Source of the DNA: an uncultured bacterium | GTDB lineage: Bacteria; Acidobacteriota; HRBIN11; JAKEFK01 | Assembly (NCBI GenBank): GCA_963777505.1 | Contig: CAVZQN010000004.1 | Location: 1,184,001-1,248,000, forward strand | Length of the DNA: 64,000 bases | Direction of reading: 5' to 3' | Part shown: piece after piece, positions 1 to 64,000 of the stretch | Numbering within the stretch: position 1 is the first letter of the stretch | Layout of the letters: each line of letters starts with the position of its first letter | The notes under the pieces: generated by a model | Database searches by the model: none | Told to the model about the DNA's origin: nothing | Seen by the model: only the letters and a program-made list of their open reading frames with translations | Translations under genes and position numbers: made by a program

Positions 1-295
1 CGCCGCCAGATGACATCCATTGAACATCGCCCTTTCCAATCTTGCCAGAATTTCCAAGAGTATCTCTGTGTTGAACTTCACCTGATAGTACGTAGGTCAC
101 AGTTTCAATCCCGCGATGCGGATGCATTGGAAATCCGGCTTCATAGTCTTCAGGCTTTGTGTTGGTAAAATGGTCCAGCAACAAGAACGGATCTAAATAA
201 TTTAACGGGCCTCCAATTGTTCTTTGTACAAAAACTCCGGCACCTTCACGAACCCTGTAGGGTTGAATTACGTCTTGAACCTTTCTTTCTTTCAT
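1..295 (-). CDS. Pirin family protein (5' part; runs off window edge)
   Basis: Manual translation MKERKVQDVIQPYRVREGAG...DPFLLLDHF...GFPMHPHRGIETVTY...GDVQWM contains the pirin metal-binding motifs; absent from the ORF track. Confidence 0.92.
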   Translation of the reverse strand, partial: MKERKVQDVIQPYRVREGAGVFVQRTIGGPLNYLDPFLLLDHFTNTKPEDYEAGFPMHPHRGIETVTYVLSGEVQHRDTLGNSGKIGKGDVQWMSSGG

Positions 296-342
296 AATGT
301 CACCTTCAATTTAAAGTATAGAATTCCTGTCAAGTGCCGTTC

Positions 343-436
343 GTAGTCGGGCACGCGGCCGAGCGAATGCGAGGCAGTGCCGTTCTAACGGTACTGTCCG
401 GCCGCAGAAATGCGGCGGAACTGCGTACCCGACTAC
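343..436. repeat. REPIN-like GC-rich inverted-repeat element (GTAG...CTAC)
   Basis: GTAGTCGGGCACGCGG pairs with CTGCGTACCCGACTAC; internal CCGCA-GAAA-TGCGG hairpin. Confidence 0.6.
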
Positions 437-481
437 AAAAGATATAATGAATCACACAACACAACAATTGAGGATAGAACA

Positions 482-964
482 ATGATTCCAAAAGAAGATC
501 TACATAAATGGATTAAGAAGGAGTTTGCAACAACCTTAAAGGTCTTAAAGGCATATCCGCCTGAAATGCTCGATTTCCGACCGCACGAACGTTCGAGTGA
601 TGCAATCAAACTGACGTCAACTTTCGTTTTTGAAATGCATTTACTTTCAATGAACATTTTTGGTGATGCGATTGATCGTTCAATATTCAGTACTTACAAA
701 CCAGGCCGTTTTCAGACTTTAATCGAAGATTTTGAAGCGGAGACTTCGAAATTTTTATCCCGTTTTGAGCAGATGCCTGAAGAAGAATTGAATAAGACCG
801 TGAAATTTGCAGGAGTAACATTCAGGGCTGATGAATTTATACTTGCCATGATCTGCGATCAGGTTCATCACCGCGGACAGCTTTCCGTATATGTCAGAAT
901 GGCCGGCGGAAAAGTGCCTTCTATTTATGGACCATCCGCTGATGATAAAGCAACGAACCTTTAA
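482..964 (+). CDS. DinB/YfiT family protein
   Basis: C-terminal DQVHHRGQLSVYVRMAGGKVPSIYG motif; GAGG RBS before ATG 482. Confidence 0.88.
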   Translation: MIPKEDLHKWIKKEFATTLKVLKAYPPEMLDFRPHERSSDAIKLTSTFVFEMHLLSMNIFGDAIDRSIFSTYKPGRFQTLIEDFEAETSKFLSRFEQMPEEELNKTVKFAGVTFRADEFILAMICDQVHHRGQLSVYVRMAGGKVPSIYGPSADDKATNL

Positions 965-968
965 CGCG

Positions 969-3039
969 CTATTGTTGACGAATCAACTGAGGCCTTTCAC
1001 TGCATGTAGGTAGAAAGTAAATCCCGACATCATTCTTTCCGGCACTCAAAGATATTTCGGGAATTAAGGTGTCGAAATGATGTGTTGTTGAATCGAGTGG
1101 CGCCGAAAGTGTAGTGGCTCGATAGATTCCATTTACGGAGACCGCAAGCACAATCTTTTTTGCAGGCAGATCGTTTCCGTGAATTCTTCCGGCAACAAAA
1201 ACAGGAAGAAAATTTGTTTGCAGATTTACATTGGCAAGGAGATTTTGATTACGCATTTTTGCCGAAAATCCGTCAACGCTTTGCGTTTCTGCTTCAACGC
1301 TCTTGCCGATTATCTCTCGACATGGGGAGTTCAGGTTTTCGATTTGTTGGCCGGAACCAAACCAGCGTAACTTTCGATGAAGTGCTAAATTGTCAGATTT
1401 GAAATTTGCATCAAATCGATTGCGAATTTTACAGTTTTCAGAACATATGATGCGTGTCCGATCTTTGGGCGGAGGAGAAGACGCTACGCTAATGCCATCC
1501 ATTTTCCATGGAATTTCAACGCCCGCGAGTTCTGCAATGGTTGGAAGAATGTCGATTGTTTCTACATTCCAATCCAGTATTCTTCCTCCTTTCTGTCCCG
1601 GAGTTTTTATGAATAAAGGAACAAAAATAACTTCTTCAGCATTTTCCCGCGTCACTGTCCGAAGCGTCTTGCCTGATGTAAAACTGATTCCATGATCTGC
1701 AGTGATTACGATTATGGATTGATCATACAAGCCGGATTTTCGAAGCTTTTTCAAAAATTCCCCAATCCAGTAATCAACAAAGCCAACTTGCATCAAGTGC
1801 CTTTGATAAGCCCTCTGGACAGCTGCTTCATCGTCTAGCCATTTTGCAAACACCAGATTCATCCCCTCATACGTTTGAGATCCATAACTTTTTCCTGATG
1901 GCAAAAGATACCAGGGGAAATGAGGAACATTCGGATGAATAAAATGAAGGACTGGTCGTTTTGTTGGTTGAATAGAATTCAGAAAATTTCTGCAAATGAA
2001 CATCTGGATCTTTGCTATTCATGCGGCGATCCGTTTTTCCTTTTTCTGAATCAGAAGCAAAATCACCCCACGATTGTGTAATTGGCGGCAAATAAATCGA
2101 ATATTTGTGCGGAAGAATAATGTGAAGATAAACAAGAGTGAGATCTGAAATTAGGGAAGTCCACAATTGGACATGATTTCTTTCAAATGCAATTTCATGC
2201 GGATTCATCCAGGTTACAGTTTCAAAAACATTCAAGTCATATGACTTTGCAAAAAGCGTGAAGAGGTTCTTCGGGTATTGAATCGTGATCGGCAACCGGT
2301 CAGGTTCTGGATAGTTGCCCGTCAGAATTCCTGCCAGTGACTCTTCTGTGCGTTCTGCTACCGTGCTGCAGGCACGATACCAGTTCCATTCACGAGTTAA
2401 GTTTGCGAAGTTTGGATATCGTATTGCGTCTACATTCCGGTGTTCGTCTAAAAGAGATATGAGTGGAAATTCATCAAAAACAATGAGAAAAACAGGAGTT
2501 TCGGAGCGAACACTCACATCTGGAATCTCAACTGGATTCGAAAACATCAATTGCCAAATTTTCGGGCTTGCAATGAAAAGAAACGGCACAATAAGCGCGG
2601 CCGGAGCGAGATAAAGATAAAACAAACGCAACCAGTGAAACCGAAAGTATCCAAGACTTGTGATGACACAAATCAAAACAAGAGCAACCATAAAAAAGTT
2701 GCTTACTATCATCTGCTGGCGATTAAATCCTGGAAGCAAAAAAACAAGAGTAAAAAATGTTATTAATAGCAATTGAAACAAACGGCCGGCACCTGGACTG
2801 ATTTTCGAAATAAGAAACCGGATGAGCACCAGAATCCCCGGCAAAAGAATGCTGATAACTAACGTAAATGCGAGCAATTCAAAACGTGAAATGCGTTTGA
2901 AGACAAAAAATTCTGCATACCGTGCGAGGATTTCAAATAAAGGCCGGGCAACGGTTAGATTAAAAAGTCCGAATATGGCTAGAGCATCTATAACCGAAGT
3001 TGTTTTCGCGGTTCTCTCAGCATTGAACTGCCCCATCAC
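969..3039 (-). CDS. Membrane-anchored sulfatase-like / alkaline-phosphatase-superfamily hydrolase-transferase (frameshift near 1985)
   Basis: N-terminal TM helices, then VFLIVFDEFP, PHFPW and ITADHG motifs split over ORFs 1867-3039 and 969-2003; removing one A from the A4 run at 1983-1986 joins them; no CxPxR motif. Confidence 0.75.
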
Positions 3040-3080
3040 TGATCATTCTAACCGACGACAGCCATCATGAGTGCACCTCC

Positions 3081-4464
3081 ATGTATCATATGTATATGAA
3101 TATTGCCCGGTTAATAACATGTTTATTAACCATCTTCATACTTGCGGCTGGGTGCGATACTTTTTCTAATGATGATGCAAAGTCGCAACCTAATATTTTG
3201 TTTCTCATAAGCGACGATCACAGCGGAGAGGATCTAGGCTCAACGGGTGAGAACAGACCTCGCACACCCGCGCTGGATGCCCTGGCTGCAGCGGGAGCGC
3301 GCTTCATGAATGCATATGCATTATCTCCGCAATGTAGCCCAAGCCGTTCTGCAATCATGACTGGACGTTCGCCGCATGCAACGGGAACCTCGCGGCTTCA
3401 CAGCGCTCTTACGGAAGAACACGATACAGTGATTGATGCGCTGAAGCGATCGGGTTATTACGTAGGTGCGTTTCACAAAGTCCATCTTGGAGAAAGTTTC
3501 CAGTCACGATGGCAATTTTATGGAGATAAGGATGCATCCTTTGAATTGTTTTTCCGCGATCGTCCGCGCGATCAACCGTTCTTTCTTTGGGTAGGGTTTG
3601 ACGATCCACATAGACCCTATCAATCAGGCGCAGTATCAAATCCGTTTGATCCTGAAAATGTGCGAGTTCCTGGATTTCTGCCGGATACAAATGCTGTTCG
3701 TACGCGATCTTGCAGATTATTACGATGAAATTGCGCGAATGGATTCAGATGTTGCCAGAATACTTTCACTGCTTGAAACGAATGGCCTGGCTAAGAATAC
3801 GCTTGTTGTTTTTGCCGGTGACAACGGGATGCCATTCCCGGGTGCGAAAGGTTCGCTCTATCATCAAGGTGTAAATGTACCGTTAATCGTCCGATGGCCG
3901 GGTTATATTAAAGCTGCACAAGTAAAAAATGAGGTCGTTTCGTTAGTTGATCTAGCGCCTACGTGGCTCGAAGCCGCAGGCATTAAACCACTCGCACAAA
4001 TGGAAGGGAAGAGTCTTCTTCCACTTTTGACCGGGCAATCGAGATCCCCAGATCGGCCGGCCTTTTTTGAACGGAACTGGCACGATAATCTTGATTTGAT
4101 ACGAGGCGTCCGCTCGGGTCGTTACCTGCTCATTCAAAATTACCGGACCGAATTGCCTTATCCACCAACTCTCGATCTCGTTCAGTCGCCAAGTTGGGTT
4201 GCAATTCGGGAACTTCATGGACAAAGCAAATTATCACAAGCGCTTGAGCAAAGATATTTTGCTGCTCCACGTCCGGAGGTTGAGTTGTTCAACCTCGATC
4301 TGGATCCTTTTCAACTTCAAAATCTTGCAGCCGATCCGGCTCACTCTGCCATTGTTGGAAATCTGCAAAAACTCCTTGGCGATTGGATGATTTCCACAAA
4401 CGATTTTCTTCAACCACCTATTCCTCCCAAGCGCAGCACTCACGGTGAATCCATACGTCAATAG
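3081..4464 (+). CDS. Cys-type sulfatase lipoprotein, sulfamidase-like (frameshift near 3702)
   Basis: Lipobox LAAGC, PNILFLISDD, CSPSR formylglycine motif, GDNG; two ORFs joined by removing one base. Confidence 0.85.
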
Positions 4465-4484
4465 AAGATAAGTGGAGGATGAAG

Positions 4485-4519
4485 TAGAAGATAGAAGATA
4501 GAGGATAGAAGATAGAAGA
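4485..4519. repeat. 7-bp tandem repeat (TAGAAGA x5, one copy TAGAGGA)
   Basis: Read directly in the intergenic region. Confidence 0.8.
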
Positions 4520-4588
4520 GCGCTCCATTCCGTTGATCTGTGACTAATTCAATCAGTGTTCACCAGTGTTTAAGTAAAAGGGATTGCA

Positions 4589-5797
4589 ATGTATGATGCG
4601 ATTGCTCTAGAATTGCAACAAATGATGCACACACACGATTCCGTAGAACCTATTTCACGCCGCGCGATGCTGAAAGCACTTGCCGGAGGCATGCTTCTGC
4701 CAGGCGCATTTATGATCAATCTTGGCCGTTCGAAAGTTTTCGCAGGAGATGTGCGCGAGTATTCATCTCGAGCCATTGATCTTGTCGGTCGATCACTGGT
4801 GATCGATATGCTTGGTGTACTCGCAATTGATGATAAGAAAGCAGATCGATGGATCAGTTCGCCGGAAGGGATGTCAGCGGAAGAGCTTGCGGCGTTTAAA
4901 ACTTGCGGAATCAATACGTTTCACAATGCATTTGGTATTGGGGGACCAACTTCATATGAAGATGCACTCCTTTTCATGGCAAGCTATAGCGCTTTTCTGA
5001 ATCGCATGAGCAATGACTTTACCCGAATCAGTACAACAAAGGATATGGAGAGTGCCAAGAAGGATGGCAAGATCGGCGTTATTCTGGGTTTACAAAATGC
5101 GGATCAATTTCGGACCCCAGATGACGTCAAACTTTTTTACGGATTGGGAATGCGCTGTGCACAACTTACATACAACACACAAAATATGATTGGCTCCGGA
5201 TCAACTGAGCGTGTGGATGGCGGCGTCACCGATTTTGGTGCAGAAATTATTAAGAAGATGAATGAAATCGGAATGCTGGTAGATGTTTCTCACAGCGGCG
5301 ATCGAACAACTCTGGATGCGATCGATTTATCCGCAAAACCGATTGCTATTACACATTCCAACTGCAGAGCACTCAATAATCACCCGCGGCTAAAAACCGA
5401 TGAAGCAATCCGTAACCTTGCCGCTAAGGATGGTGTTATTGGAATCACTGGCGTACGTATGTTTGTGCGCGACCGGGAACCCACGACAATCGATCATTTC
5501 GTCGATCATATTGATCATGTTATTAAACTTGTTGGGGTGGAACATGTTGGAATCGGCTCTGACTCTGATCTGAACGGTTATGATGATCTCCCCGAGGATA
5601 TGCAGAAAAAACTGCGTGAAAGCTATAAGTCCAGTTATGCTTTCCGCGAGAAAATAGATATTGAAGGTCTTGATCATCCCCGCAAAGTCTTTGATCTTAC
5701 CGAAGCCTTAATTCGCCGCGGCTATAGCGATTCCAATATCGAAGCAATCCTTGGTGGAAACTTCAAAAGGTTACTTCTGCAAGTCTGGGGCAGCTAA
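4589..5797 (+). CDS. Membrane dipeptidase (peptidase M19), Tat-exported
   Basis: SRRAMLK twin-arginine signal; MLVDVSH, ITHSN, HVGIGSD, ILGGNF motifs. Confidence 0.9.
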   Translation: MYDAIALELQQMMHTHDSVEPISRRAMLKALAGGMLLPGAFMINLGRSKVFAGDVREYSSRAIDLVGRSLVIDMLGVLAIDDKKADRWISSPEGMSAEELAAFKTCGINTFHNAFGIGGPTSYEDALLFMASYSAFLNRMSNDFTRISTTKDMESAKKDGKIGVILGLQNADQFRTPDDVKLFYGLGMRCAQLTYNTQNMIGSGSTERVDGGVTDFGAEIIKKMNEIGMLVDVSHSGDRTTLDAIDLSAKPIAITHSNCRALNNHPRLKTDEAIRNLAAKDGVIGITGVRMFVRDREPTTIDHFVDHIDHVIKLVGVEHVGIGSDSDLNGYDDLPEDMQKKLRESYKSSYAFREKIDIEGLDHPRKVFDLTEALIRRGYSDSNIEAILGGNFKRLLLQVWGS

Positions 5798-5820
5798 GGG
5801 CCCAGGATCTAAACTGCACG

Positions 5821-5842
5821 TAGTACTATAACTATAGTACTA
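5821..5842. repeat. 22-bp AT-rich palindrome TAGTACTAT-AACT-ATAGTACTA (copy 1)
   Basis: Perfect inverted arms; second copy with the same geometry at 20742. Confidence 0.75.
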
Positions 5843-5890
5843 TGAAATTAACGAAAGAACCTGTCCACGCTTTTTAATGAAAATATTTTG

Positions 5891-6565
5891 CTAAGAAAAT
5901 ACAGGGATTAGTACATTCGGAATGAAGTCGACTAAGAAATGCGTAATGATATTCGCTTTTAAGTCGCGCCGCTTAATATAAAGCACGGCAAGAATGGCTC
6001 CTGCAACAAACGAGATGATGATACCGCCGATTCCTTGTCTGTAGTGAAAGATTGCAAAGAGGATTAGTGGAATCAAGAAATAGATAAACCAATTTCCAGT
6101 CATTTTTTCCAGACGTTCGATAACATAACCGCGGTAACAAACTTCTTCTACAATTCCGGCCCGCAATACCATCAATGAAATGACCCACAAAGAAACATTT
6201 TTATAGCGCTGGATTTCGCCGCCTTCACCAAATTTGATTCCAACCTTGCTGAAAATAAAAAGAAGTAATGCCAGTGCAGCGGCAGCAATGACAACTCCAA
6301 GAAGTCCCCAAAGAATCGATTTGCCCCAGTGTCTGTTATGAAGACCAATTGAATCTAAGCCTAGCTTTTCTCCTTTAACAATCAGCAGCAGAAGGATTCC
6401 TGTTAACGCAAATATGGAGAGTTCTTTCGTCAGTACGAAAGCATTCGTAAAAGGACCGGGAGAAGCTGTTTTTTGAAAAATGAAAATTAGAAGGGGGACA
6501 CCAAAAAGTGCGATCGCAAGCCCGATATAAGTTATAGCCGGAGTTCGCTCCACGCTCTGTTGCAT
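5891..6565 (-). CDS. CPBP/Abi (CAAX-like) intramembrane metalloprotease
   Basis: EEVCYRGY, FAIFH and HFLVD motifs, multiple TM helices; start at 6565 or 6604. Confidence 0.9.
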   Translation of the reverse strand: MQQSVERTPAITYIGLAIALFGVPLLIFIFQKTASPGPFTNAFVLTKELSIFALTGILLLLIVKGEKLGLDSIGLHNRHWGKSILWGLLGVVIAAAALALLLFIFSKVGIKFGEGGEIQRYKNVSLWVISLMVLRAGIVEEVCYRGYVIERLEKMTGNWFIYFLIPLILFAIFHYRQGIGGIIISFVAGAILAVLYIKRRDLKANIITHFLVDFIPNVLIPVFS

Positions 6566-6615
6566 TCGCCACGAATCATACCATGCAATTTGTAACGCCG
6601 GCATTTTCAGATTTC

Positions 6616-6694
6616 AACCACGAAGGCCACGAAGCATCACGAAGATTTTTCTTTAATTATTTGTATCTTCGTGCTTCTTCGTGAACTTCGTGGT
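6616..6694. repeat. Intergenic inverted repeat built of CACGAAG units
   Basis: AACCACGAAGGCCACGAAGCATCACGAAG...CTTCGTGCTTCTTCGTGAACTTCGTGGT. Confidence 0.75.
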
Positions 6695-6751
6695 AAAAAT
6701 CCTAAGAGCCGGCTGGGAGCCGACGTTACAAATTGCTATATAATCTGCCGC

Positions 6752-8170
6752 ATGATGATCCTTCTATTTCTCTTATTTTCGTTATCGATATTTCAAACTG
6801 CAGACGCTGAGTTGGATGTTGTGTTCGCGAATGCACACGTCATGGACCCCGAATCTGGCGTTGATGCCATTCAACACATAGGTGTTCGCGGCAATCGGAT
6901 CGTTGAACTTTCAACGAATCCGCTGAGCGGCAAAACGGTGATCGATGCAAAAGGGCTCGTATTAGCGCCTGGTTTTATTGATCTTCACTCGCATGGTCAG
7001 TCTGACGAAAATTATCGTTACAAAGCGATGGATGGTGTAACCACTGCGCTTGAGTTAGAAGTTGGCGTTTCGCCGGTTGCAAAATGGTACACAGAACGTG
7101 AAGGAAAGGCCCTCGTAAACTACGGCGCTACGTGCGGTCATATTCCAGTACGCATGGCAGTGATGCATGATTCCGGAACATTCTTGCCGCGTGATAAGGC
7201 GGCAAATGTTCGAGCCACATCCGACGAAGTTCGACAAATTACTGAATTAATAAAACGAGGTTTGGAAGAAGGTGCACTTGGCATTGGTTTCGGTATTAAT
7301 TACGTTCCCAAAACAACACGGAGTGAGATCTTCGATCTTTTCAGCATTGCAGCGGAACACAAAGTAGCCAATTTTGTTCATATGCGCTTTTCCGGATCCG
7401 GTGAAACGGATGGCGCTCTTGTTGCTTTGCAAGAAGTGCTTGCCGATACTGCGGCAACAGGCGCTTCACTGCATGTGGTTCACATTACAAGCACATGTTT
7501 ACGGGAGACATCTACTTGTTTAAAGATGCTTGAAGGCGCACAGAGAAGTGGACTCGATGTCACAACGGAATCCTATCCCTACACTGCGACTGCAACACAG
7601 ATTGATTCAGCAATCTATAATGAAGGCTGGCAAGAACGGCTCGGTATTACATACAAAGATTTGCAATGGGTCGCAACTGGTGAACGGCTTACGAAAGAGT
7701 CGTTCGATCGTTATCGAAAAACCGGTGGAGCTGTGATTGGTCATTCGATTCCTGAAGAAATTGCGCGTCTGGCTGTTGCGAATTCGAATGTAATCGTTGC
7801 AAGCGACGGTCGCTTCGTTGAAGGAAAAGGTCATCCACGCAGTGCTGGCACATTTGCGCGTGTGCTCGGATATTATGTGCGCGAACAGAAGGCACTTAGC
7901 TTAATGGATGCAATCCGTAAAATGACTTTATTGCCTGCACAACGATTAGAAAAATCAGTACCGCAAATGAAAACGAAAGGGCGGATCAAGGTTGGCATGG
8001 ATGCTGATCTCACACTCTTCGATCCGGCCCGCGTCATTGACCGTGCAACTTTTGAAAATCCGGCCCAATTTTCCGAAGGGATCCATCATGTGATGGTGAA
8101 CGGCGTATTCGTAGTACGAGATGGCAAAATCGTTGAAGGGGTAAAGCCGGGAATCGCAATTCGCCGATAA
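6752..8170 (+). CDS. Secreted amidohydrolase (D-aminoacylase/D-glutamate deacylase-like)
   Basis: Signal peptide; PGFIDLHSH, HPRSAGTFARVLG, GRIKVGMDADL. Confidence 0.85.
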   Translation: MMILLFLLFSLSIFQTADAELDVVFANAHVMDPESGVDAIQHIGVRGNRIVELSTNPLSGKTVIDAKGLVLAPGFIDLHSHGQSDENYRYKAMDGVTTALELEVGVSPVAKWYTEREGKALVNYGATCGHIPVRMAVMHDSGTFLPRDKAANVRATSDEVRQITELIKRGLEEGALGIGFGINYVPKTTRSEIFDLFSIAAEHKVANFVHMRFSGSGETDGALVALQEVLADTAATGASLHVVHITSTCLRETSTCLKMLEGAQRSGLDVTTESYPYTATATQIDSAIYNEGWQERLGITYKDLQWVATGERLTKESFDRYRKTGGAVIGHSIPEEIARLAVANSNVIVASDGRFVEGKGHPRSAGTFARVLGYYVREQKALSLMDAIRKMTLLPAQRLEKSVPQMKTKGRIKVGMDADLTLFDPARVIDRATFENPAQFSEGIHHVMVNGVFVVRDGKIVEGVKPGIAIRR

Positions 8171-8176
8171 GAACTC

Positions 8177-8194
8177 AACCGCAAAGACGCCAAG
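8177..8194 (+). repeat. AACCGC-type short dispersed repeat
   Basis: AACCGCAAAGACGCCAAG; related copies at 16948 (reverse), 26248, 55344 and 58099. Confidence 0.55.
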
Positions 8195-8197
8195 ATA

Positions 8198-9142
8198 TTA
8201 AGGTTTTCGTTTTCTGGGTTCCAGAGTTTTCATGTCGTAGTGAGTTTTGAAGAATTCATCACACCAGAGACAAATATTTTTCAGGTCTCGCGTTCTTTCT
8301 TTGGCGTATTCTTCCGTCACGCCAACTGATTCACCCATTTTCCATGGAGCACCTTCATTTAACTGTTTGAAAATTTCAGAACGCGATACCCGCATCAGTA
8401 CATCGGCAACTTTCTCTTTACGAGCATCACCCATCGGTTCGAGTGTTCCAGGACAACACGGATTGATTTTCCAAAGTTGAATTGAGACTTCTTGCGGAAT
8501 ATCTTCTGAGCCCCCAAGGAATCCGCGTGCACCGGAAAGGATTGCGCAAAAGTTGTGCATCGGATCCTTTTTCCAAATCCCTTTTTGAATTGCGCGGCCT
8601 CGTGCCCAATTTCCACCAAGCCACATTTCTTCCGTGGCACCCCAGAATCCATAACTGATCCGATCTTTCTTGAGGTATGTTTCTTTTTCAATCAATGGAT
8701 CAGTGTTTTCATCGCTCATCCCACGCGAACGAAATAGCTGCGTGAGTGCTTCTTTTCGTTCGCCTTTGTATTTATGGTAACTGTCGATTGAAGCAACATC
8801 GAAGCGAGTCACTCCTTTTTGAATTAAAGTATCCAGAATTTCTTCTGTCAGAAGATCGCCGTTAGTTTGAAGCATGATCTGAGTCGTGTTGGAATATTTT
8901 TTCTTTAAAGTGTCGAGTATCAAATAAAGTTGTTTCCGCTCCGCAAGCGGCTCACCGCCCGAAAGGATTAAACGATCGATTCGATCGGGCAGATGATCGA
9001 TGATTGCAAGGCATTCTTCATCGCTGATGCGTGAACCTTCAGGCCCGGAAAGGTTATAGCAATGATCACAAACGTCGTTGCATAGCTGAGTGAATACCCA
9101 GTACAAAGATTCGCAATGGTTAAAATCGTTTTTTATAAGCAT
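8198..9142 (-). CDS. Radical SAM protein with Cys-rich C-terminal extension
   Basis: CNDVCDHC (CxxxCxxC), SGGEP, QTNG; extra Cys in NFCA, PCCPG and CLWC. Confidence 0.9.
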   Translation of the reverse strand: MLIKNDFNHCESLYWVFTQLCNDVCDHCYNLSGPEGSRISDEECLAIIDHLPDRIDRLILSGGEPLAERKQLYLILDTLKKKYSNTTQIMLQTNGDLLTEEILDTLIQKGVTRFDVASIDSYHKYKGERKEALTQLFRSRGMSDENTDPLIEKETYLKKDRISYGFWGATEEMWLGGNWARGRAIQKGIWKKDPMHNFCAILSGARGFLGGSEDIPQEVSIQLWKINPCCPGTLEPMGDARKEKVADVLMRVSRSEIFKQLNEGAPWKMGESVGVTEEYAKERTRDLKNICLWCDEFFKTHYDMKTLEPRKRKP

Positions 9143-9148
9143 GTCTTC

Positions 9149-9194
9149 GTAGGGCCGGTCTTGTGCCGGCCCGGGCGGCCACAGCCGTCCCTAC
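9149..9194. repeat. GTAG-family REP doublet remnant
   Basis: GTAGGGCCGGTCTTGTGCCGGCCCGGGCGGCCACAGCCGTCCCTAC; related to copies at 30624 and 60018. Confidence 0.65.
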
Positions 9195-9923
9195 TGTCGT
9201 TTTTGTAACAAGCCTTCCCAAAACTCGATCTCACGCTGAACACCTGTTTTAGGATCGTGAATGAATTGCTGAACATCGTCAAAAACTTCCAGCGTACCTT
9301 TCTGCATTAGAGCAATTTGGTCACCCATCAGGATCGCTTCCTTCAAATCGTGTGTAACAAAAATCGATGTAATTTTGAACTGCTTTGCAACAGTTACGAA
9401 AAAATGTCTGCATCGAAGTGCGTGTCTCCGCGTCAAGATTGCCGAAAGGTTCGTCCAGAAGCAGCAACAAAGGATTCACAATGAATGCACGTCCAAAAGA
9501 AACTCTTTGCTTTTGGCCTCCGGAAAGTTGATGCGGCATCTTGCGCGCATGCTCATCAATCTGCAAACTCTGAATCATTTGAGCTGTTTTTTCTTGAATC
9601 TCTTTTTCCGGAAGTTTGCGCAACCTCAACCCAAAAGCAATATTTTCAAAAACATCCAGATGAGGAAACAAAAGCGTTTCCTGATAAAGATAAACAATAT
9701 TTCTCTTATGCGCTGGAACTTCATTTACGATTGTTTCTTGCAAAACTATTTGTCCGGAATCGCCCGCCAACAAGCCCGCGATAATCTTAAGGAGCGTAGT
9801 TTTGCCGCAACCAGAACGTCCCACAATGCTAAGGTTGTGATGCTCATTCAAGGAAAAGCTTAAATCCGAAAGAACTCTGTCTGATTGGAACGATTTATTC
9901 AAACTTTCAACTTTTAATAGCAT
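9191..9923 (-). CDS. ABC transporter ATP-binding protein, YnjD/PotA-like (frameshift near 9400)
   Basis: Walker A GRSGCGKT, LSGGQ, LLLDEPF; H-loop FVTHD lies in the next frame after an A6 run. Confidence 0.88.
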
Positions 9924-10667
9924 TTATGCAGGCTTTTTGAAAATGTAATTTTTATTAAACCAGAGCAAAATTGCAGGAGGCATGATCAGCAGACAGCTCG
10001 CCACCGCAGCATAGTACGGATTGGCTTCATTTATATATTGATAGACTTTAACAGTCAGCGTTTGAATCTTTCCAACCCCGATGATTGTAGTTAATCCGTA
10101 TTCGAACCACGAAATCAAAAATGTTTGGAAAAAGCAGACAAGCAGCATTGGCCGAGATATTGGGACAATTACTCGAAAGAAAGTTTGAAAGGTATCACTT
10201 CCGAGAGTTGCTGAAAGCTGTTCCAATGATTTCAGACGACTGCTCCAGTACCCGCTAAAAAAAATTACACTGAATGGATACGCAATGATGAATTGAGCCA
10301 GAACGACTCCGCTTGCTTTTCCTGCAAGTCCCAGTTTTACGAAAGAAAAGTAAATACATGCCGCATAAATAACAGGTGAAAGAATGTACGGCAAATACGC
10401 TGCAAAAAGTAGTTGATTATTTCTAGGATGATACGCCACGGCACGACTTGTCACAAATCCGAGTGCTGTTGCCGAAACCGAAACGGCAATCGAAATGCCT
10501 GCCGATATCGCCAGACCGGAAAGTAGACTGCTGTGCGCTGAGAAAAGCGTCAACCAATTGTTCATTGTTACTTGATCCGGAAGTACTTTCGGATATTGCC
10601 AGTTGTTTGTTAATGAAAGTAATGCCAGGAATGCAAAAGGAAAAGCAAATACGTATAACTGCGACAA
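9924..10667 (-). CDS. ABC transporter permease (YnjC C-half/PotC-like)
   Basis: Multi-TM; EAA-like motif LEQLSATLG; start uncertain. Confidence 0.85.
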   Translation of the reverse strand: MSQLYVFAFPFAFLALLSLTNNWQYPKVLPDQVTMNNWLTLFSAHSSLLSGLAISAGISIAVSVSATALGFVTSRAVAYHPRNNQLLFAAYLPYILSPVIYAACIYFSFVKLGLAGKASGVVLAQFIIAYPFSVIFFSGYWSSRLKSLEQLSATLGSDTFQTFFRVIVPISRPMLLVCFFQTFLISWFEYGLTTIIGVGKIQTLTVKVYQYINEANPYYAAVASCLLIMPPAILLWFNKNYIFKKPA

Positions 10668-10684
10668 TAGAAGTGGATTGTTGT

Positions 10685-11536
10685 TTAGAGGTCATAGGCC
10701 AGTTTCCGTTTTCTAAACAAGAGAACAATGAATATTCCAGTCAGGATCAAATACAGAACCGCCATCGTATACGCGGTTGGAATGTCCTGAAGATTGAATC
10801 GCTGCAACTTCCTGATTAACAAGACGGAGATCATTTGTGGATTTTGTCTGCCGAGGAGCAGCGGGATTTCGTATGATCCAAGCACGAAAATGAAATACAG
10901 CACAATCGTTGGAAATGATCTCTTCAGTAAAATTGGGATGGCAATTTTGAGTTCCGCTTGAACGAAGCTCGCGCCGAGAGTTCTTGCCAGCCTGTGCAGC
11001 TCTTCTAGATTTTCACTCTCATTCAAGTTCGCAAACAAGATTGCGAAAAAAGGAAGCCCCATCAAAACGTGAGTTGCGATGATGCCGATGCCAAACGCAT
11101 CCTGAATCAGGTCAGGAAATTCTTGAACTCGGGTGATCCAGCCGAATTGAAAGAAGACTCTGGAGAACAAACCTGCTCTGGCAAAAACTTGAAAAGCAAA
11201 AAATGCAGCAACGATTGCAGGGATTCCAAGCGGAAGATAAAAAAATGTCGAAATCCATCCATGCGATAGTTCTTTTTTTAAGATGGAAACGACAAGAAGT
11301 GCCAACGAAATCGTGATTGTCATTGAAACGATCGCGATATAAAGACTAAACAAAAAAGATGAGATAACTTCGTTGGAAGTGAGAGTTGTGATCCAGTAAG
11401 AAATCGTAAATCCAGGGCGTAAGATGCCGGCAAGGCCAACACTGTAAAGTGCTGCATATCCAAAGGACATGAATAATGGAACTATGGTGAATAACGCAAA
11501 AACAAAGAGAGCAGATGTGTTGAGCTTACTTTTCAA
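10685..11536 (-). CDS. ABC transporter permease (YnjC N-half/PotB-like)
   Basis: Multi-TM; LARTLGA motif; FVLGSYEIPLLLG. Confidence 0.85.
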   Translation of the reverse strand: MKSKLNTSALFVFALFTIVPLFMSFGYAALYSVGLAGILRPGFTISYWITTLTSNEVISSFLFSLYIAIVSMTITISLALLVVSILKKELSHGWISTFFYLPLGIPAIVAAFFAFQVFARAGLFSRVFFQFGWITRVQEFPDLIQDAFGIGIIATHVLMGLPFFAILFANLNESENLEELHRLARTLGASFVQAELKIAIPILLKRSFPTIVLYFIFVLGSYEIPLLLGRQNPQMISVLLIRKLQRFNLQDIPTAYTMAVLYLILTGIFIVLLFRKRKLAYDL

Positions 11537-12759
11537 TTACATGTTTCCTGAAATCATCATACAACCGGATCATGTATTCCGGGGCGAGTTCCGGCAGAGC
11601 TTTTGAATTAATTTCCTCACGTTTTGGCGCTAATTTCCTGCCAGGAACATTTTGAAATTTCTGCTGCCAATCCGCGGGTAACTGCTGGAGATTCAAAACC
11701 GTCCCATCTCCCCATACATTTGGTTTTGATTTTTCGAGTTGTGCTTCCGGTGAAATAAGGAAGTTGCAAACGACCATTCCGCCGGCTTTGTTACCGGAGC
11801 GATTTACAATTCCAATGTAATGTGAATTTTGAATTGTGCCGGAATCCAAAACATAGGCTTTTGAAGATGAAGGAAATAGGCCTTGCATTACTTTGTTGTC
11901 AACTTCACCATCATTATTGCTCATCGTAAAATCAAGTTCACTGCTTGCAAACATCTGATGCATCGGCGCGACGGCATCCGGAAATGTTTTGCCCTGTTTC
12001 CAGAAATATGGCTTGATGCGATTGATGTAGTTCCAAAGTTCGGCGGAATATTTTTCGTATTTCTCTTTGTTAAACGGTCCGGACAATTCCGCCTTACTTC
12101 CTGAAATCGCAATCAAAAAAGACTTCAGCAAGAGTCATTCCTGTAAAATCATTTCCGATCGTGAATTTCCCTGGATGCTTTTTTACATAAAGCTCCAATT
12201 CCTCCATATTCCGTGGAGGATCGTTCACCCGCCTGCTGTCATAAATGATGGCAAGCTGTACATTTCCCCACGGACATTCCATCCCATTTACTGGCTGCTG
12301 AAAGTCGGTGTTGATGAACGGGTTTTGCCAGTCGATATATTTTGAGTTTGGAAGACGCTCTGTAAAAGGTCCATATAAGCCCTGGATCTCGCGCAATTGA
12401 TAAAATGTTTCTCCATTGATCCAGCAAAGATCGATCTGGCTCGAAGTTTCCTTTGCTTCGATTTCAGTCATCAAGATTTGAACGATTTTGTTTCCTTGAC
12501 CTTCTGAAATATTGAGCGTGACTCCGAAGTCATTTTGTAGATGAGGTTTTACGTAGTTATTCATGTATGCATTGATATAAGGATCGCCACCCCACATCAT
12601 CAGTGTGACACTGGTGCCTTTCGCCGAGGCAAGAATCTGATCCCAATTCATTGCGGCAACATCTTGGGTCTGTTGCTGAGTTTTGCAGTGGCTTAAAAAC
12701 AAAGAAGCAAAAATCAAGATCGCGATCTTGCAACGAACGCTTTTATCCATTTGTTGCAC
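11526..12759 (-). CDS. ABC substrate-binding lipoprotein, YnjB-like (frameshift near 12132)
   Basis: Lipobox LSHC; MWGGD, IDLCWINGE, PWGNVQL, DFTGMT, NFLISPEAQ, WGDGTVL resemble the YnjB family. Confidence 0.82.
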
Positions 12760-12761
12760 GC

Positions 12762-15743
12762 TTAAAAGAGATAGCGCACTGTGAATTGGAATTGACGTGG
12801 TGGTGCAGCGTTCCGCTGAACAAAAATGCCCGAAGCTTTTGATCCAACTTGAATTTGATTGCTCTGCGTCGCGTTGTTGGAATAGCCGCTTAAATTGTTT
12901 TCGTTGAATACATTAAATATGTCTGCGCGTAAGATCAGATTCGACCAGTTGTACTGTGCCCCAACATCGAATGTATACGACCATGGCAGCCGATCGTTAT
13001 TCCTTGATTCACCAGGAAAGCGATCGCTGTTTCCGACATAGGCATCACCAAACGAACGGCCGTCCCCGTTTAGATCGGTCGTACCGAAAAGGATTGCATC
13101 CGGAATGCGATTGATAGGCTGTCCACTTTGCAACAAGGCCGCAACTGTAAATGAGAAATCATTGATCGGATAGTAATCGAAAACAGCACTGATTACATGG
13201 CGGCGATCGTTGATCGAAGCTCCCCATTCTTCTTCAAAATTGTTCGCATCTTCCGCGCGAAAATTAATGTCTTCAGTATTGTTTCGCAGCGAAGATAACG
13301 TATAAAACAATAAGTATGAATACTGATCATCCGCTCTCGTTTTTTGATACGTGAAGTTGGCTGCATAGTATTTTGATTCGCCTTCAGTTTCTGTAACCAC
13401 AATATTTCTTGCGATTCCCCGGACGATCTGTCCGTTGATAATCGCATACGGACCTTGTGCATCGACAAAAATAGGAATCGCACGTGTTGCATCTGCTTCG
13501 GCCTGTGTCCGAACCACGACATTGTTTGGATCATTTAATGGATAAGGCGATGGCGCATTCAAATCACGCAAACGAAAAAGATTGTAAGAACGTGTGTGCA
13601 TCACATCTACGTAAAAAAGTTGGTCTTCTTTCACTTGAAATTGATAACCGGCAGAGAAGTGATGTGTGCTGGGGTTTTGATAACCATCTGGATTCAGAAT
13701 ACGAAGTTCGTTGCTGAATGTGCTATCACGAAGTCCTTGAAGATCTTCCGGACCCGGCCCGTTGAGATACGTAACATTTGAAAAAGTGCCGCTCAAATTC
13801 CCGTCATTGGTGACTCGATTTACATCGGTATTTGAGGGCAGTATGCCGAGACGGATTAGCTCCTGGATCTGGCTCTGATAATCCGCAGAGGTAGTACTGA
13901 ATTGCAGAGCATCGCTAAAAATTGCATACAGGATTTTGTCATAATACAGTCCATATCCACCACGAAAACTGCTGCGATCATTTACTCTATAATTCAGGCT
14001 CACACGTGGCGCAAAATTATTTGCATCTCCATCCGTTGAGCCGCCTTTTGAAAGATTATCGTAATCGTAACGCAAGCCCAGCGTTAAATTGAGATTGCTG
14101 CTCAATGAAATTAAATCTTCCGCATAAAAACTGTAAACATTTTGCCGAGCGCCGAAAGAGTTCGTACGCAGCTCAACGTTGTAATTAAGAACTTCGGCGT
14201 CTGATGGAATATCGTTGATATCCAGAGCTGAACCTGGATTTTGTGTTCGGAGTTGATCGAGTTGATCCTGATTGAGCTTTACAAGGTAATTGCCGTTTAC
14301 ATTACCACCACCCAGCAAAGAATGATCGGATGTTTTCACGCCGGCACCAAATTTGAAGGAATGGTTTCCCGTGTAATAATCCAGCTTTTGGTCGAACTGC
14401 CACGTATTTTCAAGTTCATCAAACACGAAACCCGGATGTCCAAGAACTGCAATTGTTTGTTCGCTGGGATCCAGCACAGTCACTTGCGGGCTGTCCGGAT
14501 TTTCACCGCGCCCATAATTCCATCGAAAACGAGAGTAGAGAAGATTTGTTTCAGACATGAAGTTGCCGTGCAGATAAGTGTTTTTTGATGCAAGCAGAAG
14601 TGAATTTCTATCCTGACTGTTAGCAGCAGAAGGGAATTGAACACCGCCCTCTAATCCACCTCCTTGACGTTCTATATTGACCCATCCGGAATTCACGCGA
14701 AAAGATGATTTCAGTTCGTCATTCCAGAGGTGATCCACTTTTCCGGAAAGCAGAGTAAAACGATTTTCTCCGCCCACTGTTTCATTCACCCCCAGTGGCG
14801 GGCTGTTCAAGAGATTGTCTTTTAAATCGAAAGTTTGCTCCGCATCGATGAAGAAAAACGTCTGATCGCGAACGATAGGACCGCCGAGCGCAAAACCTGC
14901 CTGGTGCCGTTGGAATCCGTCCTTCACTTGATTTCCGGAAAGATCTCTTTGAGCAAATTCTGACTCACCATCGATTGCCGGCCCTGGACGAACAACGTAA
15001 AATGCTTCGCCGTTCAAATTGTTACTTCCGGATCGGGTTGTGATGTTTACGATTCCGTTTCCACTTTGTCCAAATTCGCTGGAATAGTTGCTCGTCAAAA
15101 CCGTAACATTTTGTGTGATGCCTATTGGCGCTGCAAATTTCTGCCCGCCCAGAAAATTTTCATTGTTGTCCAGTCCATCGATCAAATAACTTGTGTAAAG
15201 TGAATTAGCGCCATTGATACTTACGTTTGGAGCTTCCGGAAAAAAGCCGGTCGCCTGAGTTACGTTTGGAAGACGAAACAAAACGCGTGTAACATCGCGT
15301 CCTTCAACTGGAATTGCTTCAATTTCTTCTGCTTCCAGTTCGGAGGATACTTCGGCATCAATCGTGTTGAGTTGGGTTGTTGCTCTGCCTTCAACAGTGA
15401 CTTCTTCGGCTTTATTTTCTTTTCGCGGTAGGTACAAATTCACACTCGACTTCTTATTAGATCGAACAAGAATATTTTCGGCTCTCGCCTCAAAATACTG
15501 ATCGTTTTCACCAACAGATACCGTGTAAGATCCGGAAGTTGAAAGAGCTGTGAATTGCGCTTTCCCCTGAGTGTTCGTTGCCTTTTGTATCGAATATCCA
15601 ATAGAACTGTTTTCTAAGCGAACCATAATTCCGGAGATTGCTTGTTGATTCGATAAATCGGATACAGTTACTTCCAATTCTTCCTGGGCAAATGCAATTT
15701 GAGCAATCAAAAGAAACAAAACAGAAATGAATAGTTTCTTCAT
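12762..15743 (-). CDS. TonB-dependent receptor with N-terminal carboxypeptidase-regulatory-like domain (Oar-like)
   Basis: 993 aa, signal peptide, plug motifs YLIDGLDN and GIVNITTRSG, C-terminal PRQFQFTVRYLF. Confidence 0.9.
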   Translation of the reverse strand: MKKLFISVLFLLIAQIAFAQEELEVTVSDLSNQQAISGIMVRLENSSIGYSIQKATNTQGKAQFTALSTSGSYTVSVGENDQYFEARAENILVRSNKKSSVNLYLPRKENKAEEVTVEGRATTQLNTIDAEVSSELEAEEIEAIPVEGRDVTRVLFRLPNVTQATGFFPEAPNVSINGANSLYTSYLIDGLDNNENFLGGQKFAAPIGITQNVTVLTSNYSSEFGQSGNGIVNITTRSGSNNLNGEAFYVVRPGPAIDGESEFAQRDLSGNQVKDGFQRHQAGFALGGPIVRDQTFFFIDAEQTFDLKDNLLNSPPLGVNETVGGENRFTLLSGKVDHLWNDELKSSFRVNSGWVNIERQGGGLEGGVQFPSAANSQDRNSLLLASKNTYLHGNFMSETNLLYSRFRWNYGRGENPDSPQVTVLDPSEQTIAVLGHPGFVFDELENTWQFDQKLDYYTGNHSFKFGAGVKTSDHSLLGGGNVNGNYLVKLNQDQLDQLRTQNPGSALDINDIPSDAEVLNYNVELRTNSFGARQNVYSFYAEDLISLSSNLNLTLGLRYDYDNLSKGGSTDGDANNFAPRVSLNYRVNDRSSFRGGYGLYYDKILYAIFSDALQFSTTSADYQSQIQELIRLGILPSNTDVNRVTNDGNLSGTFSNVTYLNGPGPEDLQGLRDSTFSNELRILNPDGYQNPSTHHFSAGYQFQVKEDQLFYVDVMHTRSYNLFRLRDLNAPSPYPLNDPNNVVVRTQAEADATRAIPIFVDAQGPYAIINGQIVRGIARNIVVTETEGESKYYAANFTYQKTRADDQYSYLLFYTLSSLRNNTEDINFRAEDANNFEEEWGASINDRRHVISAVFDYYPINDFSFTVAALLQSGQPINRIPDAILFGTTDLNGDGRSFGDAYVGNSDRFPGESRNNDRLPWSYTFDVGAQYNWSNLILRADIFNVFNENNLSGYSNNATQSNQIQVGSKASGIFVQRNAAPPRQFQFTVRYLF

Positions 15744-15801
15744 TTCTTCTCTCCTTGTAGAGCTATCGGCAGAGGATCGGTATGGATGCCGGTGCGTGTT
15801 A

Positions 15802-16545
15802 TCAGTTTTCGGGAGAGGAAAATGGAAGTTCGGAAGGAGGTGGTAATTGCCAGCGCGATCGCTGGATGTCGGTAGGCAGGTGAATTAGTGAAAGGAAAGT
15901 ATCACTTTTATGATGCTGCTTCAGTTCTTTCAGCAATGATCGAGCCCTGGCTCCGATTTTGTTTTTGCAACTTGCCAGAAGCCGAAGATCTTCTATCGAA
16001 TCGATGTCATGCTTAACCGATAATAAGCACGTATTTTCTTCTCCGAAGACATGTTGAAGTTGGTCACGATCGGTGTTTTTTTGCCATTGAATTTCTGAAA
16101 GTTTATGGCTGTCTTGAATATGAAAGCCAATGAGGTAGCATCCTCCACGGTGATCCGGACCGATGACAAGTCGATGTTTTGAGAGTTGCGCAAGGGCTGT
16201 CTTGATATCCCTGGATTGAAGTTCCGGACAATCGGAACCGATAACAATGATTTGTTGATAACCAGTTTGAGCAAGTTTTGCGATTGCGTTTTGCAATCGC
16301 TCGCTGAAGGATGCACCGGTTTGAGCGTGTGTAAAGATTTTGATGCTTTCTGATCTTTTCGAATTCGAACGAAGATCTATGTCCGTACTGAAAAGATGTA
16401 CATCAGCGTCAGCGGTAACATCAGAAGTCAGGGACGGAATTTGTAGGAATTCCGAAAATCTTTTGGTGAATCCTCGAAGAGCGAGATCCGTTTGAATACC
16501 TGCAGCAAAAATGAGAACAGCTTTAGTGCATTTGGAATTTGCCAT
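15802..16545 (-). CDS. DUF2064 / TIGR04282-like glycosyltransferase-fold protein
   Basis: QTGASFSERL, IIVIGSDCPEL, VIGPDHRGGCYLIG, HDIDSIEDL. Confidence 0.82.
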   Translation of the reverse strand: MANSKCTKAVLIFAAGIQTDLALRGFTKRFSEFLQIPSLTSDVTADADVHLFSTDIDLRSNSKRSESIKIFTHAQTGASFSERLQNAIAKLAQTGYQQIIVIGSDCPELQSRDIKTALAQLSKHRLVIGPDHRGGCYLIGFHIQDSHKLSEIQWQKNTDRDQLQHVFGEENTCLLSVKHDIDSIEDLRLLASCKNKIGARARSLLKELKQHHKSDTFLSLIHLPTDIQRSRWQLPPPSELPFSSPEN

Positions 16546-16580
16546 GAAAAAATCCGGCTATCATCAACTCTATATTAGTT

Positions 16581-16817
16581 TCAATTGGGTTTTGGTTTAT
16601 TCTCCATTTGCTGCTTGGCTTTCTGTCGATCGGCTATTTCCTCCTGGACGAGTTTATAGGCAAGATAATATTTGAAGATATTGCTTACATATGTAACTGT
16701 TTCCTGTCCGATGCGCTCGGCAGCAACCCGTTCAACGTTATTGAACCAAAGGTTCGGATTCAAACCTTTTTGTGCGGCTTCTTTGCGCAAGTTCCGTATT
16801 CGATTCGGTCCTGCATA
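16581..16817 (-). pseudogene. 3' remnant of an MltF-like lytic transglycosylase
   Basis: AGPNRIRNLRKEAAQKGLNPNLWFNNVE...GQETVTYVSNIFKYY is an SLT-domain C-terminus; in-frame TAG immediately upstream and no N-terminal part. Confidence 0.75.
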
Positions 16818-16994
16818 CTAGATTGTTTTCTCACAGTCTTTAGCCTTCCCGGTCGTTGGCAGTAATGCTTGACGTACTATTTTTCACTAAAGTCTACATT
16901 TATACAACATTGGAAAGATTTAGTTTCCGGAGAATATTTGTCATACTCTTGGCGTCTTGGCGGTTGAGTTCTTTTAGAGCAGTTGTTGTCGTTT

Positions 16995-17552
16995 CTATCT
17001 CTGGCCGAGATTTTTTACCTTCAAGCTCAAAGCAATCAAAATCACACCATTGATAATAGCGAAAAGACCAATAATCCAAATGACTGCTAGCGCGCCGACT
17101 CCCGGGCGTAAAATCAAAATAAGCCCAAACAATAGTGACATCACGCCACTAAATCCTAGAAGCCATTCTGTTTCGATCACCTTCCGCAATCGAATGGCTG
17201 CGACGATATGAAAGATTCCGGTGATGATTGCCCAAAATGCAATAAACCAAAGCAATACTAACCCGGTAGTGCCAGGCCATAAGAATGTGAGAATGCCGAT
17301 TGCAATACTCAAAATGCCTGAAATCAAAGTTGCCCACCATCGTTCCTGTTCACCATATTGCTTGATTCCAAGCACGAGGGAAAAAATACCATCAATGAGG
17401 GCCCACGCACCAAAGAGGGTGATCAAGAACACAATTGTCATTCCTGGCCAAACAAAAGCAAGAATTCCAAACAGAATTGCTGCGACTCCACGAAGAAGCA
17501 AGAGCCACCAGTATTTAGAGATCATGTTCGTCAACGTACTCAGTGAATTCAT
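16995..17552 (-). CDS. HdeD/DUF308 family membrane protein
   Basis: WWLLLLRGVAAILFG, repeated WPG..L motifs, six TM helices. Confidence 0.9.
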   Translation of the reverse strand: MNSLSTLTNMISKYWWLLLLRGVAAILFGILAFVWPGMTIVFLITLFGAWALIDGIFSLVLGIKQYGEQERWWATLISGILSIAIGILTFLWPGTTGLVLLWFIAFWAIITGIFHIVAAIRLRKVIETEWLLGFSGVMSLLFGLILILRPGVGALAVIWIIGLFAIINGVILIALSLKVKNLGQR

Positions 17553-17610
17553 TCACGTCCTCCTTGAGCAATTAGAATTTGAATTGGTCATAGTGTCAGT
17601 CTGCAGAATT

Positions 17611-18369
17611 TCATAAACTGTGAGGCATTGGCACTCCGAGCAGACGGGCGGCCGCCATGATCATCTGAATGGCTAATGCGACCTGGAGTACTCCCAGCAC
17701 TGCGCCTAGTACCCCAAGTACGCCTGAGCCGTGCTTTAGAATCGGTCGCGCAAACCACATAGCAATCAGATTAAGAATCATTACCAATAGAAAAATTCCC
17801 AAAATGTTGAAATCTCGTGATTTGTCCGAAGCGCCAAGCATCAGAATCAGTGCGGCGGTTCCAAATGGTGTGATGATGCTAGGAAATGCCAAAGGTGAGA
17901 ATGCCAGACCTTTTCGAAGGGTAGTGACCTCGGCTTCTTCAGTTTCCGCGGAAGGAGCAGCATGGGGTTCATACTGCGACAACACAGTCTTCAATGCGAT
18001 GAGCAATAGAATCAAACCGCCTGCAAGTAGTAACGCTGGCAAAGAAACTCCCCATTTGAAAAGGAGATTTTGTCCCAAGAGTGCTGCGACCAAACCCGCC
18101 AGGCACGCAATGACAAAGCCTTTTAGTGCGAGGCGTCTCGATGTTGCATCGTCCATTCCCTTTGTAATCTTCACAAAGGGTCCCAATAATTTAATCGGGC
18201 CAAGCATCACTAGAAAGAAAGTGAAGATTTTGCTGTAAGGAATCGTCAGTTCCCTGGCGCCTTCCGCGGAGGAACTCGACTCGGCGCCAGGCGATGCCGT
18301 TTGTGCCACGGCAGTTGCGGTCAATCCCAGAAGCAGCAACATTGCGCCAATCTTCAGAAATTTCATCAT
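17611..18369 (-). CDS. MarC family membrane protein with N-terminal signal-like extension
   Basis: LGPIK, AGGLIL, LAFSPLAFPSIITP, QVALAIQMI. Confidence 0.85.
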   Translation of the reverse strand: MMKFLKIGAMLLLLGLTATAVAQTASPGAESSSSAEGARELTIPYSKIFTFFLVMLGPIKLLGPFVKITKGMDDATSRRLALKGFVIACLAGLVAALLGQNLLFKWGVSLPALLLAGGLILLLIALKTVLSQYEPHAAPSAETEEAEVTTLRKGLAFSPLAFPSIITPFGTAALILMLGASDKSRDFNILGIFLLVMILNLIAMWFARPILKHGSGVLGVLGAVLGVLQVALAIQMIMAAARLLGVPMPHSL

Positions 18370-18511
18370 GGATGTTCTCCTATCAATTATTGAGGTTCGT
18401 AAAGCAACGCCCGAGCCTTAGAACAAGAACTGCGGCCTGCTATTGGGTCTGGGCCGCTTATTCATTGGTTTGTCGTTCTCCCAAAGTAATATCTTTGGCC
18501 TTGTGAAGATA

Positions 18512-18527
18512 TTGGACCTTAGTCCAG
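18512..18527. promoter_or_regulatory. Palindromic response-regulator box 1, TTGGACCTTAGTCCAG
   Basis: Upstream of marC-hdeD; one of nine copies. Confidence 0.75.
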
Positions 18528-18586
18528 TGGCTTGGGTGTGACCGATTGTGATTACTATTAATATAGTATTACTTTTTGAGGATGCA

Positions 18587-19786
18587 TTACTTTGCGGTTT
18601 GCTCTTTAGTATTCGGGTCGCGCACAAATCTAACACCGAGGTGATCAGTACCTGTATTTAGTTCACCTTTTCCGCGGGTTCCAACCATGTAGCGCGTGCA
18701 GTATTGATCAGTGCACAAGAAGGAACCGCCGCGATGAACGCGCTTTTTTTCAGTGGGCTCGGATGGATCAAATGACGATTCGGGTCCGGCTGGATTTTTA
18801 GTTACACCACCAACTTTCGCTAACTCTGCATAATAATCAGGACGATACCAGTCGCTGACCCATTCCCAAACATTGCCTCCCACATCGTAAAGTCCATAAC
18901 CGTTCGGAGTAAAAGAAGCTACGGGAGCGATTCCTGCGAAGCCATCGCTGCCAGTGTCTGCTACTGGAAATTTCCCCTGATACGTATTTGCCATGGGTTT
19001 ATTCTGAGCATTCAAATCATCGCCCCATGCATAGAGTTTTCCAGTCAAACCGCCGCGTGCGGCAAACTCCCATTCGGCTTCAGTCGGGAGACGTTTGCCT
19101 GCCCACTTTGCATAAGCAAGAGCATCGTCATATGCAATATGAACGACTGGATATTTCTCCTTACCTTTGATATTGCTTTCGGGTCCTTGCGGATGGCGCC
19201 AGTTTGCGCCGGTCTGATAACGCCACCATTGATAATGATTATTCAATGGGACTGCTTCGATAGAGGCAGAGAACACAATTGAACCAGCTACAAGATTCTC
19301 CGGCGGAGCGTCAGGAAATTCTTCTTTAGTGGGTGTGCGTTCAGCGATGGTTACATAACCTGTCGCTTTGATGAACTTCACGAATTCTTCATTCGTCAAC
19401 TCAGTCGCATCCATCCAGAACCCATCAACATATACCCGATGAACTGGTAATGCATCGCGCGTCAGACCGGGCATATCACACATCGATTCGCTTTCGGCAG
19501 TACTGCCCATTGAAAATTCACCACCCGGTATCCATACCATTCCTTTCGGTGCAGGACCAGGTGCCGATGTTGAATTGCTCTTTGTCGATACGAAAGTAAC
19601 AGAAGGTGATGAAGATGGCTCTGACTTCACCGTAGAAACACGCGCTTGTTCGGGGATCGGAGGCGTCGATTTTCGTAAAACGAAATAGGCCAAAACAGCA
19701 GCCCCGATTAACGCCAACGGTAACCACCAAATTATGTAAGATCTGGTCTGTTGCTTTTCGCGCCTGGCGTGATTTCGTTGTGACAT
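18587..19786 (-). CDS. Formylglycine-generating enzyme family protein, N-terminally membrane-anchored
   Basis: RLPTEAEWE, NVWEW, RGGSFLCTDQYC; N-terminal TM helix and Ser/Pro linker. Confidence 0.9.
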   Translation of the reverse strand: MSQRNHARREKQQTRSYIIWWLPLALIGAAVLAYFVLRKSTPPIPEQARVSTVKSEPSSSPSVTFVSTKSNSTSAPGPAPKGMVWIPGGEFSMGSTAESESMCDMPGLTRDALPVHRVYVDGFWMDATELTNEEFVKFIKATGYVTIAERTPTKEEFPDAPPENLVAGSIVFSASIEAVPLNNHYQWWRYQTGANWRHPQGPESNIKGKEKYPVVHIAYDDALAYAKWAGKRLPTEAEWEFAARGGLTGKLYAWGDDLNAQNKPMANTYQGKFPVADTGSDGFAGIAPVASFTPNGYGLYDVGGNVWEWVSDWYRPDYYAELAKVGGVTKNPAGPESSFDPSEPTEKKRVHRGGSFLCTDQYCTRYMVGTRGKGELNTGTDHLGVRFVRDPNTKEQTAK

Positions 19787-19842
19787 TGTTTTCAGATGTA
19801 TTAACTAAACGACTATCGAGCAGAAATTATGGATCTCAGATA

Positions 19843-19858
19843 TTGGACTTTAGTCCAA
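19843..19858. promoter_or_regulatory. Palindromic box 2, TTGGACTTTAGTCCAA
   Basis: Perfect arms (TATTGGACT-TT-AGTCCAATA) between divergent genes. Confidence 0.85.
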
Positions 19859-19964
19859 TAAACGCCTGAGACGAATTTAGTTTACTATGTACAAGCACCA
19901 CAGGTACATATCCTTCTATCCTCGGTGTATCTGGCCAGTCTTAAAACATTTCATGGAGGCATCA

Positions 19965-20744
19965 ATGCGACAAATTTTAATGCTCACACTTCTTATTTTC
20001 GGAGTAGTTGGTTTTGTTTTTGCCCAAACAGGGGAACGGCTTTCAGACAAGGAAGTTAAAGAGATAATCGACAATGTCGATCATGGGCGTGATCGTTTTG
20101 AAGATGCAATGGAAAACAATTTGAAACATGCAATTTGGCGTGGTCCAAAAGGCGAAGTCGATATTTCAAAAGCCCTTGACGACTTCCAGGAAAATACAAA
20201 AGATTTGGAAGAACGCTTTAAACCGGATTATTCCGCAAGTAGTGAAGTGGGTGTTGTGCTCGAAAAAGCAACCAATATTAGCAATTTCCTATCGAATCAT
20301 CCTGGCACAAAAGGTGCGAGTGAATTTGATCATTTTGCAGTCGACTTGAAAAAGTTAGCGAACGCTTATGGAACGGATTTTCCAGTCCCTGAAGGCGCAT
20401 CATTTCGCAGAATCAATGATGGTGAAGCAGCAAAGGCTGCCGATTTACTAGCAAAGCAAGCGGATCAACTCAAGAAACAAATTGACAAGGACAAGACAAT
20501 TCCAGATGAGCAGCAAGAAATCTACAAAGATGATATTGATCAACTCATCAAGAGTTCGAAGACATTAAAGGACCGTCTTGCAGATTCGGATCCCGCAACG
20601 GCGGAAGCACGTACAGTGGTTGATCAGGCAGCGCAAATCGGTCAGGCATTGGAAGGCGCTCAAGTGGCGGCACCTGTTACGTCAGCATGGAGCTCAATGC
20701 AGGCGTCTTTGAGTAAGATCAAGCAAGCCTTCCAATTGGACTAG
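19965..20744 (+). CDS. Secreted helical hypothetical protein with two internal repeats
   Basis: GGAGG RBS, signal peptide; RLSDKEVK.. and RINDGEAA.. halves look duplicated. Confidence 0.75.
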   Translation: MRQILMLTLLIFGVVGFVFAQTGERLSDKEVKEIIDNVDHGRDRFEDAMENNLKHAIWRGPKGEVDISKALDDFQENTKDLEERFKPDYSASSEVGVVLEKATNISNFLSNHPGTKGASEFDHFAVDLKKLANAYGTDFPVPEGASFRRINDGEAAKAADLLAKQADQLKKQIDKDKTIPDEQQEIYKDDIDQLIKSSKTLKDRLADSDPATAEARTVVDQAAQIGQALEGAQVAAPVTSAWSSMQASLSKIKQAFQLD

Positions 20745-20763
20745 TACTATGAGTATAGTACTA
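20742..20763. repeat. 22-bp AT-rich palindrome TAGTACTAT-GAGT-ATAGTACTA (copy 2)
   Basis: Extends to CTAG at both ends (20741-20764); overlaps the upstream stop codon. Confidence 0.75.
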
Positions 20764-20810
20764 GCATGGGTAGCGGCAAGATTTTCGGGCGCCCAGCCGG
20801 CTGGGGGATA

Positions 20811-20826
20811 TTGCACCAAAGTCCAA
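20811..20826. promoter_or_regulatory. Palindromic box 3, TTGCACCAAAGTCCAA
   Basis: Two mismatches to consensus; flanks ATA/TAT extend the symmetry. Confidence 0.6.
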
Positions 20827-21261
20827 TATTCCATCCGGACTAAAAATGGTATCTTCTTGATGCCCTATTGCGAAGCCAAGCTGTTAGAAAAAGAGAGATA
20901 ATTTCTTTGATATTCTTCATGACCTTTGGAAGTGCGAACATGCATGCACAGCAGACTCAGCCCGCCTTTGGAATTGATCCTAAGGCGGCTGAGCTGTTGC
21001 GCAAAAACAACCAATTTGTTCGGTGATTCAGCCACGGTAACCTCCCCGTTCATCCGCTAGAAGACGAAAGATCAATAACCAGTCTATTTCTTCGTTCGGT
21101 TAGGCTTGCTGTATTTGCATTTGCAAAAATCTATCCTGGCGCACACAGCACATCTAAATCTATGAAAAGGCGGGTGGGTTAGGTATGTTCAGCTTCCGCT
21201 TGTTTTGAGCAAAATAAGATCGAGCAAACTGTGGAGTAGTATTCAGGCGGAAAAATAATAA

Positions 21262-21283
21262 GGGCGGGTTCATGCCCGCCCCC
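21262..21283. terminator. GC hairpin (terminator or REP-like) after the LPKTG gene
   Basis: GGGCGGG-TTCATG-CCCGCCC, followed on the minus strand by TTATTATTTTT. Confidence 0.55.
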
Positions 21284-21331
21284 ATTGCTTCCCTTGATTG
21301 CTTTTTGACCAGTTGGTCGCGAATACATCGC

Positions 21332-22045
21332 TTATTTCTTGAAAATTTTCAGGCCATAGGAAAACGCAAGGAATACGATTCCCAGAATCCCGAATACTGC
21401 GATGGGGCTTCCCGTTTTTGGCAAAGTCGATGGTGCCGGGCTGTCGTCGTCGTCAGACGAAGCTGCCATCGGAGCAGGAGCGGGAGCAGGACTTGGAGCG
21501 GGACTGGGAGCTGCAGCCGGAGCACTTCCAGAAACTCCACCAGGAGTTGTTGTCACAACGGTGCTTTGGTTCTTATGGTAAATAGTAGCTGTCAGATTCA
21601 TTCCCTTCTTAAGATCATAGACAGTCATTTCCTTGCCATCTACGGTAAAGCGGATCCAATCATCAACTACGAATTGTTTATTCGTGCGATCAGCCATCGT
21701 TACGATAAGTGTTGGGGGCTGCACGTGCCAAACTTTCCCCTGTTTGATCTCAGTTGAATAAACAGTTGTAGGTGAAGTGGTCGAAGTAATCGTTCTGGAA
21801 AGAGCGGTCCCCGGCTTCAATTCATGAACAGAAACTTCTTTTCCATCCACATTAAACCGGAAATCTTCGGGTACATCGAAGCTTTTTAATTCGCCCGTTG
21901 AAAATTTGATTACAAGGTGGTTTCCATCTACGGAAACTACTGTGCCTTGTCTGACTTCTGTCGTCACTTGCGCTTGAGCGGGACTCAAGCATACAAGCAT
22001 TCCCGCAAAAAACAGTATCGCAATTGTAAACCCACGCATATACAT
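21332..22045 (-). CDS. LPxTG-anchored surface protein with two beta-rich repeats
   Basis: Signal peptide, two ~60-aa repeats (F.VDGKE..V..LK.G), Pro/Ala linker, LPKTG + TM helix + KIFKK tail. Confidence 0.85.
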   Translation of the reverse strand: MYMRGFTIAILFFAGMLVCLSPAQAQVTTEVRQGTVVSVDGNHLVIKFSTGELKSFDVPEDFRFNVDGKEVSVHELKPGTALSRTITSTTSPTTVYSTEIKQGKVWHVQPPTLIVTMADRTNKQFVVDDWIRFTVDGKEMTVYDLKKGMNLTATIYHKNQSTVVTTTPGGVSGSAPAAAPSPAPSPAPAPAPMAASSDDDDSPAPSTLPKTGSPIAVFGILGIVFLAFSYGLKIFKK

Positions 22046-22051
22046 TACCTC

Positions 22052-22684
22052 CTAAGGATTTTTTGATGTCACGTTAGTTGAATTTTTGGTTAACGAGGCC
22101 TGAATGATGAAGCGCTCTGGTGCGCTCCCTACAAAATAAAACGGATAACAAGTAACAAGTGTGAGAGATGGATTCGGTCTGGGATTGAGAACCCAAACGT
22201 CTTCAGGTTTGACGATATGAATTGCATCAATTGCATAGAGACGTTTTTCGTTGGACGTGACTAGTTCGATCGTATCGCCAAGGTTAATGTCCTTCAGTCC
22301 ACGAAAGAACCCATCTCGATGTCCGGCGATTCCAATATTACCGCTACCGTTGATTTCTGATGTTCCGGGAATACGACCGACGGCGCGATTGAGTGTAATG
22401 TCATCAATTCCTTCGAATACTGACACTTCAAGGTTGATACGATTGATTCGTAGTATCGCCGCCGGAGGGTCAAAATTATTCAGAAGCGATTCTTTATAAG
22501 CCTGGATCCGTTTTGAATCCCAGAGACTAAAATCTGGTGAATCCTCTGTGATTGTTTTGTCCTGAAGATTCTGAGTTTGTGCTTCGACGGCAGCATAATT
22601 CCAGAGGAACCCGTGTAGACGCACAAAGACATAGATTCCAATCGAAGCAAACCCGAGTATTCTGAAGAATTTTTCCAATCTCAT
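22052..22684 (-). CDS. Class D sortase
   Basis: IAGHRDGFF, LTLVTCYPF and downstream Arg (ERFII) give the catalytic triad. Confidence 0.93.
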   Translation of the reverse strand: MRLEKFFRILGFASIGIYVFVRLHGFLWNYAAVEAQTQNLQDKTITEDSPDFSLWDSKRIQAYKESLLNNFDPPAAILRINRINLEVSVFEGIDDITLNRAVGRIPGTSEINGSGNIGIAGHRDGFFRGLKDINLGDTIELVTSNEKRLYAIDAIHIVKPEDVWVLNPRPNPSLTLVTCYPFYFVGSAPERFIIQASLTKNSTNVTSKNP

Positions 22685-22770
22685 TAGACAGTTATTGTGA
22701 ATAGCCTAGCAAGAGCCCGGCCTGCTATTCTTTGCAAAAGTACGATAGTAGATATACGGATACCTGTAAA

Positions 22771-22786
22771 TTGGACTTTAGTCCAA
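22771..22786. promoter_or_regulatory. Palindromic box 4, TTGGACTTTAGTCCAA
   Basis: Perfect arms; upstream of the sortase, with a minus-strand TACTAT -10-like hexamer 20 nt downstream. Confidence 0.85.
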
Positions 22787-22796
22787 TTGAAGCGAC

Positions 22797-23459
22797 TCAA
22801 ATGTTGATTTTTGGTCCGATTTGTAAACGCTCGGCGATTCTTGCAAGCTCAGCCAGCGATTGAACTTCCATTTTTTCCATCACGTGTGCACGATGTACTT
22901 TAATGGTTTTCTCAACCAGACCAAGTTCAGCTGCTATTTGCTTGTTGAGTTCTCCAGAAACAACATGCTCCATAACTTCAAACTCTCTTGGAGTGAGTTT
23001 CGCCAGACGTTGATTGATTACTTCCCATTGTTTTCTTTCATTACGAGTAATTGAATCTTGCTCAATCGCCTTATTTACTGCTTTCAGGAGATCTGAGCCT
23101 GATACAGGCTTGGTAAGAAAGTCGACAGCACCGCCTTTCATTGCACGAACGCTGCTTGGGATATCTCCATGACCTGTTAGAAATATGATGCTCCGTTGAC
23201 AGCCAGTTAGCAGCAGTTGTTCTTGTAATTCCAATCCATTGAGTCCGGGCATTGAAACATCGAGCACTGCACACCCCGGTATTGAGCTGTCATGATTCTG
23301 AAGAAATTCAACGGGAGATGAAAAGCACTTGGTTTCAAAACCTTTAGATCTTAAAAGGCGCGAGAGTGCTTTTTGTACTGAAAGATCATCATCGACCACA
23401 AAAACAACAGGGACGGAACTATTGAAGCTCGTGCGTTGATGTGGGTCATTGTGCTGCAT
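22797..23459 (-). CDS. FixJ/NodW-type response regulator (REC + LuxR HTH)
   Basis: VVDDD, LDVSMPG, FLTGHGD, FLTKP, LTPRE..NKQIAAELGLVEKTIKVHR; likely ATG 23459. Confidence 0.92.
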   Translation of the reverse strand: MQHNDPHQRTSFNSSVPVVFVVDDDLSVQKALSRLLRSKGFETKCFSSPVEFLQNHDSSIPGCAVLDVSMPGLNGLELQEQLLLTGCQRSIIFLTGHGDIPSSVRAMKGGAVDFLTKPVSGSDLLKAVNKAIEQDSITRNERKQWEVINQRLAKLTPREFEVMEHVVSGELNKQIAAELGLVEKTIKVHRAHVMEKMEVQSLAELARIAERLQIGPKINI

Positions 23460-23569
23460 AGAGGATCCAAGGAAAGAATACGGAAACTTGATTCTATCCC
23501 TTACTAATGATCCTGTCAATTTCTCTACTGTTAAGCCTGCGTAACATTTTACGGATGTCTCTTTAAGTG

Positions 23570-23585
23570 TTGGACTAAGGTCCAT
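23570..23585. promoter_or_regulatory. Palindromic box 5, TTGGACTAAGGTCCAT
   Basis: Between the divergent FixJ-like regulator and the receiver/kinase genes (possible autoregulation). Confidence 0.75.
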
Positions 23586-23770
23586 CTTGTCCGACATGAC
23601 ATTTAGAGGAAGAATGAATGGTGACAACGCCACAATTGAAGAATGCAGCGAGCAGGCTCAACATTGTAGGCAGGAGCTTTGACAACGAAAATGAGAGGAT
23701 ATTGTGAATGATTGTAGCTTCAGCGCTGCCCACATCAAGTCAAGTTCTAGATAAACAAGGCAAATATTTT

Positions 23771-24151
23771 ATGATGCCTTTAATTGAAGACACTTTGATC
23801 CATGTGATTGACGACGATCCTTCAGTGCGAAAGGCAATCCGCAGATTACTACAATCAATGGGATACAGGGCCAAGGCATATGCTTCCGCAATGGAATTCC
23901 TAAAAGAAAAGAACGAAATAAGATCGTGCCTCATTCTTGACGTACAACTTGATGGAATGAGTGGGCCTGAACTACAGCAACATCTCATAGATATGGGACT
24001 CAGAATCCCTATCGTTTTCATCACCTCGCATGACGATGAAAGCATTCGCAAACGAATTGAGCAGACAGGCGCTCCGTTTTTGAGAAAGCCTGTTGAAGGA
24101 CATCAACTCCTTGAAGCGATTCAAAGAGCAATGAAATCATTCGCTGAATAG
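23771..24151 (+). CDS. Single-domain response regulator receiver
   Basis: VIDDD, LILDVQL, FITSHD, LRKP; no output domain. Confidence 0.88.
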   Translation: MMPLIEDTLIHVIDDDPSVRKAIRRLLQSMGYRAKAYASAMEFLKEKNEIRSCLILDVQLDGMSGPELQQHLIDMGLRIPIVFITSHDDESIRKRIEQTGAPFLRKPVEGHQLLEAIQRAMKSFAE

Positions 24152-24211
24152 AAGGCGAGTCTTAGGATATGCTAGCTTAGGAAATGAAAATCAAAAAACG
24201 TTGAGACAGCC

Positions 24212-26239
24212 TTGAAAGAACGTTCCCCTCTGACCGCATACCGCCCCCTGATTGAAAATATTCTGTGGTTCTGTTTATTCGAAACGGCATTCTATTTTGC
24301 TTATCGATATGGAATGTCGTTCAGCAATACTACCGCTTCTCCTTTCTGGTTCCCGGATGCGGTTCTGCTTTGTGCGCTCATGCGCAGTCATCCGCGAAGA
24401 TGGTGGATTTTTGTTTTCGCGCCACTTCCAATTCGAATCTTCGCAGAAGTCGCTCACAATATTCCTTTATGGTTTTTGCTCGCAACATTCGCGATTGATT
24501 CCGCAAAAGGGGTACTGACAGCTTTCGCTTTGCGCCACGTTAACAAGAATCCCATCCGTTTTGAAACGATACGAGAATATTTATTGTTCTTTTTCTTCGC
24601 AGTTTTAATGATTCCTGCAGCAGCTGCTTTTGGCAGGTGCTGCGAGCTCGACACATGCTTGGTGATGATTATTGGCAAGCATGGGGACGCTGGTTTCTTG
24701 GAAATGTGACGACACAATTGGTTTTGACACCAGCAGTTTTATATTGGGTATTTGGCCATCCTGGGAAGATTCAACTCCCGTCCACGAAGCGTGGTATTGA
24801 GGCCGGGTTATTGATCATCGGGCTTCTCGCGTCGGGCTATTTCGCCTTCCATTCGGAATCTCTTTCCAGCAGATTTTGCTGAGCCGTTATTCTTCGCACC
24901 TGTTCCATTTTTGTTTTGGGCAGCAATCCGGTTTGGAATGTTCGGCGCTTCTGCTGCAATCGTAGCGATCGCTGTTCTAGCCGTTCATGCAGCACTCAAT
25001 GCTCGTGGACCATTTTCGGGGCAGTCGCCGGCAGCAACGGCAGTCGCCTTGCAAAATTTTCTGATCATCAGAGCAGCGCCGCTTTATCTGGTGGCAATCT
25101 TGATAGGGCAAAGGAATGAAGTTGAGCAATCGCTAAGAGAAAGTGAAGGACGTTTTCGGAATGTGGCGAATTCTGCTCCGGTTGTGATTTGGATGACAGG
25201 ACCCGACACGCTTTGCACTTTCGTCAATCAAACTTATCTCAATTTCACCGGCCGTACAGTAGAACGGGAACTGGGAAATGGTTGGACAGAATGTATTCAC
25301 TCCGATGATTTAAAACATTGTCTAGATGTTTATCGCTCCGCCTTTGATTTGCATAACGAATTTGAAATGGAATACCGTGTGCGTCGGAACGATGGTGAGT
25401 ACCGGTGGTTGTTCGCCAAAGGAGTGCCTCGGCGGGCGCTGAATGGAGATTTCTTAGGTTATATCGGCACAGCCATCGATATTACAGATCGCAAGCGGGT
25501 AGAGGAGGCCAATCGTCATCTTGCTCATGCGCAACGTCTTACAATTTTGGGTGAATTTACCGCAATGATTGCTCATGAAGTAAATCAACCATTGGCTGCC
25601 ATCATGAGTAACACGGAAACCATCATGAATTTATTAGACTTTGAACAACCGCCGATGAAAGAAATTCGGGAAATACTTTCAGATATTCGCCAGGATGATC
25701 TTCGTGCAAACGAAACGATACGACGAGTTCGATCGCTGTTACAGAAACGCGAAATGCACATGGAACCATTTGATCTCAATCAAATTACTTCAGATGTGCT
25801 CAGGATCATAACCGCAGATGCAACGCGCAGGCACGTTCAAATTCGAAGAGACTTTGAACAAGGTCTTCCATTGGCTTTCGGGGACCCAGCCTATTTGCAA
25901 CAGGTATTGTTGAATTTGATTTCTAATGGAATCGATGCGATGAAGGATACTTCAGAATCTATCCGACAGCTTACCGTGCAAACGAAACATGATCACAACA
26001 ATACTATCGAAGTATCTGTCACAGATTGTGGGTGCGGTATCCCATCCGAAAAGCTGCCTCAAATTTTTGATTCATTTTTCACAACAAAAGAAGAAGGTAT
26101 GGGACTAGGCCTCTCCATCGCGCGTTCGATTATTGAAGCCCATCATGGACGTATCTGGGCTGAAAACAATTCCAATGGCGGTGCAACATTTCATTTTGCT
26201 GTGAGAATGCTTGATGATTCGAAGAATCTAAAACACTAA
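24212..26239 (+). CDS. MASE1-PAS sensor histidine kinase, FixL/NodV-like (frameshifts near 24635-24645 and 24870)
   Basis: MASE1 FWFPDAV and WAAIRFG; PAS; AHEVNQPL H-box; HATPase GMGLGL; split over three ORFs. Confidence 0.85.
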
Positions 26240-26270
26240 ATCTTTTCAACCGCGAAGGCACGCTCTCATA

Positions 26271-27320
26271 TTATGGATTAAAACTAATTCGAACTCCGGT
26301 AGTTAGAAGTAAATCATTTTCCTCGGCACCACTGACAGGATTGCTCAGGTAACGATCGCTGACTGTTAAATGCCAATCAAACGTGTCGTTCATTTTGGTA
26401 ACAATGCCCGCATCAAAAGTCATCCGGAATTCGCCTGTATCACTCAGATTGGGAAAGATTACAAATCTTTCTTTAAACGAAACACGTTCGGAGAGTTGAT
26501 ATGAAAAATCTTCGCCCACGAGGAGTTCAGCTGAGTTTCTGCTTTCATCTACTTCAAAATTTTCATAATTGTAGGATCCGCCGCCAAATATCTGAAACTG
26601 TGAGCGGTCATTCTTAACCAAATACCATCCTAAACCGCCGCCTAATACAAGCCTTAAATCGAGAAATTGAAACTCATCATGTTCCATATCCGTAAACACA
26701 AACGGTGTAAGCTTCTCTGTAATGAAGTACTCATACCTTCCACCCCCACGAATGGCGTTTGCTGTTGTTCTTGATTCACCCGTTGTGCTGTCTTGTGCAT
26801 ACAGTGAAGCCGCATAAAAACTGGTCTTATCGTTTGTGGTTGTTCTTGACGCGGACGCTCCAAGCGCAAAATTGATTGTTTCCGAATTCCCCTGACTTAA
26901 ACTGAGCCCGGCTTCAACAAAACCGCCCCAAAGATCTCCCCATCCGGGATGTTCGTAACGCTCTACTTCGGCAAAATAATTATCTTTGGAACGGATCGCT
27001 GCGACTGTGGCAACTGCAGAAACAACTGTGCCGGCATCAGTAGTTTCTACTGTTATATCTCGCTCTGTAAACGTAATCGTTCCAAACAATGTCTTTCCGT
27101 CAGTCATGGATACATATACAGGTTCTGTGGACGTGATTTGTTGAATGGCATCATGAGAAATAGTAATGTCCCCTGCATATGCAGTCTTGAGAATGAGGGT
27201 CTTACCATCGGATTTTATTATTTGTCCTGTGATCCGGTCTGAATTCTTCATCTGAACTTCATCGGCAGAACAGATGACTGCTGCAAGAAAAATAAAAAGG
27301 AATACGAATTTTGACATCAT
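26271..27320 (-). CDS. DUF481 outer-membrane beta-barrel protein
   Basis: Signal peptide, DRITG N-domain, GLSLSQGNSET, C-terminal GVRISF. Confidence 0.85.
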   Translation of the reverse strand: MMSKFVFLFIFLAAVICSADEVQMKNSDRITGQIIKSDGKTLILKTAYAGDITISHDAIQQITSTEPVYVSMTDGKTLFGTITFTERDITVETTDAGTVVSAVATVAAIRSKDNYFAEVERYEHPGWGDLWGGFVEAGLSLSQGNSETINFALGASASRTTTNDKTSFYAASLYAQDSTTGESRTTANAIRGGGRYEYFITEKLTPFVFTDMEHDEFQFLDLRLVLGGGLGWYLVKNDRSQFQIFGGGSYNYENFEVDESRNSAELLVGEDFSYQLSERVSFKERFVIFPNLSDTGEFRMTFDAGIVTKMNDTFDWHLTVSDRYLSNPVSGAEENDLLLTTGVRISFNP

Positions 27321-27407
27321 ATACTTTCTCCAATCGTGATTATTAAACCGTCGTCAAGAATTTGAATAGTCAGGTCGATTTTATACACTCTTTAACAGTG
27401 TGCATAC

Positions 27408-27423
27408 ATGGGCTAAAGTCCTA
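27408..27423. promoter_or_regulatory. Palindromic box 6, ATGGGCTAAAGTCCTA
   Basis: Three mismatches; between divergent DUF481 and PP2C genes. Confidence 0.6.
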
Positions 27424-27474
27424 TAGAAAAGATAAACTAAAGTAGGATATTTTCCTCAAGTAAGGAGTTGTAAC

Positions 27475-28419
27475 ATGTGGAATTTTTCGGATGTAGATAC
27501 AGAAGAATTGTTTCTTCCGGTAAAGCAATTAGACATCGATCGACCCCGGGCTTTTTCATCCGAAGTTCGCGTAGATTTTGGTGCTGTATCGGACCGCGGC
27601 AAGATGCGTATGAATAATGAAGACGCATTTTTGATTCTTCGTACCGGACGATACATGCATAAGGTAATGACAAATGTCCAGCCGGAACTTTTGCCGGAAC
27701 ATCATGAAGAAAACGCTTATGCAATGGCAGTTGCCGATGGAATCGGTGGACTTGCTGCCGGCGAAGTAGCAAGCAGTATGGCAATCACAACGGTTGTAAA
27801 TCTCATGCTTTCATCTGTGAAATGGGCCTTAAAGCTGGATCACCCGGAATATCGTGAAAAAGAAATGGAAGAAGGAATTCAGCGTGCTGTCGATTACCTG
27901 TGTAAGGCGGACCTTGCAATTGGACGCCGCGCCGAACAAGATGAAAAGTTTGAAAAAATGGGGACCACACTCACGGCATCTTACACCTTTGGAGATGATC
28001 TTTTCATTTTCCATATTGGAGACTCAAGAGCTTATCTGTTGCACAATGGAGTATTAAGCCGATTGACTCACGATCACACGCTCGCCCAAGCTCTTGCAGA
28101 CAAAGGTGACATCACTCAAGAGGTGGCAGCAACTCACAAATTCAAACATTATTTAACACGCGCAATTGGTCATCATGGAGGAAAACTTGAAGTGGAGATC
28201 CATCATTTGAAACTCGCAGATAACGATCTTGTACTGCTTTGTTCAGATGGTCTCACCGATCTGGTTAGCGATGAACAAATCGCAGAAACTCTGAAAGGAA
28301 CTGAGCCTCCGCAAAACAAATGTGAGTCTCTTGTAAATCTTGCTTTGCAAAAAGGCGGAAGAGACAACGTTACCGTGTTATTGGCACATTATCATCTTCC
28401 ATCGACAGGAAGTTTCTAA
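27475..28419 (+). CDS. PP2C/Stp1-family Ser/Thr phosphatase
   Basis: NNED, VADGIGG, MGTT, HIGDSRAY, LCSDGL, GGRDNVT. Confidence 0.93.
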   Translation: MWNFSDVDTEELFLPVKQLDIDRPRAFSSEVRVDFGAVSDRGKMRMNNEDAFLILRTGRYMHKVMTNVQPELLPEHHEENAYAMAVADGIGGLAAGEVASSMAITTVVNLMLSSVKWALKLDHPEYREKEMEEGIQRAVDYLCKADLAIGRRAEQDEKFEKMGTTLTASYTFGDDLFIFHIGDSRAYLLHNGVLSRLTHDHTLAQALADKGDITQEVAATHKFKHYLTRAIGHHGGKLEVEIHHLKLADNDLVLLCSDGLTDLVSDEQIAETLKGTEPPQNKCESLVNLALQKGGRDNVTVLLAHYHLPSTGSF

Positions 28420-28421
28420 CG

Positions 28422-30612
28422 TTGGCAAATACCAGCTCTATTTTCCAAAGATTTGTTTCAATCAGCTTTTCCAAACAAATTATTCTTGGACTTTCTTTAG
28501 GCATCATTCTCGGGCTTTTTTTTGGAGAAATGATTGCACCCCTTCGTGTTGTTGCTGATGGATTTATTCGTCTACTTCAAATGACGGTTCTTCCATATGT
28601 CACTATCTCGCTGATCTCAGGGTTAGGTTCTCTTACAAAACAACAAGGCAAAATGATTTTCACGAAAGTAGGGGGTTTGCTCCTTCTTTTGTGGGGAATC
28701 ACCCTTCTATTTGTATTTCTCAGTACCTCTCGCTTTTCCAAGACAGGAATCAGCATCTTTTTTCAGCACATCATTGATAGAAGAGCCCAAATCTTTCGAT
28801 TTCTTGGATCTGTATATTCCAACGAATCCATTTTTCTCTCTTGCTAATAGCATAGTACCTGCAGTAGTTTTCTTCAGCATAGCTCTCGGAATCGCTTTAA
28901 TTGGAATCGAAAATAAGGAGCAGCTAATCGGATGGCTTGAAATCGCGCGAAAAACCCTCAGCCAAATAAGTCGCTTTGTTGTGAAGTTAACTCCAGTCGG
29001 ATTATTCGCGATTGGTGCCAATCTGGCAGGTACACTCAGGTTGGTGGATTTGGAGCGAGTCCAGGTGTTCTTGCTGATTTACGCCACAATTGCGGTTTTA
29101 ATGACGTTATGGGTTTTACCAGGGTTGGTCACTGCATTGACATCAATTCGGTATCAAGAGATTTTGAAGCGCACTTCGGATGCGTTGATTACAGCTTTTA
29201 TGACAGGAGATCTATTCGTCGTTCTACCTATTTTAGTTGATTCAAGCAAAGATCTGATTCAACGTCACTCAACAGAACGGAATGATGCCGCGAACCTGCC
29301 GGACGTTATCGTGCCTGCCTCGTTTAATTTCCCCCACTCTGGCAAAGTTCTTTCGTTAAGCTTCATCCTTTTTGCCGCATGGTTTAGTGATACCAGTTTT
29401 TCTTTGCTCGATAAATCAAAACTTGCGACCACCGGAGTACTTACATTTTTTGGAAACCTTAATGTCGCTGTGCCGTATCTATTAGACTTTTTCCATATTC
29501 CGATCGACACCTTTCAGTTATTCCTTGCGACAGGTGTCATCAACTCTCGTTTCGGAAGTGCAATTGCAGCAATGCATACATTCGTGTTGGCGGTCCTTGG
29601 CGCGTATGCAATGACCAACACTTTAACCATAAAACCAAAGAAATTGATTCGTTATGTTTTCATTACGCTGTTTTTTGCTTTCTTCAGTCTCATAGCTCTA
29701 CGATTCTTATTTGGTCTTGTCTTGGACAACAGTTATAGAAAAGGAGATGTTCTCCGTTCCATGCATCTCCTGAAGAGTAAAGATGCAGCAACGGTGTATC
29801 GTGACTTCCGCGCGGTTCCCCCATTACCAGAAACCAAAATGACATCTTTGCTGGCGCAAATTGATGAACGGAAGAAACTTCGGGTCGGCTACTTACCTAA
29901 TAGTCTCCCTTATGCTTTTTTTAACACAAAGAATGAACTTGTTGGTTTTGATGTCGATATGGCACACCAACTTGCAAAAGAAATGAATGTTTCTCTGGAA
30001 TTTGTTCAGATGGATCGGACCAAAGTCATTGATCAATTAAAAAGCGGGTATTGCGATATCTTGATGTCAGGCTTTGCGGTGAGTACCGGTCGAGCCAGAC
30101 AAATTATTTTGTCTTCACCTTATCTTTATGAAAATGCAGCCTTCATTGTTCCTGATTTCAGACGACATGAATTTGCAAATCGGGAGTCGATTCTAAGCAT
30201 TCAACATCTTCGAATCGGGATTCCGGACATTCCTTATTACAAGGATAAAATCCGCGAATACGCACCGAATGCCAAGGTAGTGACGATTGATTCACCGATG
30301 GATTTGTTTGAAGGAAAACGAAAGGATTGTGATGTTCTTCTTATTAGCGCTCAGCGCGGCTCTTCCTGGTGCTTGCTATATCCACAATTTACGGTCGTGG
30401 TACCGCAGCCAGGGATATTGACGGTTCCAATCGCCTATGCAGTTGCTCGGAATGATCAGAACTTTGCTGCCTTTGTGAATACCTGGATAGAGCTAAAAAA
30501 GAACGATCGAACGATTGATGATTTATACGATTACTGGATTCTTGGAAAGAATGCAGAACCGCAACAACCGCGATGGTCAATTCTTCGAAACATTCTCCAT
30601 TGGGTGAAATGA
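28422..30612 (+). CDS. Dicarboxylate/amino acid:cation symporter fused to a periplasmic binding domain (frameshift near 28720)
   Basis: N-terminal SDF-type TM domain (FIRLLQMTVLPY), C-terminal PBPb (LRVGY, LVGFDVDMA). Confidence 0.82.
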
Positions 30613-30623
30613 TACAAAATTTT

Positions 30624-30648
30624 GGGCGGCCACAAGGGCCGCCCCTAC
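30624..30648 (-). repeat. GTAG-family REP
   Basis: Reverse complement is GTAGGGGCGGCCCTTGTGGCCGCCC. Confidence 0.75.
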
Positions 30649-30812
30649 CAGTTTCTGATCTTAATTAGAAAACTATAACCTGATAGAGTTTCAAACGGTT
30701 AAGACGGATACAACCCGATTGCATGCAAAACTCATGTTTTCCTCCAAGATGTATCCAAACATTCGATACGTAATTTTCCTTCCAATATATAGCCTCCGGT
30801 AAAATACGACAT

Positions 30813-30828
30813 TGGAACTTTAGCCCTA
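30813..30828. promoter_or_regulatory. Palindromic box 7 (degenerate), TGGAACTTTAGCCCTA
   Basis: 12/16 match; upstream of the ferritin-like/katE operon. Confidence 0.45.
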
Positions 30829-30913
30829 TAAGTCTCTGATTTCCTGTATTTAAACCAATTGCGAATCCTACCTTCTGGCATATCTTTCTTACGCAATCAA
30901 ATCTGGAGGAATT

Positions 30914-31546
30914 GTGGACAAAGATCAGATGCATGGGCTGCTTTATGAAGCACTCGAAACTGAACAAGGCGGCGTTCTCGTATACGAAACGGCTCTTCGA
31001 TATGTAATCAATGAAGACTTAAAGAAAGAGTGGGAAGAATATCTTGAACAAACCCAAAATCACGTAAAGGTCCTGTTGAATGTTTTTAAGAAACTTGGAC
31101 TTAATCCCGGAGTGGAAACACCTGGGAGAGTGGTAGTGCGGCATTCAGGACTGTCGTTGGTTAGAACAATGGAGATCGCGGGTGTATCAGCAAAACCAGA
31201 AGCCGCTGAAATCGTCGCTGCGGAATGTGTGGTTCTTGCAGAAACAAAAGATCATTCAAATTGGGAATTAATAGGCCTTGTCAGCGAAACTCTTACTGGA
31301 GTTGAGAAAGAAGCGCTCAAGGGTGCATATGACGAAGTCGAGGACGAAGAAGATGAACATCTCTACCATACTGCGGGATGGGCCAGGGAATTACATCTTC
31401 AAGCGTTGAAATTGCCGGCTCAACTGCCACCGCCGGAAGAAGAAAAAGATGTTAAGTCCGCAATTGCCGCAGCTCGCGCGAAAAAAGAACGGAAAGGTGA
31501 AATCATCCAAAAACCAAGGAAACAAAATGAAAAAAGAAAACGCTGA
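30914..31546 (+). CDS. Ferritin-like (DUF892-like) stress protein
   Basis: EALETEQGG, EQTQNH, ETKDH, EEDEHLYH; GGAGG RBS before GTG. Confidence 0.78.
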   Translation: MDKDQMHGLLYEALETEQGGVLVYETALRYVINEDLKKEWEEYLEQTQNHVKVLLNVFKKLGLNPGVETPGRVVVRHSGLSLVRTMEIAGVSAKPEAAEIVAAECVVLAETKDHSNWELIGLVSETLTGVEKEALKGAYDEVEDEEDEHLYHTAGWARELHLQALKLPAQLPPPEEEKDVKSAIAAARAKKERKGEIIQKPRKQNEKRKR

Positions 31547-33725
31547 CAAGAAACGAGAGCTTAAAGCTTCGAATAATGAGAATGAAAAACTAACCGATCT
31601 CGAACAAAATAAAGAAACAGGGGCAGGGGAACTTTTAACAACAAATCAAGGGACACGGATAAATGATAATCAAAACACGCTGAAAGCAGGTCCACGCGGT
31701 CCTTCTCTGCTTGAAGATTTTATTTTTCGTGAAAAGATCACACACTTCGATCATGAGCGGATTCCAGAAAGGGTTGTACATGCGCGCGGCACGGGCGCCC
31801 ATGGTTATTTTCAAGTATACAAACCAATGAGCGACCTGACGAAGGCGAACTTTCTTCAAGATCCAAATAAACGCACACCCGTATTTGTGCGTTTTTCTAC
31901 GGTAGCAGGTTCTCGCGGATCAAGTGATTTAGCCAGAGATGTGCGAGGTTTTGCGGTTAAATTCTACACCGACGAAGGAATCTTTGACCTTGTTGGCAAC
32001 AATATTCCTGTTTTTTTTATTCAAGATGCAATCAAATTCCCTGATCTCATTCATGCGGTAAAGCCGGAACCTCATAACGAAATTCCACAAGCAGCTTCAG
32101 CGCATGACACATTTTGGGATTTTATTTCGCTAATGCCAGAATCCGTTCACATGATCATGTGGGCGATGTCAGATCGTGCTATTCCGCGAAGCCTCCGGAT
32201 GATGGAAGGTTTCGGTGTACATACATTCCGATTAATTAATGCAAATGATGAGTCTCGTTTTGTGAAATTTCATTGGAAGCCCTTAATGGGTATGCATTCA
32301 GTTTTATGGGATGAAGCTCAACAAATTTCCGGAAAGGATCCAGACTTTCATCGTCGCGATCTATTCGAAGCAATAGAAGCTGGTGATTATCCAGAGTGGG
32401 AGTTTGGCGTGCAAATTGTGGAAGAGAAAGATGAACATTCTTTTGATTTTGATCTTCTCGATCCCACTAAAATAATTCCTGAAAATATAGTTCCTGTCCA
32501 GCGGATCGGAAGGCTAACTCTAAATCAGAACCCAGATAACTTTTTTGCAGAGACCGAACAGGTGGCATTTCATCCAGGGCATATTGTGCCGGGTATCGAT
32601 TTTACAAATGATCCACTGCTTCAAGGAAGATTGTTTTCTTATACAGATACGCAATTACTTCGATTAGGTGGGTCGAACTTTCACGAAATTCCTATCAATC
32701 GTTCGACGGCGCCTGTACATAATAATCAACGCGATGGGTTCATGCGTCACACCATAAACAAAAGCAAAGCTGCCTATGAGCCGAATTCTCTGGGTGGAGG
32801 ATGTCCTTTCCAGGCTGGCAAGGACATGGCGGGGTTTGTTTCCTTTCCAGAAAGAATGGATTCGCCGAAAATTCGCGAAAGAAGTAAGAGCTTTTTTGAT
32901 CATTTCAGTCAGGCCCGTCTTTTTTATCTAAGTCAGACAGACATTGAAAGGAATCACATTGTGCGTGCTTTCCGTTTTGAACTAGGAAAAGTCGAAGTGC
33001 CTGATATTCGGGAAAGAATGCTTGCGATTTTGTCGCAGGTGGACACAGGTCTGGCACAACGAGTTGCGGAAGGGCTTGGTATTTCTCTTCCGGTGAATAC
33101 TGGGAAGCCTTTGAATCAAAGCGTGCCAGCGGATAAGGATATCAATGAAGTTCAACCTGGTAAGGCAAAAAATATGAAACCCTCTGCGGCGTTGAGCATC
33201 ATACTTTCCGCACCAAAAGACAATATCAAAACGCGCAAGATCGCAATTCTTGCAGCAGATGGTTGTGATGATGCGGACTTAAATACAATGGTTGATTCGC
33301 TGACAAATGCTGGTGCTAATGCAAAAATTATTGCACCAAGGCTCGGATATTTAACGACAAAAAATGGAAATCAAATCAAAATTCATTTCAGTCTGCTGAC
33401 TGCAAGTTCGGTATTGTTTGATTCCGTCTACGTTGTTGGCGGAAAATCCAGCAGTGATGCATTCAAAAGCCATCCTGCAGCACTCGAGTTCGTCTATGAA
33501 GCGTACAAGCATTGCAAAGCAATTGCAGCAACCGGTACGGGAAAGGACGTGCTTGACGCCGCACGTGTTTCCACTCAACTACCAGGAGAATCAAAATCTG
33601 CAAAAGATGAAGCCGTGATAATCGGTGCGGAAGGATCCGCTGCAAAAGTTGCGGCAAATTTCATTGATGCAATTGCAAAGCATCGAAACTGGGATCGCGA
33701 AAGGTGGCTCCAGCCGGAACGCTAA
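31527..33725 (+). CDS. katE: Large-subunit catalase HPII
   Basis: FDHERIPERVVHARG, RFSTV, GRLFSYTDTQ, C-terminal GATase-like domain. Confidence 0.96.
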   Translation: MKKENADKKRELKASNNENEKLTDLEQNKETGAGELLTTNQGTRINDNQNTLKAGPRGPSLLEDFIFREKITHFDHERIPERVVHARGTGAHGYFQVYKPMSDLTKANFLQDPNKRTPVFVRFSTVAGSRGSSDLARDVRGFAVKFYTDEGIFDLVGNNIPVFFIQDAIKFPDLIHAVKPEPHNEIPQAASAHDTFWDFISLMPESVHMIMWAMSDRAIPRSLRMMEGFGVHTFRLINANDESRFVKFHWKPLMGMHSVLWDEAQQISGKDPDFHRRDLFEAIEAGDYPEWEFGVQIVEEKDEHSFDFDLLDPTKIIPENIVPVQRIGRLTLNQNPDNFFAETEQVAFHPGHIVPGIDFTNDPLLQGRLFSYTDTQLLRLGGSNFHEIPINRSTAPVHNNQRDGFMRHTINKSKAAYEPNSLGGGCPFQAGKDMAGFVSFPERMDSPKIRERSKSFFDHFSQARLFYLSQTDIERNHIVRAFRFELGKVEVPDIRERMLAILSQVDTGLAQRVAEGLGISLPVNTGKPLNQSVPADKDINEVQPGKAKNMKPSAALSIILSAPKDNIKTRKIAILAADGCDDADLNTMVDSLTNAGANAKIIAPRLGYLTTKNGNQIKIHFSLLTASSVLFDSVYVVGGKSSSDAFKSHPAALEFVYEAYKHCKAIAATGTGKDVLDAARVSTQLPGESKSAKDEAVIIGAEGSAAKVAANFIDAIAKHRNWDRERWLQPER

Positions 33726-33738
33726 AGATACGGGTGCG

Positions 33739-34644
33739 ATGCAAGATTATGACGTAATTGTTGTTGGCGGAGGTCCCGCCGGACTGAGTGCGGCACTTGT
33801 ATTAGGACGTTGCTTACGCAAAGTACTTATTTGTGATTCTGGTCAACCTCGAAATGCTGCAAGCCATGCTCTGCATGGCTATCTAACACGGGACAACACT
33901 TCTCCCGGTGAATTCTTAAATATTGCTCGTAGCCAGTTTGAACCGTACAAAACGGTCACCTATCTTGCTACCGAAGTAATCAATGTACTCGTAATCAAAA
34001 CAGGATTTGAAGTGGTTTTGAAGGATCAAACTCGAAAGTCATGCCGCAAATTATTATTAGCGACTGGAGTTGTAGATAATTTGCCTGAATTTGCTGGCTT
34101 TGAAGGACTTTATGGGAGTTCGATTTTTCACTGTCCTTATTGCGATGCATGGGAATTTAGGGGACGACCAATCGTTGTTTATGGAAATGGTAGTAGAGGG
34201 CATGCCTTATCACTGGACCTAAAAAATTGGACGAATCAGGTTACGCTCTGTACAGATGGTCCTGCGGAATTATCTGCTGAGGAAAAGTTAGATCTGGAAA
34301 AGCACTCTATTAGAATTTTAGAAGATAAGATTGCCAGCATTCAGTCAAGTCAATCAAAGATTCAAAAGATACTTTTCACTAATGGCAATACGCTCGATTT
34401 TTCTGCAATGTTTTTCACTCTTGGTCAAAGACAGCGCTCGAATCTTCCAGAACAATTGGGCTGTGAATTCAGCGAAAAAGGAGCGGTCAAAACGGATTCC
34501 TACCAAGTCAGTTGTGTTCCAAACTTGTATGTTGCTGGAGATGCTTCTGAAGAACTGCAATTGGTGATCGTTGCTGCCGCAGAAGGAGCGAAGGCTGCAT
34601 TTGCAATTAACAAAAGTATACTTAAAGAAGATCTCCACTCGTGA
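33739..34644 (+). CDS. Thioredoxin reductase-like FAD-dependent oxidoreductase
   Basis: GGGPAG, LLLATG, HCPYCD, YVAGDA. Confidence 0.88.
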   Translation: MQDYDVIVVGGGPAGLSAALVLGRCLRKVLICDSGQPRNAASHALHGYLTRDNTSPGEFLNIARSQFEPYKTVTYLATEVINVLVIKTGFEVVLKDQTRKSCRKLLLATGVVDNLPEFAGFEGLYGSSIFHCPYCDAWEFRGRPIVVYGNGSRGHALSLDLKNWTNQVTLCTDGPAELSAEEKLDLEKHSIRILEDKIASIQSSQSKIQKILFTNGNTLDFSAMFFTLGQRQRSNLPEQLGCEFSEKGAVKTDSYQVSCVPNLYVAGDASEELQLVIVAAAEGAKAAFAINKSILKEDLHS

Positions 34645-34646
34645 AC

Positions 34647-35522
34647 TCATGGATTCATCCAATCCAGTATCGCGCCGGCCCAGGGTATTTCCGCAAAGAG
34701 TAAGACAAGGAAATACGAAATAATATAGAGTGCTTTGAACACTTTTTGATCTGGATTACATTGCGCGAGTCCCATCACTAATAAGAGCCATCCGAAACCT
34801 GCAACAGGAGCAAAGGGATAAGTCGCAAGGCAAAACAACAAGAGTGCGATGTGACGTGGACGCTCGAAACGTCTTGCTCCGGGAAGTAGAAATAAAATCG
34901 CAACAACTGATTCCAGAAAAAGCGCTCCCCATGTTGCCGCAAAAGCAAAAGCGCGCAGACGCGGCGGCTCAATCAATTGCGGAGGATCCAAAAGTTCTGC
35001 TCCTTCCGGAAGCGGAAGCAGGTATTCTCTATTCTCTCTTAATTCTTGCTTGGTAAGTCCTCCAATTAACATTGAAGTAGCTGCAAAACGTTCATCCGTT
35101 AGTAGAGTTACTCTGAAGAATCGGCCATCAATATAGTCTGGCGAGAGTATCGATTTCCAAAGAACAGCAAGCGCAAAAGCAAAAGCAATCAGATATTTAC
35201 TTCCCGATTTTATGGTGACATCGGGAAGTGGTGATCGAAGCGAAAAAAATAATAACAAACACCAATACGCTAGCAAATAAATGTGGTTGTCGGGAGTTGG
35301 CCAATCCAACATGATTCGCGTTCCTATTAAGGCAAATAGGATCAGCCACAAAAGTGGTGAGCGAAGGAGTGAAGTAAAGATAATTCCCGCACACGCTAAA
35401 AGGAGAATAAAAGGAAGGACCGTCCATGGTCCGGCAGGGCGAAGGATAATTTCAATCAATGTAAGACGCAGAAGGATGTCCCAGTGATTAATATTTGTAA
35501 TTGGCCGTATCCAGGAAAGCAT
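34647..35522 (-). CDS. Polytopic membrane protein, HTTM/SdpB-like
   Basis: DNHIYL, AVLWK..SPDYIDG, LFLE; multiple TM helices; family assignment is inference. Confidence 0.6.
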   Translation of the reverse strand: MLSWIRPITNINHWDILLRLTLIEIILRPAGPWTVLPFILLLACAGIIFTSLLRSPLLWLILFALIGTRIMLDWPTPDNHIYLLAYWCLLLFFSLRSPLPDVTIKSGSKYLIAFAFALAVLWKSILSPDYIDGRFFRVTLLTDERFAATSMLIGGLTKQELRENREYLLPLPEGAELLDPPQLIEPPRLRAFAFAATWGALFLESVVAILFLLPGARRFERPRHIALLLFCLATYPFAPVAGFGWLLLVMGLAQCNPDQKVFKALYIISYFLVLLFAEIPWAGAILDWMNP

Positions 35523-35528
35523 TCTTTA

Positions 35529-35978
35529 TTAATTGTGAGGGTAAGAATATTTGCGGATAATCCTGCCTTTAGGTTGCAGGGAGTGTATGTCAAATTCCAG
35601 ACGCCACACATCGATTTCAATTTTTTCAACGGGTAAATTGCGTTTCCGCTGATCCTTCAATATTCCTTCTGCGAGTTTGTCCAGAAACCAGTGGGAAGGG
35701 AACATTTGTGCGGACACTGCAAGATCTTCAAGGTTACCCTTTAGGAGCAATTCTTCGGAGCGTTCAGGAGCGCTAACATATACGCGCAGAGTCCGGAACA
35801 TATTCGCATCCGTCGTGGAAAACATTCCAAAACCGCCACCTTTCCAGGGGGTTAGATCTTTTGTAAACGCGAGGTTGATTTGAATCCCCGCGACAATCAA
35901 AAGTAGAACGACGGGAATCAAGGCATATCGGGTTGCCGCCCCTTTTGGGTTCTCCATCATCAAAAATGTCCCATTCAA
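35529..35978 (-). CDS. Small membrane-anchored hypothetical protein (TPWKGGGFGMFST motif)
   Basis: One TM helix then a conserved-looking motif; 6 bp from the next gene. Confidence 0.65.
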   Translation of the reverse strand: MNGTFLMMENPKGAATRYALIPVVLLLIVAGIQINLAFTKDLTPWKGGGFGMFSTTDANMFRTLRVYVSAPERSEELLLKGNLEDLAVSAQMFPSHWFLDKLAEGILKDQRKRNLPVEKIEIDVWRLEFDIHSLQPKGRIIRKYSYPHN

Positions 35979-36013
35979 TTGTCCAATATAGCTGATTTAG
36001 ATGGAAGGCGAAC

Positions 36014-36029
36014 TACGACTAAAGTCCAA
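36014..36029. promoter_or_regulatory. Palindromic box 8, TACGACTAAAGTCCAA
   Basis: Two mismatches; in a divergent promoter region. Confidence 0.7.
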
Positions 36030-36116
36030 TTGTTCAACGTCATTAGAACTAATACAGTATCAGAATGAATTCAGCGATCGGGAGCTTTATGTGTTGTATC
36101 GCTGAGTAACCGAAAC

Positions 36117-37322
36117 TTGGGGATGTTTAGGGTTGGAGAGTGCAGCGTGAACCTGAACAGAGTTATTCCATTCAATCCGATGTCTTTTTCGGCCGAAGCT
36201 TTTATTTCACCTACAGAAGGGAAACGTCCGGAAAATAAACGCGTGCGTAATCAGCTAAAGAGACTTCTCGTTTTTCATACAGCAATAAGAATTCTACACA
36301 ATCCGAAATCATCCATTCCGGATATGCTGCGTGAATTGGTTTCCATCCTGCCCGGCGCTTGTCAATATCCAGAAATCTGTGGAGCACGGATTCAGATTGA
36401 TGATTTTGATTTTGTTTCCAAAGATTTCATTAATACTCCATGGGTGTTCACAGCCCATTTTGATTTGACGAATAAAAAACATGGAATCGTTGAGATCATC
36501 TATCGGAAGAAGAAATCCTTTTTATCGCAGGAGCGTGAACTCATTGGTTCATTTGCGGAATTGCTTTCTTTTGCGCTGGATCGCCGTAATGCACAAGAAG
36601 CACTTCGAGAAAAAGAGACTGCTTTACAGTCCAGTAACGAATACATTCGCGATCTTTCGGACAGGCTGATTCATGCCCAAGAAACGGAACGATCAAGGAT
36701 CGCAAGAAATCTACACGACAACATCAATCAACAGGTCGCAGCACTGGCGATTTCTTTAAGCAGCATCAGGAGAAGGCTAAACACTCCTGAAAGTGAAATA
36801 TCGCAAGAATTTATTACACTTCAAGAGAGAATTTTTGAAATTGCAAAAGGTATCCGGAACGTATCACATGAACTGCATCCCGGAATTCTTGAACGTTTAG
36901 GGCTTATTGAAGCAATACGAAGTCAATGCACTGAACTCTCAAGCCTGCATGCGATTAAAGCTGAAGTCAGCCGATCGGGAGATGTGGATCATATTCCAAG
37001 GCAAGTCGCTTTGTGTGTATACCGCATGGTACAAGAAGCGCTCCATAACGTTGTCAGCCATTCTGCAGCCACACTTGTAAACGTCCGCCTCAAGTCTTGT
37101 TCAAAATCGCTGGATTTGATGATCGTGGATAACGGACAGGGATTTCAGTTGGATGAATCCAAGAAAAAGGGAGGACTCGGTTTGATCAGTTTGGAAGAGC
37201 GTGTACGACTCCTACAAGGAGAATTTAGCATTGATAGTGAAATCGGAAATGGAACCACCTTGCATGTGTCAATTCCATTAAGACCCAACAATATGCTTCA
37301 CTGGAAAAGACCTTTGACTTGA
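36117..37322 (+). CDS. Cytoplasmic NarX/UhpB-type histidine kinase (HisKA_3)
   Basis: ERSRIARNLHD, QEALHN, DNGQGF, GLGL; start uncertain (36123-36180 possible). Confidence 0.88.
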   Translation: MGMFRVGECSVNLNRVIPFNPMSFSAEAFISPTEGKRPENKRVRNQLKRLLVFHTAIRILHNPKSSIPDMLRELVSILPGACQYPEICGARIQIDDFDFVSKDFINTPWVFTAHFDLTNKKHGIVEIIYRKKKSFLSQERELIGSFAELLSFALDRRNAQEALREKETALQSSNEYIRDLSDRLIHAQETERSRIARNLHDNINQQVAALAISLSSIRRRLNTPESEISQEFITLQERIFEIAKGIRNVSHELHPGILERLGLIEAIRSQCTELSSLHAIKAEVSRSGDVDHIPRQVALCVYRMVQEALHNVVSHSAATLVNVRLKSCSKSLDLMIVDNGQGFQLDESKKKGGLGLISLEERVRLLQGEFSIDSEIGNGTTLHVSIPLRPNNMLHWKRPLT

Positions 37323-37341
37323 AATCAACGGAGAGGGACGA

Positions 37342-37986
37342 ATGGATCGAACAAAGATATTGATTGCTGATGATCATACGATTGTCGCTCAAGGTTTAAG
37401 CAATCTTTTGAAAGACCACTATGAAGTTGTCGGAATTGTGGCTGACGGAAGAGAATTGATTAAAGTGGCCCGCGAAGTTAAACCCGATATCATTGTGACA
37501 GATGTTTCGATGCCTTTATTAAACGGCATTGATGCCTTGCATCAGTTAAGAAAAGAAGGAGTCAAGTCTGCGGTTATTTTTCTTACGATGCATGCGGAGT
37601 CGCATTTAGTTCAAGAGGCTATCAAGGAAGGGGCTGCTGCCTATCTCCTGAAAGAGGCTGCTGGAGAGGAATTAATTCTGGCCATTCAGGAAGTACAAAA
37701 AGGGAATATTTATCTTTCTCCATCGATTACCAAAGCTGCTCTTGGCAAATTAAATGAATTAGAAAAAAATCCTGCCTCTAAGTTGACACACCGTCAACGC
37801 CAAGTTTTACGTCTTTTATCTGAAGGACACAGTATGAAGGAAGCTGCAGCCATACTGAATATTTCTGCTCGCACCGTTGAAACATATAAATATGAAATGA
37901 TGCGATCTCTGGGAATAAAAACGTCAGCCGAATTAATCCGATTTGCTGTGCAGGCCGGACTGGCTGATGAATCAATTCGCTCTTGA
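37342..37986 (+). CDS. NarL/LuxR-family response regulator
   Basis: IADDH, DVSMP, LTMH, LTHRQ..SARTVETYK. Confidence 0.92.
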   Translation: MDRTKILIADDHTIVAQGLSNLLKDHYEVVGIVADGRELIKVAREVKPDIIVTDVSMPLLNGIDALHQLRKEGVKSAVIFLTMHAESHLVQEAIKEGAAAYLLKEAAGEELILAIQEVQKGNIYLSPSITKAALGKLNELEKNPASKLTHRQRQVLRLLSEGHSMKEAAAILNISARTVETYKYEMMRSLGIKTSAELIRFAVQAGLADESIRS

Positions 37987-38010
37987 ATTGTTCATCATTT
38001 TGTTCTGCAA

Positions 38011-38835
38011 TCAATGACCGCCAGGATAAATCAACGAAACAATGAAACGAATCGTGTCGGCAGCGGCACCAGAAGGATGTTCAACATTGCGATAATACTG
38101 GATGCCCACAGTCATTGGCCTTTTTGCCAGAACGGTAGTGCGTGAAATTCCAATCCCCACCGGCACGGTCCATTCTTCACCATCCGGCGCGTCCCAGTTT
38201 GCAGTGATTGAGGGTCCAGTTGTGATCGCCCAGCCCTTTCCGAAGTTATAATTCACAAAATACTGAATTAGGAGTTGATTCACTTCCGGATCATCACCTT
38301 CATCTGAAAAAGTCCAAAGTTGGTTTGCCAGCACCCCAAGCACCCATGGGCCGGTCATTTTTAAAAGAAGGGCGTTTGGACCTGCTGCCCAGGAGCCTGT
38401 GCGCGAAACATCAGCAGTGGCTGTTGGAAGAGAAAAAATCGGGCCAAAGCCCCAAATGATTCCTCCGGGTTTTGAAGGAGAAAGAAAAAGCTGTTCTTGT
38501 ATATCGCCGATTCCGCTGGATCGAAGTTCTTCCACGGGAATACTTACAACAGGAACAATTGTACGAGCGATCAAATTCCAGTCTTCCGAGACTTTGAAAG
38601 GAATGACTGGTTGGATATTCAAATTAAAGAATGTCTTATCTTCAAACCCTCCGCCTGAATTGAAATTGAATTGAAATGGAATCGAAACGATATTGCTAAC
38701 GGGGTTTTGAGTCGCCTTTGCAAGATCACTAGCATCATGCGGCGGTGTCTCTTGTGTTTGCGATTGACAAAGGTTTGTGAACAAAAACAGCAACACTACA
38801 AGTGATGCGCGTCCAAACAATCGATTCCATTTCAT
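38011..38835 (-). CDS. Putative outer-membrane beta-barrel (QNPV family)
   Basis: Signal peptide, LAKATQNPVS, IQPVIPF, GIGDI; amphipathic strands. Confidence 0.7.
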   Translation of the reverse strand: MKWNRLFGRASLVVLLFLFTNLCQSQTQETPPHDASDLAKATQNPVSNIVSIPFQFNFNSGGGFEDKTFFNLNIQPVIPFKVSEDWNLIARTIVPVVSIPVEELRSSGIGDIQEQLFLSPSKPGGIIWGFGPIFSLPTATADVSRTGSWAAGPNALLLKMTGPWVLGVLANQLWTFSDEGDDPEVNQLLIQYFVNYNFGKGWAITTGPSITANWDAPDGEEWTVPVGIGISRTTVLAKRPMTVGIQYYRNVEHPSGAAADTIRFIVSLIYPGGH

Positions 38836-38852
38836 AATAAATCCTTAATTTC

Positions 38853-40043
38853 TTACACTAAAATTTTGAACACACGGTTAATCATCTCCGATAACGGCAT
38901 CATCGTTAAAAGTAGCGGCAGAAATGGAACCACAAGAAAAGCTGTTAGCAAAAGAATTCCCCTAGTACCGATTGGGAATAGACGCATCTGTCGCGCAACT
39001 TCAAAGCTGCTGTTTAGATCGGCCAGTGATTGAATGTCAGAACTCCCCAGAAAATCTTCTTTGGTCTTCGCGTTATCGGATAACCATTTTTCTTGAAAGG
39101 CTTCCACATATTGACTGGCTTTAATACTGTACGCGATCCATTCTCTACGTCTGGCAGCCGCCATTTGCGTTACAAAGAAGAACTGCGAGATCATCACGGT
39201 AAGAATGAGAAATCCGATAAGAGACAGGATTTCAAATCTAAATTGCGGCAGTACGGCACCTTCATACAAAATTCGATTAGCAATCTCGCCAACTTGCACG
39301 GCTATGATTGCTAAGAGCACAGGAACAAAAGCAAATATGCTGTATCCAACGAACCAGAGCCCGCCTGTGTTATCTGGATGAAGAGCATTAATCCGTAGCG
39401 GAATGCGCGATACTTGCCACAGGAATCGATGCCAGATGATGAGCCGAAACAACCATCGAATTAATAGAAATCGGAAAAGAGATAAACTGATTGACGCATA
39501 CCACCAACCCACAGGAGTAAGCTGTTTGGCTGTTAATCCACCATCACTAAACCAGGTCGGTACCTCCAAAGCAATGTGAATCCTCCACAGATACTGGCCC
39601 AGAGCAAAGGATAACAGTAGTAGAAAAACCTCTGCGATTTTTGAGTTTCTCCAACGAAGCGCGGTAGCAACAGCGGCCTCAAAGCGAGGTAAATTATCTT
39701 TGGTGATCAATCCTTGTTTTGGAAAATGGCCGACCGTTTCTTCTATCCGCCGATGAACGAGAAGGTCGGCGAAGAGCAGTAAAGGCAGCGAGATCAGAAA
39801 TGTAATCTGTGTCTCAATGTCTTTCAGGAATGGTAAATGCACTCCTCCCATCGCTTTGCCTGTAAACAAAGTGGATAGAAAAAGCGGCAGCCAGCAAATT
39901 GCAAGAAAAGCTATAATGCGGCGATGCAAATATTCCAATGGCGGTCTTGCAAGACGTGTACTCAGATAGAGTTGGTACAAAGGTCCGCCAAGTGCGAGTG
40001 AAAAGTCGGTTGCTTCGGCAGGTTCTTTGAATTCTTTTTTCAT
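38853..40043 (-). CDS. Hypothetical polytopic membrane protein
   Basis: FSLALGGP, HPDNTGGL, SSDIQSLADL; several TM helices. Confidence 0.75.
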   Translation of the reverse strand: MKKEFKEPAEATDFSLALGGPLYQLYLSTRLARPPLEYLHRRIIAFLAICWLPLFLSTLFTGKAMGGVHLPFLKDIETQITFLISLPLLLFADLLVHRRIEETVGHFPKQGLITKDNLPRFEAAVATALRWRNSKIAEVFLLLLSFALGQYLWRIHIALEVPTWFSDGGLTAKQLTPVGWWYASISLSLFRFLLIRWLFRLIIWHRFLWQVSRIPLRINALHPDNTGGLWFVGYSIFAFVPVLLAIIAVQVGEIANRILYEGAVLPQFRFEILSLIGFLILTVMISQFFFVTQMAAARRREWIAYSIKASQYVEAFQEKWLSDNAKTKEDFLGSSDIQSLADLNSSFEVARQMRLFPIGTRGILLLTAFLVVPFLPLLLTMMPLSEMINRVFKILV

Positions 40044-40077
40044 ACTAGATTATTTAACCTTAGTTGAAGATGTTTTT

Positions 40078-41424
40078 TTAGCTCACTTTATTTACGACTG
40101 GCGGTTCCCACGTGCCGTCGGCGACCTCTTTTTTGGGAGCATAGAGACGCAAGGCCAGCTTAAATTCTGCATTGTTCGGGGCCGGCAACCAATTGCTCTC
40201 TTTATTTTTTCCCGGCGAATCACTCTGGATGTAAATAGTCAGCGATCCATCGTCACCGAACTTCATACCGCTGCGGTCGCCAAGGGCGTAACGGTTGATC
40301 GGATTATCGACTAGATACGCATCCTTGTCGTACATCGTTAGCGACCAGAACGCATTCACCGGTGGGATGTCTTCTTTTTTAAATTGGAGTGTGTACTTGT
40401 TCGCTCCGTTAAATGGCTTGCCATCGCGGTCTTTTTCTCCGAACGGATAAACCGCGTCCTCAGGCAAATTTCCTCCAACTCCATAAAACGTCCAACCCGC
40501 TCGATACGCATATTTTTTTCCATAGCGTCCCATATCAAGTGCGATCTGCCAACCGTTAACAATTTCGCCGCGGTCCGTTTCTTTCATGACTTTAATCCCG
40601 GTAGCTATACCTTGTTCGACCGCGTTGCGCACTTCGGGACTAAAGGCTTCCATGCTGAACTTCTTGCCAGGTCCGATTCCAAGTTTTGCGATCCGCTCCA
40701 TCATCTCCGGATCATCCGGCTCTGGCGGATTCTTCATTAGCAGGCGATTCAAACGATTGAAAAAATCCTCAGGACTCATTTTCAGCACCTGAGTTGGGAC
40801 CGGTGTCTTAGCGTCCACCCCTTCTTTGAGCGGCACGTTTTCGGGAGGCGTATAATCTTTTCCCCATTGTGACAATGGTACAAGTTTGTATTTGTCTTGG
40901 ATTGAGTGAACAGCGTCGTAATCTTTCGGGCCGCCTGTGTAGGTTCTGCCGCCAATTAATGCAAGATTTGTCGGCATCCGCAATTCAGTTACACCTGCAG
41001 GAAGTGTTCCTTTCCAATCCGGACCGACGATTGCGAAGTTGCCGCCTTTACTTCCAACGTTTCGTGATCCGGGCGCATGCGGAACGTTATTCCACGCATC
41101 GATGAGCTGCATAATCCAAAAGCGGTTTCCCATTTCGGGAATTGATAATACAAACGGCTCTTGGGAGAGATCGAAGTTCGCAAGCGAATAAAGCGTGTCA
41201 ACATTGAAGCCAACCACTGCTTTGTTCGAAGCGTCCGGGAATTCGCGATAATGTACGAATTGGTTAATCGGTGCGTGACCTTTCTCCACTTTCGGCACCT
41301 GACACATCGTGTCGATCTGCAATTCGATGTATACCAGAGTCATGCCAAAAATCCATGCGTCCTGTGCGATGGCTTTTGCCTCATCCGGAGAAATCTGCCT
41401 GTTTATTTGCTCGTTTGCGTTCAT
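40078..41424 (-). CDS. DUF1254/DUF1214 protein (no signal peptide)
   Basis: NVDTLYS, PPVNAFWSLTMY, NWLPAP, LRLYAP. Confidence 0.9.
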   Translation of the reverse strand: MNANEQINRQISPDEAKAIAQDAWIFGMTLVYIELQIDTMCQVPKVEKGHAPINQFVHYREFPDASNKAVVGFNVDTLYSLANFDLSQEPFVLSIPEMGNRFWIMQLIDAWNNVPHAPGSRNVGSKGGNFAIVGPDWKGTLPAGVTELRMPTNLALIGGRTYTGGPKDYDAVHSIQDKYKLVPLSQWGKDYTPPENVPLKEGVDAKTPVPTQVLKMSPEDFFNRLNRLLMKNPPEPDDPEMMERIAKLGIGPGKKFSMEAFSPEVRNAVEQGIATGIKVMKETDRGEIVNGWQIALDMGRYGKKYAYRAGWTFYGVGGNLPEDAVYPFGEKDRDGKPFNGANKYTLQFKKEDIPPVNAFWSLTMYDKDAYLVDNPINRYALGDRSGMKFGDDGSLTIYIQSDSPGKNKESNWLPAPNNAEFKLALRLYAPKKEVADGTWEPPVVNKVS

Positions 41425-41500
41425 TATTACTCTCTTTTGATTTCAGACCAAGTTAATTAGAATATTTTTTAGAATTTAAAATTAGAAGAAATTCTATGCA

Positions 41501-42433
41501 CTAATCAGATGGAAATAAATTTTTCCAGTCTTTTTTCATATCGGCAAGCAACCAGCCATAACCGGCAGCTTCATCCAATCCTTTGTCCAATTGTCCGCTT
41601 AATACATGTTGACGATCGTACGCATACTCACGCTCTGCATCCGTGTGATGAACAATCAAACCAAATGAGGGTTTTTTGTCAGGACGGTTTATGGTTGTCC
41701 ACATGAGCATTTCGCGATCACCGTCTGAATTTCCAAAACAAGCAATCGGACGGCGTCCAATAAATTTATTGATTGCCGCCGGCTTTCCTGCCTTATCATC
41801 AAAAAAATCCAGTTCAGGATCACGCATCAAAACTGGAGTGCCTTCGCGCATTTCGAAATGTGTTTTGATTGTAGATCCGATGACTTGTTGCGGCGGAATG
41901 CCATAGACTTCTTCTGCAAAGACGCGCATAAATTCAACGCCGCCTCCGGAAACGATAAAAGTTATGAATCGATTCGCGCGTAGATATTCCAGAACTTCGA
42001 GCATCGGTTGGTAGACTGCTTTCGTAAATGGAATTCCTAACTTCGGATGTTTCGCTGTTTTCAACCAATCGCGAACGATTGCATTAAATTCTTCGGTTGT
42101 CATTCCTGCATGCGTCGCCATTGCAAGTTCTGCAATTCCTTTGATGCCCGTTGCCATTACGGCTTTCATGTCTCCTGCAAGTTTCGATTTGAATGGCTCA
42201 GTTGTTTTCCATTCCGGATGCTGGGGAAGAAGTGCTTTCAGACGATCATCTGCGAAAAACGCTTGAACTGGCACAGGCATTTCGCACCACAATGTTCCAT
42301 CGTTATCGAATACTGCAATACGCTCATTTTCCGGTACATATTCAGGTCCATTTTGAGTTGTAACCCGTTTCACAAAATCTAAGATCGCTTCTTTTGTTTT
42401 ACTGTCGTTCCATGACTGAAGAAACTCCGACAT
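41501..42433 (-). CDS. HAD-family phosphatase, cytoplasmic copy
   Basis: FDNDGTLW, IVSGGG, GKP, GNSDGD; likely ATG 42433. Confidence 0.9.
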   Translation of the reverse strand: MSEFLQSWNDSKTKEAILDFVKRVTTQNGPEYVPENERIAVFDNDGTLWCEMPVPVQAFFADDRLKALLPQHPEWKTTEPFKSKLAGDMKAVMATGIKGIAELAMATHAGMTTEEFNAIVRDWLKTAKHPKLGIPFTKAVYQPMLEVLEYLRANRFITFIVSGGGVEFMRVFAEEVYGIPPQQVIGSTIKTHFEMREGTPVLMRDPELDFFDDKAGKPAAINKFIGRRPIACFGNSDGDREMLMWTTINRPDKKPSFGLIVHHTDAEREYAYDRQHVLSGQLDKGLDEAAGYGWLLADMKKDWKNLFPSD

Positions 42434-42502
42434 AACGATTCCTCGATGAAGGTAAAAACCGGGCGACGAAGTTAGATCGACGCCCGGGATCATGATTAAA
42501 AA

Positions 42503-44089
42503 TTAATGGCCGGCACCGCCCGCAGCTTCGTTCATTTTTGCGAGTGCATCATCGATCGTGAAGCTCGCCGCCTTTTGTGCGGCAGGGAAGTCTTTGAATG
42601 TTTCGGCGAACTTTCCAGCAATCGTTTGTGCTGCGTAGATCATGTAGGCATGATACAAATACCAGTCGTAATAACTGTTCGATGTAACGTCGGCAAACTC
42701 ATACGGATCAGTTCGCAGGTTAAAGATCTTAGGCAGCCGCAAAGGCGTAAACGGCTCCGCCCACACTTGTAAGGTGCCGTGACAACGCTGCTCCATAAAT
42801 ACAATCTTCCAATTGTCATAACGGATCGCGAGCACGTCGCCGTCATCACTGAAATACATGAACAACTTACGCGGGCTTTCTTTTTGTTTGCCAGTTAGAT
42901 ACGGCAGCAGATTGAAACCGTCGATATGATTCTTGAATTTTTTGCCATTGGCAGTGTGTCCTTTTTTTAATTTCTCAACAACATCCGGTTCTCCGGCCAT
43001 CGCTAGAAACGTAGGCAACCAATCGTGATGCTGCACGATTTCGTTTGATACCGTTCCAGCCGGAATTTTGCCAGGCCACCGCACGATCATCGGAATTCGA
43101 AATGCGCCCTCCCAGTTCGTATTCTTTTCACTGCGGAATGGAGTCATACCGCCATCCGGCCAGGTGTTGCGGTGCGGACCGTTATCGGTCGAATACATTA
43201 CGAAGGTATTCTCTGCGATCCCTAGTTCATCCAGGTAGTCAAGCATTTGACCGACATTTTTATCGTGATCGATCATAGTATCGTGATAAGGCGACTGCCA
43301 GCGGCCGGCCTGGCCGAGGCTCTTTGATTTGGTATGCGTAATGCAGTGCATGTGAGTCGTATTGAGCCACACGAAGAAAGGCTTTCCTGCTTTGTCCTGT
43401 CGTTTAATAAAATCTTTTGCTGCGGCAACAAATTCATCATCACAAGTTTCCATCCGTTTCTTTGTGAGTGGACCGGTGTCTTTGATCTTCTGTTTGCCGA
43501 CTTTGCCCCAGCGCGGTTGTACAGTTGGATCGTCTTTGTCAGACGCCCAACATTGCATCACGCCACGTGGTCCGAAATTTTTCCTGAAGTTAGGGAAGTC
43601 TTTTTCGGGAGGATAGTCGTACATTTCGGGTTCCTCCTCCGCATTGAGATGATACAAATTCCCAAAGAACTCATCGAAACCATGCACAGTCGGCAGATAT
43701 TTGTTCATGTCTCCTAGGTGGTTCTTGCCAAACTGGCCTGTGGCGTAACCATGGTTCTTGAGCAATTCGGCAATTGTCACAGTTTCTGCCTGAAGACCGA
43801 CAGGTGCAGCAGGGATACCGACCTTGGACAGACCAGTCCGATATGGACTTTGCCCGGTGATGAATGATGATCGGCCTGCAGTGCAGCTTTGCTCACCGTA
43901 GGAATCCGTAAACATCATTCCTTCTCTTGCAAGACGATCAATGTTGGGTGTTTGATATCCCATTAATCCGTGTGAATAGCAACTGAGATTGGAGATACCA
44001 ATATCATCACCCCAGATGACAAGTATGTTTGGTTTTTGTGTGGATTTACTTGATTGCGTTTTACTTTTAGCGGTTCGACTTTTAGCCAT
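42503..44089 (-). CDS. Arylsulfatase (Cys-type), no signal peptide
   Basis: PNILVIWGDD, SCTAGR, GKNHLGD, TDNG. Confidence 0.93.
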   Translation of the reverse strand: MAKSRTAKSKTQSSKSTQKPNILVIWGDDIGISNLSCYSHGLMGYQTPNIDRLAREGMMFTDSYGEQSCTAGRSSFITGQSPYRTGLSKVGIPAAPVGLQAETVTIAELLKNHGYATGQFGKNHLGDMNKYLPTVHGFDEFFGNLYHLNAEEEPEMYDYPPEKDFPNFRKNFGPRGVMQCWASDKDDPTVQPRWGKVGKQKIKDTGPLTKKRMETCDDEFVAAAKDFIKRQDKAGKPFFVWLNTTHMHCITHTKSKSLGQAGRWQSPYHDTMIDHDKNVGQMLDYLDELGIAENTFVMYSTDNGPHRNTWPDGGMTPFRSEKNTNWEGAFRIPMIVRWPGKIPAGTVSNEIVQHHDWLPTFLAMAGEPDVVEKLKKGHTANGKKFKNHIDGFNLLPYLTGKQKESPRKLFMYFSDDGDVLAIRYDNWKIVFMEQRCHGTLQVWAEPFTPLRLPKIFNLRTDPYEFADVTSNSYYDWYLYHAYMIYAAQTIAGKFAETFKDFPAAQKAASFTIDDALAKMNEAAGGAGH

Positions 44090-44101
44090 AAGATTTTCTC
44101 C

Positions 44102-44566
44102 TTATCCGAATGGACCCATGTGAAAAACCATGCTCATGATCACAATAATGCCGATTATGAGCAGAAGAATTGCTGTCATTAAAGTTAACGATGGAGGAAA
44201 CAAGCTCTCCGCATGAACCAGTCCTTCTTCCTTCATTTTTAATCGTTCATGCCGGAGCCCAACCATAAATTGAATGTGATAAATGATTCCCGTAATTAAC
44301 ATCAAAACTCCAAGCACAACTAACCAGACTCCAAAATGGCGTGCTGGCGCAGCGCTACCTTGCAGCACATTTGATTCCTGTAGTTTTTTAAAGAATTGGA
44401 AAATCGTGAAACCGAAACTGATGAGTGAAAGAGAGGTTCGAATCACTGACATCAATGTACGATCGGCGCTCATCCGCGTACGTTGAAACGACATACCAGT
44501 GCGACGTGAAGACAGTTCTACGGATTTCAGCTCAGGATCAGTTATCTTTCTGGTCTGGCATTCCAT
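44102..44566 (-). CDS. DUF202/YidH membrane protein
   Basis: RTRMSADRTLMSVIRTSLSLISFGF. Confidence 0.88.
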   Translation of the reverse strand: MECQTRKITDPELKSVELSSRRTGMSFQRTRMSADRTLMSVIRTSLSLISFGFTIFQFFKKLQESNVLQGSAAPARHFGVWLVVLGVLMLITGIIYHIQFMVGLRHERLKMKEEGLVHAESLFPPSLTLMTAILLLIIGIIVIMSMVFHMGPFG

Positions 44567-44576
44567 CTCCTACTCA

Positions 44577-44978
44577 TTACTGACGAAAAATTACTGCAAT
44601 TAAGCTCGCGACACCAAGAATTGAAATTAGTGCCGCAACCAATGTTGCGAGAGAGAATTCCTGGTAGATGTATTGTTTCCTAAAATTCCGCATGTATTGC
44701 CAATTCTGGAGAGTGGCAAACAGAAGTGAAACCAACGCGATGGTGATCAAGAACATTGCGAAATATCGTGGTCCGAAAACTCGATGCACTGGTGGGTGTG
44801 TTCCGCTTTCATGTAGATACTGAAAAAATTTATAGATTGTGAATCCGAAACTGATTAATGATGCCGAAGTTCTGACCCACGCCATCAAGGTTCGCTCGTG
44901 AGCGAGCTGCGTACGATCCAATGCAAGTTGATTTGAATCTATTTTTTGCGCCGCAATTTCTTTGGAAGTGTCCGCCAT
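44577..44978 (-). CDS. DUF202/YidH membrane protein
   Basis: RTQLAHERTLMAWVRTS. Confidence 0.9.
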   Translation of the reverse strand: MADTSKEIAAQKIDSNQLALDRTQLAHERTLMAWVRTSASLISFGFTIYKFFQYLHESGTHPPVHRVFGPRYFAMFLITIALVSLLFATLQNWQYMRNFRKQYIYQEFSLATLVAALISILGVASLIAVIFRQ

Positions 44979-45075
44979 CTAATTCGCCTCCACTTGAATT
45001 CGATATTTCAGAAACAAACGCAAGAAGGACCCAGGTTCAATCCCAGATCCTTTTTGCTAGCTATATTCGTTTAAA

Positions 45076-46635
45076 TTAGTTGCTGCTACCGTGAGGGTTT
45101 TCCATTTTCCTTTGAGCTTGCTCAAGAGCTTTATGCATACTCAGCGTGTCGGCGCCTTGAGATGGGGGAAACTCCATCATGCTTTTAAGATGCGCAGCAA
45201 TGATAGGCCCACCAGCTGTGGGCGCCCACAACTTTGAACCGAAGAACTTGCGGCCTATGTAACCCCATTCATGCGATTCAGGATCCATTTTTTCCAACGG
45301 GTCCATGCGTAGATTGAAAATGTATGGAACGCTTGGATAATACTTTTCATTCCACCAGCTTCCCTCTCGCTTCACTCCGATGTGCATCTTCCAGTTGCCA
45401 ACGCGGACTGCCATCAGGTCAGTTTCGTCATAGTAGAAAATTTCTTTTCGAGCTGATTTTTCCGATTTACCAGTCCAGTGATCAATGTTGTTGTAGCCGT
45501 CAAGATGAACCTTGTATGTGGTGTCACCCATCTTGTAACCTTTGAGCAACTTGTCTTTTAAATCTGGTAATCCTGCTGCCGCGGCAAGCGTAGCGAATAG
45601 GTCTTCATGGCTTTGGATTTCGTTCGAGACGCTTCCGGCCGGAATTTGTCCGGGCCAGCGAATTAAGCAAGGCACGCGTAGTCCGCCTTCCCATGTGGTA
45701 CCTTTTTCTCCACGGTATGGTGCATAGCCGCCGTCAGGCCATAGCATGAGCTCATTTCCGTTATCGGTTGTGTAAATGACAATTGTGTTGTCCGCGACGC
45801 CTAGATCTTCCAATTTCTTGAGCAACGCTCCGATCTGTTCATCGTGTTCGATCATCTTTGCACGGACAACATCTTCTTCCGCTCGTCCTTCATCAACTGC
45901 CATCTGAACGTACTTTTTCTGCGGATGCGAGAAGATGTGAATTGCAGTTGTGTTGAACCAACAAAAGAATGGTTTATCACCTTTGCCATTGCGATCCAGC
46001 CAGTTCAACGTATGATCAAGAACTTCGGAATCGAAAGTTTCCATACGTTTGCGAGTTAGCGGTCCGGTGTTTTCGATTTTTTGTTTGCCTACACGTCCGA
46101 ACTTCGGATCTTCCGATGGATCATCCTCATTCGTCGCCCACGCATGAAGTACGCCGCGTGGTCCGAACTTCTTCAAGTACTCAGGATTCTTCTGACCTGG
46201 ATAATCGAGTTCTTCCGGTTCTTCTTCTGCGTTGAGGTGATAGAGATTACCGAACCATTCATCAAATCCATGAACAGTTGGCAGAAATTCGTTACGATCG
46301 CCGAGGTGGTTTTTTCCAAATTGACTCGTCACATATCCTTGCGATTTAAGTACTTCTGCAAGAGTTGGATCACTCTTTTGAATCCCGCGCGTTGATCCAG
46401 GAATGCCGATCGTGGTCATTCCTGTGCGGACGGGAAATTGGCCCATGATAAATGCTGCACGTCCGGCAGTGCAGCTTGGTTGTGCGTAATGATCGGTGAA
46501 CAGGATACCTTCCTTGCCGACTTTGTCGATATTGGGAGTTTTACCCATCATCCCATGCGTATAAAGACCGACATTCCACGTACCAATGTCATCGCCAAAG
46601 ATTACGAGGATGTTCGGTTTGTCTGTTTTTGCCAT
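45076..46635 (-). CDS. Arylsulfatase (Cys-type), no signal peptide
   Basis: PNILVIFGDD, SCTAGR, GKNHLGD, TDNG. Confidence 0.93.
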   Translation of the reverse strand: MAKTDKPNILVIFGDDIGTWNVGLYTHGMMGKTPNIDKVGKEGILFTDHYAQPSCTAGRAAFIMGQFPVRTGMTTIGIPGSTRGIQKSDPTLAEVLKSQGYVTSQFGKNHLGDRNEFLPTVHGFDEWFGNLYHLNAEEEPEELDYPGQKNPEYLKKFGPRGVLHAWATNEDDPSEDPKFGRVGKQKIENTGPLTRKRMETFDSEVLDHTLNWLDRNGKGDKPFFCWFNTTAIHIFSHPQKKYVQMAVDEGRAEEDVVRAKMIEHDEQIGALLKKLEDLGVADNTIVIYTTDNGNELMLWPDGGYAPYRGEKGTTWEGGLRVPCLIRWPGQIPAGSVSNEIQSHEDLFATLAAAAGLPDLKDKLLKGYKMGDTTYKVHLDGYNNIDHWTGKSEKSARKEIFYYDETDLMAVRVGNWKMHIGVKREGSWWNEKYYPSVPYIFNLRMDPLEKMDPESHEWGYIGRKFFGSKLWAPTAGGPIIAAHLKSMMEFPPSQGADTLSMHKALEQAQRKMENPHGSSN

Positions 46636-46710
46636 AAATTTTGACTCCTTATGCCAGATGTTTTGGCTCTTTCTGAATTATTTGTGGCGTTCTTTCATAG
46701 AATGCCTTTA

Positions 46711-47688
46711 TCATTTTTGTTTTGGACGAACGATGCAACGGATTCCAAGATGACATGTTGAAGTATCAATTGGTTGAGCCATGCGTGCGGCAGGCCGATA
46801 ACGCAAACAATAATTTGGTGCGCATAAATAGGAACCCCCTTTCATTACTTTGCGTGGGATTTTCACATTCGGTGTTCGCGGATCATAGCTCTTTTCGGGA
46901 TCACCAACTCTCGGATTGATTGCACCACAACAGGATTTAACGATCTGGTTATGTTCCTGATACCAATCCGTAGTCCATTCCCAAACATTTCCACCCATGT
47001 CATACAATCCGTATCCATTGGGTGGAAATGAACCAACTGGTGCAGTCCATTCGTAGCCATCCGATAAAAGATTTTCGTTTGGAAATTCACCTTGCCAGGT
47101 GTTTGCCATCATCTGGCCATTGGGAGAAGAATCATCGCCCCAGGTGTAAGTTGCACCTTCCAATCCACCGCGCGCAGCAAATTCCCACTCCGCTTCAGTC
47201 GGCAATTCCTTGCCTGCCCACTTTGCATATGCAATAGCATCGCTGAATGCAACGTGAACTACCGGATGATTCCCGAGTCCTTCAATCGAACTTTCGGGAC
47301 CGCGCGGATGACGCCAATCTGCACCCGGTATGTAAGTCCACCAATTGTATGGATTGCTTAAATCCACACGATGACTCGGTTTTTGAAATACAACGGACGC
47401 AGGTACCAGCATTTCTGGTAATGCACCCGGATAATCTTCAGCTTTTGGTGGACGCTCCGCAGATGTGACGCGACCGGTTTTTTCAATGAACAGGCTAAAT
47501 TGATCGTTGGTAATTGTGTGTTGGTCCATCCAGAATCCATCTACAACCACTTCATGAACCGGTGCTTCTTCGCGATAGTGATCATCCGAACCCATTTGAA
47601 ACTTGCCGCCAGGAATCCAGATCATGCCTTCAAATGGCGGCGCGCCTGCAACCTCCGTATCGATCTGTTTTTTTGAATGTTGCGTCAT
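46711..47688 (-). CDS. Formylglycine-generating enzyme, cytoplasmic
   Basis: LPTEAEWE, NVWEW, KGGSYLCAPNYC. Confidence 0.92.
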   Translation of the reverse strand: MTQHSKKQIDTEVAGAPPFEGMIWIPGGKFQMGSDDHYREEAPVHEVVVDGFWMDQHTITNDQFSLFIEKTGRVTSAERPPKAEDYPGALPEMLVPASVVFQKPSHRVDLSNPYNWWTYIPGADWRHPRGPESSIEGLGNHPVVHVAFSDAIAYAKWAGKELPTEAEWEFAARGGLEGATYTWGDDSSPNGQMMANTWQGEFPNENLLSDGYEWTAPVGSFPPNGYGLYDMGGNVWEWTTDWYQEHNQIVKSCCGAINPRVGDPEKSYDPRTPNVKIPRKVMKGGSYLCAPNYCLRYRPAARMAQPIDTSTCHLGIRCIVRPKQK

Positions 47689-48575
47689 TACTTTGAAATA
47701 ACTGGTTGGTTCGCAAGCTGTGATTCTTCTTCGTCTCGAAACGCAAATTTTGTAACCAGTGAAAATAAGAAGTTCATTGGAATCGAAATTCCGCTGAAAG
47801 CAAGAATGGGAACGAATACATTTGTCCCGGAGAAATCATGAATCGCAATCGGCAAGCAAACACCGACATTCCGCAAACTTGTCGCGATTGCCATCGTTTT
47901 CTTATCGCGCACTTCTTTGCCACCCAGAATCCACCCGATTGTCCAGGAAATAATTACGAGAAGTGCAATGAAAGCCACTCCATTGATTCCCATTGATTTC
48001 ATCGCCGGTTTTTTCGCGCCGGATGAAAGAAAAGTTACGAGAACAAAGAGAACAATCGATAACGTTCCAATGAATTTGGCAAGCTTTTCAGCGCGGTCAG
48101 TCTGCATGTGTTGAGCCAACCATTTTCCCAATAAGATGGGTAACGGAATTAACATCAGTAACAAAAACATCAACCTTAAAATGCGGACGATCTTTTGGTC
48201 AGCACCAAGAAAAAACTGTGCGAAAAGGGGAGTAAAAATGATTCCAACAACAGCAAGTAAAATCAAAAGCGCAACGGCTAAATGAACGTTGCCTTTTGAT
48301 ACCCGTGCGAAATTTAAAGCGAATAAACCGCCAGGAGCAAAAGCTAGAAGCAACAGCCCGGTTTTAATATCTGGAGATAAGGTGAAGACCTTCAACAGAA
48401 TCAAACAAACGACCGGAACTAAAACAAGGTTAGCGAACAGCGCATTAAAAATGAATTTCGGACTTTTTAGTAGTGTGATGATTTCGTTGGGTTTTGTTTC
48501 AAGGCCAACCGAAAACATGTAGACAATCAGAAAGAGGTAAGATAAAACCTGAATGTATGTAGGGAGTATTTCCAT
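47688..48575 (-). CDS. Bile acid:sodium symporter (BASS) family transporter
   Basis: MFSVGL, ANLVLVP, APGG, LRNVG; multi-TM. Confidence 0.85.
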   Translation of the reverse strand: MEILPTYIQVLSYLFLIVYMFSVGLETKPNEIITLLKSPKFIFNALFANLVLVPVVCLILLKVFTLSPDIKTGLLLLAFAPGGLFALNFARVSKGNVHLAVALLILLAVVGIIFTPLFAQFFLGADQKIVRILRLMFLLLMLIPLPILLGKWLAQHMQTDRAEKLAKFIGTLSIVLFVLVTFLSSGAKKPAMKSMGINGVAFIALLVIISWTIGWILGGKEVRDKKTMAIATSLRNVGVCLPIAIHDFSGTNVFVPILAFSGISIPMNFLFSLVTKFAFRDEEESQLANQPVISK

Positions 48576-48665
48576 TGGGAATCCATCCCCCTACACCGTC
48601 CCGCGAGGCTCAACACGCACAAAAAGCCTCACATTCAATTTATTAATGGTTCGATAAAACTACCA

Positions 48666-48681
48666 TTGGACTTTAGTCCAT
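48666..48681. promoter_or_regulatory. Palindromic box 9, TTGGACTTTAGTCCAT
   Basis: Heads the BASS-FGE-sulfatase gene run. Confidence 0.82.
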
Positions 48682-48721
48682 ATTCCTTGGTGAGGTGAAG
48701 TGTTGTATGGCGAGAGTTATA

Positions 48722-49723
48722 TTACTTGAAAATCTGCTTCCAATCATTTTTTATGCTGACAACAATCCATTTGCGTTGGATTGCTTCATCCCATGCCTTG
48801 TCCAATTTTCCAATATGAGATTTTCGATCGTAAGAGAATTCTCTTTCGGCATCATCATGATGCACGATGAGCATTAATCTAGAACCCGATCCTGCAGCAG
48901 CGTATTGAAGCATTTGCAGATCCCCATCAGAATTTCCGAAAGCAAGAATCGGACGGCGTCCGATAAATCTGTTGATTCCTACCGGTTTTCCTTCTTTATC
49001 ATCAATGAATTCAATTTCAGGCAATTTCACCAGGACAGGCCTTCCGTTACGCATTTCAAGTTTTGTTTTGCCTGAGGAACCAACAACCTGCTCCGGCGGA
49101 ATTCCATAAACGTTTTCAGTCCACGGCCGCATGAATTCGATCCCACCGCCTGAAACAATAAATGTTTTGAATCCATTTGCGCGCAAATAAGAAAGAAGTT
49201 CAATTTGTGGTTGATAAACCAATTCCGTATAGGACCGTTGAAACTTTGGATGTTTCGCAGTTTTTGTCCAATCGGAAACGATCTTTGAAAATTCTTCAGT
49301 GGTCATTCCGGAATGTGTAACGACCATGATTTCACCTATTGCTTTTTCGCCACCCGCAAGTGCCCCTTTCAAATCTCCCGCAAGGATCGATTTAAAAGGC
49401 TCTTTTTCTTTCCACTCCGGATGTTGAGAAGAGAGCGTCTTGATTCGATCGATCGCAAATGCTAGTTGAAAATAAAGAGGCTGTTCACACCAAAGGGTTC
49501 CATCATTGTCGAATGTAGCGATTCTTTCCGCGGGTGCCACATATTTCTCTCCACCTTCTTTTGTTACATCAGCAACAAATTGCAGGATTGCTTTCTTCGT
49601 AGAACCCTCATTCCATGAAGGCAGCGGATCTTCGGCTGCAAAGCTAAAAGAGGTACAAAGCGTTACTAAGAATGTAGCAATTGCGCAAATTCGAATTGAT
49701 TTACGTCTTTGCGGTTGATTCAT
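48722..49723 (-). CDS. HAD-family phosphatase, secreted copy
   Basis: Signal peptide from ATG 49723 (ATGA overlap with the ppk2 stop); FDNDGTLW, GNSDGD. Confidence 0.9.
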   Translation of the reverse strand: MNQPQRRKSIRICAIATFLVTLCTSFSFAAEDPLPSWNEGSTKKAILQFVADVTKEGGEKYVAPAERIATFDNDGTLWCEQPLYFQLAFAIDRIKTLSSQHPEWKEKEPFKSILAGDLKGALAGGEKAIGEIMVVTHSGMTTEEFSKIVSDWTKTAKHPKFQRSYTELVYQPQIELLSYLRANGFKTFIVSGGGIEFMRPWTENVYGIPPEQVVGSSGKTKLEMRNGRPVLVKLPEIEFIDDKEGKPVGINRFIGRRPILAFGNSDGDLQMLQYAAAGSGSRLMLIVHHDDAEREFSYDRKSHIGKLDKAWDEAIQRKWIVVSIKNDWKQIFK

Positions 49724-50619
49724 TTTTCGTCTAGCAGCGCTTGTCTTGCGAGTTGCAGCTCCTTCTTCTGTTTCGCATCTACTATGGGAAAATGAAGATC
49801 CATTTCCATTAAAGCATCTGCAACTGCGGCGGCAACCACCAGACGCCCAAACCACTTATGATCGTTCGGCACAACATACCAGGGTGCATTCTCTGTGGCG
49901 GTGTTCCGGATCATATCATCGTATGCATTCATGTATTCTTTCCAGAACTCGCGCTCTTTCGCATCTTTAATTGAAAACTTCCAATTCTTTTCAGGACGTT
50001 CCAAACGTTCCAGAAAACGTTCCTTCTGTTCCTTTTTTGAAATATGGAGAAAGAATTTTACAACCGCTATACCGTTGCGAGTTAAATAGCGCTCAAAACT
50101 TCTGATGTCTCTAAATCGCTGGTTCCAGATATCCTTTGTTACCATAGACGGTGGTAACTTTTGGGCATTCAAAATATCCGAATGAACGCGCACAACAAGA
50201 GTCTCTTCATAGTAAGAACGATTAAAAATTCCAATGCGTCCACGTTCGGGTAAGCAGCGTGTGGTTCTCCAAAGATAATCATGATCCAGATCTTCATCCG
50301 AAGGTTTCTTGAATGAATAAACCTGGCAACCTTGAGGATTAATTCCTGACATTACGTGTTTGATCGTGCTGTCTTTTCCGGCCGCATCCATGGCTTGAAA
50401 AACTAAGAGCAGGCCCCAGCGATCCTGCGCATAGAGTTTTTCCTGAAGTTCTCGTACAAGTTCTACACCTTTTTCCAACCATTCTATTGCTTCAGGTTTC
50501 GATTCTGATTCAAAACCACCACTATCATCAGGATCAAAATCTTTTAACCTGAATTTTTTCCCGTCATCCACTCGGTATGGCTTAATGAATTTTCTAACTC
50601 TCTTGCTATCTAGTTTCAT
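49720..50619 (-). CDS. ppk2: Polyphosphate kinase 2 family protein
   Basis: QAMDAAGKDS, FNRSYYEE, NWKFS, PWYVVP. Confidence 0.93.
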   Translation of the reverse strand: MKLDSKRVRKFIKPYRVDDGKKFRLKDFDPDDSGGFESESKPEAIEWLEKGVELVRELQEKLYAQDRWGLLLVFQAMDAAGKDSTIKHVMSGINPQGCQVYSFKKPSDEDLDHDYLWRTTRCLPERGRIGIFNRSYYEETLVVRVHSDILNAQKLPPSMVTKDIWNQRFRDIRSFERYLTRNGIAVVKFFLHISKKEQKERFLERLERPEKNWKFSIKDAKEREFWKEYMNAYDDMIRNTATENAPWYVVPNDHKWFGRLVVAAAVADALMEMDLHFPIVDAKQKKELQLARQALLDEK

Positions 50620-50780
50620 TTGATTTTGACTTCCTTTGGTTAATAGTTATATCTATGATAAATCTCTACTTGCGAAAACAGAATACCTCCGTAAATCTAC
50701 TGCCAATTTATATCAGGATTTTTCGTGATGCGAGATTTTTGGATTTGTGTTTTGATACAGTAAAGTTGTCATGAGGCATT

Positions 50781-51182
50781 TTGGCTCATAAAATGAATGC
50801 AAATGGGCTTCTCATTCATATCGTTGATGATGAAGAGCCTATACGTAAAGCTTTATCGCGACTTTTTCTTGCAGCCGGTTTTCGAGTGAATACTTTTGCC
50901 AGCGGTGATGAATTTCTGAAATCACTTCGATCCAATTTTCCCGATTGCCTCATCCTGGATTTACACATGCCTGGTTTGTCCGGCCTAGATATCCTGCACC
51001 GACTGGCTCAAGAAGGCATTCGACTCCCAACAGTAATCATTACGGGACACGATGAACCTGGAGTGAGAGAAAGAGCTTTACGTGCAGGTGCTCTAGATTA
51101 CTTACCGAAGCCTCTTGAGGGACGTGAACTGATTCGCAGAGTGACTGAAGCTGCAAAATCAGGCGGGACGGTTGAAGAGTGA
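50781..51182 (+). CDS. Single-domain response regulator receiver
   Basis: IVDDE, LDLHMPG, ITGHD, LPKP. Confidence 0.88.
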   Translation: MAHKMNANGLLIHIVDDEEPIRKALSRLFLAAGFRVNTFASGDEFLKSLRSNFPDCLILDLHMPGLSGLDILHRLAQEGIRLPTVIITGHDEPGVRERALRAGALDYLPKPLEGRELIRRVTEAAKSGGTVEE

Positions 51183-51183
51183 C

Positions 51184-53297
51184 TTAAGTTGTATTTTCTT
51201 TTATTGAAGGCAAGTCGAGATGAAATGTTGCTCCATGATTAGGATTATTGGTCGCCCAAAGATCCCCACCATGTTCTCGAACAATCGATCGGCAAATTGA
51301 TAACCCTAATCCCAGGCCATGCTTTTTTGTCGTAAAAAACGGCGCAAAGACCTGATCCATGCTTTCCGATTGGATACCCGTTCCGGAATCTGAGATAGCA
51401 AGACGAACGGTATGATTTGATCCTAATTCTGTGCTTAGGTTTATTTTGCGCTCACTGGGATTAAATTCGTTCATTGCTTCGGTAGCGTTAACGATCAAAT
51501 TTAAGAGTACCTGCTGTAATTGAATTCGGTCACCTGACAATGCAGGAAGTCCGGCAGCCAGCCGTAATGAGACTGTCACTTCGTGGGTGATTAATTCACT
51601 ATAGGCTAAATCCAACACCTCGCGAGTGAGCTCATTTAGATCTAGCATTTGAAATTGAATTTCACCTTTTTTGATCAAGGGGCGTAAACGTTGAATTACC
51701 TTTCCTGCGCGCATTCCTTCTGCAATTAAATCATTTAGAGCCTCACGAATTTCTTCAAAATTGATTGGTTCTTTCGCAAGAAAAAATTCCATAGCTTGAG
51801 CATTACTCAAAATCGCTGTTAGAGGCTGATTCAATTCATGGGCTAATGCGCCGGATAATTGGCCTAACATGGATACGCGTGTAAGATGCGACAATTGCTG
51901 TCTCTGTTCCCGTGATTCTGATTCAATCCGTTTTTGTTCTGTAACATCCCGGATTGTAATAATCCAACAACGTTCTCCCTCAATTTGAATCGGTTCCATA
52001 GCCACAATCGTTTGTATATTGATGCCATAATTTGTTCGCATTTCAATTGGAATATTCCGCAATACTTGTGGCGTATCCTCAGAGTTTTCAATGTTTTTGT
52101 TATCTTCCAGTTTTTGTGAAAGAGTCTTGTCCAACATTTTCCGTCCCATCACTTCTTCGCGTGCAAAGCCAAAAAGAGCGATCCAGCGATCATTGACTTC
52201 AATGATTTTCCCATCATCGTGTGCAATTACCATCGCGTCCGGACTGGAAAGGAAAGCTTTACTGAATCGCTGTTCAGAGCTTCGAAGTGCACTCTCAGCA
52301 CGTCTTCTTTCCTCTAAAACCGCCGAGAGATAGATTAACGGAATCGAAGTGAGGACCAAAAACAATTGAATAGAAAGTGCAATTTGGTTTTCTGAATATG
52401 AAGCAAAAAGGCCTTGACCCCACCTTGCTTCTGAAATTGCGATTAACTCAACAATAAGAATTGATATGCTGATCCCAGGTACTCCAAAACGCACTGCAGC
52501 CCACATCAGAAATGGCAAAGGTGCGTATAAAACTACAGAAGGAGTAACAATCCGTGAGTTCATTCCACCGAATGCAAAAATGCTAACACTTAACAATCCG
52601 ACGACAAGCAAAATGATTTCAAGATAATTCCAAACAGAATGTTTTCTAAACCAGTGTGTTCGTTCTGTAGTCCAGGATAATATCACCGGCACTATAGTGA
52701 GTGTGGCCAGAACATTGGAGAAAAATCTCATGCGCCATAGCTTGCCAATAGCTCTCTTGACCATATCCATTCAATTTGACTAAAGCGCTATCTAGAAATG
52801 TAGAAAGGAACGTGCCTAAAAATACGGCGCAGATCAAAAAGACAGAAACACTTTGAAAGCTATTTAGCTTAAATTCATTTCCACAAAATCGGCGTATTAG
52901 ACCAGCGCCGATCACCGCTTCGAAACAGTTGCTTACAAACCAGCTAAGGATCATTGGAATCGGCACATTACTTTGAAGTTCTGCGGCGAGATGGGCTGGA
53001 AGTGCGGCGAGAATTAAAAACCACCAGGTTCTGGTTGGGGCAAGTAATAGTGCAGCCAATAAAATGGCATTAGGGGGCCATAATGTCGAAACGGGATTCG
53101 GTTGAAATGTCAGAAGAAATCCGACTCTTGCACCAATGTAGTAGCCCAGACGATGCAAGCAGAATTGCAAATATTATCCGGTTTGTCGACAAAAACGCAT
53201 CCTGAGCGTATAGACTGCGAATCGAAAATCGGCTCAAACCGTCAGATGAAATACTTGATTCGGCTTGCGAAGAATTCCATTCCATAGAACCTCGCAA
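51184..53297 (-). CDS. MASE1-PAS sensor histidine kinase (frameshifts near 53150 and 52741)
   Basis: LWPPNAIL and WAAVRFG (MASE1); PAS; AHELNQPL; GLGLGL; three ORFs. Confidence 0.85.
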
Positions 53298-53471
53298 ATT
53301 TTCGCATACTCGTCGGATCTACCGCTTGGCTCGCGAGAAACGGCAACAAACATATTTTAAGTCATTTTGTCTTTTTATCAATTCAATCTAATTCGTGATT
53401 CAGAGCTGTATATCGGGGATGACAATTTTTCAACGGGCATTTATTAAGAGATAGAAGATCGAATGGTGGGA

Positions 53472-53496
53472 GGGCGGATCTTAGGCCCGCCCCTAC
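53472..53496 (-). repeat. GTAG-family REP
   Basis: GGGCGGATCTTAGGCCCGCCCCTAC. Confidence 0.7.
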
Positions 53497-53507
53497 GCAT
53501 CAGAAAA

Positions 53508-54321
53508 TTACGAAGCTTTGGTCCTTGCTGCTACATCATCAGAATTAATATCAATCGTAATCATGAAACCATTCGTACCCTTGAACTCGAAAGCTTTTGA
53601 GCCTTCGCGATATGCTTCAACTACATTCGGCATAAGAATGAAACCATCATTTCTTGGTGCTCCCCAATAAGGAAGGTTTTTGATCACGACAGGCTGATCG
53701 GACATTCCTTTAAATCGTTGAAGTTGAACTTCTGCTGTCTTTCCCGAATCCAATGTGGCATGAGCTGTATCTTTCGTGAACTCCCATCGATCGATATCTC
53801 CTTCCGCGGTTTCAAATGAACCCCATTCCACCGGAAAAACACTTGGCATGATTTTCCCGATTGACGCGCGCTGCTCAGCGAGTCAATTTTTTGTCGAAAT
53901 ATAATTTTGCCCATTCCATTTTTCCGTTAGACCAATCTGCACCGAGATCAGTAACAACCCAGAATTTACCGCCATCCAATTTGACGTTCCCAACATAACC
54001 CGCGTTCACTTTGTAAGCGAGATTTGCGCGGCAAAAATGTTGTGCACCTTCTGAGCCATGGGAGTGATGTCCCGCTGACGCTGTTTCTTTTGAACCATTC
54101 GGTTGATGCGCTGCTGGCTTGGTGTTGAAATAACATTGGCAAAACATTGGACAGCTACACGCCTCAATGGCTGTTGCATTCAAACTCCATTCAGGCTTCG
54201 GTTTTGCGGCGCTAACTGCTGAAGCAAGAACTGCGAAGCCCGCAAGAATCGACAGAACAAAAACAATCTTTCCGAGTTTGTTCCCCTTTCGTTTCAAAAT
54301 GTCACTGTTGGTTGTTGTCAT
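53508..54321 (-). CDS. DUF1326-like secreted Cys-rich protein (frameshift near 53880)
   Basis: EACSCPMFCQCYF motif; removing one base joins KKLT to AEQRASIGKIMPSVFP. Confidence 0.72.
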
Positions 54322-54445
54322 ATCTTTCTCCTAAAATCTTTTGCAAAGTTATTGAACCCTCAGAAAACTCCAGTAACAAATAAAGACGAACGAAAAGGGG
54401 AGTGAACAAAGCGAAGAGTTGGACATTCCTGCATTGAAACATAGC

Positions 54446-54503
54446 TTGACAAGGTCAAGTTAAAAGGATATTTTACCAATAGGTTAATTAACCAAATGGT
54501 GAA
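54446..54503 (+). promoter_or_regulatory. Sigma70 promoter with tandem ArsR operators
   Basis: TTGACA(54446)-17-TATTTT; operators TTTACCAATAGGTTAA (54472) and TTAACCAAATGGTGAA (54488). Confidence 0.7.
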
Positions 54504-54505
54504 AT

Positions 54506-54862
54506 ATGATGAAACAAGATCAACTCAGCTCTACATTTGCAGCCTTAGCTGATCCGACGAGGCGGGCCATTCTGGCACGTCTCGCCACAGGAGAAACTTC
54601 TGTGAATGAACTTGCTAGACCTTTTGAAATGACCCTTCCGGCGATTTCAAAACGTCTTAAGGTTCTTGAACGTGCAGGCCTAATAACGCGCGGCCGCAAA
54701 GCTCAATGGCGTCCGTGCAAATTGGATGCAGCGCCATTGAAGGAAGTTGCTACATGGGTCGAATTTTATCGAAAAATTTGGGAGCAGAGATTAGATCAGT
54801 TAGCAGAGTATCTGATTGAATTGAAAAAAAAGGAGAAAAAATATGGCCGAAAAAAGAAATAA
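54506..54862 (+). CDS. ArsR/SmtB-family regulator
   Basis: [23 protein letters not shown]. Confidence 0.92.
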
Positions 54863-55331
54863 TTCAGATGATCTCGTCATTACGCGGATTTTTGATGCAC
54901 CCCGAGAAGTTGTATGGAAAGCATGGACGGAACCTGAACGCGTAAAGAAGTGGTGGGGTCCTAAAGGCTTCACTGCGCCAGTAGTAAAAAGTGATTTCCG
55001 TGTAGGCGGTAAATTCCTTTACTTAATGCGGTCCGCTGATGGCAAAGATTATTGGAGCACAGGCGTGTATCGCGAAATCGATCCGCTCAATCGTATCGTT
55101 TCAACCGATAGTTTCGCTGATAAAGACGGCAACATTGTTCCAGCATCCCAATATGGGATGGAGGGTGATTGGCCATTGGAATTGATGGTTACTGTCACGT
55201 TTGAAGATCACGACGGGAAAACAAGATTCACTTTGAGGCATGCTGGATTGCCGCAAGGAGAAATGGCGAAAATGACTTCAGATGGATGGAACGAATCGCT
55301 CGATAAATTTGAAGCTTCCCTGAAATCCTAA
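54843..55331 (+). CDS. SRPBCC/AHSA1 domain protein
   Basis: [27 protein letters not shown]. Confidence 0.92.
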
Positions 55332-55343
55332 CCAAACTCAAGA

Positions 55344-55377
55344 TTAACCGCGGAGACCTCTGAGCCTCTGCGGTTAA
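55344..55377. repeat. AACCGC-type inverted repeat / possible terminator
   Basis: TTAACCGCGGAG...CTCTGCGGTTAA followed by a T-rich tract. Confidence 0.6.
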
Positions 55378-55427
55378 TCCTTTTCTCTGGCCTGAATTCA
55401 ACAGAATTGTTATATTCTCAGGGCATT

Positions 55428-56870
55428 ATGAGACTACTTTTAGCAATCTTGATCAGTCTTTTGTTCCTTTATGAAGTTGAAAGCGCTCCAATTGTTCGCG
55501 GGGTTGCACCGAATGGTACAGCGGCTGGTGAATCACTCAGCGTACGAATCGTGGTAGAAAATATTTCTACTTTGGTGCATGAGGATGAAATTTCCTTCGG
55601 CAATGGAATCAGAGTTTCATCAATCGTGAAGCAATCGTTTCAAAATCGTCTTGATCGACGCATGTTATTCATGCAGGTGGAAATCGATGTAGATGCGTCT
55701 GCTGCTGCAGGTGATCGAGTTGTAACGGTTGCAGGCTCATCACCCAATACCGCATCTCATTTTTACATTCGGTCATCGCCGGAAATATCGTTCAACCATT
55801 TCAAGCAGATCAACTCAGATCTAATTCCATTGCATTTACTCCCCGATAATCTAGATGATGATTCAAGGGATGAACTGGCTGCAGTATATCTGAGTCCGTT
55901 TGCTGATGGGTTCGTGGATGTGATCCATCCAACAGAAAATGAAAGTCATCGAATCTATTCGTTTTCAGAAGGTCACCTTGTTTCCACAAGAGAAGCTGTT
56001 TTAGCCGATCAAGATGGCGATGGTTTTCAGGATCTATCGGTCTTGAACTGGCTGCAGTTTGATGTTGCCGGAGGAGTGCTGGTTCGTCACCGCAATAAAG
56101 GGGATGGAACGTATGAAATTGTATCGGACCGGCCGTCGAGGATCGGAGATCTATTTATCACAGCTGGTAATTTTGATGGAGACCGTTTGGATGATATTGC
56201 AGTCGTAGGATATATCGGTGAAATTGTCGTAATCACTGGAAATGGCAAACAAATCCGAGTTAAAACAATTCCTAAAAACTTCCGCGGTGAAGTGCACGGC
56301 CTTGTCGCCGCAGATGTGAATCGTGATGGTTATGATGACCTTACGATCGCTGTTGATAATGAGGTAAGCGGGAAAAAAGAATTCAGGATCGCAATTGCGA
56401 ATCGTGATGGGTCATTTCAAACAGCACGCCGAATTTCACTTCCGAACAAAGAAGAAGGTCCATGGGTATATGCGATTGCTGATTTGGACAATGATGGCAA
56501 AATGGAATTCATTTATACAACCGATCGATACCGATCTGTTATTGTAGCTACCTACATTGATGGAGTACTTACACCACGAAATTCGATCCGCGTAGAATGC
56601 AATGCTTTTGCGGTGGGTGATTTGGAAGGCGATGGAGATGCGGATGTTGCGTGTGTAGGAAGTGATATCGATCAGATCGCATTATTTCGAACAACCGGCT
56701 CTACATTCTTACCGCGCGTTACCTTTCCTGCACCGCGTTTTCCTGTTTCAATCGCAATTGGTGATTGGAATGCCGATCAAAAACCGGATCTTGCTACAGG
56801 TTTTGGAAAGATGTATTTTCCGCATTTACCAAACGAACGGAACGGCCTCACATTCTTTTTGCAAAATTAA
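55428..56870 (+). CDS. Secreted FG-GAP/VCBS-repeat protein with Ig-like N-domain
   Basis: Repeated D.DGDG..DL motifs; signal peptide. Confidence 0.82.
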   Translation: MRLLLAILISLLFLYEVESAPIVRGVAPNGTAAGESLSVRIVVENISTLVHEDEISFGNGIRVSSIVKQSFQNRLDRRMLFMQVEIDVDASAAAGDRVVTVAGSSPNTASHFYIRSSPEISFNHFKQINSDLIPLHLLPDNLDDDSRDELAAVYLSPFADGFVDVIHPTENESHRIYSFSEGHLVSTREAVLADQDGDGFQDLSVLNWLQFDVAGGVLVRHRNKGDGTYEIVSDRPSRIGDLFITAGNFDGDRLDDIAVVGYIGEIVVITGNGKQIRVKTIPKNFRGEVHGLVAADVNRDGYDDLTIAVDNEVSGKKEFRIAIANRDGSFQTARRISLPNKEEGPWVYAIADLDNDGKMEFIYTTDRYRSVIVATYIDGVLTPRNSIRVECNAFAVGDLEGDGDADVACVGSDIDQIALFRTTGSTFLPRVTFPAPRFPVSIAIGDWNADQKPDLATGFGKMYFPHLPNERNGLTFFLQN

Positions 56871-56874
56871 CGCA

Positions 56875-56899
56875 GCAGGGGCGGCTCTTAGACCCGCCC
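56875..56899 (+). repeat. GTAG-family REP (GCAG variant)
   Basis: GCAGGGGCGGCTCTTAGACCCGCCC. Confidence 0.6.
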
Positions 56900-56907
56900 A
56901 AATTTCG

Positions 56908-57468
56908 ATGATAAAACGTCCAGCTCGTGCACAAATTCGGTCTGCAGGCAACAAGACGCTTCAAGATGTCATCGCGCATAATTTAACTGTGCTGTTTTGT
57001 GGAATCAATCCTGGGCTTTATTCCGCTGCAGCCGGTCACAACTTTGCTCGACCGGGCAATCGATTCTGGCCTGCGATGTTTGGCGCCGGTTTCACGGATC
57101 ACCTTTTTCAACCATCAGAAGAAATGAAGCTTCTCGACTCTGGTTATGGAATTACAAACATTGTAGAAAGAGCAACTGCAAGTGCCGATGAGTTGACAAA
57201 AAAAGAATTGATTGATGGAGCGAAAAAGCTCACGGCAAAGGTTCGTTTGTATAATCCGAATTATCTCGCCGTTGTGGGACTGACCGCTTACCGAATTGCT
57301 TTCAGTGTTCCAAAAGTAAAAATCGGATTGCAGGAGAATAGGATTGGCAAAACGCGCATTTGGGTCTTACCGAATCCGAGTGGATTAAATGCACATCATC
57401 AATTACCGGATCTCATCCGGCTTTTTAGTGAATTTCGAGCCCATATTTTACAAACCAGAAACGGGTAG
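56908..57468 (+). CDS. mug: G/U mismatch-specific DNA glycosylase
   Basis: FCGINPG, NRFW, LPNPSGLNAH; likely ATG 56908. Confidence 0.92.
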   Translation: MIKRPARAQIRSAGNKTLQDVIAHNLTVLFCGINPGLYSAAAGHNFARPGNRFWPAMFGAGFTDHLFQPSEEMKLLDSGYGITNIVERATASADELTKKELIDGAKKLTAKVRLYNPNYLAVVGLTAYRIAFSVPKVKIGLQENRIGKTRIWVLPNPSGLNAHHQLPDLIRLFSEFRAHILQTRNG

Positions 57469-57567
57469 CAAGGAATCTATCATATATATATGTCGATATA
57501 AGAATTCCCGGAACGACTATTGAGTGTAAGGAAAAGTGGCATCAAAATTAAAAAGGAGAAATTTATT

Positions 57568-58059
57568 ATGAAACTCATGAACTGGACTTTAATTCTTATT
57601 TTGATTGCCTTACTGGCAACTCCAATCTTTGCACAGGACATGCCTAAAATTGATGGAACTTTGAAGGCCGATCACATTTTTCAGCACAATGGTTTGGCGC
57701 TCCGTGGATATGATCCTGTTGCATATTTTTCTCAAAGCAAGGCAGTTGAAGGCAACAAGCAATTTGAAGACACCCATTTAGGTGCAACCTGGCGTTTTGC
57801 AAGCGAAGAAAACCGCGATGCTTTTAAGAAGAATCCGGATCGTTATCTTCCACAATATGGAGGATACTGCGCTTTTGGTATGAGTAATGGATATGCTGCA
57901 CCTATCGATCCACAGGCATGGAAGATAATCGATGGGAAGCTTTATCTGAATTACAGCCTTGATGTTCAAAAAGAATGGATCAAGGATCCTCCTGGTTTTA
58001 TCTCAAAAGCCGATAAGAATTGGCCGAAGATTCCTAAAAATGCAAAAAACGCTGATTAG
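57568..58059 (+). CDS. Secreted YHS-domain protein
   Basis: GYDPVAYF, FASEENRDAF, PQYGGYCA. Confidence 0.9.
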   Translation: MKLMNWTLILILIALLATPIFAQDMPKIDGTLKADHIFQHNGLALRGYDPVAYFSQSKAVEGNKQFEDTHLGATWRFASEENRDAFKKNPDRYLPQYGGYCAFGMSNGYAAPIDPQAWKIIDGKLYLNYSLDVQKEWIKDPPGFISKADKNWPKIPKNAKNAD

Positions 58060-58130
58060 CGATTTGTACCGCTGGCCTCTGGCCGGCTCCTAAAAATGAA
58101 CCGCAAAGGCGCAAAGTCAAAACCGCTGGC

Positions 58131-58178
58131 TTGACATTTAGACTCAGACGCATAATATTCAACCATATGGTTGAATAT
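58131..58178 (+). promoter_or_regulatory. Promoter and perfect 24-bp ArsR operator overlapping the start codon
   Basis: TTGACA at 58131; ATATTCAACCATATGGTTGAATAT at 58155-58178. Confidence 0.78.
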
Positions 58179-58550
58179 ACTGAACAACTTGACCACACGT
58201 TTCACGCGGTAGCGGATCCAACGAGGCGAGCCATTCTCAAAATGCTGTCGAAGCGCCAAGCGCGCGTCACCGAAATCGCCAAATCCTTTCCTTATTCATT
58301 AAACGCAATTTCGAAGCACATCAAGGTGTTGGAACAAGCAGGGCTGATCCGCAGAGAAATTAAGGGACGCGATCATTTTTGCCAAATGGATCCTGCTCCA
58401 CTACAGGAAGCATCCGACTGGTTTGCGTCTTATCGGCAATTCTGGGAAGTGCGTCTCGATGCGATGGAACGCCACATCATTCTGAATAGAAAGCGGAGGA
58501 AAAATCGTGTCAGATCAAGCAGAACAAAACGAAACAATCGTAATTCGTAA
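58167..58550 (+). CDS. ArsR/SmtB-family regulator
   Basis: [27 protein letters not shown]; ATG lies inside the operator. Confidence 0.9.
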   Translation: MVEYTEQLDHTFHAVADPTRRAILKMLSKRQARVTEIAKSFPYSLNAISKHIKVLEQAGLIRREIKGRDHFCQMDPAPLQEASDWFASYRQFWEVRLDAMERHIILNRKRRKNRVRSSRTKRNNRNS

Positions 58551-58956
58551 GATTATTGCTGCCACACAGGAAGAAGTATTCCAGGCATGGACCGATCCCG
58601 AAAGCATGCGTCACTGGATGCAGGGAAGTGAGGACATACAGGAATCGGAAGCACAACTGGAAGTACGCCCCGGCGGCAACTTCCGTATTACGATGAAAGG
58701 AAAAGACAAAGATCACGTTCACACCGGACAATATCGCATTGTGGAACCCCCATCACGGCTCGTGTTCACATGGATTTCAAAATCAACAAACGAACAGGAA
58801 ACTCTTGTCACTGTGGAACTGAAACCACGCGGAACAGAATGCGAGCTGACTCTGACTCATGAAAAGCTGCCCGGCAAAGAAGCCGCTTCAGGTCACCAAG
58901 ATGGATGGACCCGGATTGCAGAATTGCTGGCGCAACATTTGGCAAAGAGAGGATAA
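58507..58956 (+). CDS. SRPBCC/AHSA1 domain protein
   Basis: VFQAWTDP, RLVFTW, HQDGW. Confidence 0.9.
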   Translation: MSDQAEQNETIVIRKIIAATQEEVFQAWTDPESMRHWMQGSEDIQESEAQLEVRPGGNFRITMKGKDKDHVHTGQYRIVEPPSRLVFTWISKSTNEQETLVTVELKPRGTECELTLTHEKLPGKEAASGHQDGWTRIAELLAQHLAKRG

Positions 58957-58960
58957 AAAA

Positions 58961-59158
58961 ATGTGCCCCGCGTGTATCTCAAACATAGCCATAGCGGTTG
59001 CTGTTGGTGTGACTTCAACAGGCGGGCTGACTGCTTTCATAGTGCAAAGACTTCGTTCAAAGAATACGAAGAATATCCCAACGAAGAAATCAATAGGAGT
59101 ACAAGATGAAAACAAATACAGAGGAAATAATTTATCCAAAAATCGTAACACGAAATGA
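58961..59158 (+). CDS. Small MCPAC membrane peptide
   Basis: AGAGGA RBS; MCPACISNIAIAVAVG..TM helix..basic tail. Confidence 0.6.
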   Translation: MCPACISNIAIAVAVGVTSTGGLTAFIVQRLRSKNTKNIPTKKSIGVQDENKYRGNNLSKNRNTK

Positions 59159-59846
59159 GTGGCTTGCTGCTCGCAAGGCATTCCTCACCAAGGAAAAGGA
59201 ATTCACACATCAACGAGACTCTCTCAGCGCAGAGCGAAGAAAGCTCCCGATGGTAAAAATCGAAAAGGAATATGTATTCGATGGTCCTGAGGGTCCAACG
59301 AATCTACAGGATCTGTTTGAAGGACGCAGACAGCTGATCATCTATCACTTCATGTTTGATCCTGAGTGGAACGAAGGCTGCAAGAGTTGCTCTTATGTGG
59401 CGGACAACTTCCAGGGCGCAATCCTTCATCTTCCGGCGCGCGACACATCGTTCGCTGTCATTTCACGCGCGCCTCTTTCAAAACTCGAGCCGTTCAAACG
59501 TCGTATGGGTTGGAACTTTCACTGGCTCTCCTCTTTCAATAATGATTTCAACTACGACTTTCATGTCACTTTGGACGAAGCGAAAGGGAGCGTTGAGTAT
59601 AACTACGAAAATACGCGAGTGCTCAAGGAAGAGGGCGAGATTCCGGATACAAAAGGCGAGATGCCGGGTCTTAGCGTTTTCCTTCGCGATGACGCAAACA
59701 TATTTCACACATACTCAACTTACATACGTGGTCTCGATCTCCTAATGAACACATACAACTACCTGGATTTGACACCGCTCGGGCGGCAGGAAGATCACGA
59801 ACCGGGGATGGGTTGGCTCCGACTTCATGACAAGTACACGACATAA
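59106..59846 (+). CDS. DUF899 thioredoxin-like protein
   Basis: RRKLPMV, YHFMF, GCKSCS, LDLTPLGRQE. Confidence 0.92.
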   Translation: MKTNTEEIIYPKIVTRNEWLAARKAFLTKEKEFTHQRDSLSAERRKLPMVKIEKEYVFDGPEGPTNLQDLFEGRRQLIIYHFMFDPEWNEGCKSCSYVADNFQGAILHLPARDTSFAVISRAPLSKLEPFKRRMGWNFHWLSSFNNDFNYDFHVTLDEAKGSVEYNYENTRVLKEEGEIPDTKGEMPGLSVFLRDDANIFHTYSTYIRGLDLLMNTYNYLDLTPLGRQEDHEPGMGWLRLHDKYTT

Positions 59847-60017
59847 ATGGAGATCAAAATGTTTCAGAAAATTTTAGTACTTGCAGTTTTCTTAAAGAGC
59901 TATTAGTGCAAACAGTGATGCTGCAAAATAAAATCGAGCCGGTTCCGCGAGATGGAAATTCAACTAGCGTTAAGCTCATGCTGCCGCACCTCAGAGGTCT
60001 TGAATGTTCTTGCTATC

Positions 60018-60042
60018 AGGCGACCACAAGGGTCGCCTCTAC
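60018..60042 (-). repeat. GTAG-family REP
   Basis: AGGCGACCACAAGGGTCGCCTCTAC. Confidence 0.75.
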
Positions 60043-60045
60043 CAG

Positions 60046-61350
60046 CTAGGGTTGTTTTACAACAACTCCGTCTTTCATGACAAATACAACTTTTTCTGTA
60101 GCGCGAATATCTTGAAATGGATTTCCTGTCATCGCGATAACATCGGCAGTTTTCCCTGGTTCGAGTGTACCGATTTCTTTTTCCAGACCAATCGCTTTCG
60201 CAGCATCGATAGTTGCAGTACGTAACGCAGCGAGCGGGCTCATGCCATGATCTACAAGAAGTGCAAACTCTTGCGCATTTAATCCATGCGGAGAAACGCC
60301 GGAGTCAGTACCGAATGCGATTTTTACACCATGTTTTAATGCGTTTTTAAAGGTTTCGGATCTTTTTGACATGGCTTCTGCCGCTTTTTTTTGAAGTTCA
60401 GGAGGCATTGTTTTAGCGGCTGGTCCTTTGCCAGCATATTCTCCGGCCAGAAGGGTGGGAACAAGCCACGTTCCTTGCTTTGCCATCATCGTCAACACTT
60501 CATCATTCAGAAATGATCCATGTTCGATTGTGTCTGCGCCGGCTTTTACGGCAACTTTCGCTCCTTCCGCGCCATGTGCATGAACTGCAACCCGTTTTCG
60601 CAGGCGATGTGCTTCATCAACGATTGCATCCATTTCTGCTTGTGTGATTTGTGGTGTATCCACTTCATCTCCAATCGATAACACTCCACCAGTTCCGCAA
60701 ACTTTGATTACATCTGCTCCATATTTAATTTGATAGCGGACGGAGTCGCGAAATTCGTCAGCACCCGATGCGATTCCATCCTCAATGGAACTTTCTTCGC
60801 CGAATGTATTTTCTGGAAAGCCAGTTTCATCACAGTGTCCTCCGCGTGCACCTAATGCATTCGTTGCCGCTAAGATGCGTGGACCTAAAACCAAACCTTT
60901 GTTAATCGCATTCCGCAGTCCTGCATCAATCCGATAATTGGAACCTAAATTTCGGACCGTTGTGAATCCAGCATCCAACATTTTTCTGGAAAACACCGAA
61001 GCGCGAATTGATTGCTCAGGAACATTCATCCGCAGACCTTCATAAAATGTCTGCAAAAAATTCGTTCCGATTTCTCCTGACGTATGAACATGAAGGTCAA
61101 TGAATCCGGGAAGTAACGAAACATCGCCAAGATCAATTACGTTAGCTCCGGCCGGAATCGCAGTTCCCGACCCTACACTTTTGATTTTTCCATTTTCAAT
61201 AATCACGATGCCATTTGCGATAGGGGCTTGTGATTGACCATCCCAAACGCGGCTAGATCGCAACACAGTTATGGGATTAGTTGGGCTTTGAGCAAATAAA
61301 GATGAATAACAAGCGACCAAAAATACAAAAGCGGACACAACGATTTTCAT
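60046..61350 (-). CDS. Secreted metal-dependent amidohydrolase (Xaa-Pro dipeptidase-like)
   Basis: PGFIDLHVH, GADVIK, HAHG, IEHG, FGTDSG. Confidence 0.9.
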   Translation of the reverse strand: MKIVVSAFVFLVACYSSLFAQSPTNPITVLRSSRVWDGQSQAPIANGIVIIENGKIKSVGSGTAIPAGANVIDLGDVSLLPGFIDLHVHTSGEIGTNFLQTFYEGLRMNVPEQSIRASVFSRKMLDAGFTTVRNLGSNYRIDAGLRNAINKGLVLGPRILAATNALGARGGHCDETGFPENTFGEESSIEDGIASGADEFRDSVRYQIKYGADVIKVCGTGGVLSIGDEVDTPQITQAEMDAIVDEAHRLRKRVAVHAHGAEGAKVAVKAGADTIEHGSFLNDEVLTMMAKQGTWLVPTLLAGEYAGKGPAAKTMPPELQKKAAEAMSKRSETFKNALKHGVKIAFGTDSGVSPHGLNAQEFALLVDHGMSPLAALRTATIDAAKAIGLEKEIGTLEPGKTADVIAMTGNPFQDIRATEKVVFVMKDGVVVKQP

Positions 61351-61574
61351 TGAACACTCCTGATTTTGTTGAACAGTATTGTAGTCGGAAATTGTTAAAG
61401 TGGAATCAGGTGAAAATCGGGGCAGGCAGGTCTTACACTGGCTCTTTGACTGCAGGCGTCTATAAAAAGAGTCGCAAGCCCTCGATGAGGGACATTCTTA
61501 AAAAGAAAGATGAAGTAGATCAGAAGACTTAGATACTGGTTTGCTTCTTGCTTAAGTTCACTCGCGTGATCAGG

Positions 61575-62816
61575 ATGGGAATGATGAAAAATCGAAAATG
61601 GTTTCTAATCACGATTCTTATTGGTCTTTATTCCTCACATTCGCAACCCCAAACTCAGAATTATGAAGTCTCTGTCAATACAGTAACTGTCTGGGTTCGA
61701 GCTTTAGACAAAGAAGGGAATCCAGTTCAAGGTCTGAGCATAGAAGATTTCGAAATGTATGAAAACAAGCTGAAAGTCCCTCTAACATGTTTTGAAGAAA
61801 TTGGAGGTCAGGCGTCTGAAGCTTCGGCGACGACTACGGATAATGTGGTTTCCAAAGAACCGTTACCCAAAAAGCGCCTGGTTTTTTATTTAGATCTTTT
61901 CAGCTTGAGCGGAGCAGAATATAACGATCTCCGGCCAGCAATGAATAAATTCTTAGGTGCTATTCCTCAAAAAAATTGGCAAGTGATGATGGCTGCATTG
62001 ATGCCAGACGGAAAACTGCGGATTCTTGTTCAAACAACAGACGATTTTGGTAAAGTGCGTTCTACATTGGATCATTTGCCGGCACAATCCATGCGTGATC
62101 TTGAAATGGTGAAAAGAAGTAAGGAAATCGAAGGGATTCTTCGTCTGATGCAAGGCACTGAGAGAGAAGGAGTTATTAGGAAAGCATGTCAAACAGCCAA
62201 TCTTTTCGCAATCGAAGAACGCGACACTTCAATGCATTCCTTAAGAGCGCTCGATACGCTGATGGAATCTCTTTCATTGGAAGAGCCAGCAGAGCAGAAA
62301 GTGATTGCCCATTTTTCAGCCGGATTTAATTCTGATCCAGGCAGAGTTTATTACGAGATTATTGAAAAAGTTGCGGGTGTAGATCTGGACGAGATTCAAT
62401 TTCAAATGCCTGAGTGTGGAAGAGATCTTTCGTTCCATCCTTCAAGGAATGTGCAGAAAACGATGGGAGGGATGAAACGATCTAATGTAACACTCTATTC
62501 CATCAACACAAGAGCGTTATATCCGGGTCTTGCGTTTCAGCGCCAGAACACAACGATCAACATCAGTGAATCATCCCTTCTGTCAGATTACAGATTCTTT
62601 CAAGAAGCAATGGCAGAAGAATCGGGAGGGCAATTCTTTCCAAATTTAAGAAAATTTGATGAGAACATAAATAAAGTTATGAACGATTTGGAACATCAAT
62701 ACATTCTTTGCTATCGGCAACCCGAACAAAAAGTGAAATCAGACTATCGTGACATCAAAGTCCGATGTAAGAAAAAGGGAGTTGAAGTAAGACATCGTAA
62801 AGGCTATATCTCTTAA
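61575..62816 (+). CDS. Secreted VWA-related protein (acidobacterial type)
   Basis: DKEGNPVQGL..DFE.YEN, MAEESGG, QYILCY, VRHRKGY. Confidence 0.8.
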   Translation: MGMMKNRKWFLITILIGLYSSHSQPQTQNYEVSVNTVTVWVRALDKEGNPVQGLSIEDFEMYENKLKVPLTCFEEIGGQASEASATTTDNVVSKEPLPKKRLVFYLDLFSLSGAEYNDLRPAMNKFLGAIPQKNWQVMMAALMPDGKLRILVQTTDDFGKVRSTLDHLPAQSMRDLEMVKRSKEIEGILRLMQGTEREGVIRKACQTANLFAIEERDTSMHSLRALDTLMESLSLEEPAEQKVIAHFSAGFNSDPGRVYYEIIEKVAGVDLDEIQFQMPECGRDLSFHPSRNVQKTMGGMKRSNVTLYSINTRALYPGLAFQRQNTTINISESSLLSDYRFFQEAMAEESGGQFFPNLRKFDENINKVMNDLEHQYILCYRQPEQKVKSDYRDIKVRCKKKGVEVRHRKGYIS

Positions 62817-62863
62817 ATCTGAATCTAACCGGTAAAAACACTTTACAGGTTAGAATCCAATTC

Positions 62864-63794
62864 TCACTTGTCCAGCCAGGCATAGTTGTAGCTTGCGCCG
62901 ATGCTTGTAAAGTTGCTGCCGCGTGTTGCGATGACACCCTGGCTTACGGCAAATTTTACCGACTGATTCTTTTTGATTGGGAGTGATATTGTGCCGCCCA
63001 GACGCGAATTGTGCTGGACCAGAGTGCTGGCAACACCGTTAACTGCTGTTTTGCCGCCGGTATAATAATTTGCATTCACACCAATCCACATCGCCGGACG
63101 AATGTTGTAAGTCAGATGGAATTGAAAAGAGCCAAGTGGATCTTGAGTCCGTATCCTGCCTTGAAAATCGTCGTTTTCGGTAAAGAGCCAAACTCCACCA
63201 TATATATCCATTTGCCATTTGTTGATGAACTTTGAAATTCCAACTTCCGGTTTAAAGGCCCAGCGGTTAGTACCAATATTGATTAGCTTTGATGGATCGT
63301 ATTGACCTGTCGGTGCAGTTACCAGGAGACTGACTCCAATATTTGCGTCGCGCCGGTGTTTCATGAATTCTTTCAATTCCATTGCCGGTGTGCCTCTAAG
63401 ATTTATTGAAAATCTCGTACGCAAAGTCTGCAAGCCCTGATCGATAGATTTCACGATCTACTCCCTCAACGGAGCCATGGAGATGCCCTGCTGCATAAGG
63501 AAGTGCTACGGTCATATTGGTAAACCTGCCAAATAATCCGAAAGACCTGTAGTATCCTACGCCCTCAAAGTGCAAGTTTGCGCCAGCATCTTCGATAGGA
63601 GCAGTAGGTTCAAAGAGGATGTCGCCAAATGAATATGCATAGCTTAGAACTATCCCATTAGCGCCAACAGGGCCTGGCTGATATGCCCTTGGATCCAATT
63701 CTTGAGCCGATACAAAACCGGAAATCGTCAGGATCAAGATTAGTGCAGGTAGAAACGCACGAACCTTTAGAAGTCTTTTTAATCTTTCTTTCAT
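62864..63794 (-). CDS. Outer-membrane transporter-like beta-barrel, MetA-pathway/CopB-like (frameshift near 63423)
   Basis: QELDPRAY, APTGQYD, NIGTNRW.FKPE, terminal YNYAW. Confidence 0.78.
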
Positions 63795-63864
63795 CTGTTC
63801 AATGTTCCAGCGATTCGATCATTCGAAGCGTTTCTATTATAGCCAAGACACCTGAACGACAAAT

Positions 63865-64000
63865 CTATTTCAGCGCGCCATGAATGCTGGATTCAACTGG
63901 AACTGGTGGGAATGGCGGACTTTGTTGATGGCCTTGATCAAGGTTGTAGACAAGCTATTGCGGGCACTGTTTGAGGAAAGTTGCTTGCACTACGCTCACC
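63865..64000 (-). CDS. Possible 3' end of a gene entering from beyond the window
   Basis: Reads GERSASNFPQTVPAI-LVYNLDQ...HGALK* only if one extra base near 63955 is removed. Confidence 0.3.

Follow-up and report, generated by a model that had tools for sequence, protein, structure and literature searches.

Seven genes occupy positions 8198-16545 of the window, by which we mean the whole 64,000-nucleotide stretch of DNA that was analysed. All of them lie on the minus strand, with exactly the limits given in the original prediction, and they are separated by gaps or overlaps of only -11 to +58 bp. Gene families were assigned with Pfam and NCBIfam profiles. Beginning with the first gene of the operon, the features are:

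15802-16545, minus strand: DUF2064/CofC-like transferase-fold protein, 247 aa (Pfam DUF2064)
12762-15743, minus strand: TonB-dependent outer-membrane receptor, 993 aa (Pfam OMP_b-brl_4, TonB_dep_Rec_b-barrel, Plug)
11526-12759, minus strand: YnjB-type periplasmic substrate-binding protein, in two ORFs, 12094-12759 and 11526-12131 (NF008633)
10685-11536, minus strand: ABC permease 1, 283 aa (Pfam BPD_transp_1, 32.6 bits)
9924-10667, minus strand: ABC permease 2, 247 aa (Pfam BPD_transp_1, 31.1 bits)
9191-9923, minus strand: ABC ATPase, in two ORFs, 9321-9923 and 9191-9436 (ABC_tran, 118 bits)
9149-9190, no strand given: GC-rich, REP-like hairpin repeat in the 48-bp spacer between the ATPase and radical SAM genes
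8198-9142, minus strand: radical SAM enzyme, 314 aa (Pfam Radical_SAM, 52.5 bits)

The hairpin repeat is present in six copies in the genome (at most 3 mismatches), against none for a reversed control; one soil-metagenome contig aligns with this repeat alone. A permissive Rfam search of positions 7500-18000 found no riboswitch or other RNA in or before the operon, the only hit being a chance snoRNA match (E 0.79), and a scan for promoters and terminators returned sites no more numerous than in shuffled sequence.

The receptor begins with a CarboxypepD_reg-like domain, which is followed by the plug and then the 22-strand barrel domain of a TonB-dependent receptor (Plug 33 bits, cut-off 23.9; OMP_b-brl_4 167, cut-off 30; TonB_dep_Rec_b-barrel 39, cut-off 27). 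Its orthologs are 55-67% identical by tblastn; a single match at 77% comes from a short fragment at the end of a contig. The next four genes encode a type I ABC importer, as seen from the two permeases (BPD_transp_1 cut-off 26.4), the ATPase and a binding protein with 33 bits for SBP_bac_8. The two pieces of the binding protein match NF008633 (PRK11622, which we take to be YnjB) at positions 8-200 with 192.5 bits and at positions 201-394 with 182.6 bits. Together they tile positions 8-394 of this 397-position model; scored on its own, each half falls just below the cut-off of 203 bits. Among 14 control genomes, NF008633 was above its cut-off in one, and only three (E. coli, Caulobacter vibrioides and Thermotoga maritima) gave any match at all. 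We know of no established substrate for YnjBCD, and the literature matches listed for ynjB, ynjC and ynjD contained nothing on function. The structure model of the binding protein (pLDDT 93) was compared by Foldseek with solved folds and resembled PhnS, PotD, FbpA/FutA, ThiB, GABA and sugar binders; since these matches are generic, with similar scores at 12-16% identity, they do not single out a ligand. When the sequence of an intact binding-protein ortholog was run against the Protein Data Bank, nothing matched. The permeases and the ATPase resemble the ModB, CysT, PotA and WtpC profiles, with every family score below its cut-off.

The protein encoded at 8198-9142 belongs to the radical SAM superfamily. 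It exceeds the cut-off of PF04055 (29.5 bits), matches Fer4_12 with 36.3 bits, and carries a CX3CX2C motif formed by C21, C25 and C28, each at least 90% conserved in 29 aligned relatives. No NCBIfam model scored above its cut-off with this enzyme, and no Pfam match to a SPASM domain was found at E ≤ 0.01. An identity as ArsS (TIGR04167) was rejected, given that the enzyme reaches 21.1 bits against a cut-off of 300 and only over model positions 8-103, the shared SAM core; it had already been described as not recognisably ArsS, and the source genome as a whole has no ArsS either (best 37 bits). The extra C-terminal cysteines to which the original prediction drew attention (in NFCA, PCCPG and CLWC) are real and conserved, with C199 and C229 invariant and C291 and C294 at least 90% conserved in the 29 relatives, in a C-x29-C-x61-C-x2-C spacing. 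The fold nearest to the AlphaFold2 model of the enzyme (mean pLDDT 90.5) is that of EpeE (8ai1; Z 18.6, 259 residues aligned). Further matches are BtrN (4m7t/4m7s) and SkfB, both with Z 15.2, anSME (4k36; 13.7), BlsE (12.9), SpeY (7wzv; 11.9), DesII (11.7) and HemN (1olt; 9.3); CteB, SuiB and PqqE also lie below EpeE. The model points to a twitch-like enzyme of a family without a name, and the four C-terminal cysteines probably hold an auxiliary [4Fe-4S] cluster besides the SAM cluster. The enzyme has 1301 homologs at E ≤ 0.001, the best 120 of which are all 68-99% identical to it; its family also includes longer relatives of 350-367 aa. Four related loci (L031, L075, L083 and L087) carry the enzyme without the operon, and their neighbours are housekeeping genes, which are uninformative.

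The first gene of the operon encodes a protein that scores 80 bits with Pfam DUF2064 (cut-off 25.8). The original prediction placed it with the DUF2064/TIGR04282 proteins as one group; membership in TIGR04282 was rejected, as the match gives 92.5 bits over model positions 45-189 against a cut-off of 134, and the protein is better described as a paralog. In BLAST it clusters with operon-specific paralogs, apart from the true TIGR04282 members, and in 49 of 80 related loci such a paralog precedes the receptor gene. The closest solved chain is 3cgx, a putative nucleotide-diphospho-sugar transferase (E 6e-11). A literature search on DUF2064 found no paper.

Among the 80 related loci, 58 have a full flank, that is, at least 9.9 kb upstream of the radical SAM gene. 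The importer (binding protein, permeases and ATPase) is found in 56 of these 58, the importer with the receptor in 53, and both together with a DUF2064-type gene in 48, so that the radical SAM and DUF2064 genes stay beside the transporter, the neighbourhood conservation by which the original prediction was to be checked. The genes lie on one strand and their order is unchanged in several phyla; the receptor holds the same position in 53 of the 58 loci, and both permeases keep theirs among orthologs. Judged from a gene order that recurs in 48 to 56 of 58 loci, the arrangement is far beyond chance. The loci belong to Bacteroidota, Ignavibacteria, Kapaibacteria, Chthoniobacterales, Armatimonadota and records of Thermoanaerobaculia, and include cultured carriers, namely named strains of Hymenobacter, Pontibacter and Ferruginibacter yonginensis. 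Across phyla the radical SAM enzyme is 63-78% identical, and the halves of the binding protein are 49-71% identical among the related loci. We found no paper describing this operon.

In 34 of the 80 loci the operon is joined by two additional genes, X1 and X2. Neither belongs to a Pfam or NCBIfam family, and in a language-model atlas X1 lies nearest to ThuA-like clusters, a feature similarity only, with no Pfam hit. Single-protein queries did not find X1 or X2 in the source genome. The operon itself is rare, being present in 4 of 401 genomes of its own phylum and in 3 of 301 Bacteroidia, and it was not found in the same-genus and same-family genomes searched. The operon of the source genome, a minimal seven-gene form, was probably acquired horizontally. 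The limits of the island cannot be set, because the matches of the flanks to a same-genus genome are scattered over several contigs.

Several observations in other genomes link the operon to the ArsS/TIGR04282/TIGR04283 set, as had been anticipated from the sequence of this locus. TIGR04283 is above its cut-off in 38 of 55 operon-bearing genomes and in 29 of 301 sampled Bacteroidia (27 of 298 once carriers of the enzyme are removed), a sevenfold enrichment in which the operon genomes come from several phyla, many of them as incomplete MAGs, and the background from Bacteroidia only; the operon genomes are also not independent, since many are Hymenobacter or Pontibacter. When only TIGR04283-positive genomes are considered, ArsS is missing in 24 of the 38 operon carriers and in 2 of the 27 background genomes. 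There is physical linkage as well: in 11 of the 55 genomes the distance between TIGR04283 and the radical SAM gene is no more than about 20 kb, in three of them ArsS is found within 6 kb of that gene, and related loci such as L013, L079 and L088 have true TIGR04282 and TIGR04283 genes next to the operon. Several genomes have two TIGR04283 copies, and in one of them (G402) one copy adjoins ArsS and another is on the contig that bears the operon. This pattern of co-occurrence suggests that the operon may provide an import-fed route parallel to ArsS. The relation is neither obligatory nor a simple replacement, because 17 of the 55 genomes have no TIGR04283 and 19 have ArsS too. To our knowledge, TIGR04282 and TIGR04283 owe their 'arsenosugar' names to the genes around them and not to assays, and literature searches with the TIGR accessions gave mentions in passing only.

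In the source genome, nothing links the operon to arsenic. The lack of a TIGR04283 partner, noticed originally at the locus, extends to the whole genome (best 117 bits, cut-off 182). There is no arsenosugar-type ArsM (NF038099, 95 bits against 400), and the only ArsM, of the general NF008823 type, is a neighbour of ArsN2 on a different contig. An additional TIGR04282 gene, interrupted by a frameshift, is found in isolation on contig 1. The complete arsenosugar set of ArsS, arsenosugar-type ArsM and TIGR04283 is thus not found here, and the operon must work in this bacterium without any of the three. The idea of a dedicated pathway for scavenging and converting a putative nucleoside-like or organo-As/Se/S compound is supported in part, by the conserved neighbourhood and, in other genomes, by the tie to the arsenosugar-type set; it finds no link to arsenic in the genome from which it was drawn.

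Taken together, these results lead us to propose, tentatively and at somewhat less than an even chance, that this is a conserved import-and-modify operon whose exogenous substrate feeds ArsS/TIGR04282/TIGR04283 chemistry, that it was acquired horizontally in the source genome, and that its frameshifts are assembly errors. From family assignment and synteny, the TonB-dependent receptor would let a defined small molecule through the outer membrane, and the YnjB-type binding protein, with the two permeases and the ATPase, would bring the same molecule into the cytoplasm. There, the twitch-type radical SAM enzyme would act on the imported compound. In analogy to BtrN, SpeY and EpeE, it would abstract hydrogen, and the outcome could be dehydrogenation, epimerisation or the cleavage of a bond. 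The DUF2064 paralog would then add or exchange a nucleotide or sugar group. The substrate would most likely belong to a class of exogenous compounds that supply the downstream chemistry also fed by the ArsS/TIGR04282/TIGR04283 set. A narrower version, possible if doubtful, is that the operon forms a second, import-fed entry to the pathway, in which an organoarsenical or 5'-deoxyribosyl compound is scavenged through the receptor and the YnjB-type importer and then handed to the new twitch enzyme.

The frameshifts bear directly on whether the importer works in this bacterium. Only one split gene had been counted originally; there are two, with one frameshift in the binding protein, near the A6/T6 run at 12115-12120, and one in the ATPase, near the A6/T6 run at 9399-9404. 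If they were real, the operon would be a decaying remnant with a dead importer, in which only the flanking enzymes may still work. Two of the seven genes are indeed broken, a search of genomes from the same genus and family did not find the operon, and the TIGR04283, X1 and X2 partners are missing, a pattern that would fit a recently acquired, poorly integrated island. However, each of the two genes is interrupted just once, at a 6-base homopolymer, and is otherwise undamaged, with its profile tiled without loss; for the ATPase, the PotA profile runs from 17 to 193 on the first piece and from 193 to 240 on the second. Intact orthologs of the binding protein (about 405 aa) occur in 68 of the 80 related loci, and intact orthologs of the ATPase adjoin the radical SAM gene in 75. 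Split genes are also common in this assembly, which had been overlooked: at least four others lie in the window (a sulfatase, two MASE1 kinases and an SDF transporter), and a second region, on another contig, has several, including unrelated kinases. This makes the assembly, and not the operon, the likelier source of the breaks. Public runs were found for four soil metagenomes with 5-7% of the sampled words, and their contigs span neither frameshift site. Read in this way, the two frameshifts are most likely assembly errors, and we regard a decaying remnant as unlikely.

It is likewise improbable, to about the same degree, that the operon takes up and degrades a nutrient resembling a sugar, a cyclitol or an aminosugar and has no link to arsenic. 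The twitch enzyme would then be an oxygen-independent alcohol dehydrogenase or dehydratase like BtrN, SpeY or DesII, and the ThuA-like pair of other genomes would handle a keto-sugar intermediate. This would agree with the places of BtrN, BlsE, SpeY and DesII among the fold matches of the enzyme, with the sugar-binding proteins among those of the binding protein, and with the frequency of X1/X2 and the atlas position of X1. Nevertheless, the ThuA label has only feature similarity behind it, the pair was not found in the source genome, and the 80 loci show no conserved glycoside hydrolase, kinase or isomerase. Such a route would also leave both the sevenfold enrichment of TIGR04283 and the absence of ArsS in operon carriers unexplained.

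Scarce metals and vitamins are usually taken up by a TonB receptor joined to an ABC importer. The operon could accordingly import a metal ion or chelate, or a vitamin-type cofactor (ferric, thiamine-like or polyamine-like), which the radical SAM enzyme would mature or remodel. The ferric-binding FbpA/FutA, the thiamine-binding 2qry and PotD are among the best fold matches of the binding protein, and the permease and ATPase profiles named above point the same way, but these likenesses are generic, with the low identities and sub-threshold scores already given. No riboswitch was found within the operon or ahead of it, the distribution of the system is too narrow for a general metal or vitamin route, and the DUF2064 paralog and the linkage to TIGR04283 would have no explanation, which together make this reading distinctly unlikely. 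That the imported molecule is a peptide, acted on by an epimerase or cross-linker like EpeE/YydG or the sactisynthases, is very improbable in spite of the fold matches to EpeE, SkfB, CteB, SuiB and PqqE, given that no short ORF or precursor gene is conserved among the families common to the 80 loci, that the enzyme has no RiPP-recognition N-terminal domain (it starts only 20 residues ahead of the SAM motif), and that the binding protein belongs with the small-molecule PotD/FbpA proteins, outside the Opp/Dpp peptide class.

The import-and-modify operon joins a complete two-membrane uptake route to a very strongly conserved radical SAM family without a name. If an organoarsenical or 5'-deoxyribosyl compound is indeed what it scavenges, binding proteins of the YnjB family would gain their first ligand class. 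Should the tie to ArsS and TIGR04283 prove correct, the operon would indicate that heterotrophs of soil and freshwater take up and reuse organoarsenic or related compounds, a so far unstudied part of the arsenic cycle, and would provide testable ligands for YnjB-type transporters and DUF2064 proteins. The question is directly testable, because cultured carriers exist among the related loci.

A preprint describes ArsS as an enzyme of arsenosugar biosynthesis that uses a radical mechanism to cleave the C-S bond to the adenosyl group of SAM (bioRxiv 10.1101/2024.02.01.577332). With the arsenosugar-type set the operon shares the pairing of a radical SAM enzyme that has a cysteine-rich C-terminus with a DUF2064/TIGR04282-type protein, and TIGR04283 is enriched in its carriers, often on the same contig; in the operon, however, an outer-membrane receptor and an ABC importer replace ArsM. 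The enzyme itself is like EpeE and BtrN in a fold shared over nearly the whole protein, in the CX3CX2C motif and in C-terminal cysteines whose spacing would suit an auxiliary cluster. It differs from EpeE, BtrN, SpeY and anSME in that its sequence identity to them is only 13-20% and that it is encoded in an uptake operon and not in a biosynthetic cluster.

With E. coli YnjBCD the operon shares a binding protein that tiles the YnjB-type profile, but it has two separate permease genes and adds a TonB receptor, a radical SAM enzyme and a DUF2064 gene. Anaerobic heme uptake loci also combine a TonB receptor and an ABC importer with radical SAM enzymes, ChuW/HutW, that process the imported molecule, and the operon has the same three components in one locus. 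In contrast to those loci, its importer is of type I (BPD_transp_1, with a binding protein of the PotD/FbpA class) and not of the heme/siderophore type, and its enzyme appears twitch-like and not HemN-like, as reflected in the low Z score of HemN among its fold matches.

Seven closely spaced minus-strand genes span window positions 8198-16545, with intergenic distances from an 11-bp overlap up to 58 bp, and the ORF and profile assignments bear out both the extent and the gene list of the original prediction. Their order, from the first gene to the last, is:

15802-16545, minus strand: DUF2064 protein (Pfam/NCBIfam profiles)
12762-15743, minus strand: TonB-dependent receptor, 993 aa (CarboxypepD_reg-like domain, plug and barrel)
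11526-12759, minus strand: binding protein, probably of the NF008633/PRK11622 type (profile match; two ORFs)
10685-11536, minus strand: permease, BPD_transp_1 (profile match)
9924-10667, minus strand: permease, BPD_transp_1 (profile match)
9191-9923, minus strand: ABC ATPase (profile match; two ORFs)
8198-9142, minus strand: radical SAM enzyme, 314 aa (profile match)

An intergenic stretch of 450 bp precedes the DUF2064 gene; at the other end, 27 bp separate the radical SAM gene from the end of a convergent amidohydrolase gene. Apart from two likely assembly errors, the locus looks intact, and it is a real copy of a conserved, undescribed import-and-modify operon.

The two breaks lie in the importer. 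The binding-protein ORFs match NF008633 at positions 8-200 and 201-394, which abut exactly, and those of the ATPase, a split missed in the original prediction, tile the PotA profile (17-193 and 193-240). A 6-base A/T run is found inside each ORF-overlap zone, at 12115 in the binding protein and at 9399 in the ATPase. A Pfam scan of 64 further window ORFs revealed four other split genes:

3081-3728 / 3598-4464: sulfatase
24212-26239: MASE1 histidine kinase, in three pieces
28422-28847 / 28711-30612: SDF transporter fused to SBP_bac_3
51184-52770 / 52646-53170: second MASE1 histidine kinase

Several of these are broken near 5-6 base homopolymers, and such overlapping-ORF splits are a sign of assembly indel errors. 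More genes are split in one stretch of contig 1, among them a true TIGR04282 gene that falls into two parts. With genes broken this often in the assembly, the two breaks in the operon are probably assembly errors, and real decay of the importer genes is unlikely. Elsewhere, three enzyme orthologs have one in-frame stop each (G745:C391:5339-6253, TGA; G511:C51:81489-82397, TGA; and, in an unpublished genome, G153:C88:9994-10911, TAG).

Among the surroundings, a GC-rich inverted-repeat element at 9149-9190 occupies the ATPase/radical SAM spacer; it has six genome copies within 3 mismatches, against 0 for the reversed control, and one soil-metagenome contig shares the repeat alone, with unrelated sequence on either side. 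An element of ~85 bp at 6613-6700, between a CPBP protease gene and the amidohydrolase gene, has more than 25 matches (74-94% identity) on both strands of the same-genus genome G001, which makes it a dispersed repeat. Sulfatases are abundant in the wider window (42503-47688, 18587-19786), together with two genes for formylglycine-generating enzyme-like FGE-sulfatase proteins. None of these sulfatase-related genes is conserved beside the operon in related loci, nor is any flanking window gene conserved across them.

At E≤0.001, a sequence search retrieved 1301 relatives of the enzyme; the best 120, the matches listed, are 68-99% identical and carry generic names only ('radical SAM protein', 'organic radical activating enzyme'). 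Scanning a single genome for each species yielded 80 loci, which belong to Bacteroidota (Hymenobacter, Pontibacter, Saprospiraceae, Chitinophagales, Fulvivirga), Ignavibacteria, Kapaibacteria, Chthoniobacterales, Armatimonadota and Thermoanaerobaculia. Where the upstream sequence extends for 9.9 kb or more (58 loci), the importer (binding protein, permeases, ATPase) is present in 56, importer plus receptor in 53, and both with a DUF2064-type gene in 48, with identical gene order and strand throughout; the predicted adjacency of radical SAM and DUF2064 genes to the transporter thus recurs in other genomes. The importer is absent from two loci (L031, L087), the receptor from three Verrucomicrobia-type loci (L016, L021, L079) and the DUF2064 gene from five. 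Two extra genes, X1 and X2 (~215 aa each, no family assigned), follow the enzyme or precede the ATPase in 34 of the 80 loci, and single-protein queries did not find them in the window's genome; X1 lies nearest ThuA-like clusters in a language-model atlas, which is a lead only.

Across phyla, identity is 55-67% for the receptor, 49-71% for the binding protein and 63-78% for the enzyme. The enzyme occurs in 4 of 401 sampled genomes of the window's phylum (counting the window genome and the unpublished G153) and in 3 of 301 sampled Bacteroidia; the genomes searched from the window's own genus and family did not yield it. From this high identity and patchy spread we infer that the operon was probably transferred horizontally. 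Cultured carriers exist, so the operon is directly testable.

The DUF2064 protein satisfies the Pfam DUF2064 model; membership of TIGR04282 is ruled out (92.5 bits, cut-off 134), and BLAST against three references places the operon's copy in its own paralog group in 49 loci. As further neighbours within 10 kb, true TIGR04282 genes are found in 8 loci and TIGR04283 genes in 5. The closest named relative, from an Ignavibacterium MAG (L013), has a fused TIGR04283-TIGR04282 gene just upstream of the operon. Downstream of it in two Chthoniobacterales loci (L016:12229-14445, L021:12728-14878), TIGR04283 is fused or adjacent to another radical SAM domain (~480 aa, no NCBIfam family), a further unnamed enzyme in this neighbourhood.

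Fifty-five operon-bearing genomes, mutually related (many Hymenobacter or Pontibacter) and spanning several phyla, were compared with a background of one class, 301 Bacteroidia (298 without the enzyme; counts include one unpublished genome, G585). TIGR04283 exceeded its cut-off in 38 of the former and 29 of the latter (27 of the 298), and ArsS in 19 and 49, respectively. Background TIGR04283 almost always accompanies ArsS (25 of 27 genomes without the enzyme); among TIGR04283-positive genomes, ArsS was absent from 24 of 38 operon-bearing and 2 of 27 background genomes, many operon-bearing genomes being incomplete MAGs. Measured along the contigs, the enzyme gene has TIGR04283 no more than ~20 kb away in 11 of 55 genomes, and ArsS no more than 6 kb away in 3. 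Several genomes have two TIGR04283 copies; in G402 one adjoins ArsS and another is on the operon's contig. Such a pattern is expected if importer and enzyme work alongside ArsS as a parallel module and supply the same downstream enzymes. The suggested tie to the ArsS set therefore stands as an enrichment with frequent absence of ArsS, and fails as strict replacement, since one carrier in three also has ArsS; TIGR04283 is absent from 17 of 55.

The window's genome carries the minimal operon only. The predicted lack of a TIGR04283 partner extends to the whole genome (best 117 bits, cut-off 182), and ArsS was not found by profile search. One lone, frameshift-split TIGR04282 gene with unrelated neighbours is on contig 1. 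The ArsM, an arsenite methyltransferase of general type (NF008823, 307 bits; L111:3853-5118, contig 3), is distant from the operon and adjoins ArsN2 (160 bits), an arsenic-resistance acetyltransferase. As TIGR04283 and ArsS are missing, the operon must be able to act here unaided by the partners it has in other genomes, and a strict pathway model is weakened accordingly.

That receptor, binding protein and enzyme are so highly conserved across phyla speaks for a single defined small molecule as substrate in all of them. The favoured, though tentative, candidate is an exogenous compound related to the ArsS product line, an organoarsenical or other 5'-deoxyribosyl-type compound. According to a preprint, ArsS acts in arsenosugar biosynthesis by radical cleavage of the adenosyl C-S bond of SAM (bioRxiv 10.1101/2024.02.01.577332). 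The binding-protein model (pLDDT 93) shows no preference among PhnS, PotD, FbpA/FutA, ThiB and further proteins, which it matches at 12-16% identity. A sugar- or cyclitol-like nutrient is a rather improbable substrate; a metal or vitamin is less probable still, and no riboswitch was found in or around the operon. A peptide is very improbable. The literature searched, largely outside subscription journals, yielded no mention of DUF2064 and no paper combining a TonB receptor with radical SAM, an ABC transporter and arsenosugars; the TIGR accession numbers are mentioned in passing only, and titles and abstract openings among the matches listed gave nothing on ynjB/C/D function.

The enzyme has the motif CX3CX2C (C21/C25/C28). 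The extra C-terminal cysteines that had been pointed out are conserved in 29 aligned relatives with identities as low as 26%: C199 and C229 never vary, and C291 and C294 are kept in at least 90%. No NCBIfam model was reached, the best matches spanning the first 120 residues only; ArsS is ruled out (21 bits, cut-off 300), as had been anticipated. A deeper branch (P0150, P0154, P0163, P0165 and locus L002, G027:C14:88069-88851; 350-367 aa, 29-37% identical) carries an insertion of ~30 residues that follows the SAM motif; its C-terminal cysteines are retained, and NCBIfam matches are almost absent. In a fold search against representatives, the AlphaFold2 model (mean pLDDT 90.5, pTM 0.90) matched BtrN and SkfB (Z 15.2) and ChlB and viperin (Z 14.8) after the top match, followed by SuiB, CteB, anSME, PqqE, BlsE, MoaA, SpeY and DesII; Foldseek agrees. 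Taken together, the cysteines, the fold matches and the lack of a model reached in NCBIfam point to an unnamed, probably twitch-type radical SAM family, whose member here probably binds a single auxiliary cluster. By analogy with the nearest folds, it may abstract hydrogen, leading to oxidation, epimerisation or cleavage. The fold closest to that of the enzyme is the epimerase EpeE (Z 18.6, 259 residues, rmsd 3.6).

Follow-up and report, generated by a model that had tools for sequence, protein, structure and literature searches.

Among described response regulators, a close parallel to the locus considered here is offered by DosR/DevR of Mycobacterium tuberculosis, in that both combine a LuxR-type helix-turn-helix response regulator with a 16–20 bp palindrome, binding of the one to the other being predicted in the present case; the partner kinases of DosR-type regulators are of the GAF-HisKA_3 type. 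In the cited part of PMC5999986, the consensus DosR probe is given as TTGGGGACTAAAGTCCCTAA, the residues that contact DNA are K179, K182 and N183, and the printed primers translate to AEKTVKNYVSRL. The promoter-proximal site of DevR overlaps the -35 element according to the cited section of PMC3029386, and OsdR of Streptomyces coelicolor counts its own gene as a target, with many sites clustered around it (PMC5069765). A related sequence, the 15-mer TTGGACTTAGTCCAA, is the consensus given for Thermus thermophilus FadR in the cited portion of PMC5597230.

In the window (the whole 64-kb stretch of DNA that was analyzed), eight palindromes that resemble the DosR box were noted around a gene for a FixJ/StyR-type response regulator at 22797–23459, hereafter RR1. 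Judged from sequence, these palindromes are likely to be the operator sites of that regulator.

Palindromes of the window and the genes beside them

A search of the 64-kb window for TTGGACTWWAGTCCAA with no more than three mismatches gave eight matches, whereas shuffled sequences averaged 1.01 and never exceeded 4, eight being reached in none of 100 shuffles. Similarly, the core GGACTNNAGTCC with no more than one mismatch was matched seven times versus 0.90 expected, and none of 100 shuffles gave seven. The exact core GGACTWWAGTCC was present in three of the eight sites and differed by a single base in four more; the 20-bp consensus was approximately tATTGGACTwwAGTCCAATa, with half-sites TTGGACT and AGTCCAA. 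A weight matrix derived from the eight sites, and therefore circular for their own scores, gave these sites 20.0–29.9 bits, while the best non-site positions in 64 kb scored 9.5 bits (at 52775) and 9.0 bits (at 30813). The weight-matrix scan revealed no further copies in the 64-kb window and none outside 18.5–48.7 kb. Within the window, this result and the mismatch search bear out the preliminary description, in which no copy was seen outside that span. The same description had counted nine sites, of which eight stand. The ninth, at 30813–30828 upstream of 30914–31546 and katE, contains four mismatches and was rejected since it could not be told apart from background by score; TAnnnT was not found at offsets 18–24 from it. 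The suggested link to katE and peroxide functions depended on this position and is not supported.

By the gene calls, all eight sites lie between genes, as had been stated, in a region (18000–49000) of which 8.0% is intergenic by the same gene list. Seven precede the start of a gene of at least 149 aa by 28–142 nt, and sites 1, 3, 4 and 8 are also 10–67 nt past a stop codon. The exception is site 3 at 20811, downstream of which there is only a 52-aa ORF (20868–21026, plus strand) and no operon.

Site 1 (TTGGACCTTAGTCCAG, 18512–18527, 23.8 bits) lies 60 nt after the stop codon of FGE1 and 142 nt upstream of the start of marC (18369, minus strand), with TACTTT at offset 23 towards marC. The candidate targets at this site are the marC-family transporter gene and a gene for a DUF308/HdeD-like membrane protein (16995–18369, minus strand). 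Site 2, a perfect copy (TTGGACTTTAGTCCAA, 19843–19858, 29.9 bits), separates two divergent genes, FGE1 of the formylglycine-generating-enzyme family (18587–19786, minus strand; FGE-sulfatase, 1.6e-74) and one encoding a secreted protein that matches no known family (19887–20744, plus strand); TAnnnT occurs here only at offsets 13 and 19. Site 3 (TTGCACCAAAGTCCAA, 20811–20826, 24.5 bits) follows the stop codon of the secreted protein gene and has TATCTT at offset 23 on the plus strand. Site 4, also a perfect copy (22771–22786, 29.9 bits), is 10 nt past the stop codon of the RR1 gene and precedes the start of a sortase gene (22684, minus strand) by 86 nt, with TTTACA-17-TATCGT directly after the site. 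A gene for the probable substrate of the sortase comes next (21332–22684 for the pair, minus strand); its 237-aa product has LPKTG, then a hydrophobic stretch and a basic tail at its end, and the match to Gram_pos_anchor was weak (E = 0.0042).

Site 5 (TTGGACTAAGGTCCAT, 23570–23585, 22.3 bits) is in the divergent region between the RR1 gene (start 23459, minus strand) and a receiver-only gene (start 23708, plus strand), with TAAAAT at offset 18 towards the former and a separate TTGACA-17-TAGAAT promoter at 23519–23491. Site 6 (ATGGGCTAAAGTCCTA, 27408–27423, 20.0 bits) is between a gene for a DUF481 outer-membrane-type protein (26271–27320, minus strand) and a PP2C phosphatase gene followed by an SDF (sodium:dicarboxylate symporter family)/solute-binding fusion gene (27475–30612 for both, plus strand; frame-shift in the fusion gene near 28711–28847), and shows TAnnnT at offset 24 in both directions. 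Site 7 (TACGACTAAAGTCCAA, 36014–36029, 21.6 bits), with TAnnnT at offset 23 in both directions, is flanked on one side by two genes of no known family and without a Pfam match (34647–35978, minus strand), the nearer at 35529–35978, and on the other by the operon of a HisKA_3 kinase gene and a NarL/GacA-like regulator gene, RR2 (36117–37986, plus strand), which begins 87 nt away. Site 8 (TTGGACTTTAGTCCAT, 48666–48681, 23.5 bits), with TAAATT at offset 23, is 90 nt upstream of a transporter gene of the bile-acid:sodium symporter family (BASS/SBF) that heads a candidate target of ten minus-strand genes (38011–48575). In order, these encode the BASS transporter, FGE2, a sulfatase, two DUF202 proteins, a second sulfatase, a HAD hydrolase, a DUF1254/DUF1214 protein and two proteins of no known family, and their strand and spacing suggest a single transcript. 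The genes named beside sites 2, 4, 6 and 7 are likewise candidate targets.

The -10-like hexamers proposed earlier at 19–24 nt were confirmed, and their placement was narrowed: TAnnnT begins 23 or 24 nt past the end of the site in 9 of the 16 flanks of the window sites, compared with about 1 expected from the background at offsets 0–53 of the same flanks (approximately 0.034 per position). The same spacing was noted at regulator-linked loci of other bacteria, while it occurred in only 2 of 134 flanks at the remaining outside loci. The hexamer immediately after the site is poor, except in the sortase promoter. With a spacing of 23–24 nt, the palindrome would span approximately -51 to -36 and so adjoin the -35 position. 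The sites therefore look like promoter-linked operators with activator geometry, which points to activation rather than repression.

The FixJ/StyR-type regulator and its relatives

RR1 (22797–23459, minus strand) was examined as the proposed binder. The 220-aa form, which is also the recorded one, consists of a receiver domain (Response_reg, 4.7e-24) and a C-terminal GerE/LuxR-type helix-turn-helix (GerE, 1.4e-20), the layout of the FixJ/NarL superfamily. Its best NCBIfam models were FixJ and TtrR, with FixJ on top at 193.9 bits, which is less than the cut-off of 255. Matches in the PDB were strongest for StyR (1yio, 3.4e-52, 180 bits) and Bradyrhizobium FixJ (5xso, 3e-39, 138 bits) and far weaker for DevR (3c3w, 4.5e-10), and RR1 was rejected as a DevR orthologue on these values. 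The recognition helix reads VEKTIKVHR, and EKT[IV]K[VI]HR is present in 116 of the best 120 RR1 relatives from at least 8000 candidates scored, all with E <= 1e-20. The helices given in the preliminary description, EKTIKVH for RR1 and ARTVETY for the protein encoded at 37342–37986, were read correctly.

Divergent from RR1 is the receiver-only response regulator (23708–24151, plus strand), identified by domain search, followed by a gene for a MASE1-PAS-HisKA-HATPase sensor kinase (24212–26239, plus strand), the candidate partner of RR1, the domains of which are split over two ORFs. Between residues 166 and 198, the kinase frame is broken by an out-of-frame stretch that includes three stops, and control of the sites by this MASE1 kinase, as previously suggested, is not supported for a gene disrupted in this way. 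Kinase, FixJ-type regulator and lone receiver also occur as a trio elsewhere (loci L052, L054, L135, L125, L126 and L130).

Genome contigs were scanned for the exact 16-mer, which gave at least 124 loci, 80 of them with 2-kb flanks, from 64 assemblies, and these loci were queried by tblastn with 34 window proteins. Among the matches listed, RR1 relatives of 49–54% identity were beside the motif in 3 of the 64 assemblies, these three coming from three phyla: L051/L052 (Blastocatellia), L054 (Syntrophaceae) and L063 (Planctomycetaceae), and no others. At these loci, no more than a few hundred bases separate the site from the end of the regulator gene or the start of its operon, and the helix EKT[IV]KVHR is present in all three relatives. 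A further 13 plasmid loci were fetched by regulator homology and hand-picked from hit lists rather than sampled at random; in this set, sites of at least 15 bits were noted at 4 of 5 loci with an EKT.K helix and at 0 of 8 loci with other helices. Site scores were 17.2, 16.2 and 16.1 bits for L133, 25.5, 15.7 and 26.8 bits for L134, 28.2 bits for L135 and 17.9 and 15.6 bits for L139. A Cupriavidus pauculus plasmid (L128), although its regulator has the EKT helix, scored below 9 bits throughout the 10 kb on either side. The order at L135 is PAS kinase, regulator, site, lone receiver, site and HlyD-RND pump, an arrangement like those of L052 and the window. The earlier choice of RR1 as the binder is thus supported as the best candidate, since relatives with the EKT[IV]K helix adjoin the same palindrome in other phyla and those with other helices do not.

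Relatives of the candidate targets were also found beside the motif. In Paraburkholderia it precedes a sulfatase-HAD operon; in L131 and L132 it lies between nhaA and a sulfatase-HAD-radical SAM/SPASM operon, the HAD protein of which is 49–58% identical to the two HAD proteins of the window. The motif in L040 is adjoined by an SDF/solute-binding fusion that shares 48% identity with that of the window, and a relative of 38853–40043 is downstream of the motif in L010. A Usp-family gene was seen near a site once only, in L132. Several matches outside the window carry the variant GGACC..GGTCC, the weight matrix being built from window sites only. Among the matches listed, most 16-mers elsewhere belong to hairpin or REP-like repeats by housekeeping genes with no regulator near. 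The regulator type and the motif recur together in Acidobacteriota, Desulfobacterota, Planctomycetota and Betaproteobacteria, so that this island is not alone in pairing them. The self-contained regulon of about 30 kb proposed earlier is not supported by the 64 kb examined.

Proposed regulation and alternative readings

In the proposed explanation, a phosphorylated RR1 dimer would bind the half-sites TTGGACT and AGTCCAA. At most targets, the palindrome (centre near -43.5) would directly abut a weak -35 element, a position suited to contact between an activator and RNA polymerase. RR1 would in this way switch on its own gene, the neighbouring receiver and kinase genes, the second two-component pair and approximately nine transcription units. 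The units so controlled would encode sulfatases and their maturases, transporters, outer-membrane and sortase-anchored surface proteins and the PP2C phosphatase. A partner kinase and its signal are presumed parts of this proposal.

The palindromes could instead be read by RR2 (37342–37986) together with its HisKA_3 kinase (36117–37322), the FixJ-type gene being merely a target. The RR2 operon is itself headed by site 7 with TAnnnT at offset 23, and in L026 (Binatia) a perfect 16-mer, again with TAnnnT at offset 23, is just upstream of genes for a PAS-HisKA_3 kinase and a regulator 37% identical to RR2, the helix of which (VRTVSTYR) resembles ARTVETYK. DosR itself is paired with HisKA_3-type kinases. 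This assignment is nevertheless decidedly unlikely: Arg and Glu replace the two DNA-contacting lysines of DosR in the RR2 helix, the best NCBIfam models of RR2 are of the MctR and UvrY/GacA types, no RR2-like gene was detected by tblastn beside the motif in L051/L052, L054 or L063/L064, and the single outside case compares with seven for the FixJ type. A binder encoded outside the window, for example a TetR-family protein reading nearly the same half-sites with the local regulator as a bystander, is unlikely. According to the cited portion of PMC5597230, Thermus thermophilus FadR, a TetR-family repressor, binds its 15-mer with sub-nanomolar affinity, and its half-sites are nearly identical to those of the window. 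In L015 the 16-mer adjoins a TetR-type gene, and no response regulator was found within 12 kb on either side of the Paraburkholderia sulfatase site. However, half-sites are separated by 2 nt in the window rather than 1, and the FadR sites listed in that portion are at -5 to -17 as opposed to approximately -43.5, upstream of -35. Moreover, a TetR-type domain was present in none of the 67 window ORFs scanned and so in no gene next to an operator, and co-occurrence with the FixJ type in a helix-specific manner (4/5 versus 0/8 loci) would be left unexplained.

That the palindromes are RNA or DNA hairpins, such as REP-like repeats, terminators or stability elements, rather than protein operators is highly improbable. 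The 16-mer can be folded into a 6-bp stem with a 4-nt loop, and in Chthoniobacter, Akkermansia, Acutalibacteraceae, Novipirellula/Rhodopirellula and Campylobacterota it forms the tip of longer conserved inverted repeats, often between convergent genes or paired 29–31 bp apart; the four window sites that follow stop codons would also fit. The window copies, in contrast, have differing flanks and no likeness beyond about 20 bp, pairing is often broken by mismatches (e.g., sites 6 and 7), and four sites are in divergent promoter regions, where transcripts do not end. No T-run follows the sites and none was listed by a terminator scan. The fixed -10-like spacing at window and regulator-linked loci, as opposed to other loci, likewise argues for operators, and RR1 is preferred as the protein that would bind them.

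Comparison with FixJ, StyR and DosR

RR1 has the same domain order as FixJ and StyR, its best sequence matches, and rhizobial relatives also possess the trio of kinase, regulator and lone receiver. With a score below the FixJ equivalog cut-off, RR1 falls outside FixJ proper, and the FixJ site TAAGTAATTTCCCTTA (PMC4999443) bears no relation to the window motif, which is thus not a fixK-type operator. The helices differ as well, being EKTIKVHR in RR1, EVTVKVHR in StyR and PRTIEVYR in FixJ (i.e., Lys versus Val versus Arg), and the plasmid loci that lacked the motif are those of relatives with Val, Ile or Arg helices.

Similarity to DosR is evident in the DNA. The central 12 bp of the window motif are identical to the core of the DosR probe in the cited part of PMC5999986, in agreement with the match to the mycobacterial box noted in the preliminary description, whereas the base flanking the core is T/A in the window motif and G/C in the DosR box. 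In a by-eye alignment of a short stretch with the DosR peptide from the same part of that source, RR1 keeps both lysines (K179 and K182) and has Val for N183. As described for DevR in the cited section of PMC3029386, the window sites are predicted from the TAnnnT spacing to overlap or abut -35, and, as with OsdR (PMC5069765), they cluster around the regulator gene, itself a candidate target. Unlike the HisKA_3 partners of DosR, the neighbouring kinases are of the HisKA type with MASE1 or PAS, those beside RR1 relatives are HisKA kinases, one with PAS, and the HisKA_3 kinase of the window (36117) is paired with RR2 rather than RR1. The candidate targets, in contrast with those of DosR, are sulfatases, transporters and envelope proteins.

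The chances seem about even that those FixJ/StyR-type regulators whose helix reads EKT[IV]K[VI]HR make up a large uncharacterized class, distributed across phyla, that reads a DosR-type box. The Lys at the first helix position would then mark the switch from StyR/FixJ specificity, and such regulators would act from -43.5 on local islands of envelope, efflux, ion-transport and sulfatase genes, with their own genes and those of their lone-receiver partners among the targets. Their specificity would either have arisen independently of the actinobacterial dormancy regulators or reflect deep common descent with them.

Palindromic sites, promoters and downstream genes

Eight copies of TTGGACTWWAGTCCAA with up to three mismatches were found in the 64-kb window (18512, 19843, 20811, 22771, 23570, 27408, 36014 and 48666, referred to here as sites 1 to 8), as compared with a mean of 1.01 in dinucleotide-preserving shuffles, none of 100 of which gave eight. 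The core, GGACTNNAGTCC, was seen seven times in the window at up to one mismatch versus 0.90 expected. Under a weight matrix the eight sites scored between 20.0 and 29.9 bits, values that are circular since the matrix was built from the same sites, while the runners-up in the window scored 9.5 bits (52775) and 9.0 bits (30813). Because of this gap, 30813, which the preliminary description had included as a ninth site, is at background level. The palindrome is real for eight sites, and the ninth was not supported. The gene katE, proposed as a target on the strength of 30813, was rejected, this sequence having a background score and lacking the hexamer spacing described below. All eight sites were intergenic by the gene calls of this analysis, the intergenic share of 18000-49000 in the same gene list being 8.0%, and similarity among the eight copies ended at about 20 bp.

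Promoter geometry was assessed by reading the flanks outward in both directions from each of the eight sites (n = 16). The hexamer TAnnnT began 23 or 24 nt past the site end in 9 of 16 flanks, whereas about one was expected at these two offsets given a background rate of approximately 0.034 per position (offsets 0-53 of the same 16 flanks, summed by hand). A 17-nt spacer would place the palindrome at approximately -51 to -36, immediately ahead of the -35 position; six TTGACA-like bases directly after the site were noted at the sortase promoter only. We infer from this arrangement that the promoters would be activator dependent.

Individual sites were located upstream of marC and a DUF308/HdeD-like gene, a 52-aa ORF, and a sortase gene with its likely substrate gene (21332-22684). 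Others separated divergent genes: a formylglycine-generating-enzyme family (FGE) gene from a secreted-protein gene; the gene for RR1, a FixJ/StyR-type response regulator (22797-23459, minus strand), from the genes for a lone receiver and a MASE1-PAS kinase; a DUF481 gene from a PP2C gene and the gene after it, in which a sodium:dicarboxylate symporter family (SDF) domain is fused to a solute-binding domain; and two genes without known family from the genes for a HisKA_3 kinase (36117-37322) and RR2, a NarL/GacA-like regulator (37342-37986). Also downstream of a site was a ten-gene run on the minus strand, the products of which are a transporter of the bile-acid:sodium symporter family (BASS), FGE2, a sulfatase, a pair of DUF202 proteins, another sulfatase, a HAD hydrolase, a DUF1254/DUF1214 protein and two further proteins without known family. 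The sortase partner at 21332-22684 is a 237-aa secreted protein with a C-terminal LPKTG, hydrophobic stretch and basic tail, and the two genes look like a dedicated sortase-substrate pair.

The 220-aa form of RR1, which results from the short start, is that of the database record and the form to which relatives align; a longer ORF would take in site 5. A near-consensus promoter, TTGACA-17-TAGAAT (11 of 12 matches), was noted at 23491-23519, between site 5 and the RR1 start codon, so the RR1 gene may have a constitutive promoter besides the motif-linked one.

Frame disruptions were present in five window genes (969-3039, 3081-4464, 24212-26239, 28422-30612 and 51184-53170), namely the genes for two sulfatases, both MASE1 kinases and the SDF/solute-binding fusion, all of which are broken into ORFs that overlap or adjoin one another. 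Either the genes are pseudogenes or the assembly contains indel errors, and a homopolymer check of the five genes revealed short runs of T or A close to some junctions. The suggestion that the MASE1 kinase at 24212-26239 drives the regulon was not borne out, the kinase frame having three stops over residues 166-198. A second module of lone receiver and MASE1-PAS kinase, adjoining a PPK2 gene, was noted beyond the motif span at 50781-53170; no strong site accompanied it, the best nearby match being that at 52775, within the kinase reading frame. A tandem pair consisting of an ArsR-type regulator gene and an AHSA1/SRPBCC-family gene was also noted twice, approximately 3.6 kb apart (54506-55331 and 58131-58956).

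The motif in other genomes

An exact 16-mer scan of genome contigs gave at least 124 loci from at least 91 assemblies; 80 of these loci, from 64 assemblies, had 2-kb flanks (assemblies counted by hand). Among the matches listed, RR1 relatives were detected by tblastn with 34 window proteins only in four loci from three assemblies. The gene orders, with domains confirmed by Pfam, were site, kinase, regulator, site and lone receiver in Blastocatellia (L051/L052); kinase, regulator, lone receiver, two overlapping sites and sigma factor in Syntrophaceae (L054); and kinase, regulator, site and phosphoketolase in Planctomycetaceae SH248 (L063/L064), with acetate kinase, site and HlyD-AcrB approximately 6.6 kb further on. 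The three outside regulators were 50-54% identical to RR1 by alignment, and the recognition helix EKT[IV]KVHR was common to all. The two Syntrophaceae copies (L054, 1986-2016; 23.2 and 28.5 bits) overlap by one base, with starts 15 bp apart, and stand just upstream of the sigma-70-family gene. Elsewhere, in a Binatia locus (L026), a site was located just upstream of genes for a PAS-HisKA_3 kinase and for a regulator with 37% identity to RR2, and at other loci the motif was linked to an SDF/solute-binding fusion 48% identical to that of the window (L040) and to a relative of 38853-40043 (L010).

A second motif-first test, performed with a 31-base query around site 2 against a plasmid collection, revealed TATTGGACTTTGGTCCAATA in replicons of Paraburkholderia phymatum and P. 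largidicola. There the motif separated nhaA from a divergent operon of genes for a sulfatase, a HAD hydrolase 49-58% identical to the two HAD proteins of the window, and a radical-SAM/SPASM protein. No response regulator was found within 12 kb of this sulfatase-HAD site, which indicates that the regulon is not always local. The description of the window system as a self-contained island was not supported.

Most of the other 16-mer matches, among those listed, are a different thing from operators; thus the system is defined by sequence and context, not by sequence alone. Longer inverted repeats, specific to each genome, had the 16-mer at their tip in Chthoniobacter (L004, L007, L008, L020, L021, L025, L046, L069, L080-L083, L090 and L119-L121), Akkermansia (L009, L035, L044, L049, L084, L091 and L096), Acutalibacteraceae (with relatives, L013, L014, L023, L027, L031, L057, L058, L061, L075, L079 and L122), Novipirellula/Rhodopirellula (Pirellulaceae loci L030, L053, L062, L073, L094 and L115) and Campylobacterota, frequently paired 29-31 bp apart or positioned between convergent genes. 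Pfam identified neither a response regulator nor a LuxR-type protein among 77 ORFs flanking 39 repeat-type loci, these ORFs being housekeeping or unrelated genes without a common theme. The hexamer spacing (offsets 22-24) was seen in 2 of 134 flanks at 67 repeat-type sites as opposed to 7 of 24 flanks in 12 loci that we ourselves classed as operator-like. The same exact 16-mer apex was common to many independent repeat families across unrelated phyla.

Recognition helix and presence of the motif

In the reverse approach, 13 plasmid loci were fetched by regulator homology and scanned with the matrix 8-12 kb either side of the match. Sites of at least 15 bits were present in four of five loci with an EKT.K helix and in none of eight with other helices (EVT, EIT and ERT types, like the EVTVKVHR of StyR), a difference for which the Fisher value of about 0.007, calculated by hand, is only indicative since the loci were picked by hand from match lists. 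The positive loci were from Cupriavidus sp. EM10 (L133; 17.2, 16.2, 16.1 and 11.9 bits), P. phenoliruptrix pSYM (L134; 25.5, 15.7 and 26.8 bits), Paraburkholderia sp. PREW-6R (L135; 28.2 and 14.5 bits) and Eleftheria terrae (L139; 17.9 and 15.6 bits, both upstream of the regulator's own gene); the fifth (L128) had no match of 9 bits or more. The PREW-6R locus repeats the architecture, with PAS kinase, regulator, site, lone receiver, site, Ysc84-like gene, HlyD and RND pump in order.

The loci of regulator relatives from rhizobia, Microvirga, Cronobacter and Cupriavidus necator lacked the motif, which was traced to a different helix. The best match among the eight other-helix loci (14.1 bits) was the palindrome TTGGATTTAATTCCAA at 22533-22552 of the C. 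necator N-1 pBB1 locus (L138), with outer bases as in the motif and a different core; the regulator there has the Val-type helix EVTIKVHR, and the palindrome may hint at the operator of Val-type relatives. A DUF3300-DUF2950 gene pair, a possible conserved target, was noted close to motif sites at two loci of Burkholderiaceae (L133, 7527-10603, and L134, 20958-23298).

The predicted binder and known systems

The best explanation of these findings is, quite probably, a self-regulated two-component regulon, with a DosR-like box at about -43.5 as the predicted binding site of RR1; comparative evidence of two independent kinds supported RR1 as the predicted binder. The candidate targets that recurred were sulfatase-HAD operons, RND efflux pumps, cation/proton antiporters and outer-membrane proteins, and they suggest, speculatively, an envelope or ion-stress theme. 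No DNA target is known for most two-component regulators in genome databases. For a large uncharacterised FixJ/StyR branch, one window and comparison across phyla provide an operator sequence open to testing, a position in the promoter and a candidate specificity residue, together with an initial list of targets that recur. Because the same pairing occurs in strains of Paraburkholderia and Cupriavidus that can be cultivated, a test of the prediction does not require growth of the source organism. If true, the DosR-type box would extend beyond the DosR orthologues of actinobacteria, a point of relevance to the way in which LuxR-type helices code specificity.

An unlinked TetR-type protein is a formal rival to RR1 as binder because Thermus FadR, a TetR-family repressor, binds a 15-mer almost identical to the window motif (PMC5597230). 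The half-site spacing, however, differs by one base, the listed FadR sites are at -5 to -17, and the window contains no TetR-family gene. In open-access text, literal motif strings matched only papers on DosR and on Thermus FadR, apart from primer sequences by chance, with no description of this regulator-motif pairing, and a search of open-access literature on DosR-like and FixJ binding motifs found nothing on the window motif among the papers listed.

With RR1 as the predicted binder, its closest solved relatives were StyR (3.4e-52) and FixJ (3e-39), followed at a distance by DevR (4.5e-10). RR1 also scored under the curated FixJ cut-off, and the FixJ site published in PMC4999443 is unrelated to the window motif. 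Judged by sequence, RR1 is not an orthologue of DosR/DevR, the mycobacterial dormancy regulator. Nonetheless, the window motif shares its central 12 bp with the core of the consensus probe for DosR in PMC5999986, where K179, K182 and N183 are named as contact residues and the printed primers translate to AEKTVKNYVSRL; at these positions RR1 has K, K and V. Proximal sites of DevR targets overlap the -35 element (PMC3029386), and the predicted position of the window sites relative to -35 agrees with this. Many sites are likewise reported to surround the gene for OsdR of Streptomyces (PMC5069765), as they do the regulator gene in the window.
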